Of a stretch of 64,000 bases of DNA, positions 1 to 64,000 are shown one piece after another. This stretch comes from Candidatus Sericytochromatia bacterium (lineage in GTDB: Bacteria; Cyanobacteriota; Sericytochromatia; S15B-MN24; JAQBPE01). The first letter of the stretch is position 1, and every line of letters begins with the position of its first letter. Where the stretch lies: contig JBBAPZ010000004.1 of the NCBI GenBank assembly GCA_040400605.1, positions 1 to 64,000 on the forward strand. The letters run 5' to 3'. Under the pieces are notes generated by a model. It was given only the letters and a program-made list of their open reading frames with translations. It ran no database searches and was not told the origin of the DNA. The translations under genes and the position numbers were made by a program.

Positions 1-169
1 TCACGCCTTTCAGCGGGTTCATAAGGTGATGAGCACAACCGGGGCGAAATCTCTGTTATTACGCACTCATTGCGCCATGCTTACCGAGGTTTTTAAATGA
101 TACTTAACGTCAGCTGTTAGCCGTCACAACCGATAACACCTATGGTCGGGTCTTTTTCATTAGGAGCAA

Positions 170-520
170 GTGACGATGGTTTCCGCTAATCCATTGCAAC
201 GATTTTTAGCCCAGTTTGTTACGCCGCGTGACCAACTTCCTCCCCAATTGGCTTTCCGTTGGGCGCCCGATTCAGGTGGTAGCATGCGATTGGTGGGTAC
301 GAATATGGCGGGCGCTTCGCCATCTGGGATACTGGCTCACACGGGGAAAGTGTTTTCACCTGATGAGATAGCCTTTGCAAGCCTCACGCAACAACGAGTT
401 GTGCAGGCGGCAAGTAAGGGTGTTGGCGGTTACGCGGCTGTCCAGTATGTTGGAACTGATGGCATGGTCAGGCAGTTTAACCACTTGTTTGCGATTCCAG
501 AAGGTTACGTCGGAAAGTAG
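170..520 (+). CDS. hypothetical protein
   Basis: 116-aa ORF preceded by AGGAG RBS (~162-166); no recognisable domain. Confidence 0.6.
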   Translation: MTMVSANPLQRFLAQFVTPRDQLPPQLAFRWAPDSGGSMRLVGTNMAGASPSGILAHTGKVFSPDEIAFASLTQQRVVQAASKGVGGYAAVQYVGTDGMVRQFNHLFAIPEGYVGK

Positions 521-1048
521 TGTGATGTACCCGTCGTTACTAACGTACGCGTGGGCCCGTTGGTGACAGTTGAGCCGTTTTGGTCTTCAGCGTCGCTTGG
601 GCATTGTTCTTGCGATCACGCTCGAACGATTCAACTGGCCAAACTGCCTCTAGGCGTTGTCCCATTCGGTTGCGCGGTGCGCTGCGGGCGACGCACCCCC
701 TCGCCTGGTGGGAGTGTCAACTAAACACCTCTTGAGATGTTTCGGTCCTTGCACGCTGGGGGCGCGGGGTGTTTGAGGCGCCTTGGGATTGACGCTGCCT
801 GTGCGCCTCTTCGGGCGGGTCGTTTACGGTCGTGTCGAGGTTATCTGAATGACGGTTTCGTGCCGCTTGGGATCTTGGCGATTGAAGGCGCAGCTGCTTG
901 ATAAAGCAACTTGTTACACGCACTGTCCTGTGAGCGGAGCGCCCTCGCTCACAGGGCAGTTTAGTGAGACAAACAACCGGAAGGCAGTCATTGAATCCGG
1001 TTTTCCCAATGGCAGACAAAGCGTCAACCGGGTTCTTCTGCGGCCCTT

Positions 1049-2032
1049 CTAGTTACGGGCCAAACTGATATCACCGGAGCGCGTCTGCACATTTAACAAG
1101 GCATCCGCAGCCTTGGGATTGTGTTGCAGGATGTGCCCATCCTCAGCTGGTGGGACCTCGCTCAGGGTGTTCACAATGTCACCGGAGCGCGTTTGTACAC
1201 CGAGTGTTGGAATGGCGCGCGTGGGTAAGGCGATCGCCACGTCGCCGCTGGCGGTCTGAATCGTCAGCGCCTTTGGCGTGGTGACGCGCTGTGATACCTG
1301 AACTTCCCCCGATTGGGTGGTCACATCCAACGTGGTGCACCTTTCCTGTTCATTGAGCGACACATCACCCGAACGCGTCTGTATGCGAACATCCCCTTTG
1401 CCATCAACCAGTGCCACGCTGCCTGATTTTGTTTGAACGCTCACAGGTCCGCTCACACGGCGCAAAGCACAGTCACCCGAGGCACATTGAACGGTGGCGC
1501 CTTGATTCCCGCCTTCGATGGTTACATCACCTGAGCGGGTTCGCACGGAAAATGGGATTAAGGCCTGTTCGGGAACAGCGATGACGAAGCGGGTCGCTGT
1601 TTGATCCGCATGAATGCCGTGCGTGGTGAGCGTGAGCGTGCCGTCATCGACGACGGCGCGCCACGCGTCGGTTGTTTTAGCCTTGTCGGGGGAGGGGGAA
1701 ACAGCAAAATCAACAGAAAAACCGGAATCCTTGAAGCGCAACCACCCCGGAATCCCCGTTGCACTGACGGTTTCAACCGTTACTTCAATCTGTGCTGCCC
1801 GGCTCGGAATCAGTTCGACATCCGCAAAGTCTGTGTCCACAGTGATGGATCGCACGCTAGCCGTTTTGAATGTGCGGACCGTCTTTTTTTCTGAGACCCG
1901 CACATTAGCAAGTTCACGTACCGAACCACCAAGCGAGCCGACCGCGTGGGTGGTCTGCGCCAAGGCGATTACCATCAGTGCTGCGGTTCCAACCATGGCG
2001 AGCGCAACGCCACCAATCATCAATTTTCGCAT
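1049..2032 (-). CDS. DUF4097-family beta-strand repeat (adhesin-like) membrane-anchored protein
   Basis: N-terminal TM helix; repeated (V/I)xT(R/K/Q)SG(D/E)(V/I) motifs typical of DUF4097. Confidence 0.85.
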   Translation of the reverse strand: MRKLMIGGVALAMVGTAALMVIALAQTTHAVGSLGGSVRELANVRVSEKKTVRTFKTASVRSITVDTDFADVELIPSRAAQIEVTVETVSATGIPGWLRFKDSGFSVDFAVSPSPDKAKTTDAWRAVVDDGTLTLTTHGIHADQTATRFVIAVPEQALIPFSVRTRSGDVTIEGGNQGATVQCASGDCALRRVSGPVSVQTKSGSVALVDGKGDVRIQTRSGDVSLNEQERCTTLDVTTQSGEVQVSQRVTTPKALTIQTASGDVAIALPTRAIPTLGVQTRSGDIVNTLSEVPPAEDGHILQHNPKAADALLNVQTRSGDISLARN

Positions 2033-2035
2033 GGT

Positions 2036-2416
2036 TTAGTTGACCTCCGAACCCGTTGTCGATGGGGCTATGGCTGCGGGCGAATTGTTTGACGTGCGAT
2101 CGCTTTCGATCAGATACGACAGCAAGCGACTAAGACCAATGAACAATGGAATCAGCCCCGCCAGCACTTGCGGCCCAAAGCCGGTAAACAGCATGCCAAT
2201 GGTGATTGCAAGACCGAGGCCAGTCATCGTCAACGCTCGCTCAAGGCGCGATCGCCCAGACTTGGGTGTGTCGTTGACCGCAGCCTCAGGTACCATCCCG
2301 GCTTGAATCATCGCCATGTCCCGCCGATGTTTCATATAACCTGGCCCTAAAACCAGCGCACCAACCAACGCAAAAAAACCGAGTGGCAAAACAATTTCAG
2401 TTAAATCGACAGGCAT
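2036..2416 (-). CDS. DUF6249-like membrane protein
   Basis: Three TM segments, HRRDMAMIQAG and GLIPLFIGL motifs; 3 bp upstream of the DUF4097 gene; divergent from an ECF sigma factor. Confidence 0.7.
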   Translation of the reverse strand: MPVDLTEIVLPLGFFALVGALVLGPGYMKHRRDMAMIQAGMVPEAAVNDTPKSGRSRLERALTMTGLGLAITIGMLFTGFGPQVLAGLIPLFIGLSRLLSYLIESDRTSNNSPAAIAPSTTGSEVN

Positions 2417-2567
2417 AAACGGTCAATCCTTTCAGGGTAAGCGAGTAACATCACGCCCAACTCGACCTCATCCAACAGTTCTGACACACAATATTATTTT
2501 TTAGGCAGCGGGTTTTGCCTGCTGCTTTGCCGTTGGCTTCCAGACATCAATTGGGCTTTACATTTTC

Positions 2568-2597
2568 TTAGAGTATTGGGTTGCCTGATTTGTTTCA
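2568..2597 (-). promoter_or_regulatory. putative ECF (SigW-like) promoter for the DUF6249-DUF4097 operon
   Basis: Minus strand reads TGAAAC-N17-ACTCTAA; lies next to the ECF sigma gene. Confidence 0.45.
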
Positions 2598-2650
2598 GGG
2601 TGTATCAAAAAAATTCACAAGTTTTTTTTTGACAGGACGATGAAGAAGCG

Positions 2651-3232
2651 ATGGTGACGCTTGGAAACACGGCAAGTGATGCTGAATTGATTCGCCGAAC
2701 GCAAGCCGGGGACAAACGCGCTTTCTCGGAATTGGTTAAACGTCATCAGGATGCGGTTTACAATGTGGCTTACCGTTTGGTTGGTGATCCCGAAATGGCG
2801 CGGGATCTGACGCAAGAAGCGTTCATCAGTATGTACCGGGGGATTGCCAGCTATCGTCACGAAGCCAGGTTTACGACTTGGGCCTACGTCATCGTGCGCA
2901 ACCTATGCTCAACCAGAATAAAAAAAAATGCGCGTGAGATGGCGTACCTGACACCCGAAGGTGAGTCAGATGGCAAACTTGAGCATGTGGCAGCGATGGA
3001 TGCTGACCCGGTCGATGGTGCCTTGCGGCACGAATTACAGTCCGGGATGATGGCTGCTTTAATGACTTTGTCGATGTCTCACCGTTTGGTTTTGACACTG
3101 TACTATTTCGAGGCGATGGGTTATGAGGAGATCGCCACGGTTGTGGGGTTTCCTGTTGGAACCGTCAAGACGCACCTGCATCGCGCGAAAGCAGCCATGC
3201 GGCGTGCGATGCAGGCAAAGGAGCTGGTATGA
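2651..3232 (+). CDS. ECF RNA polymerase sigma-70 factor (SigW/RpoE-like)
   Basis: Region 2 (AFSELVKRHQ, DLTQEAF, FTTWAYVIVRN) and region 4 (YEEIA...GTVKTHLHRAK). Confidence 0.95.
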   Translation: MVTLGNTASDAELIRRTQAGDKRAFSELVKRHQDAVYNVAYRLVGDPEMARDLTQEAFISMYRGIASYRHEARFTTWAYVIVRNLCSTRIKKNAREMAYLTPEGESDGKLEHVAAMDADPVDGALRHELQSGMMAALMTLSMSHRLVLTLYYFEAMGYEEIATVVGFPVGTVKTHLHRAKAAMRRAMQAKELV

Positions 3233-3609
3233 GGGAGCCTGACGACGAACTGGCGCGGTTGTTCGCATCACTGCCGACAGTCTCGGCGCCTGCATCCTTA
3301 CACGATGACGTGATGACCGTGATTGACCGGTTGCCTGCACCGACTTTGGCGCCGGGGTGGTCGATTGATTGGGTCGAAGTTTTCACCTTCGCCTCAAGCG
3401 CGGCTGTCTTGGCCTGGCAATTGCATCAAACCGCGTCCTGGCTCACTGCAGCGACGGCTCTGCGGACCTGGACCAGTCTGTTTTTTATGCCAACTGCGTG
3501 GCCGACACCTGTTTCAGGATTGATGTGGTTCCTGCTGGCGGGCGGAGTAGCGCTTGTTGTGGCGGAAGGCGGCAGCGCGTTCGGTGCTGTTAATGATAAG
3601 TTGACGTGA
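3229..3609 (+). CDS. putative membrane anti-sigma factor
   Basis: ATGA overlap with the sigma gene; N-terminal APASLHDDVM motif followed by TM helices. Confidence 0.7.
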   Translation: MREPDDELARLFASLPTVSAPASLHDDVMTVIDRLPAPTLAPGWSIDWVEVFTFASSAAVLAWQLHQTASWLTAATALRTWTSLFFMPTAWPTPVSGLMWFLLAGGVALVVAEGGSAFGAVNDKLT

Positions 3610-3694
3610 TGACGACGCTATTTTACGGGCTGGTTTGACGATCCAAACGTGGGTCCTGATTGGTTTGACGATTGCGTTTACAAACCCTTGAAAG

Positions 3695-4330
3695 GTGAAA
3701 ACTGTCGTGAACACGACCAGTGTTGATGCCTACTTGCAGGATGGTTGCGGCCGCTGTGAGCACTACCAAAGTCCCTTATGCAAGGTTCATCGTTGGGTTG
3801 ATGAACTTCAGGTGCTTCGGGCCACCTTGCTTGTAGCTGGGTTAGATGAAGGGCTAAAGTGGGGTGCTCCTTGCTTCACCATTCAAGGTAGAAACGTCGC
3901 GATGCTGGCTGCTTTCAGGCATCATTGTGCGTTGTCTTTTTTTGAGGGAGCAGCGCTGGTCGACGATCATGAAATCATGGTGCCGCCGGGGCCTAACTCA
4001 CGCTATGCGCGTGTGGTGCGATTTTCTTCGGTTGATGAGATTGCTCAAAAATTGCCGCACGTACGAGTGTTGATTGTGCAAGCGATCGAACACGCGTGTT
4101 CAGGCGACCGATTTGTTCCTGATCCCGTGGTTGACGCATGGCCCCCAGAACTTGATAAGCGCTTCGCCACTGACGAGGCGTTGAGCCGTGCGTTTTATGC
4201 GCTGACACCTGGCCGACAGCGCAGCCACATTTTGCATATTGCCGGTGCCAAGCAAGCGTCAACGCGAGAGCGTCGTGTGACACGTTGCGTGCCCGACATT
4301 CTTGCCGGCAAGGGATTCAATGAACGCTGA
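3695..4330 (+). CDS. YdeI/OmpD-associated family protein (DUF1801 + OmdA)
   Basis: DGCGRC, KWGAPCF, LTPGRQR and AKQASTRERR motifs. Confidence 0.9.
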   Translation: MKTVVNTTSVDAYLQDGCGRCEHYQSPLCKVHRWVDELQVLRATLLVAGLDEGLKWGAPCFTIQGRNVAMLAAFRHHCALSFFEGAALVDDHEIMVPPGPNSRYARVVRFSSVDEIAQKLPHVRVLIVQAIEHACSGDRFVPDPVVDAWPPELDKRFATDEALSRAFYALTPGRQRSHILHIAGAKQASTRERRVTRCVPDILAGKGFNER

Positions 4331-4369
4331 GTCAACGTGGCGCGCGATTACCCGGAAGCCGACAGCACC

Positions 4370-4389
4370 AAGGGGCGATCCGCCCTTTT
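4370..4389 (+). terminator. probable intrinsic terminator
   Basis: AAGGGGCG-ATC-CGCCCTTTT hairpin downstream of the ydeI-like gene. Confidence 0.55.
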
Positions 4390-4710
4390 CGATACAGCTG
4401 TTTCATTTCAATGGCCTCAGATGCGTAGGCCTTGACCGTTGAACGCTATAAGGATGTGAGGCGCATAATGCCTGCTTGGTTACAGACACGACCCAACCGG
4501 CACTCGACGATGCAGCTTACAAAATCCAAAAAACCAGGCGATAGCGATACCCGTAAAATAACCGACTCACAATACGAGCCGTTTGGGTTTGCATGCGAAG
4601 CATTCTGAAACCAGCATACGAACGAGGTTGCAAGCACTACTCGACTTGATGAAGCATTGAAGAAGCGGTAAGGACTTTCAATCGTCTTCTCAAACCCACA
4701 CACTAAACCA

Positions 4711-4826
4711 CGATACGGAAGCGCGTTGATGATTGATCAAAAATTGGCTGCTATTCAAAAACAGCAAGTCAGTGCCTGACGTTTTGTTTGCCACGGAAAT
4801 TTTTTCAAAAAACGATGCGTCACTGT
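4711..4826 (+). repeat. dispersed intergenic repeat family, copy 1
   Basis: CGATACGGAAGCGCGTTGATGATTGATCAAAAATTGGCTGCTATTCAA...AAAACGATGCGTCACTGT aligns with the other copies. Confidence 0.75.
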
Positions 4827-4863
4827 AGAATGAAGCCAAGACAATGGCCAAGCAACGGGGGCG

Positions 4864-5679
4864 TCAAAGGTTATTACTGACGGTCGGAAGCGTTCCCGCG
4901 GGCACGGTTTCGTCGTTCTTTGAACGTGTACCAATCGGCGTGACCAACCACTTATCAATCTCATCGTGCACGCGCTGGTTCACCAGCATGGCGGGGTGAA
5001 CAGGGGCTGCTACAGCGATGTTTTTCGCCCAGGGCACGACGCTGGAGTTCGCTGGCACGATCATTGCATCGAAGGGGGTCCACAGCGATAAACAGGGGAT
5101 GGTTTCAAGCAGTGAGGCATAGGAATTCAGGTTCTTCAGAAACGCGCTTCCCGTTCGCATTTCGCGGGGCCCAGGACCGTTGCGGGCATAACCGATCAGG
5201 GTTCCATGATGAGGCGCCGATATACTCACGAAGTGACTTGTCTGCAGAACGCCGCCTAATTCTTGTAAATAATAGCGGCTGACGATTGCGCCCATGCTGA
5301 ATGCCACCAGATTGATTCTGGGAGATTCCGTCTCGCGGCGGATACGATCCACCGCCTCCTTGAGCTGGCGACCCAAAACGGCCAGGCTCGCCGTTCCGTC
5401 ACTCGGAATGAGATCGATTCGATACCGTCGCGTATATCCCCGTCGGGCCAGCGCCTGATCGACGGGAATCATTTTGTCACCGGTATCGAAAATACCAGCT
5501 ACCATCACGACCGGCACCTCGCGCGGCGCCTCAGCGTAAGCTTGACTGCGCAATTTAGGTTTACCCGCGGCCCAGGCCACCTGTTCGGAACGCCCGTCAG
5601 CACCCCCACCGATTTGACCACAGGCAGCCAGCAATGTGATCCCAATGGCACTCCATTCCAACATCCACCGTTTCACCAT
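4864..5679 (-). CDS. alpha/beta-hydrolase lipoprotein (lipase/esterase)
   Basis: Lipobox LLAAC; nucleophile elbow AFSMG; APHHGT; D and H triad candidates (PFDAMI, VHPAM). Confidence 0.9.
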   Translation of the reverse strand: MVKRWMLEWSAIGITLLAACGQIGGGADGRSEQVAWAAGKPKLRSQAYAEAPREVPVVMVAGIFDTGDKMIPVDQALARRGYTRRYRIDLIPSDGTASLAVLGRQLKEAVDRIRRETESPRINLVAFSMGAIVSRYYLQELGGVLQTSHFVSISAPHHGTLIGYARNGPGPREMRTGSAFLKNLNSYASLLETIPCLSLWTPFDAMIVPANSSVVPWAKNIAVAAPVHPAMLVNQRVHDEIDKWLVTPIGTRSKNDETVPAGTLPTVSNNL

Positions 5680-6135
5680 AGCGTGTCCTTCAATGACTCC
5701 CTAATAAGCCGGTTCCACAACGGCAGGCACGCGATCATCGTACACCAAGGCCCAGACCCATACCTTGCGCAGGATCACCAATCAGGACTCGTCACGTCAC
5801 GCTTTTGAAGGTCCTGTCAAAAACCTGTCAGTCGTGGTAACCAGAACGACGATAGTTCCGCGTTACAAGCCCCTGTGCTTTCCGCCCCAGGCTGAGGTGT
5901 TCACCGTAAGCAGACAGAACCAAGCGCCACGCAAGGTATTCCCAATAGCAGTCAGCAAAGGCTTTACGCGGAATACCGGGTGTTTTGACTCGCACGTGGT
6001 ACCCGTTGGTCTGCCGTTACTGTTAATGTAGTTTACAAGGTTAATAGAAAATTAACCAGATTTTTAACAAGATCAGCGTGAAGCCGTCTACAACATTAAA
6101 AAGCTGTTCACAAGAATTGCAGGAGATTATTGATT

Positions 6136-6984
6136 ATGACAAACAAGCGGCTGATCGGTGTGGCCTTGGTGAGTATGTTGGTTTTGAGCGCTTGTGCGGC
6201 GGCGCCCGGAAGCCTGACGGGTGCCGTGGGCAAAGTGGCTGCGCGGCAGGCGGTGGGGGGTGCTGCGTTCGCGCCGACCGTGAGCGTGGTGACTCAAGCG
6301 ACTAACCCGGTTGCCACCCAGGCACTCGTCCCGACGTCGACCTTGGTTTGGTTGGGCTCACAAGCGTTGAGCCACGATGAGATCGCCGAGGATTCGGCCC
6401 GTAGCAATTTCAACCTGAAGACTTTTGCTTTGCTGTCCAATGTGGAACAACCGAAAAGTTTTTCGCGGTCGGGGACTGTGCGCAAAACGGCGACCGGCTT
6501 TGCTTTGGAAGCGTCGAAGGGCCTGTTTAAGTCTCGCGCTGACGTTTTTGTCTTGACTGGCGCCGAGACTGTGATGGCAGATGTTGAGTTGCTGTTAGAC
6601 AAGAAAGCGGTCGTCAAGGGTACGGTGCTGAATCGCACGGTAACAGTTGATACAGCGCGTGGCATTGCCAGTTTGGGATTCTTGTTCAACTGGTTTACCA
6701 AGGGGCGGATTCAAGGGCGTGTGCTTGGCGCGAGCACCCTGGAGCCGATTCCTGCGGTAACGGTATCAGTGAAGAGCGATGCTGGTTTCACTTTCAGCGA
6801 AGTGAGTGATGATGAGGGTGAGTTCACGGTGCCCGGCTTGACCCCGGGCAAGTATACGGTGCGTATGAGCGCAACCGGCTACAAAACGTCGAATGCGTTG
6901 ACCGTGGATGTCGATGCGCGTGAAAAAGTGACGATTGAAGGTCGCCTCACGGCTGCTGACGCAACCCCCCAAACCAATCAGTGA
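6136..6984 (+). CDS. lipoprotein with C-terminal carboxypeptidase regulatory-like domain
   Basis: Lipobox VLSAC; GRIQGRV...SDDEGEFTVPGLTPGKYTVRMSATGY; AGGAG RBS at 6121. Confidence 0.85.
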   Translation: MTNKRLIGVALVSMLVLSACAAAPGSLTGAVGKVAARQAVGGAAFAPTVSVVTQATNPVATQALVPTSTLVWLGSQALSHDEIAEDSARSNFNLKTFALLSNVEQPKSFSRSGTVRKTATGFALEASKGLFKSRADVFVLTGAETVMADVELLLDKKAVVKGTVLNRTVTVDTARGIASLGFLFNWFTKGRIQGRVLGASTLEPIPAVTVSVKSDAGFTFSEVSDDEGEFTVPGLTPGKYTVRMSATGYKTSNALTVDVDAREKVTIEGRLTAADATPQTNQ

Positions 6985-6992
6985 CTCCATAC

Positions 6993-7028
6993 AGCGGCGC
7001 ATCCCTTGGGTGTGCCGCTTTGATTTTT
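6993..7028 (+). terminator. intrinsic terminator
   Basis: AGCGGCGCATCC/GGGTGTGCCGCT stem followed by a T-rich tail. Confidence 0.75.
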
Positions 7029-7332
7029 GTGAGTGCTGTTGTTTGGTCGGCATCCAAACAGTGACGAATGGCTGACTGTCCAGAGCTTTTGCAGTCAATG
7101 TAAAACCAGCGATGAACGCCTGTTCGGCACTTCATAAAATTAGAAAGTGAATGAAGCCTCCGTGGGACGCCTGTTTCAGGGTACCTGGCGTGCAAACTGC
7201 TTCAGATTTTTTTGCGGATTGAATCTTTTTATTGTTCAAGCGATAACTTGGTTTCCAGGATTTTTTGCTGCGAACTGTCGAATACCCGATGAACATAGTC
7301 CTGTGTACAATGCCAGCTAAATATCCGATTAC

Positions 7333-7452
7333 ACAGTAGCGCATCGGTTTCTGTTCAGAACTTGTTTCGCAATCACACGGAAATCAGATTCTCACGTGAC
7401 GCCATTCAACAACAGCCAAAACGTGATCACCAATCAAAGCGTTTTCGTATCA
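7333..7452 (-). repeat. dispersed intergenic repeat family, copy 2
   Basis: Reverse complement GATACGAAAACGCTTTGATTGGTGATCACGTTTTGGCTGTTGTTGAAT...AAGTTCTGAACAGAAACCGATGCGCTACTGT. Confidence 0.8.
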
Positions 7453-7485
7453 CAAGTCTCGCTGTACTGCGTGGCTTGTCAAGCT

Positions 7486-7881
7486 TTATTCGCGTGTAAA
7501 CAGGAAACGTGAGAAAAACGCGCGGTGACGTGCAAACAGTCGATAGGTCCATTGGACGATTGTAAAGACGCCTGGCAGTTGTCCGAGACGAGCGACGGTA
7601 GGATAGCCGCAGGCCTCCAGAATGTATAAAACAGCAGCGCCTTCTTTCAGGACTTCGCCCGTGGCTTTGATGACGTGAACGGAGTGGGCACAGGCTGCGT
7701 AGAGAGCGGGGGTCAAAGGTGGCATTGGTGCTTGTTGGTAAGCCATGAACTGAAAGCGTTCTCCGTGGTCGCGTGCTTGAAACCAGGCAATGCTACGGCG
7801 ACAAAAACCACACTCACCGTCCCATAGCACCCAATCACGCGGTGCAACGGTGACGTCGCTGTTTGTCTCGATGGTTTTCAT
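7486..7881 (-). CDS. DCC1-like thiol-disulfide oxidoreductase (DUF393)
   Basis: N-terminal WDGECGFC (DxxCxxC) motif; C-terminal YRLFARHR. Confidence 0.9.
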   Translation of the reverse strand: MKTIETNSDVTVAPRDWVLWDGECGFCRRSIAWFQARDHGERFQFMAYQQAPMPPLTPALYAACAHSVHVIKATGEVLKEGAAVLYILEACGYPTVARLGQLPGVFTIVQWTYRLFARHRAFFSRFLFTRE

Positions 7882-7972
7882 TGCTTGATCTTCCCTTCAT
7901 ATGACCTTAGAATTTTGGCTGGCGGTCAGCAAGAGAGCAAGGCCCCTGGTTCACCCGAAGGAGCGTGGATAG

Positions 7973-9520
7973 ATGTCGGTTCAACCCCTTGAGCAAAAGT
8001 TGGAGACGCTGAATGAGCGTTTGGCGCGGATTCAGTCTGGCGGGGCTGCCAAATATCATGAGGCTGCCCGTGCACAAAACAAACTGTTTGCTCGAGAACG
8101 TATCCGTTTGCTTTTGGATGAAGGGTCTTTCAAAGAGGACGGCGTGTTTGCCAACTGTCTGGCTGCAGATTTGCCGGCCGATGGTGTGATCACGGGCGTG
8201 GGACGCCTGGATGGCCGAACGGTTTGTGTGATGGCCAATGATTCCACGGTAAAGGCGGGGTCTTGGGGGGCGCGGACGGTTGAGAAGATTATCCGGATTC
8301 AGGAGACGGCGGCCAAGTTGTGTGTGCCGTTGTTTTATTTGGTGGATTCGGCTGGTGCGCGCATCACGGATCAAGTTGAAATGTTTCCGGGGCGTCGGGG
8401 AGCGGGGCGAATTTTTTACAACCAGGTGCGTTTGTCCGGGGTGATTCCTCAGATCTGCGTGCTGTTTGGGCCGTCGGCCGCAGGTGGGGCGTATATCCCG
8501 GCGTTTTGCGATGTGGTCATTATGGTTGAGAAGAACGCCAGTATGTATCTGGGGTCGCCGCGGATGGCGGAGATGGTGATTGGTGAGAAGGTCACGCTGG
8601 AAGAGATGGGTGGCGCGCGGATGCATTGTTCGACCAGTGGGGTCGGGGATGTGCTGGTGAAGACGGAGGAAGAGGCGATCGCCGTTGCCAGGCAGTATAT
8701 TGGGTATTTTCCGGTGAACTGTACGGAGGATCCACCTGAGGCGGTGGGGCGTGCGGTCGCACCCGGTGGCAAGTCCATCGAAGACCTGATTCCGGTCAAC
8801 CAGAACCAACCCTTCGACATGATGGGTGTTATCAATCAGTTGGTGGATGAGGGCAGTTTTTTTGCGATGAAAAAACTGTTTGCCCAAGAGCTTATCACGG
8901 GTTTCGGGCGTTTGGATGGGCGCGTGGTGGGCATCGTTGCCAATCAGCCCAAGGTCAAAGGCGGGGTGCTTTTCGTTGATTCGGCGGATAAAGCGGCGCG
9001 CTTCATCTGGTTGTGTGATGCTTTCAACATTCCTTTGCTCTTTTTGGCGGACGTGCCGGGTTTCATGATTGGGTCGAAAGTTGAAAAAGAAGGCATCATC
9101 CGGCACGGGGCCAAGATGATTTCGGCGATGTCGGATTGCACAGTTCCCAAAATTTCCGTGGTGGTTCGCAAAGCCTACGGTGCTGGGCTTTATGCGATGA
9201 GTGGTCCGGCTTTTGAGCCTGAGTGCACGTTGGCGTTGCCGACAGCTTCGATCGCGGTCATGGGCCCCGAAGCGGCGATCAACGCCGTCTATGCCAACAA
9301 GATTGCCGAATTGGAGGGCGAAGCCAAGCAAGCCTTCATTGAGCAAAAACGGGCGGAGTATCAACAAGACATCGATTTGTATCGTCTCGCCTCTGAGTTG
9401 GTGATCGATGGCATCGTCAACGGGAATGACCTGCGCGACGAGTTGATTGCGCGTTTTGCGTTGGCGGAGTCAAAAGTCATGGACTTGCCGCAACGCAAGC
9501 ACGGCGTTTATCCAATTTAG
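7973..9520 (+). CDS. acyl-CoA carboxylase carboxyltransferase (beta) subunit, YngE/PccB-like
   Basis: DSAGARI, GPSAAGGAY, DVPGFMIG and RKAYGAG motifs; AAGGAG RBS. Confidence 0.95.
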   Translation: MSVQPLEQKLETLNERLARIQSGGAAKYHEAARAQNKLFARERIRLLLDEGSFKEDGVFANCLAADLPADGVITGVGRLDGRTVCVMANDSTVKAGSWGARTVEKIIRIQETAAKLCVPLFYLVDSAGARITDQVEMFPGRRGAGRIFYNQVRLSGVIPQICVLFGPSAAGGAYIPAFCDVVIMVEKNASMYLGSPRMAEMVIGEKVTLEEMGGARMHCSTSGVGDVLVKTEEEAIAVARQYIGYFPVNCTEDPPEAVGRAVAPGGKSIEDLIPVNQNQPFDMMGVINQLVDEGSFFAMKKLFAQELITGFGRLDGRVVGIVANQPKVKGGVLFVDSADKAARFIWLCDAFNIPLLFLADVPGFMIGSKVEKEGIIRHGAKMISAMSDCTVPKISVVVRKAYGAGLYAMSGPAFEPECTLALPTASIAVMGPEAAINAVYANKIAELEGEAKQAFIEQKRAEYQQDIDLYRLASELVIDGIVNGNDLRDELIARFALAESKVMDLPQRKHGVYPI

Positions 9521-9560
9521 ACCAACGGTTGTATTGCGTTGCAAGCGGAGAACAGGACTG

Positions 9561-9667
9561 TAGAGAAACGCCGTGATCGATGATCAGCGTTTCAGCTGGC
9601 AGCGAATACCGACAGTTGGTTCTGCATTGGTCGCGCCAGTTTTGATAAGCAGCCCGTGCGTCACTGT
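9561..9667 (+). repeat. dispersed intergenic repeat family, copy 3 (degenerate)
   Basis: AGAAACGCCGTGATCGATGATCAGCGTTTCAGCTG...CAGTTTTGATAAGCAGCCCGTGCGTCACTGT. Confidence 0.5.
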
Positions 9668-9768
9668 CTGTCGCGGAATGATCGAATAGTTCGTTTAAAG
9701 GCCCTCGCGGTCTTATCAATGAGCAGCCCACGCTAATGATTGGTCTGAAGAGCGGTGCGGGAAGCCCT

Positions 9769-10713
9769 TTACTGAAGAAGGGCCGCACCGTCCGTTGGTT
9801 GGCTGGCTTGGTTTACTGCGCTCAGACCTTCTTCGAAGCGCTCCTTGACCAGGAACAGGTAGTCATCCGAGGGGATTTGGGCCAGTTCAAGCAGGTTGTG
9901 CTGGCTGGATAATCCCCGCGCGATGACAAACGCGATATAACGACCAGCTCCGGGGGGAAATTCGGATTGGCTGCTGGGTGGGAAAAAGCGGGCAATTTCC
10001 GAGGGGTTTTTGTTATGCATCGCGGCCATCATGGCCTGTAAGAGTCGTGGCTTTTGTTGGTTGAGTTGCGCAAGCGTCCGGGTGTCGCACCCGAGGTAGA
10101 TGTGATCCGGTTGTCCGGGGACGCCCAAGGCGGCTGTTGCGAGTTTAAGTCCTTCGAGTTGCACCCGGCGTGCGAGGCTTTCGTCTCGGATACTTTGGTT
10201 GGCAGCGCGATCGATCGCCACGTGAAACAACACATCCGAGAACCGCAAACGCGTGCTGATGGGGTTGTACGGCAAAAATCCCCGTGCATTGAGCGCTACG
10301 TGCAAACGATCGTCGTCCATGCGGGTCACCCAGGGGCGGTCGTCAAAGGTCCACCACATTGACACATCCATGCCATCAAACCGATTCGACCAGCCCTCCA
10401 GATTATCCACAACCGCCGCAAAGTCGCCACGCCACGAACGTGACAAGGTGGCCAGTGGCTCGATAGGCAATGGGTGGCGAATGGCTTGTGCAATCAAGGC
10501 CTGCTTGCTTTCCGGGGTGCGATCCGCATAAAACAGGGCATCAAGATCCCGACTGTGCGCCGCCTCATAAGCCAACCAGGCAGGCGTTCCCCCGGGTTGC
10601 ACCATGCTCAGGAAGTCAGGCAAATGATTGCGCAACTCCGCCTTCGCAGGCACGCAAAGCCCAGTGCCGATGGTCACCAGACCCGCCATACTACACAATG
10701 CCCAATGCTTCAT
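9769..10713 (-). CDS. exported hypothetical protein, possibly a degenerate zincin-like (DUF2268/DUF5700-like) fold
   Basis: Start at 10713 has ATGA overlap and AAGGAG RBS; signal peptide; DVLFH...EGL...GRYIA spacing. Confidence 0.6.
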   Translation of the reverse strand: MKHWALCSMAGLVTIGTGLCVPAKAELRNHLPDFLSMVQPGGTPAWLAYEAAHSRDLDALFYADRTPESKQALIAQAIRHPLPIEPLATLSRSWRGDFAAVVDNLEGWSNRFDGMDVSMWWTFDDRPWVTRMDDDRLHVALNARGFLPYNPISTRLRFSDVLFHVAIDRAANQSIRDESLARRVQLEGLKLATAALGVPGQPDHIYLGCDTRTLAQLNQQKPRLLQAMMAAMHNKNPSEIARFFPPSSQSEFPPGAGRYIAFVIARGLSSQHNLLELAQIPSDDYLFLVKERFEEGLSAVNQASQPTDGAALLQ

Positions 10714-11291
10714 GATGGATACCGACGCTCCTTTTGCAAGTCCCATTCGTCCATCGGCAGATCGCGCACCCCAGGTACCGTCTGTCTCTGCGCAGCAGGA
10801 CGTGACCGCTCCTGTAAAAACCAGTGATATCCCAAGGTACACCCGATGCCCTGTCCAATGCCCAACACTGCGGCCCGAGACACCACACCCACGGCACCGG
10901 TATCCGGTGGCAACAAACGACTGGCAAGAAACCCCGAGCCAAGCCCCACCATGCCACCAATCCACGTCGCCAGGATCGCATCCATACCCGGCTTGGCCTC
11001 ATGACGCGTCACCAGTGTCGACGGCGGGCCAATCATCAACCCGACCAGCATGGTGTTGCGCGCCAGGTTTACACCTTCACCCTCGCCCAAAACCACCCCG
11101 ACACCGCCTATCGCGGTCGCGAACGCAAAACTGGTCAACCCAGCGATCGCGAGGTCTCCCCAGCGATCGCCCGGCGATTCAACAGCCTCAGGCGTCGGCG
11201 TCAAAACCAACGGCACCGAGGCCTGTGCCGGCACCGCCAAACTGGCCAACATCACCTGCATCACAACGGCTGTGCGTATCAAGCGTCCCAT
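10710..11291 (-). CDS. hypothetical membrane protein with signal peptide
   Basis: Signal peptide ending AQA; several Gly-rich TM helices; translationally coupled to the downstream gene. Confidence 0.7.
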   Translation of the reverse strand: MGRLIRTAVVMQVMLASLAVPAQASVPLVLTPTPEAVESPGDRWGDLAIAGLTSFAFATAIGGVGVVLGEGEGVNLARNTMLVGLMIGPPSTLVTRHEAKPGMDAILATWIGGMVGLGSGFLASRLLPPDTGAVGVVSRAAVLGIGQGIGCTLGYHWFLQERSRPAAQRQTVPGVRDLPMDEWDLQKERRYPS

Positions 11292-11429
11292 ACCGCCCTT
11301 ATACCCGTAATTCGCATCCATTTCAGCCGGACCGGCAATCGTTTTGCTCAGGCAACCATACCGCGTGACGGTGAAGCACCCTCAGTCAAGCGGTGGATGG
11401 AAGCGTGCCAAACGTTTGGGGATCGCTGG

Positions 11430-11702
11430 GGATACTGAAAGGAGTCGATCCGTGATCAAAGTTTGACTGTTGTTGAATAACACCACGTGAGGCCCTGGTT
11501 TGGATTCATCAATTTCACCGATCAGGCGCCAACCATTTCAGAACAAGCCGAACAGGCAGGCGAACCGATTTCGGGTGTTACAGGCGGCTTGGTCGCATAA
11601 AACATTTAACGACCAATCAGTCAGTGTGATGGATAGGCCTGATTTTTTGAGTCTGCCACACAGGTTTTGAACAGAACCCGATGCATCTCTATATAAGCAA
11701 CG
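11430..11702 (+). repeat. dispersed intergenic repeat family, copy 4 (left half 11430-11500, right half 11631-11702)
   Basis: GTGATCAAAGTTTGACTGTTGTTGAATAACACCACGTGAG and CAGGTTTTGAACAGAACCCGATGC match copies 2 and 5. Confidence 0.8.
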
Positions 11703-11802
11703 TTTAAGATTTGGTTAGTCTAACGCTAAATCAAGCAATTCTGTGTGTCTGGGGCGCGATAATGCCGGTGAGGGGCGGCTTGGCTGGCTTGAGGAGCGGG
11801 CG

Positions 11803-12501
11803 ATGATGAGCGTTGGGCGATTGGGTTGTTTACTGGTGATGGTGCTGGCTGGTTGTGGTCAAGTGGCAACGGGTTCTGTGCGTGCGGCGTCGCAAGGGGC
11901 GGAGCGGGTGTCAGCGATGTCCGCCGGTGCGGTGGGTGTTGATGAGCGTCTCGTGGATGGTGGGGTGGATGAGCCGGAGCCCGAGGTGGATGCGTGGTTA
12001 TACGGTCGACCGCCGCAGGGTGATCTCAGCAATTTTGGCCAAATGGAGGCGACGTTGTTTCGTGGTGCGCGGCCAACGGAGGCTGGTTTGCGTCAGTTGA
12101 AGGAGCGGGGCGTGCAAACGATTGTCAACATCGAAAACGCCAAGGCGCCGGTTGAGAAGGAGCGCGCGTGGGCGGAGGCGAATGGGGTCCGTTTTGTGTC
12201 GTTTCCGATGAATCCCGTGATGCCGCCGCGGGTGGAGACGGTGCGCAAGATTTTGACGGTGATGTCGGATCCGGCGCTGCGGCCTTTGTATGTTCACTGC
12301 AAGTATGGCCGTGATCGCACGGGTTTGGTGGCGTATAGTTATCGGATCAGCCACGATGGCTGGACACCCGCGCAGGCGGAAGAAGAATTGAACCGTTACG
12401 GTTTTCGGAAGTATTTGCTGGGCCTGAAGGGGTTTATGATCTGGTATGGCCGACATGGTGCGAAAAATTTGGCTGCGCCAGCTTTAGCCGCCACACCGTG
12501 A
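11803..12501 (+). CDS. protein-tyrosine/dual-specificity phosphatase family lipoprotein
   Basis: CX5R loop HCKYGRDRTG; LFRGARP; lipobox VLAGC; GAGGAG RBS. Confidence 0.9.
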   Translation: MMSVGRLGCLLVMVLAGCGQVATGSVRAASQGAERVSAMSAGAVGVDERLVDGGVDEPEPEVDAWLYGRPPQGDLSNFGQMEATLFRGARPTEAGLRQLKERGVQTIVNIENAKAPVEKERAWAEANGVRFVSFPMNPVMPPRVETVRKILTVMSDPALRPLYVHCKYGRDRTGLVAYSYRISHDGWTPAQAEEELNRYGFRKYLLGLKGFMIWYGRHGAKNLAAPALAATP

Positions 12502-12657
12502 CAGGGCGATCGTTTCATTTATTAATAGTCTGTGAAATCTTTTTAAAACCAGGCAACAGCATGCCGCTTTCGCCCGATGTGTCTGATAAGGATTCCGTTG
12601 GGTATATGGCTGACGGGTTCTTCCTAGGGACGAGGGTTGCCTGAAAGGGGTTTCTTG

Positions 12658-13680
12658 ATGAGTGAAATCAAGCGCACGCCACCACCACCACCACCCAAAC
12701 CCAAGCCGAAGGCTGGCCCAAAACCGGTCACCAAGGCGGCGCCAAAGCCCACGCCTGCTCCTGCCAAAGCGCCAGCGGCACGCTCCAAGGCCCCGACGGC
12801 GGCTGGTGGGGGTCCCGAGGGCAAAAAGAATGACCCCAACGCGACGGTCGAGATCAGCGCACCGACCAGGCAAATCGTGACAACCGCGTTGAGTAAATCC
12901 GAAGCGGGCCAGCGTGCCAATCGCGCGCTCAACTTGCATGACACAGGCAAGCATGTGGGCAACATGATCGATGCTGCGGCTGCCATTGCCGGCGGGGACT
13001 TGGCGGGCGGCGGCATTCAAATGGCGCAGGCGACGGAGGGCTTGGGCTACAACGTGAATGCGGCGGCGGGTCTGACGAAGGATCTGGCAGGCAATGGCAA
13101 GGTGGTGCAAGGTGCGCAGGCTGTGCAGGGAGTTTTGTCCGCGCCGCTTGGTGGGCTGTCGACCCTCACTGGGGCTGTCTCGGTGGCATCGAACTCGGTG
13201 CGTGTCGTGGATGGTGCCAAGGATCTGATGGCAGGTCGCACCACGGAGGGCGCACTGGATGTCGCAGGTGGGGCGGCGGGCGCCTTGCAGGGCGTTGGTG
13301 CCGTTGGCGATGGCGTCAGCACGCTGGCGAGAGCGGCTAACGTTGCCGGGTCATCTAAAGTGGTTGCTCTGGCCAATCAGGCGTCCGGTGTGTTAGGCAT
13401 GGCGGGTAAACTCGGGCCAGGGCTTGGGGTGGTGGCGGGTACGGTGCAAGCGGGAGTCGCACTCACCAAGACACCGCCTGATTATCAAAAGGCGGCGACT
13501 GGCGCGGTATCAACGGCTGGTGCGGCGTTGATGTTCGTTCCGGGTGCTCAGCCGGTCGCTTTGGCGATGATTGCGGGCGCGGCCGTTGTGGATAACTGGG
13601 GTGCCATCAGTTCGTTTGGGCAAAAAGCGATGGATACGGTAGGGGGGGCGGCACAAACGGTGGCTGCCAATCTTGCCTAG
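12658..13680 (+). CDS. hypothetical Pro/Lys-rich N-terminal, Gly/Ala-rich helical protein
   Basis: PPPPPPKPKPK N-terminus; Gly-zipper-like hydrophobic C-terminal half; AAGGGG RBS. Confidence 0.75.
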   Translation: MSEIKRTPPPPPPKPKPKAGPKPVTKAAPKPTPAPAKAPAARSKAPTAAGGGPEGKKNDPNATVEISAPTRQIVTTALSKSEAGQRANRALNLHDTGKHVGNMIDAAAAIAGGDLAGGGIQMAQATEGLGYNVNAAAGLTKDLAGNGKVVQGAQAVQGVLSAPLGGLSTLTGAVSVASNSVRVVDGAKDLMAGRTTEGALDVAGGAAGALQGVGAVGDGVSTLARAANVAGSSKVVALANQASGVLGMAGKLGPGLGVVAGTVQAGVALTKTPPDYQKAATGAVSTAGAALMFVPGAQPVALAMIAGAAVVDNWGAISSFGQKAMDTVGGAAQTVAANLA

Positions 13681-13988
13681 CGGTCAGCCGGAATGAACTG
13701 GGACGTGCTGGCGTCCTCAGCCCACGCACGGGGATTGGGCATGCTTTGAGGTGTTTGACCAAGGAGTGGCTGTGTACCGAGGCTTCAAGGCTTGCGGAGT
13801 GCCTGGCGGTGACGTGAACGATGCCTTGTTCGGTACGGTTCGTTTGTGGTGTATGAGGGCGCTTTGCTGATTTCGTCGCGCCCCGCATCCGTCTGGAGCC
13901 AGTGGCGTGTCTTAATGCGTCGCTCAAAGACGGGCCGCGAAGTGCTTGTGCCCGGTGTTTGATTGAGCGTGAGAGTTGGGGGATAAAG

Positions 13989-14291
13989 ATGACAGATGCC
14001 ATGATTGATCGCGAACTGCTTTTGACATTCTTCGAGGACCAGGGGACGCCTGAGACGCGCCAGTTGGTGGAACGGGCGTTGGTGGAAGGTGGTATGGCTG
14101 AACAGACCCATTTTGCGCAGACAGACATGCCGCGGGTGCTGAATATGGTGGTTGAACTTTCCAGGCGGGATATGCTGGCGCGTGCGGCGATGAGCCCCGA
14201 TTCTCGGGACGATCATGCGTTTGCCATCCTGGATATGGTTCAGCGCCACGCATTGCCTTTGCTCAAGACTGAATTGAGTGAGAACGTGTAG
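13989..14291 (+). CDS. small hypothetical protein
   Basis: 100-aa helical acidic ORF with GGGG RBS-like motif; stop overlaps the convergent GNAT gene. Confidence 0.6.
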   Translation: MTDAMIDRELLLTFFEDQGTPETRQLVERALVEGGMAEQTHFAQTDMPRVLNMVVELSRRDMLARAAMSPDSRDDHAFAILDMVQRHALPLLKTELSENV

Positions 14292-15285
14292 CAACCAGGC
14301 TGCGTATTGCTAAATTCTGTGCGACGCGGGCGCTCCAAGCGAGTGCCCGGCTTTGCCAGTTTTGGGTGGTAAGGACTTGAAAAGGCCGTGCCTCCGTACC
14401 GTATGCGGCTTTATAGCGGCGGACGCCTTCGAGCTCGCCGCTGGAGAGAAAGTCCAGATGGGTGACCTGATTGCTGCGGGCCCAGTCGAGGACGGCTTGA
14501 GTGAGACGGGCGCCCGGGTAGAGGTGGTGGTGGTCTTGGTGGGTGGCGAGGTGTAGTTGGGTTGCGATTGCATCTTTAACGGCGATCAGCTGAAAACCTG
14601 CGAGCGTTGACTCGTGGTGGACCATAAAGAGGGTCAAGGCACCGCCGGCCAAATCCAGCAGATTTTCAAAGTAGGTCTGATCGCGCACCCAACGTTTAAA
14701 ATGCCACTGGGCGCTGTGTGCTTGGTAAAGCGGTAAAAACTGCGCGACGGTGTTGGGGGAGGGTGACTCCACCACGGTGAGGCTGAGAGGCCCTGTACCT
14801 GAGCGTCGGACTTGTCGTGCGCGTTCAGGTGCCATCTGCTTAAGTTGTGCTTCGGGCGTGCAAATACGAACCACTTGTGTCTGGTCGTGATGTTGTTGTA
14901 TCGCCGGGTTGTCACCCTTGGCATCGAGTGGTTCGCCTTCGAAGGGGTTGGACACGAAGCGTACATTGGTGCAGGTTTTGATGAGATGCGCCAATACGTA
15001 CGCTTGTTCGTCGGGAGCAAGGGTTTTTTCTGCGAGAACGCCGCCATAACCGGAGGCAACGCCAACATGCCATTCGTGGCTCAGTCCCCGAAATCGGCGT
15101 TTTAGCGCGGCTGGTACGAGCACCTGTTGTCCAGAGACGGTGAGCGAAAAGATGTGGATTAAGTCGTTTGTGAGCCGTTGTTGCGACAGATACCAGGCAG
15201 GCGAGTGAAAAAAAGTCGCGTAGGGGCAGGCGTGGTAGGCGGTGAGCCAGCGCATGAGGTGGTCACGATCCAAAGTAGTGTTCAT
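14263..15285 (-). CDS. GNAT family N-acetyltransferase (FemAB/CelD-BcsL-like)
   Basis: ATFFHSPAW N-terminus; YGG; LDFLSSG...GVRRYKAAYG C-terminus. Confidence 0.85.
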   Translation of the reverse strand: MNTTLDRDHLMRWLTAYHACPYATFFHSPAWYLSQQRLTNDLIHIFSLTVSGQQVLVPAALKRRFRGLSHEWHVGVASGYGGVLAEKTLAPDEQAYVLAHLIKTCTNVRFVSNPFEGEPLDAKGDNPAIQQHHDQTQVVRICTPEAQLKQMAPERARQVRRSGTGPLSLTVVESPSPNTVAQFLPLYQAHSAQWHFKRWVRDQTYFENLLDLAGGALTLFMVHHESTLAGFQLIAVKDAIATQLHLATHQDHHHLYPGARLTQAVLDWARSNQVTHLDFLSSGELEGVRRYKAAYGTEARPFQVLTTQNWQSRALAWSARVAQNLAIRSLVATRSHSIQS

Positions 15286-15369
15286 GTTTTGCACCTTTCG
15301 CTTAAGGGTGAGATGAAGTGCCGAATTTGGCATCTATTTCATCCAATTGGCCTGAATCAGGTAATGAGC

Positions 15370-15480
15370 CGTTACATGGGGGCGCGTTGTGTGGTGATCA
15401 AATTTTGAATGTTATTCAATCGATAGCGCCTGATGGTTTTGAGTCGGCTACACGCGTTTTGAACAGAAAACGATGGGTCA
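15370..15480 (+). repeat. dispersed intergenic repeat family, copy 5
   Basis: GCGCGTTGTGTGGTGATCAAATTTTGAATGTTATTCAAT...GCGTTTTGAACAGAAAACGATG. Confidence 0.8.
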
Positions 15481-15798
15481 AGGGATATTCGGTGTGATTG
15501 GGGATGATGCACGGGATAGGTTACCGGTTCAGTTAGTGATTCTGCCTTGTTATAAAAGCTTGTTATAAAAGCGGCGTCATCGCCGCATTGTTCAAAAGAA
15601 TTCAACGCGACAGTTGTGGGTGCAGCCATTTGGCGGGGAACGAAGCGAACCAAGCGTGACGGACCATATCCCGAGGTGAAGTTTTTCGTTGTGTGTGGGT
15701 TGAGAGTGAGGCGAAACGGGGAACAATGGCTATGGATCTTTTTGGGGTGTGGCAATCACATCGGGTGATTGGCGCGTTCAAGACAGGCGGGCGACGGC

Positions 15799-17598
15799 GT
15801 GACCCTTTCGACTTATTCGGATGAGCAAGACCTGCAACGTTGGGACTTGAGTTGTCTGTATATGGCACCGGATGATCCGGCGATTGAAACGGATCTTGAA
15901 TTCGCGTGGCGCGAGGCGCGGGGGATGCGAGCAGATTTTGCTGCTGGTCTGCTGAATGCATCCTGTACCGAATGGCGCGTGCTGTTTGACCGGCACGATG
16001 CGTTGCATGGGGTGCTGAACCGGCTTTTTTCGTATGCTTACCTTTTGTTTTCCGCGGACACCCAAAGCGACGCGAGTAAAAATTTGTATGCGCGTTTGCA
16101 AGGCGAAATTCCGGCCATTCAAAACGAAGTGGGCTTTATTGAACGGGCGGTGCAGGATTTGGATGCGTCGGCCTATGAGGTCTTGGCGACGGCTGAGGAA
16201 CTGGTTCCTTATCGTGATCACTTGTCGCGCATTCGCAGCGCGACGGGCCATTCACTCGGTGAACTGGCAGAACGAATCATCACACTGAAGGATCGCACGG
16301 GTTCACGGGCGTGGATCCAATACTATTTTGAAACCACCGCCGATTTTCGTGTTCGTTTGGGACTGGATGGTTATCCAGAAGAAATGACCTTGTCGGAAGC
16401 GCATCGCCTGCGAGAAAGCAACGAGCGTGCCATTCGTGAAGTGGCGCACCGTGAAACGTTAAAAATCTACGCGCAACACGCACGCGGGTTGACCTTTGTC
16501 TTCAATGCCTTGTTTGACAATTATCGCAGCATGATGGAACTGCGGGGCTATGGTCATCCTTTTGCGCCATTGCTGGCGGAAGAACGCTTGGATGCCAGCG
16601 TCATCGACACCTTGCTTGAAACCGTCGAAGCGCATTACCCGATGGTGCAGCGTTACTTTACCGCAAAAGCCGCGGTCATGGGCATCACGGCGTTCGCCAG
16701 CCACGATTTGCGTGCCGCGTATCAGGGCAATGCCTCTTATATCTCTTACGCTGAGGGACGCGATATCGTGATTGATTCGTTGAAGGCTTTTTCTCCGCGA
16801 CTCGGTGAGGAAGCCCAGCGTTTTTTTGACGAACACTACATCGATGCGTTCTCGCAACCGGGCAAACGGGCGGGTGCCTACTGTCTGAGTTCGGGCCCCG
16901 TTTTTCATCCTTATATTTTTTTAAACTACAACCATACACTTAAAGACGTGATCACCATGGCGCACGAACTGGGACACGGCACGCATAATGTGCTGGTGGG
17001 AGAGGCGCAGAACGTGACGAATGCCGATCGCGTCACGATGTTTATGGAAACGCCGTCGACTTTTAGTGAAACCCTGACCTTTAAACGCCTGTTAACGCGG
17101 GAAGTGGATCCGGTGATCCGGCAACAGTTGCTTGGTTCGCAAATTGAGGCCGCGATGTTAAAGGTATTCAAGTCCGTGGCATTGACACGTTTTCAGCTGA
17201 ATGTGTACCAACGTCGCGCAAGCAGCGTTTTACCTGCCCAATTGCTTTGTCAGATGTGGCAGGAACAGATGGATGCGATGTATGGGGACGTGGTGCAGAT
17301 GAATGAGTGGGACCGCTGGGAGTGGCTCACCTTCCATCACACCTTGGACAAACCCTTTTACGATTACGCCTATTCGTTTGGCCAGTTGCTCGTTTATGCG
17401 TTGATGCGGCGTTACCAGGAAGAGGGCAAGGCGTTTGAGCCGCGTTATTTGGAATTGTTGCGGGCCGGGACCTCAATCACGATTGGGCCGTTGCTGGAAA
17501 AAGTGGGCGTTGATCTCCGCGATCCGGAATTTTGGCAAAAAGGCCTGGCCTATCTGGATGATATGGTCAGTGAATTCGAAAGCCTCGCACAAATGTAA
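15799..17598 (+). CDS. pepF: M3 family oligoendopeptidase F
   Basis: WDLSCLY N-terminus; GKRAGAY; zinc motif HELGH; ETPSTFSE; FYDYAYSFGQL. Confidence 0.92.
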   Translation: MTLSTYSDEQDLQRWDLSCLYMAPDDPAIETDLEFAWREARGMRADFAAGLLNASCTEWRVLFDRHDALHGVLNRLFSYAYLLFSADTQSDASKNLYARLQGEIPAIQNEVGFIERAVQDLDASAYEVLATAEELVPYRDHLSRIRSATGHSLGELAERIITLKDRTGSRAWIQYYFETTADFRVRLGLDGYPEEMTLSEAHRLRESNERAIREVAHRETLKIYAQHARGLTFVFNALFDNYRSMMELRGYGHPFAPLLAEERLDASVIDTLLETVEAHYPMVQRYFTAKAAVMGITAFASHDLRAAYQGNASYISYAEGRDIVIDSLKAFSPRLGEEAQRFFDEHYIDAFSQPGKRAGAYCLSSGPVFHPYIFLNYNHTLKDVITMAHELGHGTHNVLVGEAQNVTNADRVTMFMETPSTFSETLTFKRLLTREVDPVIRQQLLGSQIEAAMLKVFKSVALTRFQLNVYQRRASSVLPAQLLCQMWQEQMDAMYGDVVQMNEWDRWEWLTFHHTLDKPFYDYAYSFGQLLVYALMRRYQEEGKAFEPRYLELLRAGTSITIGPLLEKVGVDLRDPEFWQKGLAYLDDMVSEFESLAQM

Positions 17599-17684
17599 AA
17601 GCATCTTGTCCATTCGGTGCGCGACGCGGCCACGCTTGCCCCGTACAGTCTCTTCTGCAATCACGATTGCGAAGGAGGATGTCC

Positions 17685-19622
17685 GTGCCTGGCTTGACCG
17701 TCCTGTTCGACTCCCGTGCCCGCGCCGATCTCGCGCAGCGTTTCAGTTTATTACAACGCCACGCCTATAAACGGCGGGGTTATCTGATTGATTCCTGGCG
17801 TGACGCCTGTGCTGGTATCGCGTTGGGACGGCTGGATTTGGGTGTCATCAACCGGGCACCCCAACCCCTGACCAGCATTGATGGGCGGTATCTGCTCGTA
17901 GCCCAAGGTGAGATACGGGATTGCGACCGTGTGAGGCAAACCCTGAACGCGCGCGGGGTACCACTGACGGGACGGGATCACGCCGATGTCTTTCTCGCAA
18001 CCTACGTAGCGGATGGCGCAGCGGGTGTCGCAAGCCTCAATGGGTCGTATTTTTTGGCCGTATGGGATCGGCACGAGTCAACCTTGACCCTGGTGAGCGA
18101 TCGCTATGCATCCCGCCCCCATGTGATGGCGCGGTTGGGCGATCGCTTTTACCTGGCCCCCGACATCGCAGCCATTCGCGAAGCCCGTCTGACCCCCGCA
18201 ATGATGGACCTCAACGGCGTGGCTGCCTGCCTGGCTTTTGAGTATCCCCTAGGCGACGATACCAACATCGCAGGCATCCAGGCATTCCCAGCCGCAACCA
18301 TCATGCGCATCCACGCCGATGGAACCGACTCTGTGTGTTACTGGAAGCCGTTCTACACAGGGGGCATCGAATCAAGACCGCGTCCGCGCGCCGCTTGGCT
18401 CGAAGAGGCGACCGAACGTTTCAAACAAGCCATCAGACGCAGCTTGCAAGGCGACGTGGTGGTCACCCTAAGCGGCGGTACGGACACCCGCTTGATGGTC
18501 GCCTTCGCCTCCCGATTCGACTTTCCGGCTTACACCTTCGGTCATCCCCGCAGCGACGACGTACGCCTTGCGAGGCGGGTAGCGGCAGCACGAGGTCTGA
18601 ACCATCACCTGGCAACGTTGCGTTCCGATTACCTGATTACCGAAACTCCCAGAATACTCGAACTCGGCGAAGGGCTGGTGAGCCTGTTTCACGCGCACAA
18701 CAGCGATGGCATCGATGAGGTAGCCGGACTTGCCCCAACCGCTGTTTATGGCGTCACGTCACCGTTCGGGCGCATCGAGGGCGTGGATGGCATCTTGCAG
18801 GAACGCCCCACGTCGCTTGTCCAGCGGCTCGAACTGCTCTTGCGTCATGCATGGCACGGCCGCCCGGTACTGACGAATTTTGAATCCCACGAGGCGTTGA
18901 CGCAACGGGTGTTTGCATCCTTATGGCAAGGTTGCTCTCCGTCGGATCTCGTCACTTGCTTCGATGACGACTTCGCACGCTCTTTGCTGCAGTGTCTTGA
19001 TACCCGTTTTGCGCACGAAGCGGCGCTGATTGAAGCGGATGGCCCCGAAGACTGGCTCACCAGCTTTGGCCTGGTCCATCGTCAGCGCCGCTTCACCCAG
19101 TGGGGCCTCAAAATCGCAGGAACTGCGCACGAGGTGCGCAAGGCCTTTGACGATTATGAATTGACGGATTTTCATCTGCGCCTCCCGGCCGCGACGAGAC
19201 GGAAACTGGTTGCAGAGGTGATCAAACACCAAGCACCCGATCTCGCCCGCATTCCCCGTACGGGCTCCGGCGTCGCGATTAGCGCCAGTTGGCCCACGCG
19301 CGCGGTGGGCTACGGCATCAAGCAGATGAAACGATACCGGCACGCCGGCCGTACCCAGGCGTTTGCGGATCCACAAGCGCTTCTGCGCCACGAAGCCAAG
19401 CAATACTTCGAAGACATTCTGCTCGACACAAGCACCCTCAACAACGGCTTTTTTAACGCCAACGGCCTGCGTGAGCTGTGGCGGCGGCATCAGTCCGGTG
19501 AGCGCCAAGCCGCAAGTGCTCTGTTAGCCCTCGTTACCTTCGAACTGTGGCGCAGACAACTGCGATTGGCGCCACGGCACGCAGTGGATGCCAATTTTCC
19601 GCACCGGGATTCCGGCCTGTGA
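17685..19622 (+). CDS. asparagine synthase (AsnB)-related ATP-dependent amide ligase
   Basis: Ntn-like N-domain (GEI, LNGSY, DRYASRP); PP-loop LSGGTDTR; starts MPGL 6 nt after AAGGAGG. Confidence 0.85.
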   Translation: MPGLTVLFDSRARADLAQRFSLLQRHAYKRRGYLIDSWRDACAGIALGRLDLGVINRAPQPLTSIDGRYLLVAQGEIRDCDRVRQTLNARGVPLTGRDHADVFLATYVADGAAGVASLNGSYFLAVWDRHESTLTLVSDRYASRPHVMARLGDRFYLAPDIAAIREARLTPAMMDLNGVAACLAFEYPLGDDTNIAGIQAFPAATIMRIHADGTDSVCYWKPFYTGGIESRPRPRAAWLEEATERFKQAIRRSLQGDVVVTLSGGTDTRLMVAFASRFDFPAYTFGHPRSDDVRLARRVAAARGLNHHLATLRSDYLITETPRILELGEGLVSLFHAHNSDGIDEVAGLAPTAVYGVTSPFGRIEGVDGILQERPTSLVQRLELLLRHAWHGRPVLTNFESHEALTQRVFASLWQGCSPSDLVTCFDDDFARSLLQCLDTRFAHEAALIEADGPEDWLTSFGLVHRQRRFTQWGLKIAGTAHEVRKAFDDYELTDFHLRLPAATRRKLVAEVIKHQAPDLARIPRTGSGVAISASWPTRAVGYGIKQMKRYRHAGRTQAFADPQALLRHEAKQYFEDILLDTSTLNNGFFNANGLRELWRRHQSGERQAASALLALVTFELWRRQLRLAPRHAVDANFPHRDSGL

Positions 19623-19654
19623 TGCGTTTGCGTAAAACATTGACACACGATGGT

Positions 19655-19853
19655 CGATATAAAAACGCTTTGACTGGTGCCTAAATCTTCTCTGTTTTGA
19701 GTCAGAGCAGGTGCGTGCGTGATGTTTTTGCCTCTGCCATGTCCAACCGCGTTGAGTGTTAAGCAAGGATTGGCTCTTATTCAATAACAGCCAATCCTTG
19801 CTCAATGTTTTTCGTTTGCGACCCAAGTTTTTAACCCAAACCGATGCGTCACC
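19655..19853 (+). repeat. dispersed intergenic repeat family, copy 6 (contains a near-perfect 41-bp palindrome)
   Basis: CGATATAAAAACGCTTTGACTGGTG...TTGGCTCTTATTCAATAACAGCCAA...AAGTTTTTAACCCAAACCGATGCGTCAC. Confidence 0.75.
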
Positions 19854-19880
19854 TTAGCGTTGGCTGGTTGTGTTCGACCG

Positions 19881-20324
19881 TCAGGGACGCTTGCGAGACA
19901 GGAATACAGCACCTTTAAAACTGTGAATCAGACTGTCCGACACGCTGCCAAGCAACAATCGTCCCATCCAGCCACGGCCATGACTGCCAACAACGAGAAT
20001 GTCCACGCCCAATCTCGTACATTCGCTTAAAATCGTGCTGGCCGGATCCCCAACCGCAACATGGTGATAGGGTTGGGCAACGCCTGCTTGAATCAAGGCC
20101 GCACAGGCGGCTTGAGCGTAAGTCTCGGCTTCGGAGCGTGCCGCTTCGATGGCTGGATGGATGATGGGAGCCCCACTTTCAAAGTAACCCAGATCGCTTC
20201 CCAGAGGCCCCGGGTCGCCAACGGCCAAGACCGACCATGTGGCTTCTTTATTCAACACCCTTGCCGCTTCATGCAGGGCATGAAGCGCTTCGTCTGAACC
20301 GTCCGTTGCGATTAAAATGTGCAT
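19881..20324 (-). CDS. universal stress protein
   Basis: ILIATDGS; GDPA; VVGSHGRG...LLGSVS. Confidence 0.95.
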   Translation of the reverse strand: MHILIATDGSDEALHALHEAARVLNKEATWSVLAVGDPGPLGSDLGYFESGAPIIHPAIEAARSEAETYAQAACAALIQAGVAQPYHHVAVGDPASTILSECTRLGVDILVVGSHGRGWMGRLLLGSVSDSLIHSFKGAVFLSRKRP

Positions 20325-20497
20325 GCGTCATCAGCCTCCTGACGTCAGGCACAGCCTGCCTGAACACCCGCGCGAAGCAGGTGCCGGTTGCAGAATGTGC
20401 AGGGTGTCTTCGTCACGATGCTGATTTTTGGGATCCGCGACAACACCCGGACAATGGTTGAAACCCAGGACCTTGCCAGTGGTCCTTGCTTGGAAGT

Positions 20498-20527
20498 TTG
20501 CAGGGCCTCCGCTCTTGCGCTTATAAT
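20498..20527 (+). promoter_or_regulatory. sigma70-type promoter candidate for pmtA-psd
   Basis: TTGCAG-N18-TATAAT. Confidence 0.5.
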
Positions 20528-20545
20528 GTTGCTAAATAAAGGCAG

Positions 20546-21139
20546 GTGGCGGTGCGCGATCATTTTCAGTTTTTTCTTCGATTTTTGAGCAACCCCCGCA
20601 AAGTGGGCTCAGTCATGCCCAGTTCACCCCAACTGGTTCGTGACCTCCTTGATGGCGTCGACTTCGATGCAGCGCGGGTCGTGGTTGAATTTGGGCCCGG
20701 AACAGGGGTTTTTAGCAGCGAAATCGTCAAACGCCTACACCCCGAAGCACATTTGGTTTGCATCGAACTGAACGACGAATTTTTTCACACCATGTGCAGC
20801 CGTTTCAAGGACCCACGCGTCAAGGTGATTCACGGCAGCGCCGCAGATGTGCAGACCATTTTGGAACAGTTGGGACTCGACCGTGCAGATGCCATTGTGT
20901 CTGGTTTGCCGTTTACGACGCTCCCTGAGCAGATTCGTCACGAGATCTTGCGTGGCACAGTGAGCGCACTCAAACCGAATGGCCGGTTTTTGTTGTACCA
21001 ATACTCACTCTTTTTAATGAACCACCTGCGACATTATTTTGAGCAGATTCAGTTGCGACGCACCATCTTGAACCTGCCGCCGGCGTACACCTTTTACTGC
21101 GATGCCCCACGTGGCACAGATACGGTGTATCCCGCGTGA
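20546..21139 (+). CDS. pmtA: phospholipid N-methyltransferase (Sinorhizobium-type PmtA-like SAM methyltransferase)
   Basis: NPRKVGSVMPSS, VVEFGPGTG, IVSGLPF and YQY motifs; coupled to psd. Confidence 0.75.
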   Translation: MAVRDHFQFFLRFLSNPRKVGSVMPSSPQLVRDLLDGVDFDAARVVVEFGPGTGVFSSEIVKRLHPEAHLVCIELNDEFFHTMCSRFKDPRVKVIHGSAADVQTILEQLGLDRADAIVSGLPFTTLPEQIRHEILRGTVSALKPNGRFLLYQYSLFLMNHLRHYFEQIQLRRTILNLPPAYTFYCDAPRGTDTVYPA

Positions 21140-22050
21140 CCACATCGGAACCCCGCGGTGCGTTCGTTCGTGTGCGCGATCGCCAAACCCAGGCTGTCGT
21201 CGAAGAACCCGTCTACGCAGCCTTCGCTCTATCACTGCTTTACGAACACCGCCTCAGTGCCTGGCTGGTCAATCTGGCTTGTAAACGCCACTGGGTGAGC
21301 ACCCTGTATGGCTTACGTATGCACAGCCGTGCCAGCCGCGCTCTCATCCAACCCCTGATCGAGCAATTTGACATCGATCCGACTGAAGCAGAACTCGACG
21401 TGGCGGCTTACCCCCATTTCAACGCGTTCTTTGAGCGTCGCCTCAAACCGGATGCCCGTGTGTATTCCGATGACCCAACCCAGTTCGGTTCGCCAGGAGA
21501 TGGCAAGTTGTTGGTCTACCCTGAGTTGGCCACAACCACTCATTTACCCATCAAGGGTCTGAATGTGAGTCTGGCCGCTTTGCTGGACGACGAATCAATG
21601 GCCAATCGATACTGCGGAGGCGCGGCCATCGTGCTGCGACTGGCGCCTCAGGATTATCACCGCTTTCATTTCCCCGTGGCCGGCTTGGCAACGGAGGCGC
21701 GCACCATTCCGGGTATCTACCATTCGGTCAATCCGATTGCCGTCAAGAAAGTACCGGGTTTGTTCGGGTTGAACAAACGGATGTCTGCCACCTTGCATAC
21801 TCAAGCTTTTGGACAGGTGGTTCTGGTGGAGGTGGGGGCGATCATGATCGGGACGATCATGCAGAATTACGTCCCCGGCGCGGTAGTTGCGGGACAGGAA
21901 AAAGGGCACTTTCGCTACGGCGGCTCCACCATCATCGTACTTTTCGAACCGGCTTGCATCACCTTTGATGATGACCTGCTTCGTGATTCGGCGTCTGGCC
22001 TCGAAGTGCGGGTCAAAGCCGGCGAGGTGGTCGGGCGTGCCCGCGCTTAA
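21136..22050 (+). CDS. psd: phosphatidylserine decarboxylase
   Basis: FNAFFERRLK, SPGDGK, RLAPQDYHRFHFP, and autocleavage motif GGST. Confidence 0.95.
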   Translation: MTTSEPRGAFVRVRDRQTQAVVEEPVYAAFALSLLYEHRLSAWLVNLACKRHWVSTLYGLRMHSRASRALIQPLIEQFDIDPTEAELDVAAYPHFNAFFERRLKPDARVYSDDPTQFGSPGDGKLLVYPELATTTHLPIKGLNVSLAALLDDESMANRYCGGAAIVLRLAPQDYHRFHFPVAGLATEARTIPGIYHSVNPIAVKKVPGLFGLNKRMSATLHTQAFGQVVLVEVGAIMIGTIMQNYVPGAVVAGQEKGHFRYGGSTIIVLFEPACITFDDDLLRDSASGLEVRVKAGEVVGRARA

Positions 22051-22904
22051 GACGTTTTTACAATACTGACGCGCCGGAACAACAGTTGGGCAAGGGGCGT
22101 TGCCGCATAGCAAAGGTACATCAGTGCCACCGCAGGACCGATGCCCATCAAAACGGCGACCACGCATAGAATCGCCACATGCCAACGGGGTTGCAACTTT
22201 CTTAAATAATGCTTGGGCCAATCGGCATAGCAAGCGCTCGACACCATCAAACCAGCCACTACGGCACCGAGCGCAGGCAACAACACATGTAAACCATTGG
22301 TGAGCCCAATGGCCAAGCCAGCGGGCAGCACCACAAAACCCAAGTGCCCGCCACTCACATTCACGACGGTAATTGCCAGCGCCGCAACCAGCGAGGCAGC
22401 CGCGGGCGAGGGCATGCCCTTGAAATAAAGATGCCCCAATTCATCTTGCGGATCCTCCACGTTAAAACGCGCCAAGCGCAAGAGCACCGCCATCAAAAAC
22501 AGCCCGCCGATGACCCAACCCACCCACGGCAAAGCAGGCATTAAACCCATGCGCTCCCAATAAAGACCAATCAGATACGCGGGCGCAACCCCAAAACCCA
22601 CTGCATCGCACAAAGAATCCAACTGCGCCCCAAAAGCACTGTTAGTGCGGGTTAAACGCGCCACGAATCCATCCAGCATGTCAAATAGGGAAGCGACAAG
22701 AATTAAATAGCCCGCCAGCCGCAATGGTTCCCAACTCGCCGCGTCGTCACCAAAAACACCAACATCCCGCAAAACCACCAACGCTGCAAATCCGCACAAC
22801 GCATTGCCCAACGTCATAACTGTCGGCAACACAATCAGCCACCGCCGTGGTTGTGGTCTGGACTCCTCCTGGAAGATTAAAACAGGCGCCACATCTTCGG
22901 CCAT
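22047..22904 (-). CDS. pssA: CDP-diacylglycerol--serine O-phosphatidyltransferase
   Basis: LPTVMTLGN; CDP-alcohol motif DMLDGFVAR...FGAQLDSLCD; LRLARFN; FKGMPSP. Confidence 0.92.
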   Translation of the reverse strand: MAEDVAPVLIFQEESRPQPRRWLIVLPTVMTLGNALCGFAALVVLRDVGVFGDDAASWEPLRLAGYLILVASLFDMLDGFVARLTRTNSAFGAQLDSLCDAVGFGVAPAYLIGLYWERMGLMPALPWVGWVIGGLFLMAVLLRLARFNVEDPQDELGHLYFKGMPSPAAASLVAALAITVVNVSGGHLGFVVLPAGLAIGLTNGLHVLLPALGAVVAGLMVSSACYADWPKHYLRKLQPRWHVAILCVVAVLMGIGPAVALMYLCYAATPLAQLLFRRVSIVKTS

Positions 22905-23059
22905 GCTGGTTTGAAACAACCTCTCGACACTGCACCAATCGGTCGCGGACCGGTGGCGACCCTTTATTTTACGATTTTTGCATGGTTCCAGCGAGGGGTG
23001 TATGAAAATTTTGAAGCACGGCGCCTCAAGACGGTCGCTCATTTGGTCGTCACACTGGC

Positions 23060-23158
23060 CAATGCACCACTGGTTATCTGTGTCCGAACAGCGGTTCCAT
23101 CATCAGATATTGAACAACAGTCAGGATTTTATTCACCAATCAACGCGTTTCTGTATCG
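23060..23158 (-). repeat. dispersed intergenic repeat family, copy 7
   Basis: Reverse complement CGATACAGAAACGCGTTGATTGGTGAATAAAATCCTGACTGTTGTTCAAT. Confidence 0.75.
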
Positions 23159-23195
23159 TTGCACGCGACCGGAAATTGTGGAAAGGACAGCTAGA

Positions 23196-24509
23196 TTGGC
23201 TTCGCAGTTACAATCGGCACAGCGTTTGCGACGCGGCATCGGCTCGAACGCCGCTGGCGTGATTCTGGTGCAAGCCTTGCAATACACGTGTTTTTTGGTG
23301 GTTGCCAATACCTTGACGCCCGCCGTGCTTGGTATGTGGACGAGTGCCAATGTGATGATTGCAGCTTTAACCTTGCTGGCCGACTTGGGTGTGGGCGTGT
23401 GGTACATTCGCACGGCAACGCCATCACCACAGGCTTTGGCATCGGCATTTTGGCTTAGCGCGGTTTTTGGAACCGGGTTGAGCCTTCTTGCCGGGTGTGC
23501 ACTCGGCCTTGGGATCCCCGGTGTACAACTCGCGTGGCGCGAACTGGTGATGGGCCTGCTGCCGGTTGTCGTCTTGGTTGCGGTCTCATCCGTGCCGCGG
23601 GCCCACCTCGAAAAAACCTTGGCCTTTGGTCGCATCGCCGTGATTGAGTCCATTGCGATGCTCGTCAATGTCACTGTAACCCTCGGATTGTTAAAACTGG
23701 GTGCCGGTGTCTGGGCCTTGGCCTTCGGACTGCTGGCCTTGCACCTGGTTCAGTCCGTGCTTTATTGGCTGCACGCGCGTTTGGCGATCCAGCATCTGCC
23801 TGACCGGGCTGAGTGCCGCCAAATTCTGCGTTTCGGTTTACCCCTCCTCGGTACGCGTGGACTGGGTCATTTTAATGCGAACATTGATTATGTGCTGATT
23901 GGCAGCCTGTTCGGCACGGCCATGCTGGGTCAGTATGCGCTCGCCTACAAACTGGTCACCTATCCCATGTTAAAAGTCTCAAGCACCGTCATGCGCGTGG
24001 CCTACCCCATCTTTGCGCAATTGCAGAACGATTTGCCCCAGTCACGCGATGTGTATCGCAAACTGGTGCGGCGCTTGGCGTGGTGTCTAATGCCCGCCCT
24101 GGTTGCGTTGGCTGTGTATGCCGATCGCCTCATTCCCGCCCTGTTCGGCGCTCACTGGGAAGCTGCCGTCGTCTTCACGCGCATTTTGGTATTCGTCGGA
24201 CTCCTAAAAGCACTGAGCTTTGCCGTGGGACTGATTTATGTCAGCCAAGGACGGCCCGACATGGAGTTTCGCGCCAATCTGATGGGAACCTGTGTCTTGC
24301 CCCTGTGCCTGTGGGTCGGGACCTTCTGGGGACCTTACGGCCTTGCCTGGGGCTTTGTCGTCACTGCTTGCATGCTGGCGCCTTATCAAGTGTTTCGCGC
24401 ACACGCACTGATTGGCCTCACAACCCGACACTACCTCGGCGCGCTCAAATACCCACTGGGCGTGAGCACCCTCGTCGGCGCCTTCCTTTACGCCACCACC
24501 TACCCTTGA
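23196..24509 (+). CDS. polysaccharide/LPS biosynthesis flippase (Wzx, MOP superfamily)
   Basis: Multiple TM helices; ADLG, NIDYVLIG, LGQYALAY and FGAHW motifs; start placed at TTG after AAGGA. Confidence 0.85.
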   Translation: MASQLQSAQRLRRGIGSNAAGVILVQALQYTCFLVVANTLTPAVLGMWTSANVMIAALTLLADLGVGVWYIRTATPSPQALASAFWLSAVFGTGLSLLAGCALGLGIPGVQLAWRELVMGLLPVVVLVAVSSVPRAHLEKTLAFGRIAVIESIAMLVNVTVTLGLLKLGAGVWALAFGLLALHLVQSVLYWLHARLAIQHLPDRAECRQILRFGLPLLGTRGLGHFNANIDYVLIGSLFGTAMLGQYALAYKLVTYPMLKVSSTVMRVAYPIFAQLQNDLPQSRDVYRKLVRRLAWCLMPALVALAVYADRLIPALFGAHWEAAVVFTRILVFVGLLKALSFAVGLIYVSQGRPDMEFRANLMGTCVLPLCLWVGTFWGPYGLAWGFVVTACMLAPYQVFRAHALIGLTTRHYLGALKYPLGVSTLVGAFLYATTYP

Positions 24510-24534
24510 TGCTTACGAACACAGCGTTGGTCGG

Positions 24535-24996
24535 TTACGACAATCTAAACGGACGTTTGGTCCCAATCAACAAATCCCACCAGTGAAACGTCATGGCGAG
24601 AAGGTGGTCAAGTTCTTCTGTTGCGGAACCACGCGCGAGCGTCTCGGGTGGCAAACAGTACGCCGCAATTGGTGAGGCCTGCAGCATATGTTGAACACCA
24701 ACCGACAGTCCGCCTCCTGCATAGGCGATGCATCCAGGAATATAGGTGCGCACTGATTCCATGTCAGCCAATGCATAAGGAATTTTTTCATCGACCGTGC
24801 CTTGCGTGTCCTGAAACTTACATTCAATGCAAAAAGCTTTATCCGTATCCATGTTTACAACAAGAATGTCCATACGACGGTTTTTGCCAATAATCGTTTT
24901 GCCGAGGCTTAATTCGCGATAAACCTCTACCCCGCGATCACCATAGTTTTTAAGAACATAAGAAGCAATTCTATTTGCATATTCACTACCGGTCAT
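24535..24996 (-). CDS. short PD-(D/E)XK nuclease superfamily protein
   Basis: RRMDILV...IECKFQDTQGTVDEKIPY catalytic-type motif; AT-richer. Confidence 0.8.
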   Translation of the reverse strand: MTGSEYANRIASYVLKNYGDRGVEVYRELSLGKTIIGKNRRMDILVVNMDTDKAFCIECKFQDTQGTVDEKIPYALADMESVRTYIPGCIAYAGGGLSVGVQHMLQASPIAAYCLPPETLARGSATEELDHLLAMTFHWWDLLIGTKRPFRLS

Positions 24997-25034
24997 TTTA
25001 ATCACCTGTATCGTCCATCCAAAGATGAATACGC

Positions 25035-25778
25035 TTAGCCAATCAAACGAAGTTGTGTAATTTTATCATCAGTACTGTATGTTTCGACGAACGGCTGACC
25101 GCCGGCAGCTTTGATCCTGCCTTCTGTTATATCCACCGCCTCAGCACAAATGTCATTCCCTTTAAAGGAACGCCCCAAGCCGATTGCCGCGACCCCTACA
25201 GAACCAGATCCTGAAAAGGGATCAATCACCAACTCACCAGGCATCGAACTCTGCTGCACCAGAATCTCACTCACCTTGACAGGTTTCTCTGTTGGATAGC
25301 CATTGAAAACCCGAGGCACTTCAATGATGTCAGATATACCCAAATCATTTAATTTTCGCTTCCCTTTTTCGAAGAATAGGATGTTTTCATAACGGGCACG
25401 ATAATGATAACCCATGCCAATTTTTTTCTTATCCCAAATGATCGGTTTCCAAAACTTAAAGCCGACGCGCTCTGCGATGGGCTTTGCAGCAAACATGGTC
25501 TCGGGATCACAGAAAAGATAAAAATGCGAGTTCTTTTTTAAAACTCGGTAAAATTCACCAAACAAGGCCTCGAACCGTTCATTCGGAAATATTTTGAACC
25601 AGTCATTGCTCGATGCTTTGCTGTGCTTGAGTCGTGTTGTTGTACCAACCGCTCGATGTTTTTCTAATGATTCGTATGGCGGGTCCGTAATGATCAAATC
25701 CACTGACGCACTCGGCAATGTTCGCAACCACTCAATCGCATCACAACACGATACGCGGTAAAAAGCCTCTCCGTTCAT
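25035..25778 (-). CDS. site-specific DNA amino-methyltransferase (N6A/N4C, beta class)
   Basis: Motif IV DPPY near N-terminus; YPTEKP; motif I DPFSGSG near C-terminus; GGAGG RBS. Confidence 0.93.
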   Translation of the reverse strand: MNGEAFYRVSCCDAIEWLRTLPSASVDLIITDPPYESLEKHRAVGTTTRLKHSKASSNDWFKIFPNERFEALFGEFYRVLKKNSHFYLFCDPETMFAAKPIAERVGFKFWKPIIWDKKKIGMGYHYRARYENILFFEKGKRKLNDLGISDIIEVPRVFNGYPTEKPVKVSEILVQQSSMPGELVIDPFSGSGSVGVAAIGLGRSFKGNDICAEAVDITEGRIKAAGGQPFVETYSTDDKITQLRLIG

Positions 25779-26308
25779 CCGTCGTGCCTCCCACGCCTAA
25801 CGTCATCAATCAGTCGTTGTGTGCAAATTTAAGCGACCATCCACGCGTGGCATGATAGAACGTTTGTTCCCAGGATGTCAATTGGTCATTTCAATGAGGC
25901 CGCGGCTGGTACACGGCATGAAAATCGTTTTGGTGAGAGAAACCCAGTCGACTTGGGGGAAACTCAAGCCCTATTCCGGTGACGCTGTAAGATACAGCGC
26001 CTGCCTAACAGACCACCCCAATGCCTTGAATGGCCCGTTAGTGGCCTAAACAGATTGTTGTTCCACCGACCCCGGGCAACTGGGGTTTCAACTTGTCCGA
26101 AAAAACGTGCGGTATCGACGTCAGTTATTCAATCCCGAAAACGATGATATCGGGAAGTACCCGAGGATGGAGCGTCGGCGTGAGTGAGCTTAAGTCCGTG
26201 ATTGTTTCTTCGCCAGGCGAGGTCCCAATTGGGCTGCGCAAACGACCGAAATCCCCGGCACCTGATGTCGGGCGTCAAGAGGCTGCGGTGGTCGGCTGGC
26301 GGCAGTTT

Positions 26309-27370
26309 ATGACCGATTACATGAAAATCGGAACGCCTGGAAGGGCGGAGCCTGAAAAAAATGTGCGTTTCAAGACGCACGATATTTTGCGTTCACCCCA
26401 GAAAAACGTGATCGCCGAAACCACGGCTGCCCGGGCGCACATCGTCGCTCAGCGTGCACGGGAGCAAGTCGCCAACACGCGGTTGGGGGCGCGCGCCAAA
26501 GACTATCAGCGACTGGCGGATACCTTGCGTGGTGACCCCTTGGCCCGCGATGCCCTGCTGCGGCTGCTGTTGTCGGGAAAGCTGACCAAACCAAGCGGTG
26601 CCAAAGGAGAGATGGACCTTCTTGAACAGTTGGTCGCTTTGAATAAACAGGTTCTCGAGCCTGGCGTATCGCGCGCTGAATTGATTCGTTCCCTCCTGAT
26701 TGAGATCAATGACCCAACGAATCTGAGGCAACAGGACCGGCTGACATGCGCCACCGTTGTGGCCTCGGTGGTTTTGATTCGGAAAAACCCGGTAGAATAC
26801 GTGCGGTTGGTCGCTGGACTCGCCAGTCTGTCGGGTTCGGTCAAAACCGTCAGCGGGACCGTTTTGCGCCGCAACAGTGACTGGGCGAACAAAAACGATG
26901 GCGGGCGGACACCATCGGTGCGTCTGTTGCAGCCCGCCTTGATGGACGTCGGTAATTTTTTCCTGAATTACGACAATCGATTTGATAGACACACCCTTGG
27001 CAAACCGCATGTATCAGATGTCAAGCCCAGTCCTTGGAGACGTTGGACCGCCACCCGGAACCCGATGGTCGGTCTGACTCAGCCTGGTATGGCCAAGATT
27101 TTGGCGGAAACAACCGGTCAACAATATCGCTCGACCTACGTGCTTTCTTCGCTTAACCGAGACTCTATCTGGAGAAACATTGAAACAGCGTTGGCCTCGG
27201 GTGATAGCGTGCCCTGTCTTTTAGCGTGGAAAGGCTCTGGGCATTTTGTTTTATTGGATCGGATTGAGAACGGTCATTGCTATTTTAGCAACCCATCGGG
27301 CACGCAGGACCGCATGTCGGTGGAGGAGTTTCGGCAAATTCTGCGCGGTGCCAGTTGGCCGCGTGCCTGA
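26309..27370 (+). CDS. hypothetical protein with papain-like (C39-like) Cys-His-Asn peptidase motifs
   Basis: RQQDRLTCA ... GHFVLL ... YFSNPSG; start uncertain. Confidence 0.6.
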   Translation: MTDYMKIGTPGRAEPEKNVRFKTHDILRSPQKNVIAETTAARAHIVAQRAREQVANTRLGARAKDYQRLADTLRGDPLARDALLRLLLSGKLTKPSGAKGEMDLLEQLVALNKQVLEPGVSRAELIRSLLIEINDPTNLRQQDRLTCATVVASVVLIRKNPVEYVRLVAGLASLSGSVKTVSGTVLRRNSDWANKNDGGRTPSVRLLQPALMDVGNFFLNYDNRFDRHTLGKPHVSDVKPSPWRRWTATRNPMVGLTQPGMAKILAETTGQQYRSTYVLSSLNRDSIWRNIETALASGDSVPCLLAWKGSGHFVLLDRIENGHCYFSNPSGTQDRMSVEEFRQILRGASWPRA

Positions 27371-27451
27371 ATGGCGCATTCATGCGAGTTGCGCGCTAAC
27401 GGGTATTTGACAGGGCGCGGCGAACAATCCTGTAAAGCAAGCGCAGCCGTA

Positions 27452-28078
27452 TTATCGGAGGGCATCCGTCATCAGGGCGTGGACGGTGTCGATGCGTGCC
27501 TGCTCAGGGGCCAGACACGCCAAAAATCGGATACGGACAGGCGATCGCCACGCCATCGGCCACTTGCGCATCGCTGGCCCGCCACCCAAACTGAAAAAAC
27601 TCCCGTAAAGACCGTCCAACACCACCACGACCGTCGGAACCGGACAATTCTGCAAGATGCGTTCGAAGCCGGGTCTCAGTTCCAACGGATAGCCATCCCG
27701 GGTCAGTTTGCCTTCCGGAAACACGCAAATCCACGCACCCGCTTCGAAGGCCGCCGTCACACGCGTAAAGGCCTCTTCCCGTACCGCACGATCCTCTTTG
27801 CCTGTGAGAATGGGGATGACACGGGCCATCTTCAAAAACGGTCTGAATGCGCGGATGTCATAATAGCGTTTGTGGATCACAAACTGCGGTAGCATCTTGA
27901 GCGCGTGGCTCAAAAATATCCAGTCAATCAAACTCACATGATTGGATAAAATCAGCACCGGACCGTTTTCCGGAAGACAAGCTTGTCCCTCCACCTGCAC
28001 CCGGTAAAGTAATCGCGCGACAACCGAGAGCACGCCTTGTATTGCACGCGCCACAGAGGGTAAACGCCTCGGGGTCAT
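27452..28078 (-). CDS. plsC: 1-acyl-sn-glycerol-3-phosphate acyltransferase family protein
   Basis: NHVSLID (HX4D) and FPEGK motifs. Confidence 0.85.
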   Translation of the reverse strand: MTPRRLPSVARAIQGVLSVVARLLYRVQVEGQACLPENGPVLILSNHVSLIDWIFLSHALKMLPQFVIHKRYYDIRAFRPFLKMARVIPILTGKEDRAVREEAFTRVTAAFEAGAWICVFPEGKLTRDGYPLELRPGFERILQNCPVPTVVVVLDGLYGSFFSLGGGPAMRKWPMAWRSPVRIRFLACLAPEQARIDTVHALMTDALR

Positions 28079-29154
28079 TCACACCCGCTCAAACATTCCA
28101 CCGCCACGAATTCCCGTAGCACCGACGTTGCATACGCCCCACGCGGCAAGGCAAATCGCAACCAAATGCCAGCCTCGGCAAGTTCTACCGCCACATGGCT
28201 CAACAACACACGACCCTCACGTCGTGACCCCAAACATGGTTTGAAATCATCCCGGGTCAGACCCCGCGTTGCAAGCACCCCATCCTCGATGTCACGCGCA
28301 TCAAACTGGGCTTCGTGATACTTTCGCCCCAGCATCGGGCCCGTGGCGCTGATCTCAAAACTCACCGCCCGTGGGTTCTCGCGCGCCGCATCATCCACCA
28401 GAAACTTCCCAAACGTCGCGTGCTTGTGCGCGATATCCCCCTTGATCACCTGGTTCAAGGTTCCCGCCTGCAATCTCGCAGCCACCCAGTCATTAAAAAT
28501 CAGACTTTGCAAACTGTTGATGCACAGCCGATCCAACCACCGCTTGGAACGCCCCTTGCCCTGCCGCAACAAATACAAGCCCCGACGCGCATTGTCGCGA
28601 TCACGCCCGAAACGCTGCGGCCCATAATAATTGGGCACACCAACTTGTTGCAACGTTATCAAGGCCGCCTCAATCGCAGCCGCGTCACCAGCATCAAATC
28701 CCCTATCATCCGGTGCCCGCAACAGAATCTTGAAACGATTGCCCAATAACTGCCCTTCCTTGATGCGCGACGCACCCCGCGCGAACGACAAACAACGGAA
28801 ACGCTCGGAACCTTCCCACGCTTCGACGGCTGCCTGGCTGACACCTGCTAGCGACAACCACTGGGTGGTTACGGCGCGGCGATCCTTCAAACCGGCATGA
28901 CCAATCTGCTCCTGCATCAGACCAAAATGCTCCGCAAACTGTTTAATCAACTCTTGCGTCGTCAAATCAGACTTTTCAACCTGCACATACAAATGAGTCC
29001 CCGCAGGATCGGCTTGCCAGTCCGGAATCTCATCCACCACAAAGTCGGTTAACTCCTGCTTGATGACAGCCTTCAAAACCCCGCCACCTTGCATGGCACG
29101 CGGATAAACCGAAAAATCAAAAATCAAGTCATCCAAGGTCACACCCAAAGTCAT
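28075..29154 (-). CDS. truD: tRNA pseudouridine(13) synthase
   Basis: DFVVDE, HAGLKDRRAVTTQ, GNRF, PNYYGPQRFG and GAYATSVLRE. Confidence 0.97.
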   Translation of the reverse strand: MTLGVTLDDLIFDFSVYPRAMQGGGVLKAVIKQELTDFVVDEIPDWQADPAGTHLYVQVEKSDLTTQELIKQFAEHFGLMQEQIGHAGLKDRRAVTTQWLSLAGVSQAAVEAWEGSERFRCLSFARGASRIKEGQLLGNRFKILLRAPDDRGFDAGDAAAIEAALITLQQVGVPNYYGPQRFGRDRDNARRGLYLLRQGKGRSKRWLDRLCINSLQSLIFNDWVAARLQAGTLNQVIKGDIAHKHATFGKFLVDDAARENPRAVSFEISATGPMLGRKYHEAQFDARDIEDGVLATRGLTRDDFKPCLGSRREGRVLLSHVAVELAEAGIWLRFALPRGAYATSVLREFVAVECLSGCE

Positions 29155-29821
29155 TCCCAAACCACCCAGTCAAAAGAGTCGCCCAACACGCAACGGAACC
29201 CTCGGTTTCGCGAAACAGACAACAACCATCTGATCATGACGCAAGGGTTAGTGGATCAAAACCAAGTGCCACAACCTGCACAACGACAACGAACAATCCG
29301 CTAATCTGATACCAGGAAAGCCATCCGCCGAAACCATTTTAAATCAAAAAGCCTCAGAACCGGTCGCTGTATCAGGTCAAACCATCGACCGCTTTGACCC
29401 GATGTAGCGACCCAATGAGTATCACCCTGAGCAACTGTCAGTCTTGACTGTCACCGCACGCGCTTTAGAATACACCATCTCGGGCTTAATGTGTGCTTAA
29501 CGCGCCCTGGTAACAATGGCGCAGCGCGCCCAACATACGAATCACGACAACCGATGTTCAGCCTTGAATTGTTGCCGTTTACTGTTGCGATATCGTGTAT
29601 GTCGCCTGGTTCTGTTCGTGTACTTCCCACAGTGACTACAGCCACGTTTGTTGGTGCCGTCATCGTCGTTCTGACCGGCAGGCTTTCCGAACCTCAATCG
29701 ACGGCCAAGCAATTGTTACAAGAATGGGTGTATTCAGGTCAAATGGTTATCACCCTTTACAATATTCCAAGATCTGTCGGGTTTCGGGATGTGTGTCACG
29801 TCGGTTTGGAGGGTTGGTTCC

Positions 29822-30313
29822 TTGGATGAGCAACAATTAAACGATGCGGGATTGGGTTGGCTGGTTACTGCTGGGGTTAATACTTTGGCTGATTATCTCG
29901 GTATCCGTCTGCTCGAAGCGGGGCCTGAGTGCGTGCGGGCCGAGATGCCGGTTGTCAGGCATGTGATGCAGCCCTTTGGTGTTTTGCATGGCGGCGCGAC
30001 GGTTGCGCTCGCAGAAACGGTTGCAAGCATCGGCGGGTGTTTGAATGTAAACATTGAAACGCATGTGGCCGTGGGGCTTGAGATTAATGCCAATCACCTG
30101 AGGCCCAAGACTGGCGGCATCATCACGGCAAGCGCCACGCCGATTCACCGGGGCAGCCGCACACAGGTCTGGGACATCCGCATCGCGGATGAAGCAGGAT
30201 TGCCCGTTGCGATCGCCCGTTGCACCCTGGCTGTCATCCCCAAACCAGCCGACTCGGCGGAGCGCCATCACGTTGGAGAACGGTCTCTAATTAGTGACAA
30301 TTCGCCTGTGTGA
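29822..30313 (+). CDS. menI: hotdog-fold thioesterase, probable 1,4-dihydroxy-2-naphthoyl-CoA hydrolase
   Basis: QPFGVLHGGATVALAET and GLEINANHLR; adjacent to the men operon; GGAGG RBS. Confidence 0.8.
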   Translation: MDEQQLNDAGLGWLVTAGVNTLADYLGIRLLEAGPECVRAEMPVVRHVMQPFGVLHGGATVALAETVASIGGCLNVNIETHVAVGLEINANHLRPKTGGIITASATPIHRGSRTQVWDIRIADEAGLPVAIARCTLAVIPKPADSAERHHVGERSLISDNSPV

Positions 30314-30552
30314 ACCGGAAAGTTTTAACGACGGCTTTAAGGATTGACTCCCAACATGTCGTGAAGCGAATCACTGAAAGATTGCCGGACTAAACGTGGT
30401 TGTACAACGTCGGATGGCGCCGCTTGAGACCAATCTTGACACGGTTTGTCCATCAGCACAGTTTTTGAAGCACCAAGGAATATCAGACGACGGGCTGCTT
30501 CTCCTCCGTTGTCAGTCTTTTCTATCGTTTACAACGCGGTACAGCCATCAGA

Positions 30553-31143
30553 TTATGGTTTGCGCACCAGCACCCGGTTCAAGGCGCGCAAGGTTTTGAG
30601 CAGGCCTGATTGGACGTCGGTGGCAATGGGTTCTCTGAGCATTTTTTCACCGAGGGTCAAAAATTCCGTAAACAGGACTTGGCCGAGCTCGGAGAGTGTG
30701 ATGAGGGTATCAAGCTGTGTGATGGCAACGGCATCCTGGGCGGGGTCAAGGCGTGTTCGAACGTCTTTGAGCACGTCGAGCATCGTGCCCAGTTGGTAGA
30801 GTTCGCGTTCCCGCAGCACTTTTAGAATGGGGCGCCCGATGTTCGATTCGGCCACGTAGTATTCCCTGCGATCGCCCGGGTGTGAATGGCGCTTGAGCAC
30901 CCCCCAATGCTGCAATTCCGCAAGCGACATGCTGACCAGGCCGCTCGAAACCCCCAAGCCTTCCTTGATGTCTCGCGCGGTGACCGGTTCGCCCTTCAAA
31001 AACACGAAAGTCCAGATCATGCCAAGCACACGCTTGAAGCCCCACAACTCCATCAACTCGCCCACCGCTTCGCAGGCTTGGTACAAATGGGGCGGCAACG
31101 GGGGCGTTTCAGACATGGCACGGCCTCCAACTGATGTGTTCAT
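30553..31143 (-). CDS. GbsR/MarR-family transcriptional regulator
   Basis: WGFKRVLGMIW...LGVSSGLVSMSLAELQHWG...GDRREYY; last gene of the men operon. Confidence 0.85.
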   Translation of the reverse strand: MNTSVGGRAMSETPPLPPHLYQACEAVGELMELWGFKRVLGMIWTFVFLKGEPVTARDIKEGLGVSSGLVSMSLAELQHWGVLKRHSHPGDRREYYVAESNIGRPILKVLRERELYQLGTMLDVLKDVRTRLDPAQDAVAITQLDTLITLSELGQVLFTEFLTLGEKMLREPIATDVQSGLLKTLRALNRVLVRKP

Positions 31144-31144
31144 C

Positions 31145-32581
31145 TTAATTGATTTCCCCTACTGTGGAATTTTTTTTGATCAACACGCGGTCTAATTTTC
31201 CATTTCCCAAACGCGGGAGGTCGTCAACAATATGGATACGATCCGGACATTTGAATGCAGCCAGGTGTTGCGTCAGCCACGCCCGCAAGGCAGCCTCGCC
31301 CGCGAACACATTTGTCACGCCAAGCCACGCCACCGGCCGTTGGCCCCACCGATGATGCGCGATGCCAACAACCGCCGCTTCCCGAACGCCCGGAAAGGTC
31401 CGCAATACGCGCTCGACCTCTGCGGGATAAATGTTTTCACCACCGGAGACGATGAGATCATCGCGCCTCGCGTGCACAACGAGGTTGCCGGCCTGATCCA
31501 GGTGTCCAAGATCGCCCGTGATTAACCAACCGCTTTGCGGGGCTTCGCCCAGATAACCAGCAAAGACGCCCGGTCCCTCGATGGCAATCAATCCCGCTGT
31601 TTCCGCCTGTTGCACCGCGCCTGCTTCATTCACGATGCGTACGGCGGTACTGGGCAGGGCACAACCACTGTGACGCAGTGCCTGACCCCGTTCGGAAAGT
31701 TTGGCGATGGTGACTGCCGCGCACGCTTCGGTGAGGCCATAGCTTGGGAGCGCGAAGGGACAGCGTGCCAGCAAGGCAGGATCGACCGCCGCGCCTCCCA
31801 CCAATACCACGCGTAATAACGGTGGCCAGGGGCGATCGCCTGTGGCATCCACCAAATCCTGCAACATCGTCGGAACGATCGACGCAACCGTGACGGCTTG
31901 CTGGTGCCACCCCGCCAGCACTTCGGTCGCATCGAAACGCTCGGCCATCACAAATGCCGCGCGCGCCAACAGACACCGAAAGACGATGCTTAACCCACCC
32001 ACGTGATACAAGGGGATACCAAGCCACCAGCGATCGCCTGCGCCCAAAGCCAGCTGCCCATTCACGGCTCGCGCTGCACGCACAGCCGTTGCAACCGGAA
32101 TCCGCGCAATCTTGGGTCGTCCCGTTGTTCCAGACGTCGCAAGCCAAATTTCAGGCGCCCCCATCTTTGCCAATTTGGCTTGAGTCCCCAAGCGCTGCAA
32201 ACCAGGTGGGTCACCGGGGAAGGTCCACTGCCAGTGCGCACTCGCACGCATCAAGACATCCGTGCATTCCGCTTCAGTCCACCGCGTGGAAAGGGCGAGG
32301 GTGTGGAGTCCATGCCGATGGCACGCCAACAAGGCGGCCACCCAATCCACGCCATTGGGCCCTTTGAGTGCCACGACCTCACCTGAACTCACCCCTTGCG
32401 CAACCAGGTGTCGATAAAACGTCTCAATGCGTTCATACAAAGCCCCAGCCGTCAGCGGGTTGCCTTGTGGGTCAATCATCAGAACCTGTGACGGGTCGGA
32501 CGCAGCCAACGCGTGGATGTGGTCAGCCAGCGTCAATGAGTCCATTTTTGTCGAGTCACTGTGGTTGGATGGGGTTAGCAT
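31145..32581 (-). CDS. menE: o-succinylbenzoate--CoA ligase
   Basis: TSGTTGRPK, PLYHVGG, SYGLTE, TGDLG and SGGENIYP; operon context. Confidence 0.92.
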   Translation of the reverse strand: MLTPSNHSDSTKMDSLTLADHIHALAASDPSQVLMIDPQGNPLTAGALYERIETFYRHLVAQGVSSGEVVALKGPNGVDWVAALLACHRHGLHTLALSTRWTEAECTDVLMRASAHWQWTFPGDPPGLQRLGTQAKLAKMGAPEIWLATSGTTGRPKIARIPVATAVRAARAVNGQLALGAGDRWWLGIPLYHVGGLSIVFRCLLARAAFVMAERFDATEVLAGWHQQAVTVASIVPTMLQDLVDATGDRPWPPLLRVVLVGGAAVDPALLARCPFALPSYGLTEACAAVTIAKLSERGQALRHSGCALPSTAVRIVNEAGAVQQAETAGLIAIEGPGVFAGYLGEAPQSGWLITGDLGHLDQAGNLVVHARRDDLIVSGGENIYPAEVERVLRTFPGVREAAVVGIAHHRWGQRPVAWLGVTNVFAGEAALRAWLTQHLAAFKCPDRIHIVDDLPRLGNGKLDRVLIKKNSTVGEIN

Positions 32582-33705
32582 GTCGCTGCCTCCGGGCGCC
32601 AAGTGGCTAAATCCGCAGGCAGGTGATTCACACCGAGACCGTACCCCTTAGTCGGGGTCAAGACTGGCCCCTGAGCGGTTAACGGTGGATTTGGCCACGT
32701 ATCATTCAGCCACGCGGTTGTGCCCAAGCCGCAGGGTGCCGGATGCTCCGTCGTGCTCAGTGCGTGCAAGATTCCCAGCGACGCGATGCCGCGATCCAGC
32801 GCCGAGGTCATGACAACGGTAGTATGGTTGGCTTGACACGCCCGCACAATCGCCAAGGCGCGCAAGAGGCCGCCGTGCACGCCCGGCTTGAGCACGAGTG
32901 CCGTCACGCCCGCTTGGATGAGGCGTTGGGGAGCATCGGCTCCGGCGCCCAAGGCTTCATCCGCGGCAACTGGCACACCCGAGGCTTCCTGCACGATGCG
33001 CAGGCCTTCAAAGTCGGTTGCCGCCACCGGCTGTTCGACGTAAGCGATGTCATAGGGTGCGAAGCGTTTGAGGTTGGCGATCGCATCGGGACGCGACCAC
33101 GTCCCATTGGCGTCCAGCCGCAGCCGCGCACAAGGCCCCAATACTTGACGCAAACTGGCAACCCGCGCCACGTCCTCCTCATTGGAGAGATACCCCACCT
33201 TCAGTTTGAAGCATTTAAAACCGTCTTTGGCATACGCGCGTGCCACCGTGCTCAGTTCGTCCGGGGTGTTTCCTGCAAGCAATGCATTCATGGTCACAGG
33301 CGCTGGCTGGACGGCACCCAATAAACGATACAACGGGACACCTTCCGCTTTGGCGCAATAATCCAGCAAGGCCAGTTCGAGGCCGGCCCAAAGGGCTGGG
33401 GAAACCCCGGCTTGGATGCCAAAAACCTGTTGACAGGCCTTCGACCATTCATCCACGTTCGTGAACCCTGGCCACGCCGGGAGGTCAAAGGTCCGTGAGG
33501 CAAGCGTGTTCAAAGCTTCCTGGCATTGGGAGAACGACTCTGAACCCCACGGGGGCAAAGGGGTCACTTCACCCAGTCCGCTCAGGCCTGAGCGATCCCT
33601 GAGGGCAATCCACCACCCCTCACGCGTGTGCCAGGTTTGCCCCGCCGTGCGCAAGGGCTGTTTAAATGACACGTGGTAAGGCAAATGGTGGCAAACGAGG
33701 CGCAT
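32575..33705 (-). CDS. menC: o-succinylbenzoate synthase
   Basis: Enolase superfamily KLKVG, RLDAN, EQP, ADE and LKP; start overlaps the menA stop (TGATG). Confidence 0.92.
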   Translation of the reverse strand: MRLVCHHLPYHVSFKQPLRTAGQTWHTREGWWIALRDRSGLSGLGEVTPLPPWGSESFSQCQEALNTLASRTFDLPAWPGFTNVDEWSKACQQVFGIQAGVSPALWAGLELALLDYCAKAEGVPLYRLLGAVQPAPVTMNALLAGNTPDELSTVARAYAKDGFKCFKLKVGYLSNEEDVARVASLRQVLGPCARLRLDANGTWSRPDAIANLKRFAPYDIAYVEQPVAATDFEGLRIVQEASGVPVAADEALGAGADAPQRLIQAGVTALVLKPGVHGGLLRALAIVRACQANHTTVVMTSALDRGIASLGILHALSTTEHPAPCGLGTTAWLNDTWPNPPLTAQGPVLTPTKGYGLGVNHLPADLATWRPEAATC

Positions 33706-34583
33706 CACAACGCGACCCCCAAGGCCAACAGGCTCCCGGCAACCAGTGTCAGGCGCGCCGTTTGACCGAGTGCCTGATTGAGGCGCGGTCCGTCGATGGG
33801 CGCAAACACCGCTTGTGTGGGGGCGATGGTGAGCGGTATAGCAACCAACACAAGCAAGGCTTTGGCATCCAGCAAGCCAGCCGCCACCAGGGCGCAGGGA
33901 ATGGCAAAGCCACTGGTTATCAACGTGCCATAGAGGAGGCGTCCGAAGCGAACGCCAAAGCGCACGACCAGGGTGCGCTTGCCGCAATCCGCGTCGCTGT
34001 GGTGATCCCGCAAATTGTTGACGAGCATGATCGCAGCCACCCACAAACCCACAGGACACGATAACCCCAGCGTCAGGGGCGTGATGGCAACCAGTTGCGC
34101 CTGCAAGGTGCCAAGTACGGCGATCGGACCGAAAAACGCGAAAGCACATACTTCGCCCAACCCACGATAAGCCAACTTGAATGGGGTCATCGTGTAGGCG
34201 ATGGCTGTTAGCATTGCAACAAGCCCGATGATCAAAATGGGATATCCCCCTTGCGCGATGAGGTAGACACCGCAGCCCGCCGCCAAAACCAGGGTCCAGG
34301 CAGTGGCCTTGATGACAGCCTGCGGGGAGGCGAGCCCTGCCTGGGTCACCCGCACGGGACCCAGGCGTTCGTGCGTGTCCGCACCTTGCCGCCAGTCGAA
34401 GTAATCGTTGGCGAAGTTGGCGGCAATTTGCAGCAACACGGCGCATAGCAGGGCGCAAATCACAACTGTGGGGTTGAGTGCGCCGAGGTCTGCGGCGATC
34501 GCCCCCCCCAGCAAAACAGGCACCACCGCGGCACTCAGTGTTCGCGGCCGGGCAGCTTGCACCCAAACACCAATCCCTGTCAT
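33705..34583 (-). CDS. menA: 1,4-dihydroxy-2-naphthoate polyprenyltransferase
   Basis: AARPRTL, NDYFD...GAD, NNLRD and GKRTL. Confidence 0.95.
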   Translation of the reverse strand: MTGIGVWVQAARPRTLSAAVVPVLLGGAIAADLGALNPTVVICALLCAVLLQIAANFANDYFDWRQGADTHERLGPVRVTQAGLASPQAVIKATAWTLVLAAGCGVYLIAQGGYPILIIGLVAMLTAIAYTMTPFKLAYRGLGEVCAFAFFGPIAVLGTLQAQLVAITPLTLGLSCPVGLWVAAIMLVNNLRDHHSDADCGKRTLVVRFGVRFGRLLYGTLITSGFAIPCALVAAGLLDAKALLVLVAIPLTIAPTQAVFAPIDGPRLNQALGQTARLTLVAGSLLALGVAL

Positions 34584-34584
34584 C

Positions 34585-35430
34585 CTACGGCCTCCGGGGA
34601 AACCGGGAGAAATTGGGCTTGCGCTTCTGCACATAAGCGTTACGGCCTTCTTGCGCCTCTTCGCTCATGTAATAAAGCAAGGTCGCATTCCCTGCGAGTT
34701 CCTGCAACCCGGCTTGCCCATCCGTACCCGCATTGAAGGCGGACTTGAGACAACGCAAGGCCAAGGGCGACATCTGCAACATCTCCTGACACCACCGAAC
34801 CGTTTCCTCTTCCAGTTCTGCAAGCGGCACCACCGTGTTGACAAGCCCCATGGCCAAGGCCTGTTGCGCATCATACTGCCGACACAAAAACCAGATTTCC
34901 TTGGCTTTTTTGGGACCGACCATTTCTGCGAGGTAACTCGCGCCGAAGCCGCCGTCAAACGAGCCCACCTTGGGGCCGGTCTGGCCAAAGCGTGCGTTGT
35001 CAGCGGCGATCGTCAGATCACACACCACATGCAACACATGCCCGCCACCGATGGCGTAGCCCGCAACCATCGCCACGACCGGCTTCGGCAACGAACGAAT
35101 CTGTTTTTGGAGGTCCAACACATTCAAGCGGGGCACGCCATCCAACCCCACGTATCCGTCATCGCCCCGCACGCGCTGATCCCCACCGGAACAAAAGGCA
35201 TCGGGCCCTTCGCCGGTCAGGATCACGACCCCCACGGATTGATCCTCCCGCGCCTCCACAAACGCATGGCACAACTCCTGTACCGTCAAAGGACGAAAGG
35301 CGTTCCGCACCTGCGGCCGGTTGATCGTAATCTTTGCGATCCCCTCATAGACCTCATAACGGATATCCGTATAGTCGCGCTTTTTCTGCCAAGACGCCGC
35401 CGAACGAATTACCGGACTCTCAACACCCAT
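34585..35430 (-). CDS. menB: 1,4-dihydroxy-2-naphthoyl-CoA synthase
   Basis: [26 protein letters not shown] and GLQELAG. Confidence 0.98.
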
Positions 35431-35447
35431 GGGTCATCCTCCTTTAT

Positions 35448-36287
35448 CTAAATCAGTGAGCCAAGCATCACTTGCGCCAACTCGTTCGGTGTCTCCAAAG
35501 GCACGTTGTGTGCCACCCCGTCCAAAACGTGCAAGCGACTCGCACGCATCTCATCCCGCATGGTTTCGCCCCAGGTCACATAACGCGCATCGTTTGCACC
35601 CACCACGAGTTCGGTTGGCAAAAGACATTGTGACAAGGCAGGGCCGACATACGGTTCACGGCCGGGGCTGAAGGCTGCGATCGCCTGTGCGAGTCCTTCC
35701 GGGTCCTGCGCGAGCCGCAGTTCACGCCACCACGCACGCTGAACATCATCGAGCGATCGCCCCCCATTAAACAGGGCTTGCTCATCCCATTGTGCGATAA
35801 ATCCTGCCATGCCCTCTTCACGCAATAAATCAGCCCAACGACCATCCCGTTCCCGCCGTTCATCCCGTTCTGTGGCACCTGCCACACCCGGCGAAGTCGA
35901 GACGAGCATCAGGTGCCCCACACCCTCGGGATACCCCAAAGCCAGTTGCAGCGCCAGCCTGCCACCCAGTGAGTAACCAATGAGCGTCACAGGCCCCAAA
36001 GCAAGCGTTTGCAGCATCACAGCCAAGGCCTTGGCGACATCTTGAAGCGTGAGACCCTGCTTGGGCCAGGCGCTGCCCCCATGTCCCGGTAAATCAACCC
36101 CAATGTAACACCGGTTTAAAGGCAAGTGCTTCACAACCGGCTCCCACGCAGCCGCTGATCCCGCAAAGCCATGCAACAGAATCCAAACGGGTGCCGATCC
36201 CGCGGCTGCACCCCACCAGCGGGTCTGCAGTCGCAAACCGCACGCTTCCCACACGCCTTGTTGTTGCTTCATCACCTCACCACTCAC
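35448..36287 (-). CDS. menH: SHCHC synthase
   Basis: LHGF, DLPGHG, GYSLGGR and AHNV; between menD and menB. Confidence 0.9.
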   Translation of the reverse strand: MSGEVMKQQQGVWEACGLRLQTRWWGAAAGSAPVWILLHGFAGSAAAWEPVVKHLPLNRCYIGVDLPGHGGSAWPKQGLTLQDVAKALAVMLQTLALGPVTLIGYSLGGRLALQLALGYPEGVGHLMLVSTSPGVAGATERDERRERDGRWADLLREEGMAGFIAQWDEQALFNGGRSLDDVQRAWWRELRLAQDPEGLAQAIAAFSPGREPYVGPALSQCLLPTELVVGANDARYVTWGETMRDEMRASRLHVLDGVAHNVPLETPNELAQVMLGSLI

Positions 36288-38020
36288 ACAAGCACCTCGC
36301 GCGGCAGTGTGTCGACAATCATCTGCAGCCATGCTTTGTGTGCCCGTGCTGTTTGCGCGCGCTTTGTGCACATTTCGATGACCTGGTGGCCAAGTCGCGC
36401 ATCGGCTCTCATCGTGCGCATCACGTCAGCGACTGCATCCGGGGTCGTTACCCGGTGATGGGTGAGCCCGAAGGCTTGGGTCAACAGGCCAAAATTGACT
36501 GCTTGGGGGGTCGCAAACAAGCGTTCGTAACCCGGAACCGCGTTGGCAATGGGCAATTGGTCAAAAATGCCGCCCCCGCCGTTGTTGAGCAAGAGGATGA
36601 CGATTGGGAAAGGGCTGCGGGCGATCGCACTGAGGCCGCCGCAGTCATGCAAAAATGCGATATCCCCCACCACCAACAAAACCAAACGTGCCGACCCCAG
36701 TGCAACCCCGGCGGCTGCCGAGAGTAGGCCATCGATCCCGTTCGCACCCCGAAAAGCCAACGACTGCAGCTGGGCGGTGGCGCTCCCACCGTAGGTCTCA
36801 CCGTGTCGAATCGGCAACGAACTGGCCCAAACAACCCCCATCGGTTCATTCGTGCCGCTCAGGGCTGCGCGCACTGCCGCTGCTTCTTCAGGCATGGCAT
36901 CCGGTGTTTCATGAAGGCAGCGTGTGACATGCTGCTCCGCCAAGCACCACCTGGCGCGCCACCCGTTTGAGCCTTGCCGGGTAACGCCTTGCAAGGCTTG
37001 GGTGAGCGCAGGGACAACCGCCTCCACCGGTCCTGTGACCACAGTGTGGGCGAGCGCTTCGGGATCGCGTCTCTGGCGCGTGTCCTGAAAGAGCACCTGA
37101 TGGGCTTGGGAGCGTGATAGACAGGTTTGGACACCTTTACCCGTGGGCCACGCGCCAAAGCGCAACAAGAGGTCGGCATCCGGCCATTCGGGGTGCCGCG
37201 TGAATGCGTCCGCGTGGGTGATAATGTAGCCTGCACCGTTCTGGGCGCGCACACCCGAGGCCACATCCGCGACCAAGGGGGCATCGAGGACACGGGCCAG
37301 TGCAAGCAAGGTGTCGGCTGAACCGGCATCCGGACCCGCAATGATCAGTGGTCGGGTCGCTTGCGTGCAACGCGCGACCAGCTCGGCGAGTGACGACGCA
37401 TCAGGCACGGCGTGCGCCGCTTTAAGGGTTTTGGTCAGCCAGCTGAGCTGCCACGTTTGCCGACCTTGCGGGGGCAACGTGATCAAGGCCCCATCGGCCC
37501 CCACGTCAAAGGGCACGTTGATGTGCACGGGGCCGTCAACACTGGCCAAGGCTGCCAGCGTGACTTGTCCTGAAGCCGAGCGCAAGGCCCGTTCCGAGGC
37601 GCGGGGCATGGGGAGATCCAAAAAGTGGGCGCATCGGGTGCCGTAAAGGTGAATCTGGTCGATCGTCTGGGCCGCACCCAAGCCGCGCACGGCGCCAGGG
37701 CGGTCGGCGGTGAGCGCAATGAGGGGTACGTGCGTTAACTGCGCTTCGATGATGGCAGGGTAGTAATGGGCGCCTGCCGTGCCCGATGTGCAGATTAAAG
37801 CGACCGGCTTCTGACTGGCTTTGGCGATGCCCAACGCGAAAAATCCCGCGGAGCGTTCATCGACCAAGATACTGGTCCGCAAGTCCGGATGCGCGTCTGC
37901 CACCACCGCAAGCGGCGTTGAGCGGCTGCCGGGGGAGATGACCACGTCTTGAACCCCGGCTGCGGCCAAGGTATCCAGGATCATCCATGCCCATTGTTCG
38001 TTGGGGTTTTCAGCAGACAC
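36284..38020 (-). CDS. menD: SEPHCHC synthase
   Basis: SPGSRSTPL, DERSAGF, CTSGTA, RGANGIDG and GDIAFLHD...NNGGGGIF. Confidence 0.97.
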   Translation of the reverse strand: MSAENPNEQWAWMILDTLAAAGVQDVVISPGSRSTPLAVVADAHPDLRTSILVDERSAGFFALGIAKASQKPVALICTSGTAGAHYYPAIIEAQLTHVPLIALTADRPGAVRGLGAAQTIDQIHLYGTRCAHFLDLPMPRASERALRSASGQVTLAALASVDGPVHINVPFDVGADGALITLPPQGRQTWQLSWLTKTLKAAHAVPDASSLAELVARCTQATRPLIIAGPDAGSADTLLALARVLDAPLVADVASGVRAQNGAGYIITHADAFTRHPEWPDADLLLRFGAWPTGKGVQTCLSRSQAHQVLFQDTRQRRDPEALAHTVVTGPVEAVVPALTQALQGVTRQGSNGWRARWCLAEQHVTRCLHETPDAMPEEAAAVRAALSGTNEPMGVVWASSLPIRHGETYGGSATAQLQSLAFRGANGIDGLLSAAAGVALGSARLVLLVVGDIAFLHDCGGLSAIARSPFPIVILLLNNGGGGIFDQLPIANAVPGYERLFATPQAVNFGLLTQAFGLTHHRVTTPDAVADVMRTMRADARLGHQVIEMCTKRAQTARAHKAWLQMIVDTLPREVLV

Positions 38021-39392
38021 GTGCGATCGCCCCCCACTGTTTCAAAATGCCACGCAAAGCTTCACCCTTGCGCGCCGTTTCGAGCCACTCCGCCTTGGCT
38101 TCAGACCCTGCCACAATGCCTGCGCCCATCATCAACGCGATGCGATCACCCCACACGTGCGCAAAGCGAATGGCCACCCAAAACTGAGCTCCTTCCGCCG
38201 TAACAACCCCAACAGGTGCCCCATACCATCCCCGCGGCGCCGCTTCCGTGTCACGAATCAACTGCAAGGCTGCATCCTTGGGAACGCCACCCAATGCCGG
38301 GGTGGGATGCAGCGCATTGACTATCGCGGCGATATCCGCCGCTTCAGCCAAGCTCGCCTCCAAAGGCGTAAAAAGATGCTGGATATAGGACAGCTTTTTC
38401 ACTTGCGGCTCAGGCGGAAACGACCACGTATCAACCCACGGCCGCAGCACGTCCTGGATGCCATCAATGACCAATTGATGCTCACCCCGCTCCTTGGCAC
38501 TCTCCAGGAGCGCGCGTGCCAATTCGTCATCCGCGCTTGGATCTGTACCGCGACTGGCACTCCCTGCCAAGGCATCCAACTGAAGCCGCAAGCCATCAAA
38601 GCGGCACAGGCGCTCAGGAGTGGCCATGACCACCGCCTGACTTGCTCCCCGCGATAACAGCATTCGGGTCGTGCCGTGAGCCTGTCTGGCAATCACAGCA
38701 AACAGACTGGCCAGATCATCAGGGCTTGCGCTCCGATCAAGCTGCCAGACTTCGTGGCGCGCCATGACCACTTTGGTCAAAGACCCTTCGACGATCGCAG
38801 CCAAAGCCCCTTTCACCTGCGTCTCCCATTGCTCAAACGATACCGCCGTCACCGGCGCATCGTATGCCAAAGCCGCACCAGAACCGACGACGGACCCCGT
38901 ACGCGCCCAATCGTGTAGCGCTCGAGTTTCCGCATCCAAGCAGCGTTCCAACGTCCCGACATCATCCCCCTTCACAACAACAGCCCAGCGCCACGGGCCG
39001 TCTTCCGGGCGTTTCCAGAGAATCCAGCGTGGCAGGATCCACAGGGCCCCCGGCCAGCGATCGCCCAAGGGCGTCACAGAATGATCGGCATCAAATGCCA
39101 TTCCGCCCACGAACCACAACGGCAAGTCACTCCCCACTTGCTGACCCAAGTCACGCAACACGGCCTGCATCGCCATAACGTTTCCAGAACCCCAGCGCCC
39201 ATCTGTGCCAGTTTGCTCGTCTGCAACCCCGAAGCCGACCCAGTGCAAGCCATCCTCGAGGACCAACCGACACTGGGTTTCATCAGGAACGGACCTTGTT
39301 TCCCAAGCAGCGGCGGTCACATCGAACCCACCGGTTCGGACACCGAAACGGTAACCCTGTCCTTGGTTTCGCACTGGCTCTGCCACAACCAC
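38010..39392 (-). CDS. menF: isochorismate synthase
   Basis: KVVMAR, ATPERL, ALAGS, LHPTPALGG, RGWY and GAGIV. Confidence 0.95.
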   Translation of the reverse strand: MVVAEPVRNQGQGYRFGVRTGGFDVTAAAWETRSVPDETQCRLVLEDGLHWVGFGVADEQTGTDGRWGSGNVMAMQAVLRDLGQQVGSDLPLWFVGGMAFDADHSVTPLGDRWPGALWILPRWILWKRPEDGPWRWAVVVKGDDVGTLERCLDAETRALHDWARTGSVVGSGAALAYDAPVTAVSFEQWETQVKGALAAIVEGSLTKVVMARHEVWQLDRSASPDDLASLFAVIARQAHGTTRMLLSRGASQAVVMATPERLCRFDGLRLQLDALAGSASRGTDPSADDELARALLESAKERGEHQLVIDGIQDVLRPWVDTWSFPPEPQVKKLSYIQHLFTPLEASLAEAADIAAIVNALHPTPALGGVPKDAALQLIRDTEAAPRGWYGAPVGVVTAEGAQFWVAIRFAHVWGDRIALMMGAGIVAGSEAKAEWLETARKGEALRGILKQWGAIARVC

Positions 39393-39450
39393 ACCCCGCA
39401 GCCCTGTTGTGTCCCCAGACTGAATGGATCAAATTTTTATCGTCCACAAG

Positions 39451-39491
39451 TTTCAAAATTTCTTGAAAATTCTGAAAAGAATGGGTATAAA
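39451..39491 (+). promoter_or_regulatory. sigma70 promoter for aroF-polyprenyl synthase-menG overlapped by an inverted-repeat operator
   Basis: TTGAAA(39463)-N17-TATAAA(39486); inverted repeat TTTCAA-N6-TTGAAA at 39451-39468. Confidence 0.65.
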
Positions 39492-39632
39492 CTAACACAG
39501 GGGCGAGGGGCCGTAAAGAAAATTTTTCATTCACTGCGTGGTTTTTGAGTTTTTAATCACAGGGCGAGGGTGTGCGGTCGCAGTGTCTGAGCGGGGCTAT
39601 GTTGCCTGTGAGGGTGTGAAAAGGAGGGGTCG

Positions 39633-40634
39633 ATGCTGGTCACGTTGTCCAGTTCTGACTGGATGCCAGGCTTGAAGGCGTGGTTGACGGAACAGGGTGT
39701 GGCGTCTCGGCCTGTGATGGGCGGGGCAAACTTGCTGGTTGATGCTTATGCTGGCCGTGCGGTGCAGGAACGCTTGATGTCGCATCCCGGCGTAGCCGCA
39801 GTTGAGGTGACGGCGGAGATTCCGGCCAGCGTGGTGCGCTTGGGTGAGGCGCGAATGGTGGGCCCGTGGGGTTCTGGTGAACTGCCGGTAATTGCGGGGC
39901 CTTGTGTCGTTGAAAGCAAGGAGCTTGTGTTTGAAACGGCGCGTTTTTTGGGTTCTGAAGGGGTACGGTTTTTGCGAGGCGGTTCAGACAAGACGCGGAC
40001 ACGGCCGGATGCGTTTCAGGGGCTTGGTTTGAAGGGTGCGGAGTTTTTAAAAGAGGCTGCTGAACGGTATGGGATGTTGAGTGTGTCGGAGGTGACCGAC
40101 TCTGGGGATTGGGAGGGAATTGCCCAGACCGTTGATGTGTTGCAGGTGGGTGCAAGGCACATGCACGCCCCGCGACATTTGCAGCGTTTGGGTCGGATGG
40201 GCAAGCCGGTGATTTTGAAACGTGGGCTGTCTGCGAGTCCGGAGGAGTGGTTGTGGGCCGCTGCATATCTGTTGGATGCGGGGGCGTCGGCGGTGTGGTT
40301 TTGTGAGCGGGGGATTCGCACGGCGCATCCGCTCAAGCGTTTCACGCTGGATCTGGGCGCCGTGCCGTTTATTCAAGGCATGACGCCGTTTCCGGTCTTG
40401 GTTGATCCGAGCCACGCTGCGGGCAGCTCGCCCTATGTTGCGCCGTTGGCCCGGGCGGCGTTGGCGGCTGGGGCTGACGGTATTGTGGTGGAGTGTCATC
40501 CCGAGCCTGCCAAGGCGTGTTCGGATGCGCTGCAGGCGTTGAGCTTTGATGGGATGCGCGCGTTGCTCGCGGATGTGCGGCGGCTTCAGGCGGTGATGGG
40601 TGAGTGTGGCGAGAAAGCAGGTCTCACGTGTTGA
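39633..40634 (+). CDS. aroF: 3-deoxy-7-phosphoheptulonate (DAHP) synthase, type I-beta, divergent
   Basis: IAGPC, RGG..KTRT..FQGLG, QVGAR, LKRG, CERGIRT and DPSH. Confidence 0.85.
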   Translation: MLVTLSSSDWMPGLKAWLTEQGVASRPVMGGANLLVDAYAGRAVQERLMSHPGVAAVEVTAEIPASVVRLGEARMVGPWGSGELPVIAGPCVVESKELVFETARFLGSEGVRFLRGGSDKTRTRPDAFQGLGLKGAEFLKEAAERYGMLSVSEVTDSGDWEGIAQTVDVLQVGARHMHAPRHLQRLGRMGKPVILKRGLSASPEEWLWAAAYLLDAGASAVWFCERGIRTAHPLKRFTLDLGAVPFIQGMTPFPVLVDPSHAAGSSPYVAPLARAALAAGADGIVVECHPEPAKACSDALQALSFDGMRALLADVRRLQAVMGECGEKAGLTC

Positions 40635-41599
40635 GTGTGCCTGATCCCCAAGCTTCGGTTGAAACCTATCGTGGTGCGCTGGCGTCGCGCATCACCAGTG
40701 CGTCGCAAAAACTGGAGGCTGCCGCTCGACATTTACTTGAGGCGCAGGGCAAGAACGTGCGTCCCCTGTGTCTTAAATTGGTTGGTGCGGCGTGTCATCC
40801 GGGCGGTTTGACACTTGATGCCCATGAGGAATTGGCAGAGGCAATCGAGTTGGTTCACGTGGGTTCGTTGATTCACGATGACATTTTGGATGAAGCGGAT
40901 ACCAGGCGTGGTGTGGATGCCGTTCATGTCCCTTGGGGCGCCAAGGTGGCGGTGTTGGCAGGTGATTTTTTGTTGGCTCAGGCCAGTCGCAAGGTGGCTG
41001 GTTTAAAGGAACCGTACTTAACTTTGCGATTGTCTGAGATGATCACCGATCTCTGCGAGGGTGAATTATTGCAAGATGAGCAACGGGGACAGTGCGATGT
41101 GACCATCGGGGCCTATCTGGAACGCATTGCGAAGAAAACCGCCAGTCCTTTTGAACTGGCTGCTGAAGGCGGCGCCTTGTTGTCAGGTGCTCCCAAGCGG
41201 CAAGTCGCGGCTGCGCGCCGTTTCGGTTTTCACATTGGTCGTTTGTTTCAACTGGTTGATGACAGTTTGGATTGGTATGGTGATGAGGCCACGCTCAAAA
41301 AACCGGTTGGTCAGGATTTTGAAGCCGGCTTTGTGACCTTGCCCTTGCTGGTGGCCCTGGAGCATCCGGTGGATGGTAGCCGGCTGTTAGACGCGCTTCG
41401 ACAGGATTTCTGGCGGGCTCGGACCTCGGCAAACCAGTTGGTGCAGCGCCTTGACAACCGCCAGCGCACCTTTGGTCTGCTGAATGAAGAGGCCGAGCGC
41501 GCGAAGGTATGGCTGAACGAATTGCCCGCGTGTGATGCGCGCGATGAGTTGGGGACGTTGTTGACAGAGATGATGCGTCGAGTGGCCCGTTATCAATAG
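40631..41599 (+). CDS. trans-polyprenyl diphosphate synthase (HepT/IspB-like)
   Basis: GKNVRP; FARM HDDILD..RRG; KTA; SARM DDSLD. Confidence 0.92.
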   Translation: MSVPDPQASVETYRGALASRITSASQKLEAAARHLLEAQGKNVRPLCLKLVGAACHPGGLTLDAHEELAEAIELVHVGSLIHDDILDEADTRRGVDAVHVPWGAKVAVLAGDFLLAQASRKVAGLKEPYLTLRLSEMITDLCEGELLQDEQRGQCDVTIGAYLERIAKKTASPFELAAEGGALLSGAPKRQVAAARRFGFHIGRLFQLVDDSLDWYGDEATLKKPVGQDFEAGFVTLPLLVALEHPVDGSRLLDALRQDFWRARTSANQLVQRLDNRQRTFGLLNEEAERAKVWLNELPACDARDELGTLLTEMMRRVARYQ

Positions 41600-41626
41600 G
41601 TGGCAGCGCCGTGGAGAGAATGTGAC

Positions 41627-42349
41627 ATGCGCCCAGTTTTACCCAGTCCAGATGATAAAGCGCGCTATGTGCAGGAGATGTTTAACACGATTGCATCCGC
41701 TTACGATGCGACCAATGATTACATGACAGCCGGTCAACACCGCCTGTGGAAGCGTCGGTTACTGGATGTCGTGCAGCCCCGACCGGGCGATCGCCTGTTG
41801 GATTTGGCCACGGGGACCGGGGATATCGCTTTACTGGCAAAGACGCGAATGGGCCCGGATGCCGGGGTGTTTGGGCTTGATTTTTCGGAAGAAATGCTGC
41901 GCGTGGCGCGAGTGCGTGATGCGCAAGATGCGGTGACGTGGGTCCAAGGGGACATGCTGCAATTGCCTTTCTCAGACGACCATTTTGATGTCGTCACCGT
42001 CGGCTTTGGCCTTCGTAACGTCGCAGACCTCGAGCAGGCCATCCGCGAGATTCACCGCGTTCTTAAACCGGGCGGGCGCTTCGCCTCCCTCGAGATGGGG
42101 CATCCGCGACAGCGTGTGCTGCGTCCTTTCATCAAGGGTTACAACACCTGGATCATGCCCTTGATTGGCAGGCTCACCACCGGACAAAGTACGCCCTATC
42201 GCTATTTGCAGCAATCCAGTGAGGCGTTTCTCTCCCAAGATGCCCTCGCACACCGCCTGGAAAAGCATGGTTTCCACCGTGCCGACGTCCAAGATCTTGC
42301 CTTTGGAACGCTGGCGATCGTCTCCGCCACCAAACCCCTATCAAACTGA
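41627..42349 (+). CDS. menG: demethylmenaquinone methyltransferase
   Basis: MFNTIASAYD, LDLATGTGD, FGLRNV, RVLKPGG and YRYLQQS. Confidence 0.93.
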   Translation: MRPVLPSPDDKARYVQEMFNTIASAYDATNDYMTAGQHRLWKRRLLDVVQPRPGDRLLDLATGTGDIALLAKTRMGPDAGVFGLDFSEEMLRVARVRDAQDAVTWVQGDMLQLPFSDDHFDVVTVGFGLRNVADLEQAIREIHRVLKPGGRFASLEMGHPRQRVLRPFIKGYNTWIMPLIGRLTTGQSTPYRYLQQSSEAFLSQDALAHRLEKHGFHRADVQDLAFGTLAIVSATKPLSN

Positions 42350-42352
42350 GCA

Positions 42353-42408
42353 GTATATACAACCAATCGGTCGAAATGCTTGACATTGTATATACCTGTA
42401 TATACGAT
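42353..42408 (+). promoter_or_regulatory. sigma70 promoter with three GTATATAC palindromic boxes
   Basis: TTGACA(42380)-N17-TACGAT(42403); GTATATAC at 42353, 42388 and 42398. Confidence 0.8.
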
Positions 42409-42440
42409 TAGTCTGTAGGATTTTGTGAAAGGGGTAGCAA

Positions 42441-43244
42441 ATGATGGCTCACGAAGCGACAGTGATTGAAAATGAAGGGGCCGCTGAGGCGCAGACGGCA
42501 GATGCACCGGTTCAGGAGCCTTCGGTATCGGAAGCTGCACCGGTTGAGGGTGAATTGAGTGGTGATGCGGGGCCTGATGGACAAGATGCAGGGCGCAAGG
42601 CGATTTCGTTGCGGATGCCCGTAGAGGATTTGGCGCGTGCAAAGGCGATTGCGGAGAAGCTTGACACGGGTTACCAGACTTTGTTGCTTGAGATCATTCG
42701 GGATGGTCTGGCTGAGCGTGAAGTGTCGCTCAAGATGCAGCAGTTGGTAAATGTGGTTCAGCAGTCTTTGCCTGAGCTGAAATTGATGAGTGCGGAAGAA
42801 CTGGTCAATGCACCGGCGGTGCAGGCGGCGCAAGAGTTTGTGGCCCTCCCGGCCATCAAGGCGGCGCAAGCGTTGATTGAGTCGCCCGCATTCAAGGCAG
42901 CGCAGGATCTCGCGCAGTCTCCTGCCGCAGGCAAAGTGCGTGATTTTGGCACGCAATCTGCCAACAAGGCCGCTGAGGGCTTGGCGAGTTCGCCGATCGG
43001 CAAGGCGGTTCAGGAATTGGTGGAATCCCCCACCATCAAAGCGGCACAGGAGTTGGCCAGCTCAGCCACAGCCAAGTGGGCGGATGACTGGGCGCGCTCT
43101 CCGGGCGGCCGACTCGCCAAGGCGATCGTACAACCGGCCCAGGCGTACGTGGACGAAGCCGTGCAATCACCGCAACTGGCTCAGCTGAATCAGGCCGTGA
43201 AGGACATGCAACAAGCCTTGCGGCAGGCAGGCTTGCTTAAATAG
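42441..43244 (+). CDS. CopG/BrnA-type ribbon-helix-helix domain fused to 12-aa amphipathic repeats
   Basis: RKAISLRMPVEDLARAKAIAEKLDTGYQTLL matches the RHH antitoxin pattern; about 9 LxxSPAxKAAQE repeats. Confidence 0.8.
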   Translation: MMAHEATVIENEGAAEAQTADAPVQEPSVSEAAPVEGELSGDAGPDGQDAGRKAISLRMPVEDLARAKAIAEKLDTGYQTLLLEIIRDGLAEREVSLKMQQLVNVVQQSLPELKLMSAEELVNAPAVQAAQEFVALPAIKAAQALIESPAFKAAQDLAQSPAAGKVRDFGTQSANKAAEGLASSPIGKAVQELVESPTIKAAQELASSATAKWADDWARSPGGRLAKAIVQPAQAYVDEAVQSPQLAQLNQAVKDMQQALRQAGLLK

Positions 43245-43262
43245 TCCCCACATCTCGTTTTC

Positions 43263-43295
43263 AAAAGGGGAGAGCCTGAATGGCGCTCCCCTTTT
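43263..43295 (+). terminator. intrinsic terminator
   Basis: AAAAGGGGAG-AGCC/GGC-GCTCCCCTTTT hairpin. Confidence 0.85.
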
Positions 43296-43738
43296 GCCAT
43301 GGTGCCTCAAGCAGGCGATCCATCGAAACACAAGACGGGCTGTCCCCCTGTGAGCAATCCTTGGCGCCAGCCATTCGCCTTTTCAATGAACAAGAGGTGA
43401 TCACCCCATGCGTGTCTACTTAAGCAACGCGTGTCAAAAATCTCCAAGTTTCATCGTTGGCTTACATTGTCCTCAGGTAGATTACTGGGATCGGCTCAGT
43501 GTTGATTATCTGGAGAAACCCGGAAACGGCTTCTTAAGTGATCACCATGTCTGGTCACCCAAACGACCGCTATCAACTTCTAGGCAAAGCGCACCCAAAA
43601 TAGCATCGCTGGCGGCTTGTTTTCACGCGGTGCCGACCACGCACAAAAAACGCAGAAATATGCGCTCGAAGACGCAAGATTCAAGCTTAATCATACGATA
43701 ACCTCACCACAATATTTAAGTTAAATAAGGAGCATGAC

Positions 43739-44164
43739 ATGACAATGGTGAATGGTTCCGTGTCGCGGGTGGCTTTGCAGAATGCGACGGCGCGTACGCA
43801 GCAGGCCCCGGTGGCGTCACATGGTTTGATGCCGGCAACGGATGTTTTGTGTCGTGATGGGCGGTATCTGAGTGAATATCGTGAAAAGGCGAATGTTCGG
43901 ATTGATGCGGCGAAGGATGAGGCCAGTAAAGCGCGGCGCGTGGTTAATGTGTTGGGGGTATCCGGGGGCGGTTTGGGTGTGACTGGTGGATTGTGGCTGT
44001 GGGGGCAGGGATTGGCTGCGGTGCCGTTGACGGCGTTTCTGGTCGGTGTGGGCTTGACGGGTGCTGCGATTGCGCTTCGCTTGGCGTCCGATGCCAAGGT
44101 CGCGAGTGTCACGCGACGGGCGGAGGCGCAATTTCAGCGTGACCGGCAGGCTTGCGAGTCTTGA
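43739..44164 (+). CDS. hypothetical protein with a hydrophobic Gly-rich hairpin
   Basis: AAGGAG RBS; two adjacent TM-like helices; followed by a hairpin at 44174-44201. Confidence 0.7.
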   Translation: MTMVNGSVSRVALQNATARTQQAPVASHGLMPATDVLCRDGRYLSEYREKANVRIDAAKDEASKARRVVNVLGVSGGGLGVTGGLWLWGQGLAAVPLTAFLVGVGLTGAAIALRLASDAKVASVTRRAEAQFQRDRQACES

Positions 44165-44257
44165 GGCGGATCCAGGGGGCGACGCGCGCGCGGTGCCCCC
44201 TTCAGCTTGCCTCAGTGTCTATTACAAGATTCGTTAGCCCGACTGACGCACACCGCG

Positions 44258-44365
44258 CAGTGATGCATTGGTTCTTGCTCAAAACTTAAGTGACAAACTT
44301 CAAACATGCCCTGATTGAACGGCAGCCAGCGTTCGATTGCCAAGCAAGTCCTCTTTTCGATATTG
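44258..44365 (-). repeat. dispersed intergenic repeat family, copy 8
   Basis: Reverse complement CAATATCGAAAAG...TTGCTTGGCAATCGAACGCTGGCTGCCGTTCAAT...AAGTTTTGAGCAAGAACCAATGCATCACTG. Confidence 0.7.
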
Positions 44366-44400
44366 GCGCACACGTTTCTGTTGCGATGCACCTTTGTGCG

Positions 44401-45405
44401 TCAGGGCTTGAGCCCATTGAGCGTGAACGCGTTGGGGGTCGCCTGGCGAATGCCCAAGGGGAGCAATTCGAAAGCGGCCTGTGACTGGGGGTTGTCCGGA
44501 AGTGTGATGGTCAGTTTCCCATTTTGAATACTGTCCGGTATACGCCAGAATTTTTGCCCGTTACCGTCAATGGTGATAATCACTTCGTCGCGTCGTGAGG
44601 GAATCGGTGAGGCGGTGATCTCGAGGCGATGGGTTCCGGTACGGTTAATATTGGTGCGTTGGATGGCTTCAATGACTGTGGTGGCTGCGATGAGGGACAG
44701 TGCCGGGGTTCTGGAAAGGGAGATGTTGAGGATCTGATCACTTTCGCAGCGTAAGCCGCCAGGTGTTCGCCCTGATGTGGTGATGAGCAGGTTGCCCCAA
44801 TCAGTCCGAGCGGGGTTGAGCGCAGGCAAGGTCCCTTCAAAGAATCCCTCTGCATTGCTGGTAACCGTCAGGTTGCTGCCGGCACCATTATTGGATTGTG
44901 AGTCGACCAGGCGAATGGTCGCGTTGGTTAGGGCAGCACCTCGTGGGTCGGTGGCTACGCCACCCACGAGGAGACTGGTTGCGGCTTGGGATGGGTATCC
45001 GGTCGCGGGAATCAGTGCTAGATTGATGCGAGACAGTCCACTAGCCGGGTTGATGGAGCAGGCGAGTCGTACGGGCAAGAACCCGTCGCTGCTGACCCGA
45101 AGGTGATAAGTGCCGCTTGGCACATCTTTGAAGCCATAGCATCCTGCTTCATCAGTTGTGCCTGTGAGTTTCAGTTCTTCAAGTTCGACGGCCACACCGG
45201 ATCGTCCGCGCCATTGTTGGTTCGCTTCAAGCGCGGCGACCTTGCCAACCAAGGTGCCAGGCGTAAGGGGTGTGCCGCGATTGGCGAGCGTAAAGGCGTA
45301 GGACGCCAGGGCGATCGCCTGGGGGATTGCTGCATTCGGAGTCAGACAACTGCAGACGAGGCCGGTCAGACAGACGCTCACCGTGCGAGCGATCACCCGC
45401 ATCAT
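44401..45405 (-). CDS. carboxypeptidase regulatory-like domain lipoprotein
   Basis: Lipobox-like LVCSC; TDEAGCYGFKDVPSGTY; paralogous to 46155-48623. Confidence 0.8.
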   Translation of the reverse strand: MMRVIARTVSVCLTGLVCSCLTPNAAIPQAIALASYAFTLANRGTPLTPGTLVGKVAALEANQQWRGRSGVAVELEELKLTGTTDEAGCYGFKDVPSGTYHLRVSSDGFLPVRLACSINPASGLSRINLALIPATGYPSQAATSLLVGGVATDPRGAALTNATIRLVDSQSNNGAGSNLTVTSNAEGFFEGTLPALNPARTDWGNLLITTSGRTPGGLRCESDQILNISLSRTPALSLIAATTVIEAIQRTNINRTGTHRLEITASPIPSRRDEVIITIDGNGQKFWRIPDSIQNGKLTITLPDNPQSQAAFELLPLGIRQATPNAFTLNGLKP

Positions 45406-46085
45406 TCTTTGAGCAGCACAAAATTGGACACATTGACCAAGTGTCCCGTTCCCAAGGTCACCGTCGTCGGCGCCGGATCACTGGCGTAGCCGGACTTGCG
45501 CACGGAGACATAGTATTTGCCCTGTGCCAGCCCACCAATCTGATAGGCCCCATTCGTGCCTGTCACAAGTTCCGCGCGCTGGGTCCCTGTCATTGGCCGG
45601 ATGGTCACAGTTGTCCCAGCCAAGGGCTGGATGGCGTTATCCGGTATGACCAGCACGGTAACGCCTGTAATGGTTGCTGGCCCTGGAGCAAGATTATTGA
45701 TAATCACCTGCGCCGTTACCGGTGTGTCGGTAGCACTGGCGAATGGCGTGGTGCTCGCTGCCACGCCACTGGGTGTCGGTACTCGAGATGGTTTCAAGGA
45801 CGCCAACACGGCTACCGACGCTTGAGTGGGCTCAGACGGAAACGCGCTCAGCGGCAGGGGTGACACATACCCTGACGGCAACGGTGTTGGTGATTCGGGT
45901 CGCGGCGGCCTCGACAGAGGCACTACAGCCGCTGACGCCCGAACCACTGGTTTGGCGCCAGCGGCTGCGAGTACCTTGCCGGCTTGGTTGCCATTTTTAG
46001 GCAGGGGCGTACGCACCGGCTGCGCCACGCACGCTGTGATGGATAGGATCAGGCAAACGACAGCACCGGGACGTGTGATAAACAT
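45402..46085 (-). CDS. Pro-rich lipoprotein with C-terminal carboxypeptidase regulatory-like domain
   Basis: Lipobox SITAC; TGTNGAYQIGGLAQGKYYVSVRKSGY. Confidence 0.8.
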   Translation of the reverse strand: MFITRPGAVVCLILSITACVAQPVRTPLPKNGNQAGKVLAAAGAKPVVRASAAVVPLSRPPRPESPTPLPSGYVSPLPLSAFPSEPTQASVAVLASLKPSRVPTPSGVAASTTPFASATDTPVTAQVIINNLAPGPATITGVTVLVIPDNAIQPLAGTTVTIRPMTGTQRAELVTGTNGAYQIGGLAQGKYYVSVRKSGYASDPAPTTVTLGTGHLVNVSNFVLLKE

Positions 46086-46108
46086 CTTGGAGGCCTCTTG
46101 GCACATCG

Positions 46109-46144
46109 AAAGAAACGGGGACACCTTGGCGCGGTGTCCCCGTT
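46109..46144 (-). terminator. intrinsic terminator/stabilising hairpin inside the lipoprotein operon
   Basis: Perfect 12-bp stem AACGGGGACACC/GGTGTCCCCGTT followed by TCTTT on the minus strand. Confidence 0.75.
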
Positions 46145-46154
46145 CAATCGATAA

Positions 46155-48623
46155 CTACAGGTTGTTGACGGTGGCAGGATCCGCCACGTTCTTGTTCATC
46201 GCTTGGTTCTTGGTCGCATCCGTGAAAGGATTGAGCAAATTGAAGAAGGTGGTAGTCGCCCCGAAGGTGGCACCTACCCCGCCACCTAAGGTCAACGCGG
46301 CCCCACTTTCTTTACGCAGGCGGTAATCAATGGTGATCGGTGTGGTAAATGTGTCTGCACCACCAAACGCTGCCGGCGGATCAATCGAAAAGCGCGCGGT
46401 AACCGAACCATCCGCGTTCTGGGTTGAATCAGCCCCCGTGACAAAACTCCACACCGTGTTGGCGGATTGCCTGACAGAGGCTCCTGTGCCTGTGTATTCA
46501 GCGATGATGCTGTCGGTACCGGCAACCGCCGTTGCAACCGGCGCAGCCGCTTTGAATGCCGTCAAGGTGGTGCCTGAGCCCACGATCACCCGGTCAAGGA
46601 AATTGTCAGTTGTCTCGTTAACCCCTGCCATGATCTGCAAGGTCCTGGTGGTTCCGGCAACCGTGCGTTCCAGCCTGAAGCGGTTGTCAGCCGTCCGGGT
46701 GGCGTTCACGAGACCAAAAAGGCCTGTGTAATTGTTGATGAAACCCAACAAAGTTTCAAGATCCATGCTGGCACTGGGAATGCCGATGGTAATCGGCGCC
46801 CCGCCATCAACCTTTAGCACGAGCTTGTCAGTGGTGGTGAGCCCCAACGACGTGCCTACCGGCGGCAACGGTGTTTCCGTCCCCGTGATGGTGGCTTTGG
46901 CGGCTGCAGCAACCATGTCGGTTTTGGTGGTATCCGTCAGGGTGAAACGCCCTAACGCCGTGGAACCGGTCGGAGTCAACACCAGGGTTACCCGAGCAAG
47001 GCCATCGTTGGCGCCCCCCAAATCAGTGATGGTCTTCGATGTGATGGTAAACGCTGTTGTATCCACGTTGGCCACCGTCAAGTTTCCAGAATCGGCGGGT
47101 GCCACGGTTTTAGTCAAGTCGGCGGATACCATCCGCGCAGACAGCCCGGTGATTGCAACATTGTCACCATTGTTCAGGGTTACCGGCGCGACAACGTTGA
47201 CCTGTACAGACGCTTGACCGTTTGATCCACCTTGACGCGTCGGCAGACTCATTCCGCGAATCGACCACTTGCCGTCCGCTGCTGCAGGCTGACTAATGTT
47301 GGCAGCGGTCAAGGTGACCGGCGCTTGGGCTACCCCACCCACCGTGGGTGTAACCGTGACGGAACCGATCGTGCTGCCAACCGGTGCTGTACCCGCTAAT
47401 TCCATGTCTTGCGAGACAGAGGTGCTGCTGTTGGCGATCGTAATGCGATACTGCGCCGTTTCGCCACCCAAAAACGTTGCTGAATTCATTCCGGCTGTCG
47501 TAGTATTATCCACCAAAGCACTGTTAACCGCGTAAGACACATCCGTATCCAAGTCCGCCTGTGTATACACGGTCACAAAGGAACCCGAGGCGGCAGTGGC
47601 TTGAAGGGCTTGGCCAAACGGTACAATCCTTGCGGTAAAGGTGTTCGCTGGCAAGGTGAATGGAATCCGGAAAGTTACGGTCCCTCTTTGCAAGGTGGTG
47701 GGGGTTGCATCGGTGATTATCACCGTGTTTGGCAAGACGCCATAGGTTTTGCCCCCGCTGCTAAGCTCAATGTAAAACTCATCGACCCGACTGGACATGT
47801 TCGTTGCTTCAAGTGTTGCGACCGTATCCATCGGACCATACGACCCGTTTGGGAAAGATGGCGTGCCGGGCCTTGTGAACGCATCGCACTGCGCATTCAC
47901 GACGAGACTGGTCGAAGTCAATGCCAACGCTTTGACTTCGGTTGATTCCAGTTTCACCCCGCCGGGTGATGTACCGCGCGCCGTGACCTGTACCTGCGAA
48001 GGAGACAGTGCGCTCACAGCGATGCTTGGCAGCGATGCCGTGTAGAAGCCGTTGGCATCGGCGGTGACCAAGGGCAAATTGAAGCCGTTTGTTCCCGCAT
48101 TGCTCAACACTTTGACCGTGGCACCACCGAGTGCCGAGCCGCGTGGATCCGTCACAACACCTGTAATGATTGCCGTCTGGGTACCGTTGTTACCCTGTAA
48201 AACCCTTTTCGGCGCTGCCATCGCGATATTGACCCGCGAAACGCCCGCAACCGGTGACAACGTTACCTGCAAGCTGCTCTCATTGAAGCCTTCCTTTGTC
48301 GCCGTCAACAAGACGTTGCCACTCGGCAAGCCGCCCATCGTGTAGCGTCCTTCCGCATCCGTCACTGCCGTGCCGGATACTCCTTCCGCACGCACGGTCG
48401 CTCCCACGACCGGCACAAAGGCTTTACCGTCAAAGGAAGCGATTACCCCGCTGACGGTGCCCACAGGCAGAACCGGTACTGATTGGGGTTGGCGTACAGC
48501 CTGCTTCACCGACGCTCCCTGACTTTGATCAAGCATGGCCGCCGGCGCGCAAGCGGATGCGGCAAGTGCCGCAGCAACGGCAACAAACAAGACCTTGGAT
48601 GGTTGACGACTGGAATGCCGCAT
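46155..48623 (-). CDS. large Thr/Ala/Gly-rich surface lipoprotein (tandem CarboxypepD and Ig-like domains)
   Basis: Lipobox AASAC; two CarboxypepD repeats; beta-rich C-terminal region; AGGAGG RBS. Confidence 0.85.
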   Translation of the reverse strand: MRHSSRQPSKVLFVAVAAALAASACAPAAMLDQSQGASVKQAVRQPQSVPVLPVGTVSGVIASFDGKAFVPVVGATVRAEGVSGTAVTDAEGRYTMGGLPSGNVLLTATKEGFNESSLQVTLSPVAGVSRVNIAMAAPKRVLQGNNGTQTAIITGVVTDPRGSALGGATVKVLSNAGTNGFNLPLVTADANGFYTASLPSIAVSALSPSQVQVTARGTSPGGVKLESTEVKALALTSTSLVVNAQCDAFTRPGTPSFPNGSYGPMDTVATLEATNMSSRVDEFYIELSSGGKTYGVLPNTVIITDATPTTLQRGTVTFRIPFTLPANTFTARIVPFGQALQATAASGSFVTVYTQADLDTDVSYAVNSALVDNTTTAGMNSATFLGGETAQYRITIANSSTSVSQDMELAGTAPVGSTIGSVTVTPTVGGVAQAPVTLTAANISQPAAADGKWSIRGMSLPTRQGGSNGQASVQVNVVAPVTLNNGDNVAITGLSARMVSADLTKTVAPADSGNLTVANVDTTAFTITSKTITDLGGANDGLARVTLVLTPTGSTALGRFTLTDTTKTDMVAAAAKATITGTETPLPPVGTSLGLTTTDKLVLKVDGGAPITIGIPSASMDLETLLGFINNYTGLFGLVNATRTADNRFRLERTVAGTTRTLQIMAGVNETTDNFLDRVIVGSGTTLTAFKAAAPVATAVAGTDSIIAEYTGTGASVRQSANTVWSFVTGADSTQNADGSVTARFSIDPPAAFGGADTFTTPITIDYRLRKESGAALTLGGGVGATFGATTTFFNLLNPFTDATKNQAMNKNVADPATVNNL

Positions 48624-49098
48624 AAGGGATATTCCTCCTTTTTTTGCCTCTAAGCACGCAGGGGACTCTGAAAACATTGGGTGATTCGGCCTAAAGGCTG
48701 CCAGTTAACGAAGTTCACCCTCGATGCCACAAATGTCGCCGCGGTGGCTCTATTAAAGGCTATACCCAGTAACCTTGGCTGTGATCACATTACAACCCTT
48801 GCGAACCCGGCAGATTTGATGATCGGTTTATCAATCCGACGACACGGTTCACAACATATCAAGCATCTGTAGCGGCTCTCGATGTGCCATTGTCAATCGG
48901 GACCTTGACGGATAATGCGTAAACCCCGTTGGCTCGCGCTTTGCCGAACCCTTTCACCGTTCAGAACCTCACGCCTGGCCCGATGGTTTTGGCGTAAAAC
49001 AACTGCGCCCAATGGCGGTATCGATCACTGGTGCCATCCGTTGGACTCCGCCAATGTTTCAATCATGCGCGCCGTTGATGACACAAGTGATGACGGCA

Positions 49099-51498
49099 TT
49101 ATTTTTTTTTGATGACTACCAGGGAAATGTCATCCAACACACGGTTTGCCCACAACAGACTCTCCTCCAACAAGCGCGATCGAATCGTGGCACTGTCTTG
49201 CATGCCGTGCTGCTTGAGCGCCAGACACAATCGATCCATATCCCACTGTTCACCCTCTTGATTTTGCACCTCGATCAAGCCATCCGTGTAAAACACCAGC
49301 ACGTCGCCTGAGCGCAGGGCAAAGGTCTGTTCAACCGTGAAAGGGGTTGAGTCAGGCAATAAAGCAACCCACGGGCCATCGGTGACAATCCGTTCGACCT
49401 GATTGGATGCCTGACGATAAATCAGGATGTCAAGGTGCGCACCGCAATGCACGAATTGCCCATCCCCTGTATGCTGCAGCACGGACATCGTCATGTGATC
49501 GCTCGTCTTCAAGCGATCGCGAATGTTGTGAAACAACACATGATTCAAGCCGTCATAAAGGGCCTTGGGCGTCATTCGTGGCTGGGCGGCCAACGCACCG
49601 AAACAGCTCTGTGCCATCATCATAATGAGCCCCGGCGTGAGTCCGTGTCCGGTGACGTCACCAACGCCTACCCAAAATTCGTCCGATGCCCCGGCAGGAA
49701 TGATCTCGACAAAGTCGCCACCCACTTCCTCAGCCGGAACCATGCTGAGCGCCACATCAAAGGTATCGAGGTGTGGCGGCACGGGTAGAAGACTGGTTTG
49801 AATCCGGGACGCAATTTCCATCTCGCGGCTCAGTCGTGCTTTCTCCGCGCGAGATTGCGCCTGCTGCCGCATAATCGGCGTCGCGATGTGCCCCGACGCG
49901 ATTCGGCTCGCCAGCACGACCAGAATGACCTCGATACCCACCAGTGCGAGGGCAAAGAGCCACAGACGCTGTCGCACGGCCGTTGAGAGTGCCGTCGCTG
50001 TGGGAGCCATCGCCAGACTGGCACGCGAAGCCGCTGCCAGAGCCGAACGTTCAACAACGGCACGCGTTTCAATAACTGCCGCTTCACATTTTTGGCGCAT
50101 GGCCGTTTCAGCCTGAGAAGCATAGACATTTCCGATAGGACGCAATGAGGAGACGGCCCCTGCTGCAATGGACTCGGAGCGCGTCTTCATTTTGCGCACG
50201 GCTTCATTTGCAATGGTGAGGGCCTGGCCATTCATGGCCGCGACGGCCTGGCGGGTGTTGTTTGCCGCTTGTTCGCGCATGGTTGCAGCGGTTTGTTTTG
50301 ACATCGCGTCACTGTTGGCCTTGAGTTGTGCGATCGATTGCTTGGCAAGATACTGCGCCTGACGCTGCAAAACAGGACGCTGTGCCGCAAGATTCTGAAC
50401 CACGACTTGCGATGCACTCGCATTCATTTGATTCAGTGTGCGCGCGATGTCACTTTGAATGCGATCATTATCCACTCGCGCCCGTGCCGCTTTGTAAGCG
50501 AAGACCACCGCGCCGCCCTCTTCTCGACGCGCGAAAACCCCAAGGTATTCGGCTCCGCCGTCCATAAATCGGATCAATTGGTCTTCAGGCGCCCGTCCCT
50601 CCAACGCCCGAGCCACGATATCCAGTTGTTTGAGCGACGTGCCCTTTTTGAAACGGGTGCTGGCAACCACCCTCCCGCGCGTGTCAACGACCGCCAAATA
50701 TCCGTCTTGGATGGGTGTGACCTTATTGCTTGCGATTCCTTGCGCAAAAATGGATGCGAGGATTTTAAAGTTGACCACGGGCTCCCGTTCAATATCTTGC
50801 ACGATCCGTTCACTGAGCCGTTTGGCGGAGTCAGTGGTTTGATGAACAATAACTTGTGCGATTTGGTTGGTGTTGCGTGCGCTCTCAGCAACCACTTCAT
50901 CCGCGAGTCTTTGCAGGGCTTTTTCTGATAAACGGGCGCTGCTGCGGGTCATTTCCGCGTTCGATTCAGAGTTCAGGCGAATGAGGGTATTGGCCAACGC
51001 TTGCGCCGCCCGTTCGGACTGATGCACCAGGCTCTTGCCAACTGCGACGATCGCTTGTTCACCCTGCTCGATCAAGGCGCGGTTGGCCTCTGCGAATCGC
51101 AATTGGGTGGCATCCAGCAAAGCGGCTGAGGTGGAGCGAACCGCCTTGCCGCCAATATCCGTTAACTGCTGACCGGTGTTATCCACCTGCTGGCGGGCTT
51201 TTTGACTGATTTCGCTGGATGTCGAACGAATCGCATCGGCACTGAGTTCACCGAATTGAGATGTTGAACGCTCCAGTGCTGATTGCGCCATGCGCGCCAT
51301 CCCGGCGACACCGAACAGGGTGAAGGCGATCGCACCGGCCGCAAAAACCCACAGAAGGGTAGTACGAAGGTCCAAGTCGCGCTTCGCTGAACTGACGTGC
51401 AGCTTTTCACGCAGTTTGCCTTGGCTCAGCCCGGTCTGATCCGCTGCCTGTTCCAAGGGTGTGGTCAAAGACTGCTTGACGCGCTCGGCTCCGGCCAC
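49099..51498 (-). CDS. membrane SpoIIE/PP2C Ser/Thr phosphatase with Cache-like periplasmic domain
   Basis: Two TM helices; EMEIASRIQTSLL, VGGDF, GDVTGHG, YTDGL and DDISL. Confidence 0.92.
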   Translation of the reverse strand: MAGAERVKQSLTTPLEQAADQTGLSQGKLREKLHVSSAKRDLDLRTTLLWVFAAGAIAFTLFGVAGMARMAQSALERSTSQFGELSADAIRSTSSEISQKARQQVDNTGQQLTDIGGKAVRSTSAALLDATQLRFAEANRALIEQGEQAIVAVGKSLVHQSERAAQALANTLIRLNSESNAEMTRSSARLSEKALQRLADEVVAESARNTNQIAQVIVHQTTDSAKRLSERIVQDIEREPVVNFKILASIFAQGIASNKVTPIQDGYLAVVDTRGRVVASTRFKKGTSLKQLDIVARALEGRAPEDQLIRFMDGGAEYLGVFARREEGGAVVFAYKAARARVDNDRIQSDIARTLNQMNASASQVVVQNLAAQRPVLQRQAQYLAKQSIAQLKANSDAMSKQTAATMREQAANNTRQAVAAMNGQALTIANEAVRKMKTRSESIAAGAVSSLRPIGNVYASQAETAMRQKCEAAVIETRAVVERSALAAASRASLAMAPTATALSTAVRQRLWLFALALVGIEVILVVLASRIASGHIATPIMRQQAQSRAEKARLSREMEIASRIQTSLLPVPPHLDTFDVALSMVPAEEVGGDFVEIIPAGASDEFWVGVGDVTGHGLTPGLIMMMAQSCFGALAAQPRMTPKALYDGLNHVLFHNIRDRLKTSDHMTMSVLQHTGDGQFVHCGAHLDILIYRQASNQVERIVTDGPWVALLPDSTPFTVEQTFALRSGDVLVFYTDGLIEVQNQEGEQWDMDRLCLALKQHGMQDSATIRSRLLEESLLWANRVLDDISLVVIKKK

Positions 51499-51542
51499 CC
51501 ACCAACCTCCTTGTTTTTCCTGGTTATCTTGTATTGCTTGGG

Positions 51543-53261
51543 CTAACTCGCGGGGTCAAGCCCGCGAATGAGGTCGATGAACAAAGACGTCAACTCAGGA
51601 TCGAACTGAGTGCCTGAGCACCGCTCAACCTCGGCCAGTGCTTCGGACGACGAGACACCTTCGCCATGCACGTAATCGCCACGAACCATGGCGTCATAGG
51701 AGTCACAAAGGGCGAGAATGCGAGCACCGATGGGGATGTTCTTGCCGATAAGACCTTCTGGATAACCCGTCCCGTCGAAGCGTTCATGATGGTACAGCAC
51801 GGACTCCAACAATCCGGAAAACGTCGAGAAACGTGCCAAGATACCTACGCCCATCGCCGGGTGTTCACGCATGCTGTGCCATTCGCGCTCATCCAGTGGC
51901 GCCTGCTTCAGAATCACCGCTTCCGAAACGCCCATCATACCAACGTCGTGAAGCAACCCCGCGATATATAGCGATTCCTGTTTGTCCTGGTTGAAGCCGA
52001 GTCGTTCTCCCATCAACCGCGCATAGTGGCCGACCTGTTCGGAATGCCCCAACATTTTGGGGATCCTCGCTTCGGTTGCAACGGCAAACGCGCGAGCCAA
52101 GGCGAAAAACATTTCTTGAGAACCTTGACGAGGTGCCCCGATATTCTGGATTGCTTCGATGGCGGGACCACTGGCCACGACCACACGATTGCGGCCCGCG
52201 TTCTTTGCCGCGTAGAGGGCGACATCCGCGCGCTTGACAAGGTCCTTGCCCAGCAAATCCTGTTTGGAGCGCGAGACCAGTCCGATTGACGCAGTGACCT
52301 TGATGCTGCGTTCATCATTGATGGCGATACGCATGGCTTCCAGGTCCTGCCGCAGGCGATCGGCCATGTTAAATGCATCGGACTCCTCCGTTTGAGGCAA
52401 TATGACGGCGAACTCTTCACCACCATATCGTGCCACCAGGTCCGACGACCGAACCGAGTGCTTGAGCAGTTCGGCCGTCTGTTTGAGAACCGCATCCCCC
52501 GCTTGATGGCCATGGTTGTCGTTGATCGACTTGAAGTGATCCAGGTCGAACAACATCAGGCTCAAGGGGCGATCGTATCGAACGCTTTCACGCATTTCCT
52601 GCGCCAGACGCTGCTGAAAAAAATCGTGGGTGGCAAGACCGGTCAAGCCATCCGTGATCGCTTGATTCTGCGCCTCTTCATAAAGGTCGTACAGCCGAAG
52701 TGCCATCTCCATTTGCTGCTCATGGGCCTGCTTGAGGGCCAATTTGGCCGCCTCAGTCTGTTTGACTGCCTGCAGGTATTGATCCCGCGCTTGCGCGTGA
52801 GCCGCAAGCAAAGGCAAGACCCCCAGCATCTCGGGACTGGGGGAAGACCCGAACAGCAAGCTCAAGTACCCACCTTGTCCCTGTGACAGCGCCAATGCCA
52901 TATGCACCCACACCCCGTCATTTGAGGCCGTCGTGCAATGCAAGTCGCCAGGCATCCAGGCTGCAATTGATGCAGTTGCCGGCAAGCCATCGCCTACGTC
53001 TTCCGGTAACGCACCCGCCACCAGGTTCCCTGACCCATCCACGATTTTGCCTGCGTGAGCATCCAGAACACTCAGAAGCGCTTGTAAAAGAACTCCCGGC
53101 AATTCTTCCTGCGAACCCGTTTGATTCACCGCAAAGAATGCCTGGGTGAGCAGCTGGTAGTTTGCCAAACCGCTGGCACGAATGCCTTGATAGGTTTGTT
53201 CCAACGAAACCGCCGCAGCGGGATCCAGCGATGTATCTTGACCCGACTGAAAAAGCGTCAT
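51543..53261 (-). CDS. diguanylate cyclase (GGDEF) fused to HD-GYP phosphodiesterase
   Basis: DGLTGL, DLDHFK, RSSD I-site and GGEEF; LLHDVG and HHERFDGTGYP. Confidence 0.95.
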   Translation of the reverse strand: MTLFQSGQDTSLDPAAAVSLEQTYQGIRASGLANYQLLTQAFFAVNQTGSQEELPGVLLQALLSVLDAHAGKIVDGSGNLVAGALPEDVGDGLPATASIAAWMPGDLHCTTASNDGVWVHMALALSQGQGGYLSLLFGSSPSPEMLGVLPLLAAHAQARDQYLQAVKQTEAAKLALKQAHEQQMEMALRLYDLYEEAQNQAITDGLTGLATHDFFQQRLAQEMRESVRYDRPLSLMLFDLDHFKSINDNHGHQAGDAVLKQTAELLKHSVRSSDLVARYGGEEFAVILPQTEESDAFNMADRLRQDLEAMRIAINDERSIKVTASIGLVSRSKQDLLGKDLVKRADVALYAAKNAGRNRVVVASGPAIEAIQNIGAPRQGSQEMFFALARAFAVATEARIPKMLGHSEQVGHYARLMGERLGFNQDKQESLYIAGLLHDVGMMGVSEAVILKQAPLDEREWHSMREHPAMGVGILARFSTFSGLLESVLYHHERFDGTGYPEGLIGKNIPIGARILALCDSYDAMVRGDYVHGEGVSSSEALAEVERCSGTQFDPELTSLFIDLIRGLDPAS

Positions 53262-53295
53262 GTCTGTCCCTTTTAAATGCACGCACCCACAAGGT

Positions 53296-53682
53296 TTAAA
53301 TGGGGATGGCGCTCACCGTTTTCGGAGCCAGGTAGGTCAACGCCTTGAGGCTGGTTTGTTGCCACGTGACCCGGCTGGAGTATAAGAAGTTGATTCGGTA
53401 TTTCTGGTGCTCTGCGAGTTCAGTTTGTCGCATCACCCATTTGATCAGGCTTTTGATGCCGCTGGAGTTCAGAAATGACAATCCCGAGAAATCGGCGTTG
53501 ACCTCATTTAAGCCCAACACCACGATTCGGGCATGGATGCTTTCAAGCGTCGGGTCCATAAACACGCCTGGGTCCGCATCATCGATTTTTCCGACCAATC
53601 GAATGGTGAGGGGCGTGACTGATTCATCGACGCTGATCTCGACCCGGTCTCCTTTATATCCCAGTTTTAACTCTTCGCTCAT
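53296..53682 (-). CDS. STAS-like / SiaC-like phospho-acceptor protein
   Basis: LSFLNSSGIK phosphorylation-site motif; WQQTSLKAL. Confidence 0.75.
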   Translation of the reverse strand: MSEELKLGYKGDRVEISVDESVTPLTIRLVGKIDDADPGVFMDPTLESIHARIVVLGLNEVNADFSGLSFLNSSGIKSLIKWVMRQTELAEHQKYRINFLYSSRVTWQQTSLKALTYLAPKTVSAIPI

Positions 53683-53685
53683 TAT

Positions 53686-54183
53686 TCAGTCCCGTGCTTT
53701 CGTCAATGGAAACGTAACCCCCAGTGTCACCAGAGCGCCACTGATCGATAAATCGATTTCGCAGCCGGTTTCATAGCGAATTCTCGCCAAGCCCAGCTGA
53801 GAGCCTTCAGCTTGCGGGTCCATCGCGATCCGTTGCATTTTTTGCAAATAAGCCATCAAGGGATCCCCTTGGCTTATCTCGGCATGCTGGCTCCGCAAAA
53901 TCTCAATGCTTTCCGGCGTTGCACGATTTTCTACTTCCAAAACCACCATTTCATCCTCTTGAATGGTGAAACGCAAGGACACGTTATCTTCTTGCGATGC
54001 GCAGTATTTAACGGCATTTTCCAGCAGTTCCTGTGCAGTGGTTGCGATCTTGTCCGCAATCTCTTCATCAGCCAAGTGTACATTACAGAAACTCGCCACC
54101 ATAATCCGCGTCGATGAGACGTAACTCCACCATTTGGGGCTAAACGAAATGGTGGCACCGTAAGATGAACAAACGCTTGGCAT
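53686..54183 (-). CDS. HATPase-fold Ser kinase (RsbW/SiaB-like)
   Basis: N-box QELLENAVKY; SQLGLARIRYE G-box-like motif. Confidence 0.75.
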   Translation of the reverse strand: MPSVCSSYGATISFSPKWWSYVSSTRIMVASFCNVHLADEEIADKIATTAQELLENAVKYCASQEDNVSLRFTIQEDEMVVLEVENRATPESIEILRSQHAEISQGDPLMAYLQKMQRIAMDPQAEGSQLGLARIRYETGCEIDLSISGALVTLGVTFPLTKARD

Positions 54184-54427
54184 GCATCCCTCTTGTCGTG
54201 TTTCACCCGGTGACGCAGCGCACAGGCACCCCCACCATGACCCCCCTATACCCCAAAGTGTTTGGGCATAACGAACCGTGGCACGCGCCGCCCGCTATCC
54301 CGTGGCCGGCCAATAGGGCACGAACATGTCATTGACTGGCGATTGATTGACTATTGAGAGTCCGCAAGACCCGCGATTCGGTGTACCATAAGGCAATCAT
54401 CATTTCATGGAATGTGGCAAACCAACT

Positions 54428-55762
54428 ATGACGATGCCTGAAACCTGGGAAAACACCATTTTTGATGGCGGCGCTGATCTGAGCGCTTCGGCGGCTGGAC
54501 TTGAAGCCTCGCGGTGCCTTCAGTGTCTTGATGCGCCGTGCATTCAGGCGTGTCCCACCTTGATTGATATCCCCCGTTTTATCAAGGGGATCGCGACCGG
54601 CAATCTGAAGGGTGCGGCACGGACCATTGCCGAAGCCAATATTTTCGGGTTGGCTTGCGGCAAGGTTTGCCCGACTGAGGTGCTGTGTGAGGGCGCCTGT
54701 GTGTATAACCTCACGGAGTCTCAACCGATTGCCATTGGGCGCTTGCAATCCTTTGCAAGTGCAGCGGCACTCGATCAGCAGTGGCAGTTTTTTACAGGGG
54801 GAGCGCCCAGCGGCTACCGGGTTGCGTTGATTGGCGCAGGGCCTGCCAGTTTGGCTTGTGCACACGCACTGCGTCGGTTGGGGCATGAGACGGTCATTTA
54901 TGAAGCCAGCGCGCGGGGTGGGGGGTTGCTCACGGATGGTGTTGCCGCCTACAAGTACCCATCGAATCGGGCGTTAAGGGAAATTGATGCGATCACAGCC
55001 ATTGGTATCGATGTTCGCTACAACGTGCAAATTGGACGGGATTTGGCCTTCGAGGCGCTTGAACGCGGGTTTGATGCGGTTTTTCTGGGTGTCGGGTTGG
55101 GGGCTGACCGCTTGTTGCAGCTTCCTGGCGCCTCCCTTTTACAAGTTAAGGGTGCCTTGGATTGGTTGGAACGTTTTAAGCAGGGTTCCAAGATGAGCCT
55201 TGGCGAGCCACCTGCGCGCGCAGTGGTGATCGGTGGGGGTAACACTGCAATTGATGCGAGTCGGCATTTGAAGGCATGGGGTGTCGAAGCGGTTCACCTG
55301 GTTTACCGACGTGGTGAGGAGTCTCTCAGCGCTTACAGGCATGAAGTGGCGGCAGCCCGTCAGGCGGGCGTGACGTTTCATTTTTACGTTGAACCCGTTG
55401 CGTTTGAGGGCGAGGGGTGCTTGACCGGGGTGCAGTTGCGTGGAACGAAGGGTAACAAGGATGGCAGCTGGACGTTGGCGGCTGATTTGGTGCTGTTGGC
55501 GATCGGTCAGCATCGCATTCACACTGAGTTGAGTCAGATTCCCGGCATTGAGTGGGCCGAGGGGTGCATTGTTGTGGATCGGCAAACCGGACAGACAGGC
55601 AATCCCCGCTATTTCGCGGGGGGAGATTGCGCGAATGGCGGCAAAGAGGTGGTTGATGCCGTCGCTGATGGCAAACGCGCCGCTTTGGGCATCCACACGT
55701 ATCTGACACAGTCAGACCGACAACAAACCAACCAAAGGGAGACATTGCATGCACCCTGTTGA
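54428..55762 (+). CDS. preT: NAD-dependent dihydropyrimidine dehydrogenase subunit (GltD-like)
   Basis: CLQCLDAPC..CP, CGKVCPTEVLCEGAC, GAGPA and GGGNTAID; overlaps preA. Confidence 0.9.
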   Translation: MTMPETWENTIFDGGADLSASAAGLEASRCLQCLDAPCIQACPTLIDIPRFIKGIATGNLKGAARTIAEANIFGLACGKVCPTEVLCEGACVYNLTESQPIAIGRLQSFASAAALDQQWQFFTGGAPSGYRVALIGAGPASLACAHALRRLGHETVIYEASARGGGLLTDGVAAYKYPSNRALREIDAITAIGIDVRYNVQIGRDLAFEALERGFDAVFLGVGLGADRLLQLPGASLLQVKGALDWLERFKQGSKMSLGEPPARAVVIGGGNTAIDASRHLKAWGVEAVHLVYRRGEESLSAYRHEVAAARQAGVTFHFYVEPVAFEGEGCLTGVQLRGTKGNKDGSWTLAADLVLLAIGQHRIHTELSQIPGIEWAEGCIVVDRQTGQTGNPRYFAGGDCANGGKEVVDAVADGKRAALGIHTYLTQSDRQQTNQRETLHAPC

Positions 55763-57104
55763 TTTGTCGTGCGAGCTTGCCGGCATTCGCGCGCCCAACC
55801 CTTTCTGGCTGGCTTCCGCGCCGCCAACCAACACGGCAACGCAGGTGCTGCGGGCCTATGAATGGGGGTGGGGCGGGGCAGTCTGGAAAACCCTTGGCAA
55901 GCCTGTCCGCAATGTTCAACCCCGCTTCACCGCCATGCACACGGCTGCGGAACGGATGGTGGGTTTCAGTAACATTGAATTGATCACGGATCGCCCATTG
56001 GAAGATAACTATCGGGAGATCGCTGCCGTTACCGCCCGCTATCCGGACCGTGCCACCATCGTCTCTTTGATGTTCGAAACCGAGGATGAATGGAAAGAAC
56101 ACATTGAGCGTTCGGTAGCGGTCGGTGCCCAGGGGCTTGAACTGAATTTCGGCTGTCCTCACGGCATGTGTGAGCGGGGCATGGGCTCAGCAGTCGGTCA
56201 GGAACCGGCGCTTGTTGAAACCATTACGCGCTGGGCCGTGCGCTACGCTGGTGTGCCGGTGCTGGTCAAGTTGACCCCCAATGTGACCGACATTATACCG
56301 CCCGCGTTGGCTGCCCAGCGAGGAGGCGCCCATGGTGTCAGCCTCATTAACACCATCAAAAGTGTCATGGGCGTGGACCTGGATCGTATGGTGCCTTTAC
56401 CCGTGGTGGGCGATGCCTCAACCAACGGCGGTTATTGTGGCCCCGCAGTGAAACCTATCGCCTTGCACATGGTGGGTGCCTTGGCGCGGCACCCCGAGTT
56501 CCGGTTGCCAATTTCGGGGATGGGTGGGATTGGTACCTGGCGCGATGCGGCTGAGTTTTTGGCTTTGGGGGCACGTTCGGTACAGATCTGCACCGCCGTG
56601 ATGCACCACGGTTATCGCATCATCCATGATTTAACCGAAGGCTTGGGCCACTGGATGGAAGAAAAAAATTATCGAACGCTGGATGATTTGATCGGACGTG
56701 CTGTGCCAAATTTTCGCTCCTGGGAAGATCTGGATCTCAATCATCGCGTGGTGGCCCGTATTCAGACTGATAAGTGCATTGGTTGTCAGTTATGTTACGT
56801 CGCCTGCCTGGACGGTTCCCATCAATGCATTTATCTGCCGGATGCCGAACACCCGGATGCGCCCATTCGCCTTGCTACCGAGTCACGGATGCCTTGGGTT
56901 GCAGAAAATGAATGCACCGGTTGTCAACTGTGCCATTTGGTCTGTCCCGTGGAAGGTGCCATCAAGATGGTGCCGCTTCACACAGGGCAGCCTAGGCAAA
57001 GCTGGCGCGAGCTTCAAGCCCTTGCCGTGACTGAATCCGGCACAAGCAATGATTCAACGCTTGAAGGGCGGCAAGGGTTTTGGCAGACTCAAGGCATTGG
57101 TTGA
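55749..57104 (+). CDS. preA: NAD-dependent dihydropyrimidine dehydrogenase subunit
   Basis: NPFWLASAPPT, NIELITDR, LNFGCPHGMCERGMG and C-terminal 2x[4Fe-4S] motifs. Confidence 0.96.
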   Translation: MHPVDLSCELAGIRAPNPFWLASAPPTNTATQVLRAYEWGWGGAVWKTLGKPVRNVQPRFTAMHTAAERMVGFSNIELITDRPLEDNYREIAAVTARYPDRATIVSLMFETEDEWKEHIERSVAVGAQGLELNFGCPHGMCERGMGSAVGQEPALVETITRWAVRYAGVPVLVKLTPNVTDIIPPALAAQRGGAHGVSLINTIKSVMGVDLDRMVPLPVVGDASTNGGYCGPAVKPIALHMVGALARHPEFRLPISGMGGIGTWRDAAEFLALGARSVQICTAVMHHGYRIIHDLTEGLGHWMEEKNYRTLDDLIGRAVPNFRSWEDLDLNHRVVARIQTDKCIGCQLCYVACLDGSHQCIYLPDAEHPDAPIRLATESRMPWVAENECTGCQLCHLVCPVEGAIKMVPLHTGQPRQSWRELQALAVTESGTSNDSTLEGRQGFWQTQGIG

Positions 57105-57653
57105 GAGTTGTCCGGATTCGAAGATGGTTAGCCAGCCTTGGCGTGCCAGCGTCCACAGCGTCGTTTCCAGAGTCGCTGCCGGCTGTTCCGATCCCAAGAC
57201 CTCACACAATTGCCCCACCGTGCGCTCTCCCATCAACATATCTTTGCGCATCGTATCGCTCAAACGTGATACTTCGAGGTACTCGACCGTTGCGCTATCG
57301 GGTGGCAAGGTGAGTACCTGGGGTTTTAAAAGCGCTTTTTTGCCTTCGGAAAACTGTAGTTTGTCATAGAGGTCGTCGTGACGCAGGGTGCCGTCATTTT
57401 GACGAAACAGGCAGCGTGCTTTGCCATTGACGGTGTACTCCACGCGAACAAGGATTCGCTGGGCCAGGCCGCCGGTCGCGGGTTCCAGCTTGAAGTAGGC
57501 CGGTTCAGCGACGCTTTGTTCAATCGCTGCAAGGTCAACATATTTTAGGCGATCGCCGTCCCGAACAATCATGCCGGACAAATCGCCACGGGCGTGATCC
57601 GCTTTCCGGGTCACACCCAGAATGAGCCGCGGTCCCATCGGTGACTGCGCCAT
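57054..57653 (-). CDS. hypothetical protein, possible C-terminal winged helix
   Basis: GGGGAG RBS; C-terminal TVGQLCEVL...TLWTLARQGWL. Confidence 0.65.
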   Translation of the reverse strand: MAQSPMGPRLILGVTRKADHARGDLSGMIVRDGDRLKYVDLAAIEQSVAEPAYFKLEPATGGLAQRILVRVEYTVNGKARCLFRQNDGTLRHDDLYDKLQFSEGKKALLKPQVLTLPPDSATVEYLEVSRLSDTMRKDMLMGERTVGQLCEVLGSEQPAATLETTLWTLARQGWLTIFESGQLSTNALSLPKPLPPFKR

Positions 57654-57704
57654 TAGTCTCCCCTTCCCGTGATTGCCTGTTTTCACCCGCCGGCGACCAG
57701 TGTA

Positions 57705-58436
57705 TCACGCAAGTGGCGCCTGAACCTCAATTTGACCCATGGCACCGTGGCACGCAGACACCGTCGCAATGAGTATCGTCAGGGGCGTTTGGCGCGCGCG
57801 GGCTAATTTCAGGACCTGCTCACGCTCGGCGCGCAGTTGGCGCACACTGACAGAGGCGACGCCCAGGGCAATCTGTTCACACACAAGCACAATCAAGGCA
57901 CTCACATCGGGCCACGCTTGCGCTTGCTCGCGCAAAAACCGTGATTGTTCCCAGGTGCGTGGCCCCCTGGTTGCTGGACAACGCTCGGGTTCGGTGCAGG
58001 CAGCCGGGCATAGCCAGTCGGCGAAAGAAAAATACAAGGCGCCGTCTTGACCGAGCTTTACAAAGGGTTGTTCAAAGGTATGACGCACCGGCTCGGACCG
58101 AACGGTTCGGGGAGCCAATTGTGCCGCGAGTGCGTGGAGCAGCCAATGTTGAAAAAGGTGCGGCGCCAAAGGTGCTGGAATGATGTGGTCTCCGCTGGTT
58201 CCATCCGCCTCGTCGTCAGCGTTTTCGATGTATCCCCTTAAAAATTGATCCCATTCAGCGTGAATATGACGCACGTCCCGGTGGGTCCCCAATTCGTCTT
58301 TCACGCGGGTTTCCAACGCGTGATCCACAACCAGCAGGTGGCGAAACTGCGTGAGGCCGGTGTCACGTGCGCGCAAAAGACGGCTGACGTGATGATAGCC
58401 CCAGCAACCACCTCCAATGACGATCACGTCGCGCAT
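57705..58436 (-). CDS. Rossmann-like N-terminus with Cys-cluster hypothetical protein
   Basis: VIVIGGGCWG; CPAACTEPERCP; terminal SACHG. Confidence 0.75.
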   Translation of the reverse strand: MRDVIVIGGGCWGYHHVSRLLRARDTGLTQFRHLLVVDHALETRVKDELGTHRDVRHIHAEWDQFLRGYIENADDEADGTSGDHIIPAPLAPHLFQHWLLHALAAQLAPRTVRSEPVRHTFEQPFVKLGQDGALYFSFADWLCPAACTEPERCPATRGPRTWEQSRFLREQAQAWPDVSALIVLVCEQIALGVASVSVRQLRAEREQVLKLARARQTPLTILIATVSACHGAMGQIEVQAPLA

Positions 58437-58602
58437 TGGCCACGTTAACTGGGTGGGGGAAGTCTTTTTTGAGTAGTGCTCTGGGGGCATGGTCCTCACC
58501 GAAGCAAAAAACGAGATAAACCGCGTCTTTTCATTCTACCGGTTGGGGGACTCGAGCGGTATAATGAAGGTTCGTGCACGCGCCAAGAGGAACAGTCTCC
58601 CA

Positions 58603-59889
58603 ATGAAATCATCACGGATACCGGGTTTTTACAAGCTGTCTTTGGCGGAACGCCTGGCTCGCTTGGCAGACACCTACGATCTGAGTGTCTCTGAAGTTGA
58701 GGCACTGCGTTCGCAAGGGTCTTTGACGCTCGCCCAGGCTGACAAAATGATTGAAAACGCGGTGGGTATTTACAGTTTACCAATTGGTCTCGGGATGAAT
58801 TTTTTGATTAACGGAAAAGATTATTTGATTCCGATGGCGATTGAGGAACCGTCGGTCGTCGCTTCTGCGAGTCACGTGGCCAAATTGGTTCGTGAAGCCG
58901 GGGGATTTCAGGCCGAAAGCACCGAGCGGGACATGATCGGTCAGATACAGGTGGTGGGGTGCCCGGATTGGGGCGTAGCGTGTGAAGCGTTGCTTGATGC
59001 TGAGGAGCGTTTGTTGGCTGCTGCCAACGCGGTGCATCCGAAGATGGTGGAACGGGGTGGTGGTGCGCGGCGTATGTCGGTGCGTCTGCTCAATGATGAT
59101 GAGGGCGCGCGTTATCAACAGATGTTGATCCTGAACCTGATTGTCGATACGCGCGATGCAATGGGGGCCAATACTGTCAATACCATGGTGGAGGCCCTGG
59201 CGCCCACTGTGGAGGAATTGACGGGTGGAAAAGTGTACCTGCGGATTTTGTCCAACTATACGGATGGTTGTCTGGCGCGTGCGCGCTGCGTCATTCCACC
59301 GGCGTTGTTGCGGGCGGGTGAATTTGAGGGTGAGGCGGTACGTGATGGCATCTTATGTGCTCAGGCGTTTGCGGCGAGTGATCGCTATCGGGCGGTGACG
59401 CACAACAAAGGGGTCATGAACGGCATCGATGCGGTGGTGATTGCAACCGGCAACGATTGGCGGGCGATTGAGGCGGCGGCCCACGCCCATGCCTGTCGTG
59501 ATGGCGTTTATGGACCGATGACGCAATGGTTCAAGGATGACGCGGGTAATTTGGTGGGTGAGTTGGAGTTGCCCATGCCGGTTGGGACTGTGGGGGGGTC
59601 GATTGGTTTGCACCCGATGGCACAGATAGCGCACAAGTTTTTGCGGGTGCAGTCCGCGCGTGAGCTGGCGGAGGTGGTTGTGTGTGTGGGGTTGGCGCAG
59701 AACCTTGGGGCATTAAAGGCGTTGGCGACGGATGGCATTCAAAAGGGTCACATGGCATTGCATGCCCGTGCGGTGGCGATGACGGCTGGGGCGGATGGTG
59801 AGTTGATTGATCGCATCGCCCAAGAATTGGTTAAAAGCAACGAAATCAAAGTGAGTAAGGCCCTCGAACTGCTCGCACAACACCGCTGA
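58603..59889 (+). CDS. mvaA: hydroxymethylglutaryl-CoA reductase, class II
   Basis: MIENAVG, EEPSVVA, DAMGAN, THNKGVMNG and GIQKGHMALH. Confidence 0.97.
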   Translation: MKSSRIPGFYKLSLAERLARLADTYDLSVSEVEALRSQGSLTLAQADKMIENAVGIYSLPIGLGMNFLINGKDYLIPMAIEEPSVVASASHVAKLVREAGGFQAESTERDMIGQIQVVGCPDWGVACEALLDAEERLLAAANAVHPKMVERGGGARRMSVRLLNDDEGARYQQMLILNLIVDTRDAMGANTVNTMVEALAPTVEELTGGKVYLRILSNYTDGCLARARCVIPPALLRAGEFEGEAVRDGILCAQAFAASDRYRAVTHNKGVMNGIDAVVIATGNDWRAIEAAAHAHACRDGVYGPMTQWFKDDAGNLVGELELPMPVGTVGGSIGLHPMAQIAHKFLRVQSARELAEVVVCVGLAQNLGALKALATDGIQKGHMALHARAVAMTAGADGELIDRIAQELVKSNEIKVSKALELLAQHR

Positions 59890-60881
59890 TGGGCAATCAC
59901 GCACAGTCGGTCACGCCTGCAAGGGAGGCAACTGGACACGCCCCGGGGAAGTTGATTTTGCTCGGTGAGCACGCTGTCGTTTATGGTTATCCGGCGCTAG
60001 CCATCCCGCTGCTGGCACTGCGATGTCACGCCACGATCACGTTTTTGCCCGACGTAGCCGACGGCAGCCTTGAGCTCGTGAATGCCTCGGGAGTTTCGCT
60101 GGTGCCAGTTTCCAAACTGGCGCCAGTGGGCTGGGAAGGTCCTGTGGCGTTATTGAACGCGCTGCGTCAGACGACAATGGGGGTGCAATCAGGCTTGCGT
60201 GTCAGAATTGATTCAGCAATTCCGGTTGGGGCGGGGTTGGGGTCGGGTGCGGCGGTTGCTTGTGCGATCGCCCGTGCCTGGAGCGCTTTGTTTGGCATCA
60301 GTGACACGGAAGCGGCCCTTTATGAAAAAATCCAGATCGCCGAACGGGTGGCCCACAGATTACCCAGTGGGCTGGATGCTTGCACCGTGTTGTCTGAAAA
60401 ACCTTTGCTGTTTGACACTCGTAGCGGTGCTCAGCCCATTCAGGTTCCGTGCAACGGTTACTGGGTCATTGGCCATTCTGGTATTCAGCGTCAAACCGTC
60501 GTAGCCGTGAATACCGTGGCACAGGCGCTGCGAAGCGAGCCCCAGGTTACCCGCGCGGCAATCGCCCGTTTGGGCGCACTGGCTTTGGATGGTGCCTCTT
60601 GGCTGGCTGGGCGGGATTGGCGACAACTGGGCGCCGCTTTGGATGAGGCTCATGTGTTGCTTGACTCGCTTGGTGTCGGGCACTCTCGATTGAATCAATT
60701 GGCTGAGGTAGCCAGACAACACGGTGCACTGGGTGCCAAGTTGACTGGTGCGGGAATGGGTGGATGCGTGCTTGCGTTGGTTGATAACACCGTGGCGCAG
60801 CGGCAGGTGGCAGATGCGTGGCGTAAACTGGGATTGCCGTTCGTTGCTTGCCTCGGCGAAGAAGGGACGAATATCTTGTGA
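59889..60881 (+). CDS. mvk: mevalonate kinase
   Basis: GKLILLGEHAVVYG, PVGAGLGSGAA, PSGLD and KLTGAGMGG. Confidence 0.95.
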   Translation: MGNHAQSVTPAREATGHAPGKLILLGEHAVVYGYPALAIPLLALRCHATITFLPDVADGSLELVNASGVSLVPVSKLAPVGWEGPVALLNALRQTTMGVQSGLRVRIDSAIPVGAGLGSGAAVACAIARAWSALFGISDTEAALYEKIQIAERVAHRLPSGLDACTVLSEKPLLFDTRSGAQPIQVPCNGYWVIGHSGIQRQTVVAVNTVAQALRSEPQVTRAAIARLGALALDGASWLAGRDWRQLGAALDEAHVLLDSLGVGHSRLNQLAEVARQHGALGAKLTGAGMGGCVLALVDNTVAQRQVADAWRKLGLPFVACLGEEGTNIL

Positions 60882-61924
60882 GTGAGCCATCGGTTGATAT
60901 CCAGCAACGGAAGCGTGATCACATTGCCCATAGTTTGAATCCTCAAGTCATCATGGGAATATCAAACGGCTTGGAGCGTTTCCGTTTCTTGCCGGAGGCA
61001 CTTCCGGATTGTGATTTTGCCGCGGTCTCCACGCAATGTGAATTTCTTGGCCATCGTTTGGGTGCGCCTTTATTGATTGCGAGCATGACCGGCGGTCCGC
61101 AGGAGGGTGAGCGCATCAATCGTCATTTGGCGCAGGCTGCCCGTCAGTTGAACGTGGCCATGGGGGTTGGGTCACAACGGGTGATGTTTGAGCGGGTGGA
61201 TGCGCGCCAAAGCTTTTTCGCAGTTCGTAAAGAGGCACCGGACATTTTGTTGTTTGGCAATTTGGGTGCGGTTCAATTGAATGCCGGTTTTGGTGAGCGG
61301 GAGTTGCGGCAGGCACGGGATTGGCTGGATGCGGATGGGGTGTTTTTGCACTTGAATGTTTTGCAGGAGTTGATTCAGACGGAGGGGGACACAAACTTTC
61401 AAGGTTTGCTTGAGCGTGTGTCCCGTTTGACGGCCGCGCTGGACTTTCCGATTCTTGTCAAAGAGGTGGGGTGTGGGGTGTCGTCAGGGACGGCGCTGCG
61501 TTTGGCTGCCGCTGGGGTTGCTGCCATTGATGTGGCGGGTGCGGGTGGCACCTCTTGGGCCAAGATTGAGGGTTTGCGTGCCGCGACACCGCAACGGAAG
61601 CGGTTGGCTGAGGTGTTCGGTGATTGGGGCTTGCCCACTGCGGTTTGCATTCCGCGGATTCGTGCACAATTGCCGGGATTGCCCTTGATCGCGTCTGGTG
61701 GCATTCGAACGGGATTGGATGTTGCGAAAGCGATCGCCTTGGGGGCTGACCTTGTCAGCCTGGCCAATCCCCTCCTGGCGCCAGCCTTGGAGAGCGCCGA
61801 TGCCGTTGTCGATTGCCTGGAGCAAATCATTTTGGAACTTCGCGTCACATTGATGTTGCTTGGGTTGCGTGATGTCGCCGCACTTCGCAATCGGCCGGAT
61901 TTATTGATGGAGGTTGGATTATGA
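60878..61924 (+). CDS. fni: type 2 isopentenyl-diphosphate delta-isomerase
   Basis: RKRDHI, SMTGG, GSQR, KEVG, GAGGTSW and ASGGIR. Confidence 0.97.
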   Translation: MSEPSVDIQQRKRDHIAHSLNPQVIMGISNGLERFRFLPEALPDCDFAAVSTQCEFLGHRLGAPLLIASMTGGPQEGERINRHLAQAARQLNVAMGVGSQRVMFERVDARQSFFAVRKEAPDILLFGNLGAVQLNAGFGERELRQARDWLDADGVFLHLNVLQELIQTEGDTNFQGLLERVSRLTAALDFPILVKEVGCGVSSGTALRLAAAGVAAIDVAGAGGTSWAKIEGLRAATPQRKRLAEVFGDWGLPTAVCIPRIRAQLPGLPLIASGGIRTGLDVAKAIALGADLVSLANPLLAPALESADAVVDCLEQIILELRVTLMLLGLRDVAALRNRPDLLMEVGL

Positions 61925-62931
61925 GCCAGGCGATCGCTTGTGCCAACAGCAACATTGCGTTAATCAAGTACTGGGGCAAGCGCGACGAGGCGCTGATCTT
62001 GCCTCATAACGGCAGTCTCTCGTTGACCCTGGACGGCCTGTATTCCACCACCCGGGTGTCGTTTGAGGAAGACCTGAAAGCTGATCACTTTGAACTCGAC
62101 GGCGCGATCATCACAGGTACACCGCTAACACGCGTGAGCGATTTTTTGAATTGCATTCGCGCGATGAGTGGCGAGCGCCGTTTTGCGCGGGTTCAATCAA
62201 CCAACCACTTGCCCACCGCTGCCGGCTTGGCCTCCTCCGCATCAGGGTTTGCCGCACTTGCTCTGGCAGGAACGCGTGCTGCCGGATTGAACCTGGATCC
62301 CGCGGATTTATCCCGCCTCGCAAGGCTTGGTTCCGGTTCCGCCTGCCGTTCGATTTACGGCGGTTTCGTTGAATGGCGCCGGGGCAGCGAGTCAGACGGC
62401 CGTGACAGTCACGGTGTTCCCATCGTTTTAGCGCAGGATTGGGACCTGCGCATGCTGGTCTGTGTGTTGATGAGCAAACCCAAAGGCGTGTCCAGCCGTG
62501 CAGGCATGGCACGAACCGTCGCGACCTCGCCTTACTACGCTGCGTGGATCAGTGAAGCACAACGGGATCTCGAACAGGCCCGAACCGCCATTGATATGCA
62601 TGACTTCGAAACCCTCGGACAATTGACCGAGCACAGTGCCCTGAAGATGCACGCGACGATGCTGACTGCACATCCGCCCTTTTGTTACTGGCTGCCCAGC
62701 AGCGTTGCCTTGATGGATCGTGTGCGTCAGTTGCGTGCCGATGGCCTGGCCGCCTACTTTACGCTCGACGCAGGGCCCAATGTCAAGGTTTTGACCACGG
62801 GTAAAGATGCCGCCACCATCGCTGCCGCTTTGGAACAGCAAGCGGGTGTTGAGCGGGTGTTAATGTGTGCCGCTGGCAAGGGTGCGCGTTTGATTGATGA
62901 GGAGCAACAAGGTGCCGAAGCAATGCCTTGA
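61921..62931 (+). CDS. mvaD: diphosphomevalonate decarboxylase
   Basis: NIALIKYWGK, AAGLASSAS, GSGSACRS and DAGPNV. Confidence 0.97.
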   Translation: MSQAIACANSNIALIKYWGKRDEALILPHNGSLSLTLDGLYSTTRVSFEEDLKADHFELDGAIITGTPLTRVSDFLNCIRAMSGERRFARVQSTNHLPTAAGLASSASGFAALALAGTRAAGLNLDPADLSRLARLGSGSACRSIYGGFVEWRRGSESDGRDSHGVPIVLAQDWDLRMLVCVLMSKPKGVSSRAGMARTVATSPYYAAWISEAQRDLEQARTAIDMHDFETLGQLTEHSALKMHATMLTAHPPFCYWLPSSVALMDRVRQLRADGLAAYFTLDAGPNVKVLTTGKDAATIAAALEQQAGVERVLMCAAGKGARLIDEEQQGAEAMP

Positions 62932-64000
62932 AGTGCGTGTGCCGGGTAAACTGTTGATCGCTGGCGAATATGCGGTACTTGAACCCCACGCGCCAGCCGT
63001 GGTGGTGGCGGTGTCCCGATACATCCGAATTCGGATTACCCCGGCGCCCGTAGGCCTTTTTGATGCGCCAAGCCTCGGTATTCTGGCCTATGAGTGGCGT
63101 GCGACCGCGGAAGCCGTCGCCTTCGAACGTGAGGATGACAGGCTGTCGTTTGTCACGGCGGCCTTGAACCAGGTCAGGCGTTATCTGACGATGCAAAACA
63201 AGGCACTCCAAAACTGTCATATCGTCATCGACAGTGATCTTCAAGACGCCAACGGTCTCAAGTACGGATTGGGCAGCAGCGCCGCCGTTGTTACAGCAGT
63301 GGTTGCCGGTATGCTGATTTGGCACCAGGGACCGGATGACCACCCACCAGATGCCACGATTATTTTCAAACTCGCTGCATTGGCACACCTGGCGACGCAA
63401 GGCAGTGGTTCAGGGGTTGATTTGGCCGCCTCGTGTTTTGGCGGCTGGTTGCGCTACTCGTCGTTTCATCCCGCCTGGTTGCAAGAACGCATCGATTGGC
63501 CCCTGCCTGAGTTGCTCAAAAGTCCTTGGCCTTTTTTATCTGTTGAACGCTTGTCACCGATTCCCAAGGATCTGCGTTTGATGGCTGCCTGGAGTGGCAC
63601 ATCCGTGAAGACATCCGCGATGATTGAGGCCGTTGTCGCGGTGCGCGAGAGCAACCCCACCGCCTACGAGCGATTTTTACATGATTCACGCATCAGCGTG
63701 GAGCACCTGGTGGCGGGCTTACAGTCCGCCAATCCGGGACGGATCCTCGCAGCCATTGAACGCAACCGTCAAGCCCTGCTGCGATTAAGTGAGGCTGCGG
63801 CCGTTCGCATCGAAACCCCCGTATTGCAACGCTTGCACGCACTCGCCGTGGAAGCCGGCGGCAGTGGCAAACCGTCCGGCGCCGGGGGGGGCGATTGTGG
63901 CATCGCCGTCATCTTCGGTGAACGCGAGGCGGCTGCCTTGGCCGAAGCCTGGCGCCAAGGAGGTGTGCTGCCACTGCCCCTATCGGTGTCGGATGCGGGG
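62912..64000 (+). CDS. mvaK2: phosphomevalonate kinase (3'-partial; absent from the ORF track)
   Basis: Hand translation from GTG 62912 gives VPGKLLIAGEYAVLEP, KYGLGSSAA, GSGVD and KPSGAGGGDCG; GAGGAG RBS. Confidence 0.93.
   Translation, partial: MPKQCLEVRVPGKLLIAGEYAVLEPHAPAVVVAVSRYIRIRITPAPVGLFDAPSLGILAYEWRATAEAVAFEREDDRLSFVTAALNQVRRYLTMQNKALQNCHIVIDSDLQDANGLKYGLGSSAAVVTAVVAGMLIWHQGPDDHPPDATIIFKLAALAHLATQGSGSGVDLAASCFGGWLRYSSFHPAWLQERIDWPLPELLKSPWPFLSVERLSPIPKDLRLMAAWSGTSVKTSAMIEAVVAVRESNPTAYERFLHDSRISVEHLVAGLQSANPGRILAAIERNRQALLRLSEAAAVRIETPVLQRLHALAVEAGGSGKPSGAGGGDCGIAVIFGEREAAALAEAWRQGGVLPLPLSVSDAG

Follow-up and report, generated by a model that had tools for sequence, protein, structure and literature searches.

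In reviews, a target-site duplication of 2-10 bp is part of what defines a bacterial MITE (PMC2229807, PMC11602168). Bacterial MITEs that end in TA are assigned to IS630, and for ISY100 TA duplications are described in 34 of 39 events (PMC2170065). The Spy elements, which are eukaryotic transposons of the PHIS group related to IS5, are described as inserting without duplication, as shown by paralogous as well as orthologous empty sites (PMC4122938).

The repeat described here (family 1) is an old, decaying MITE family, i.e. a non-autonomous class II element, that is ordinary in kind save for its insertion signature. With a probability of about 0.65, we hold that it inserted without target duplication, centrally in a degenerate 6-bp palindrome (R-Y-B^V-R-Y) and with zero bases added, and that it was spread by a transposase encoded elsewhere. 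The window, i.e. the whole stretch of 64,000 nucleotides that was analysed, comes from an uncultured, non-photosynthetic relative of the cyanobacteria. An initial annotation had named 8 related repeat positions in it. A profile made of 136 copies, all of them on contigs other than that of the window, matches all 8 as copies of one element, at 37.9-92.8 bits against a best score of 8.3 bits among 30 locally shuffled windows; the reversed genome yielded 1 match, at E 0.32. Beyond the positions named, the profile also matches 19739-19857 (a further copy), 11637-11696 (the right half of the copy at 11430) and 7053-7106 (a fragment). The partial piece near 43404, which had been counted with the same repeats, belongs to a separate family (family 7). 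The features of the window are:

4713..4828, + strand: full copy (87.7 bits), between convergent genes and adjoining a family-5 MITE (4494-4654)
7053..7106, - strand: right-half fragment (21.4 bits, model positions 77-130), absent from the initial annotation
7331..7450, - strand: full copy (92.8 bits)
9560..9669, + strand: full, strongly decayed copy (39.7 bits)
11431..11499, + strand: left half of a copy that a nested insertion has split (37.9 bits, model positions 8-76)
11502..11636, - strand: family-2 MITE inside the split copy (135 bp, E 2e-28)
11637..11696, + strand: right half of the split copy (49.6 bits, model positions 70-129)
15374..15486, + strand: full copy with decayed ends (69.7 bits)
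19653..19739, + strand: left two thirds of a copy (42.8 bits, model positions 5-91), a second copy following directly
19739..19857, + strand: this second, full copy (75.9 bits), its middle locally palindromic
23106..23161, - strand: left third of a copy, left end intact (37.9 bits, model positions 4-58; exact match to the end pattern)
43404..43550, + strand: member of the separate family 7 (~150 bp, CCATG ends, 21 copies)
44255..44360, - strand: copy with decayed left end (49.5 bits, model positions 22-130)

Family 7 shows visible flanking direct repeats of ~9-10 bp. The piece at 23106-23161 falls within a long ORF; it does so only by the earliest TTG of that ORF, and the Pfam match starts at residue 107, past the repeat. 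Of 233 copies in the genome, 7 lie within crude ORFs of >=150 aa, and 5 of those 7 are at most 78 bp from the putative start.

The profile has 267 non-overlapping matches in the genome at E<=1 and 240 at E<0.01 (171 with both ends, 29 with the left only, 33 with the right only and 7 with neither), which bears out the earlier guess of hundreds of copies; averaged over the genome there is about 1 copy in 15 kb, and not one per 5-6 kb as had been extrapolated. With an average of 76% identity to the consensus the copies are indeed old and diverged. The element measures 119 bp and runs from ATACAG to CTGTAT; short, non-coding and multi-copy, it carries imperfect terminal inverted repeats of 34 bp, in which 24/34 positions pair without gaps, among them 6/6 at the very tips; these had previously gone unseen. 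Gaps between convergent genes make up 22% of gap length yet contain 79 of 219 copies (36%; p=1.7e-6), and RUP and IS elements are described as likewise enriched there (PMC3049150). A promoter scan of 4300-7500 did no better than shuffles (2 vs 2.3).

The initial annotation had listed a decayed MITE among its candidates, and the ends, the copy number and the nesting support it; the other candidates are not supported. Against a REPIN/RAYT system stands the fact that the one Y1 transposase of this genome is encoded on a contig of 2.7 kb (C105) without a copy. That the repeat is a multi-copy structured non-coding RNA or a terminator, as the enrichment between convergent genes and the folding of two young copies (better than shuffles, z -2.3 to -4.9) might suggest, is in our view scarcely credible, given that two copies in the window show no folding advantage over shuffles (z -1.0 to +0.4), that the consensus fold of 20 copies amounts to -0.72 kcal/mol with no covariation gain, that mutual information in the partner columns of the inverted repeat is 0.039 against a background of 0.043, that strand bias is absent, and that neither the window nor any of 6 young copies matched Rfam at E<=1. 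A repeated site under selection that binds protein or organises the chromosome is very improbable too. Its appeal lies in the presence of copies on nearly all large contigs, at 3-13 per 100 kb, and in the TTGAT-N5-ATCAA and repeated TTTTGA motifs of the consensus, but conservation is flat (most columns 0.6-0.9) between sharply marked ends, other MITEs have broken into copies and themselves harbour copies, there is no orientation bias (42 vs 51), three contigs of 36-62 kb carry no copy, and the sequence model matched 1 of 46 other genomes of the class, that one being a spurious AT-rich match.

As a family, the repeat is ordinary, being one of about ten MITE families that make up 2.1% of the genome, and the insertion signature matters more. 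Family 2 (134 bp, 121 copies) has target duplications of about 9-10 bp. Family-2 elements lie within family-1 copies, and family-1 copies lie within members of families 1, 2, 5, 7 and 10. A sister family (family 3; 112 bp, 7 copies, 89.5% identical to its consensus) has the same ATACAG ends as family 1, and its copy at C18:2299-2410 is cleanly absent from contigs of a relative that is 3-4% diverged (found in 3 of 4 public runs examined, from 3 studies, the fourth run having yielded short pieces only). The evidence for insertion thus consists of 15 nested cases and one empty orthologous site, the latter for family 3; none was seen for family 1 within the 19.9 kb compared. Contigs of the relative do not span the family-1 copy at C18:6561-6690. 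Two columns in a C_AT context are mixed G/T, namely column 113 of family 1 and column 117 of family 5.

Among the 44 copies with both ends intact, direct repeats of 2-9 bp were in no excess over shuffled pairing, and in the positive control, family 2, flank identity was about 60% over 7-10 bp. Family 1 therefore appears to lack the 2-10 bp target-site duplication; its absence had been noticed from the start, rightly, and is the one unusual feature of the family. Outside 161 intact ends the adjoining base is T in 42%, G in 39%, C in 16% and A in 4%, the base at -2 is a pyrimidine in 94%, and A is the rarest base at both -1 and -2 (3-4%). The flanks fall into two classes, CG (preceded by a purine in 46/49) and YT (41/63; p=2e-4). 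The flank at one end does not depend on that at the other (Fisher p=0.76): T and A stand on both sides in 9/44 copies and neither side is TA in 11/44, as independence predicts. Related copies do not share flanks (nearest-neighbour permutation p=0.08-0.78). The length of the empty site equals that of the joined flanks, with nothing added, at the orthologous family-3 site and in 13 of the 15 paralogous cases, for which -2, +2 and +4 were the alternatives, although score margins are small in several of these and the hosts are about 30% diverged. Of 18 nested cases these 15 were retained; one of the others was a strand duplicate, and C5:40413 and C2:5669 were tandem or weak. The base adjoining the joint differs from the host homologues in 63/106 comparisons (59%; 14 cases, comparisons non-independent), against 139/424 (33%) further out, and at +-2 the mismatch is 48%. 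The orthologous family-3 site reads T and G on the two sides of the joint when empty, and the single base that distinguishes filled from empty (G vs C) falls right at the joint (+1).

Zero added bases are also what a TA duplication around a 117-bp element predicts, and hence it is the composition of the flanks that speaks against TA. The family would then be an ordinary IS630-type MITE of the RUP, ERIC and Correia kind, many copies of which have since had their duplicated T altered. RUP and ERIC ends read TA-TAC, as do those of family 1 when T stands outside; the pyrimidine at -2 fits a Y-TA-R target, the net length fits equally well, the C class (16%) could stem from decay of CTA (to C at 33%), TA is the commonest host dinucleotide at the joint in 3/14 paralogous cases, and 24/47 genomes of the class have IS630 transposases. 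We nevertheless regard this explanation as quite improbable. G stands outside 62/161 ends (p=1e-19 when a rate as high as 11% is assumed) and does not rise with age (0.38/0.41/0.37 in young, middle and old thirds), whereas internal T columns have changed to G in 6.5%, T in a CTA context in 2% (n=90), and T or C in a C_AT context in 6% (8/134). No mutational pull to CGAT was found; copies with TA at both termini are few (9/44); in family 3, at about 90% identity, 5/14 ends are not TA; this genome has no DDE_3 match; and the reading is further counted against because ISY100 gave TA duplications in 34/39 events.

Unlikely as well, though deserving more weight, is a MITE that rewrites its joint, with ends that reach into a short target (often Y-TA-R) and with 1-2 outer bases that derive, at each end separately, from the target or from the element or donor (CG), for a net length of zero. 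The raised mismatch at +-1 and +-2, the change of G to C at +1 of the orthologous family-3 site and the two flank classes all speak for it, as does the direction of most changes, to G on the left or to C on the right, on our reading of the list of cases. Insertion preference by itself would raise the mismatch at the joint positions, however, the best host homologue already carries the G and A of the filled site in three nested cases (C11, C17 and C21), and flanks are not common to related copies, which argues against carry-over from a donor; we know of no described mechanism of this kind. Several narrower proposals were rejected. HIP1 targeting with AT duplication is contradicted by the presence of both half-sites in 1/44 copies (about 1 expected) and by the +2 reconstruction, the one in which HIP1 would be restored and which was never best (one tie in 15); drift from TA to CGAT after insertion has no counterpart in internal columns, where an apparent 25% A-to-C in the AT_G context was an artefact of copies with non-consensus neighbours and disappeared with consensus contexts; inheritance of flanks from the donor copy was not seen among related copies; and Tn916-like coupling and a piggyBac-like overhang were ruled out by reasoning from the mirror-image flanks and the frequency of copies with neither side TA.

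A search for the source of the family gave no match in this genome to DDE_3, DDE_Tnp_4, DDE_Tnp_1_6 or DDE_5, and the sequence inspected around 4 DDE_Tnp_1 matches and 1 Y1 match held no such ends. No long element bounded by these ends was found in the assembly, a 94.6% complete draft of 174 contigs in which IS are often missing; an rve match near a left-end fragment proved to be a broken IS3-type gene. The assembly contains no 16S, and the organism was not placed by its RecA. In relatives, blastn found the element in 0/30, and 30 loci around IS630 matches had no inverted end beginning with the same letters. The end patterns stayed at control level in 400 genomes of the phylum (2 vs 3 and 7 vs 11), gave chance matches only in plasmids, and had 0 matches in a genome contig set and 0 in viral contigs; the 7 found in metagenome contigs were all 99.6-100% identical to this genome.

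Insertion without duplication would then have proceeded as follows. A transposase encoded elsewhere, presumably of the DDE type acting in trans and now lost or unassembled, may have bound the two imperfect 34-bp inverted ends and placed the element, probably through a blunt cut, in the middle of R-Y-B^V-R-Y, with half-sites that are mostly RCG or NYT and with no TA duplicated and no bases added. The element would have spread to at least 240 sites, in at least 2 subfamilies, and family 3 probably used the same enzyme. The copies have decayed since, without sign of selection on structure, and those that survived would mostly be the ones where they did least harm, downstream of genes.

The 161 ends and 16 empty sites indicate that TA is not a faithful duplication; if that is true, a bacterial transposase with blunt, footprint-free or joint-rewriting insertion would still be to be found. 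Its TA-like ends might make it pass for IS630, and MITE surveys that build on duplications might miss or misfile it. With the close relative in public runs, the insertion question comes within reach of assembly alone. The literature, as judged at listing level and with subscription journals largely outside, yielded no bacterial MITE said to lack a duplication; since ISfinder lists some IS without direct repeat and journal coverage was partial, a precedent may exist.

SDR5 of Nostoc sits in HIP1 sites. The present host is likewise rich in HIP1, and half-HIP1 flanks (GCGAT and ATCGC) are the commonest end 5-mers, but family 1 does not target HIP1, as the count of both halves above indicates. MaeMITEa-h of Microcystis aeruginosa are similar by description, in that several MITE families make up 1.8% of the genome and the largest has about 240 copies, whereas sizes differ and the host is oxygenic (as described in PMC2779907). 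RUP, ERIC and Correia resemble family 1 in being AT-rich elements of 100-200 bp with terminal inverted repeats, more than 100 intergenic copies and internal insertions; they are described as carrying TA at both termini as target duplication (PMC2229807, PMC3049150), whereas here 9/44 intact copies carry it so, G occurring outside the end as often as T; moreover, they are IS630-type, and a search of this genome gave no IS630 transposase. In invertebrates the target of Spy is AAA^TTT, according to PMC4122938, whereas the target proposed here is the degenerate R-Y-B^V-R-Y in a bacterium; family 1 does not use AAATTT, and TTT, when seen, stands on the wrong side. Both share terminal inverted repeats, mostly non-autonomous copies and insertion at the centre of a 6-bp palindrome without duplication (PMC4122938), which family 1 appears to display, with a caveat on the joint bases; the resemblance would be one of insertion pattern, with no homology claimed. 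Tentatively, and at less than even odds, the family may thus be the footprint of a bacterial inverted-repeat transposase that enters a degenerate palindrome and makes no target duplication (or rewrites the joint) and that drove two MITE families, one still moving after the 3-4% split, as a prokaryotic counterpart of Spy.

Self-comparison of the window yielded only 4 pairs of related segments. An iterated profile search across the draft source assembly (G000, 174 contigs) recovered 267 non-overlapping matches to family 1 at E<=1; 240 matches, with both ends present in 171, lay at E<0.01, and a reversed-genome control returned one match (E 0.32). An independent model, made from 136 copies that all lie on contigs other than the window's, recovered all 8 positions named in the initial annotation, together with three further segments, at 21-93 bits, against a maximum of 8.3 bits on 30 shuffled windows, so that the 8 positions indeed represent one family. 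The earlier guess of hundreds of genomic copies agrees with these counts, although the proposed density of one copy per 5-6 kb was too high for the genome as a whole (about one per 15 kb) and the piece near 43404, initially taken as part of the family, belongs to a different one (family 7). The genome holds about ten repeat families (77 kb, 2.1%), of which the following lie in the window or on contig C18:

1-57: family 8 (13 copies)
4494-4654, 7128-7293 and 27397-27465: family 5 (130 copies)
5908-6044 and 29486-29620: family 6 (92 copies)
11502-11636 and 29195-29310: family 2, a MITE of 134 bp (121 copies, CCAACC/CCATCC ends, target duplications of ~9-10 bp)
43404-43550: family 7, ~150 bp (21 copies, 83% to consensus, CCATG ends, visible direct repeats of 9-10 bp)
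L160:2408-2528, a stretch of C18: family 9 (8 copies, CAGG ends)

Families 5, 6 and 8 cluster in the spacers that hold family 1. A Mutator-like IS, for which terminal C and repeats of 8-9 bp are described in the available part of PMC3942029, or an IS4 element would fit as the source of family 2. Family 9 has a perfect 4-bp YTAR duplication in 5 of the 6 copies shown; the flank of the sixth carries a family-3 insertion, and its flanks mismatch even in the relative introduced below.

The family-1 element measures 119 bp, from an ATACAG start to a CTGTAT finish, with inverted ends that match ungapped at 24 of 34 positions. Identity to the consensus is 57-89% (mean 76%) across the 134 best full copies and reaches 92% between the two most similar; conservation along the element is flat, apart from a handful of bimodal, mutually linked columns (52, 62, 63, 66 and 107) that mark subfamilies. 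One subfamily, shortened by ~20 bp between a pair of internal TTTTGA repeats, has itself been copied several times (C45:1757-1856, C2:144545, C9:2329, C19:17920, C31 and C17:53971). Long ORFs from a crude gene model contain 7 of the 233 copies; the intergenic copies show no orientation bias and are enriched in convergent gaps (79/219, i.e. 36%, versus 22% of gap length; p=1.7e-6), as has been described, and interpreted as parasitism, for RUP and IS elements of pneumococcus in the portion of PMC3049150 available. A truncated copy adjoins an IS3-family element broken by frameshifts and a stop (L193:1330-2340, i.e. C3:190900-191900).

Two of the interpretations offered initially found no support. 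For a multi-copy structured RNA, Rfam gave no match anywhere in the window, and at E<=1 none in 6 young copies either; the consensus structure computed from 20 copies has an energy of -0.72 kcal/mol, and the mutual information of inverted-repeat partner columns is no higher than that of random ones (0.039 versus 0.043). Since two young copies fold better than shuffles (z -2.3 to -4.9) and two window copies do not, the hairpin is a decaying by-product of the inverted ends. As for a repeated chromosome-organising site, searching 46 other genomes in the class for the family gave a single, spurious match, its end patterns occur at control level only in 400 genomes of the phylum, and its metagenome matches stem from the same population as the source genome.

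Evidence of movement comes from 15 copies nested in other repeats, for which uninterrupted host members supply the empty state; conversely, family-2 elements lie inside family-1 copies, among them the one at 11431-11696. Contigs from 4 public runs were aligned to C18:1-19900, and a relative diverged by 3-4% is present in three of these, from three studies. Family-1 copies of this stretch include:

C18:4845-4969: bridged in two of the three runs with the relative
C18:6561-6690: not bridged by contigs of the relative
C18:16729-16855: contigs of the relative enter from both sides

Because it is bridged in two of the relative's runs, the copy at C18:4845-4969 predates the split from the relative, and family 1 is the older. 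Family 3 (7 copies, 89.5% to consensus) shares the ATACAG ends and has a different middle; its copy at C18:2299-2410 is skipped in all three runs, so family 3 was recently mobile, unless the relative lost this copy precisely.

At the joint, flanks joined with zero added bases gave the best host fit in 13 of the 15 nested cases (tested against -2, +2 and +4; margins 0.4-9 score units; one case being family 3), and the orthologous empty site of family 3 likewise has the length of the joined flanks with nothing added. Two readings are compatible with zero net length: either the element spans 119 bp and duplicates nothing, or it spans 117 bp and makes a 2-bp duplication, in which case T must precede the left end and A must follow the right one. 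In the 161 ends that retain 5 or more of the 6 end bases (from 352 ends in 176 copies), the base directly outside is T in 42%, G in 39%, C in 16% and A in 4%; pyrimidines make up 94% at position -2 and purines 75% at -3, with a flat composition from -4 outward. The share of outer G does not rise with copy age (0.38, 0.41, 0.37), and decay from T to G is low (internal T columns, mean 6.5%, maximum 20%; CTA context, 2%; T or C to G in C_AT context, 6%). No direct repeats of 2-9 bp exceed shuffled pairing around family 1, whereas the parallel flank test made the target duplication of family 2 visible, and the orthologous empty site reads TCT/GGC, the slash marking the joint. It follows from these observations that family 1 lacks the defining feature of IS630-type MITEs, TA duplication, which for the IS630 member ISY100 occurred in 34 of 39 events in vitro (PMC2170065, as far as available).

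The bases outside the two ends are mutually independent and are not common to related copies, so they come from the insertion site. They fall in two classes, RCG and NYT, which a single simple target preference does not explain. Half-HIP1 flanks (HIP1 being GCGATCGC) are common; a single copy out of 44 carries the two halves at once, which is the chance expectation. Further points count against a clean joint and for a rewriting of its first one or two bases upon insertion: the first base after the element is C at the filled orthologous site and G at the empty one, and in nested cases the +-1 bases differ from host homologues in 63/106 comparisons (+-2 in 51/106; outer positions 139/424), in our judgement mostly toward CG. 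Target preference accounts for part of this excess, the comparisons are drawn from 14 cases, and such rewriting seems unlikely to us.

HIP1 is also the commonest 8-mer of the genome. It occurs 1554 times (418 per Mb), which exceeds the expectation from base composition 18-fold and that from a second-order model 6.5-fold; it is frequently extended to GGCGATCGCC (477) and coexists with the absence of any detected photosynthetic reaction-centre gene (genome 94.6% complete). Its count lies inside the range given for HIP1 cyanobacteria in the consulted part of PMC4390886 (300-2700 per Mb), whereas its excess is below theirs (55-228-fold). For every CGATCG that lacks G/C flanks there are 2.9 copies of HIP1, compared with 0.6-2.2 in 22 of the order's 26 other genomes, about 0.2 in one genus (g9) and 0.2-0.6 in two families (f5 and f6), many relatives being high-GC, which inflates the ratio. 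Neither the literature searched, as far as covered, nor a term search of the available text of a 2026 HIP1 paper (PMC13756078) linked HIP1 to Sericytochromatia, Vampirovibrionia or Melainabacteria; if real, the excess extends HIP1 beyond oxygenic cyanobacteria. Contigs C20, C24 and C27 (36-62 kb) contain neither HIP1 nor family 1 and may be recently acquired DNA, phage/plasmid or contamination. Expanded protein families comprise 9 paralogues of about 700 aa (C30, C19, C25, C28) and 7 of about 530 aa (C100, C30, C7). Among named homologues, those nearest to a peptidase of the window are three proteins of 'Candidatus Sericytochromatia' (56-59%) and one carrying the label Oscillatoriaceae (63%), which suggests that the host belongs to the Sericytochromatia. 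Two further loci of the window are:

25035-25778, minus strand: orphan N6/N4 DNA methylase gene (PF01555), of interest in view of the abundance of HIP1
31145-39392, minus strand: menaquinone-type operon (chorismate-binding, TPP enzyme, MenC-like and AMP-binding genes)

Family 1 was most likely moved by a DDE transposase supplied in trans, an enzyme that we infer. It would bind the 34-bp ends, excise or copy the element and attach it to opposite phosphates in the middle of R-Y-B^V-R-Y. No cognate transposase was found in the draft assembly, which may have dropped the gene. ISfinder includes some IS entries without direct repeats. As a decayed MITE family 1 is of a known kind, and swarms of comparable size are on record (PMC2779907, PMC10969869 and PMC2229807, each as available to us); it is the odd joint that lifts it above routine, no bacterial MITE described as inserting without duplication having been found in the partial literature searched. 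Although family 1 is not a member of Spy, given that its target differs and that there is no family-1 transposase to compare, its probable insertion without duplication works like that of Spy, which according to the accessible part of PMC4122938 inserts between AAA and TTT with no duplication.
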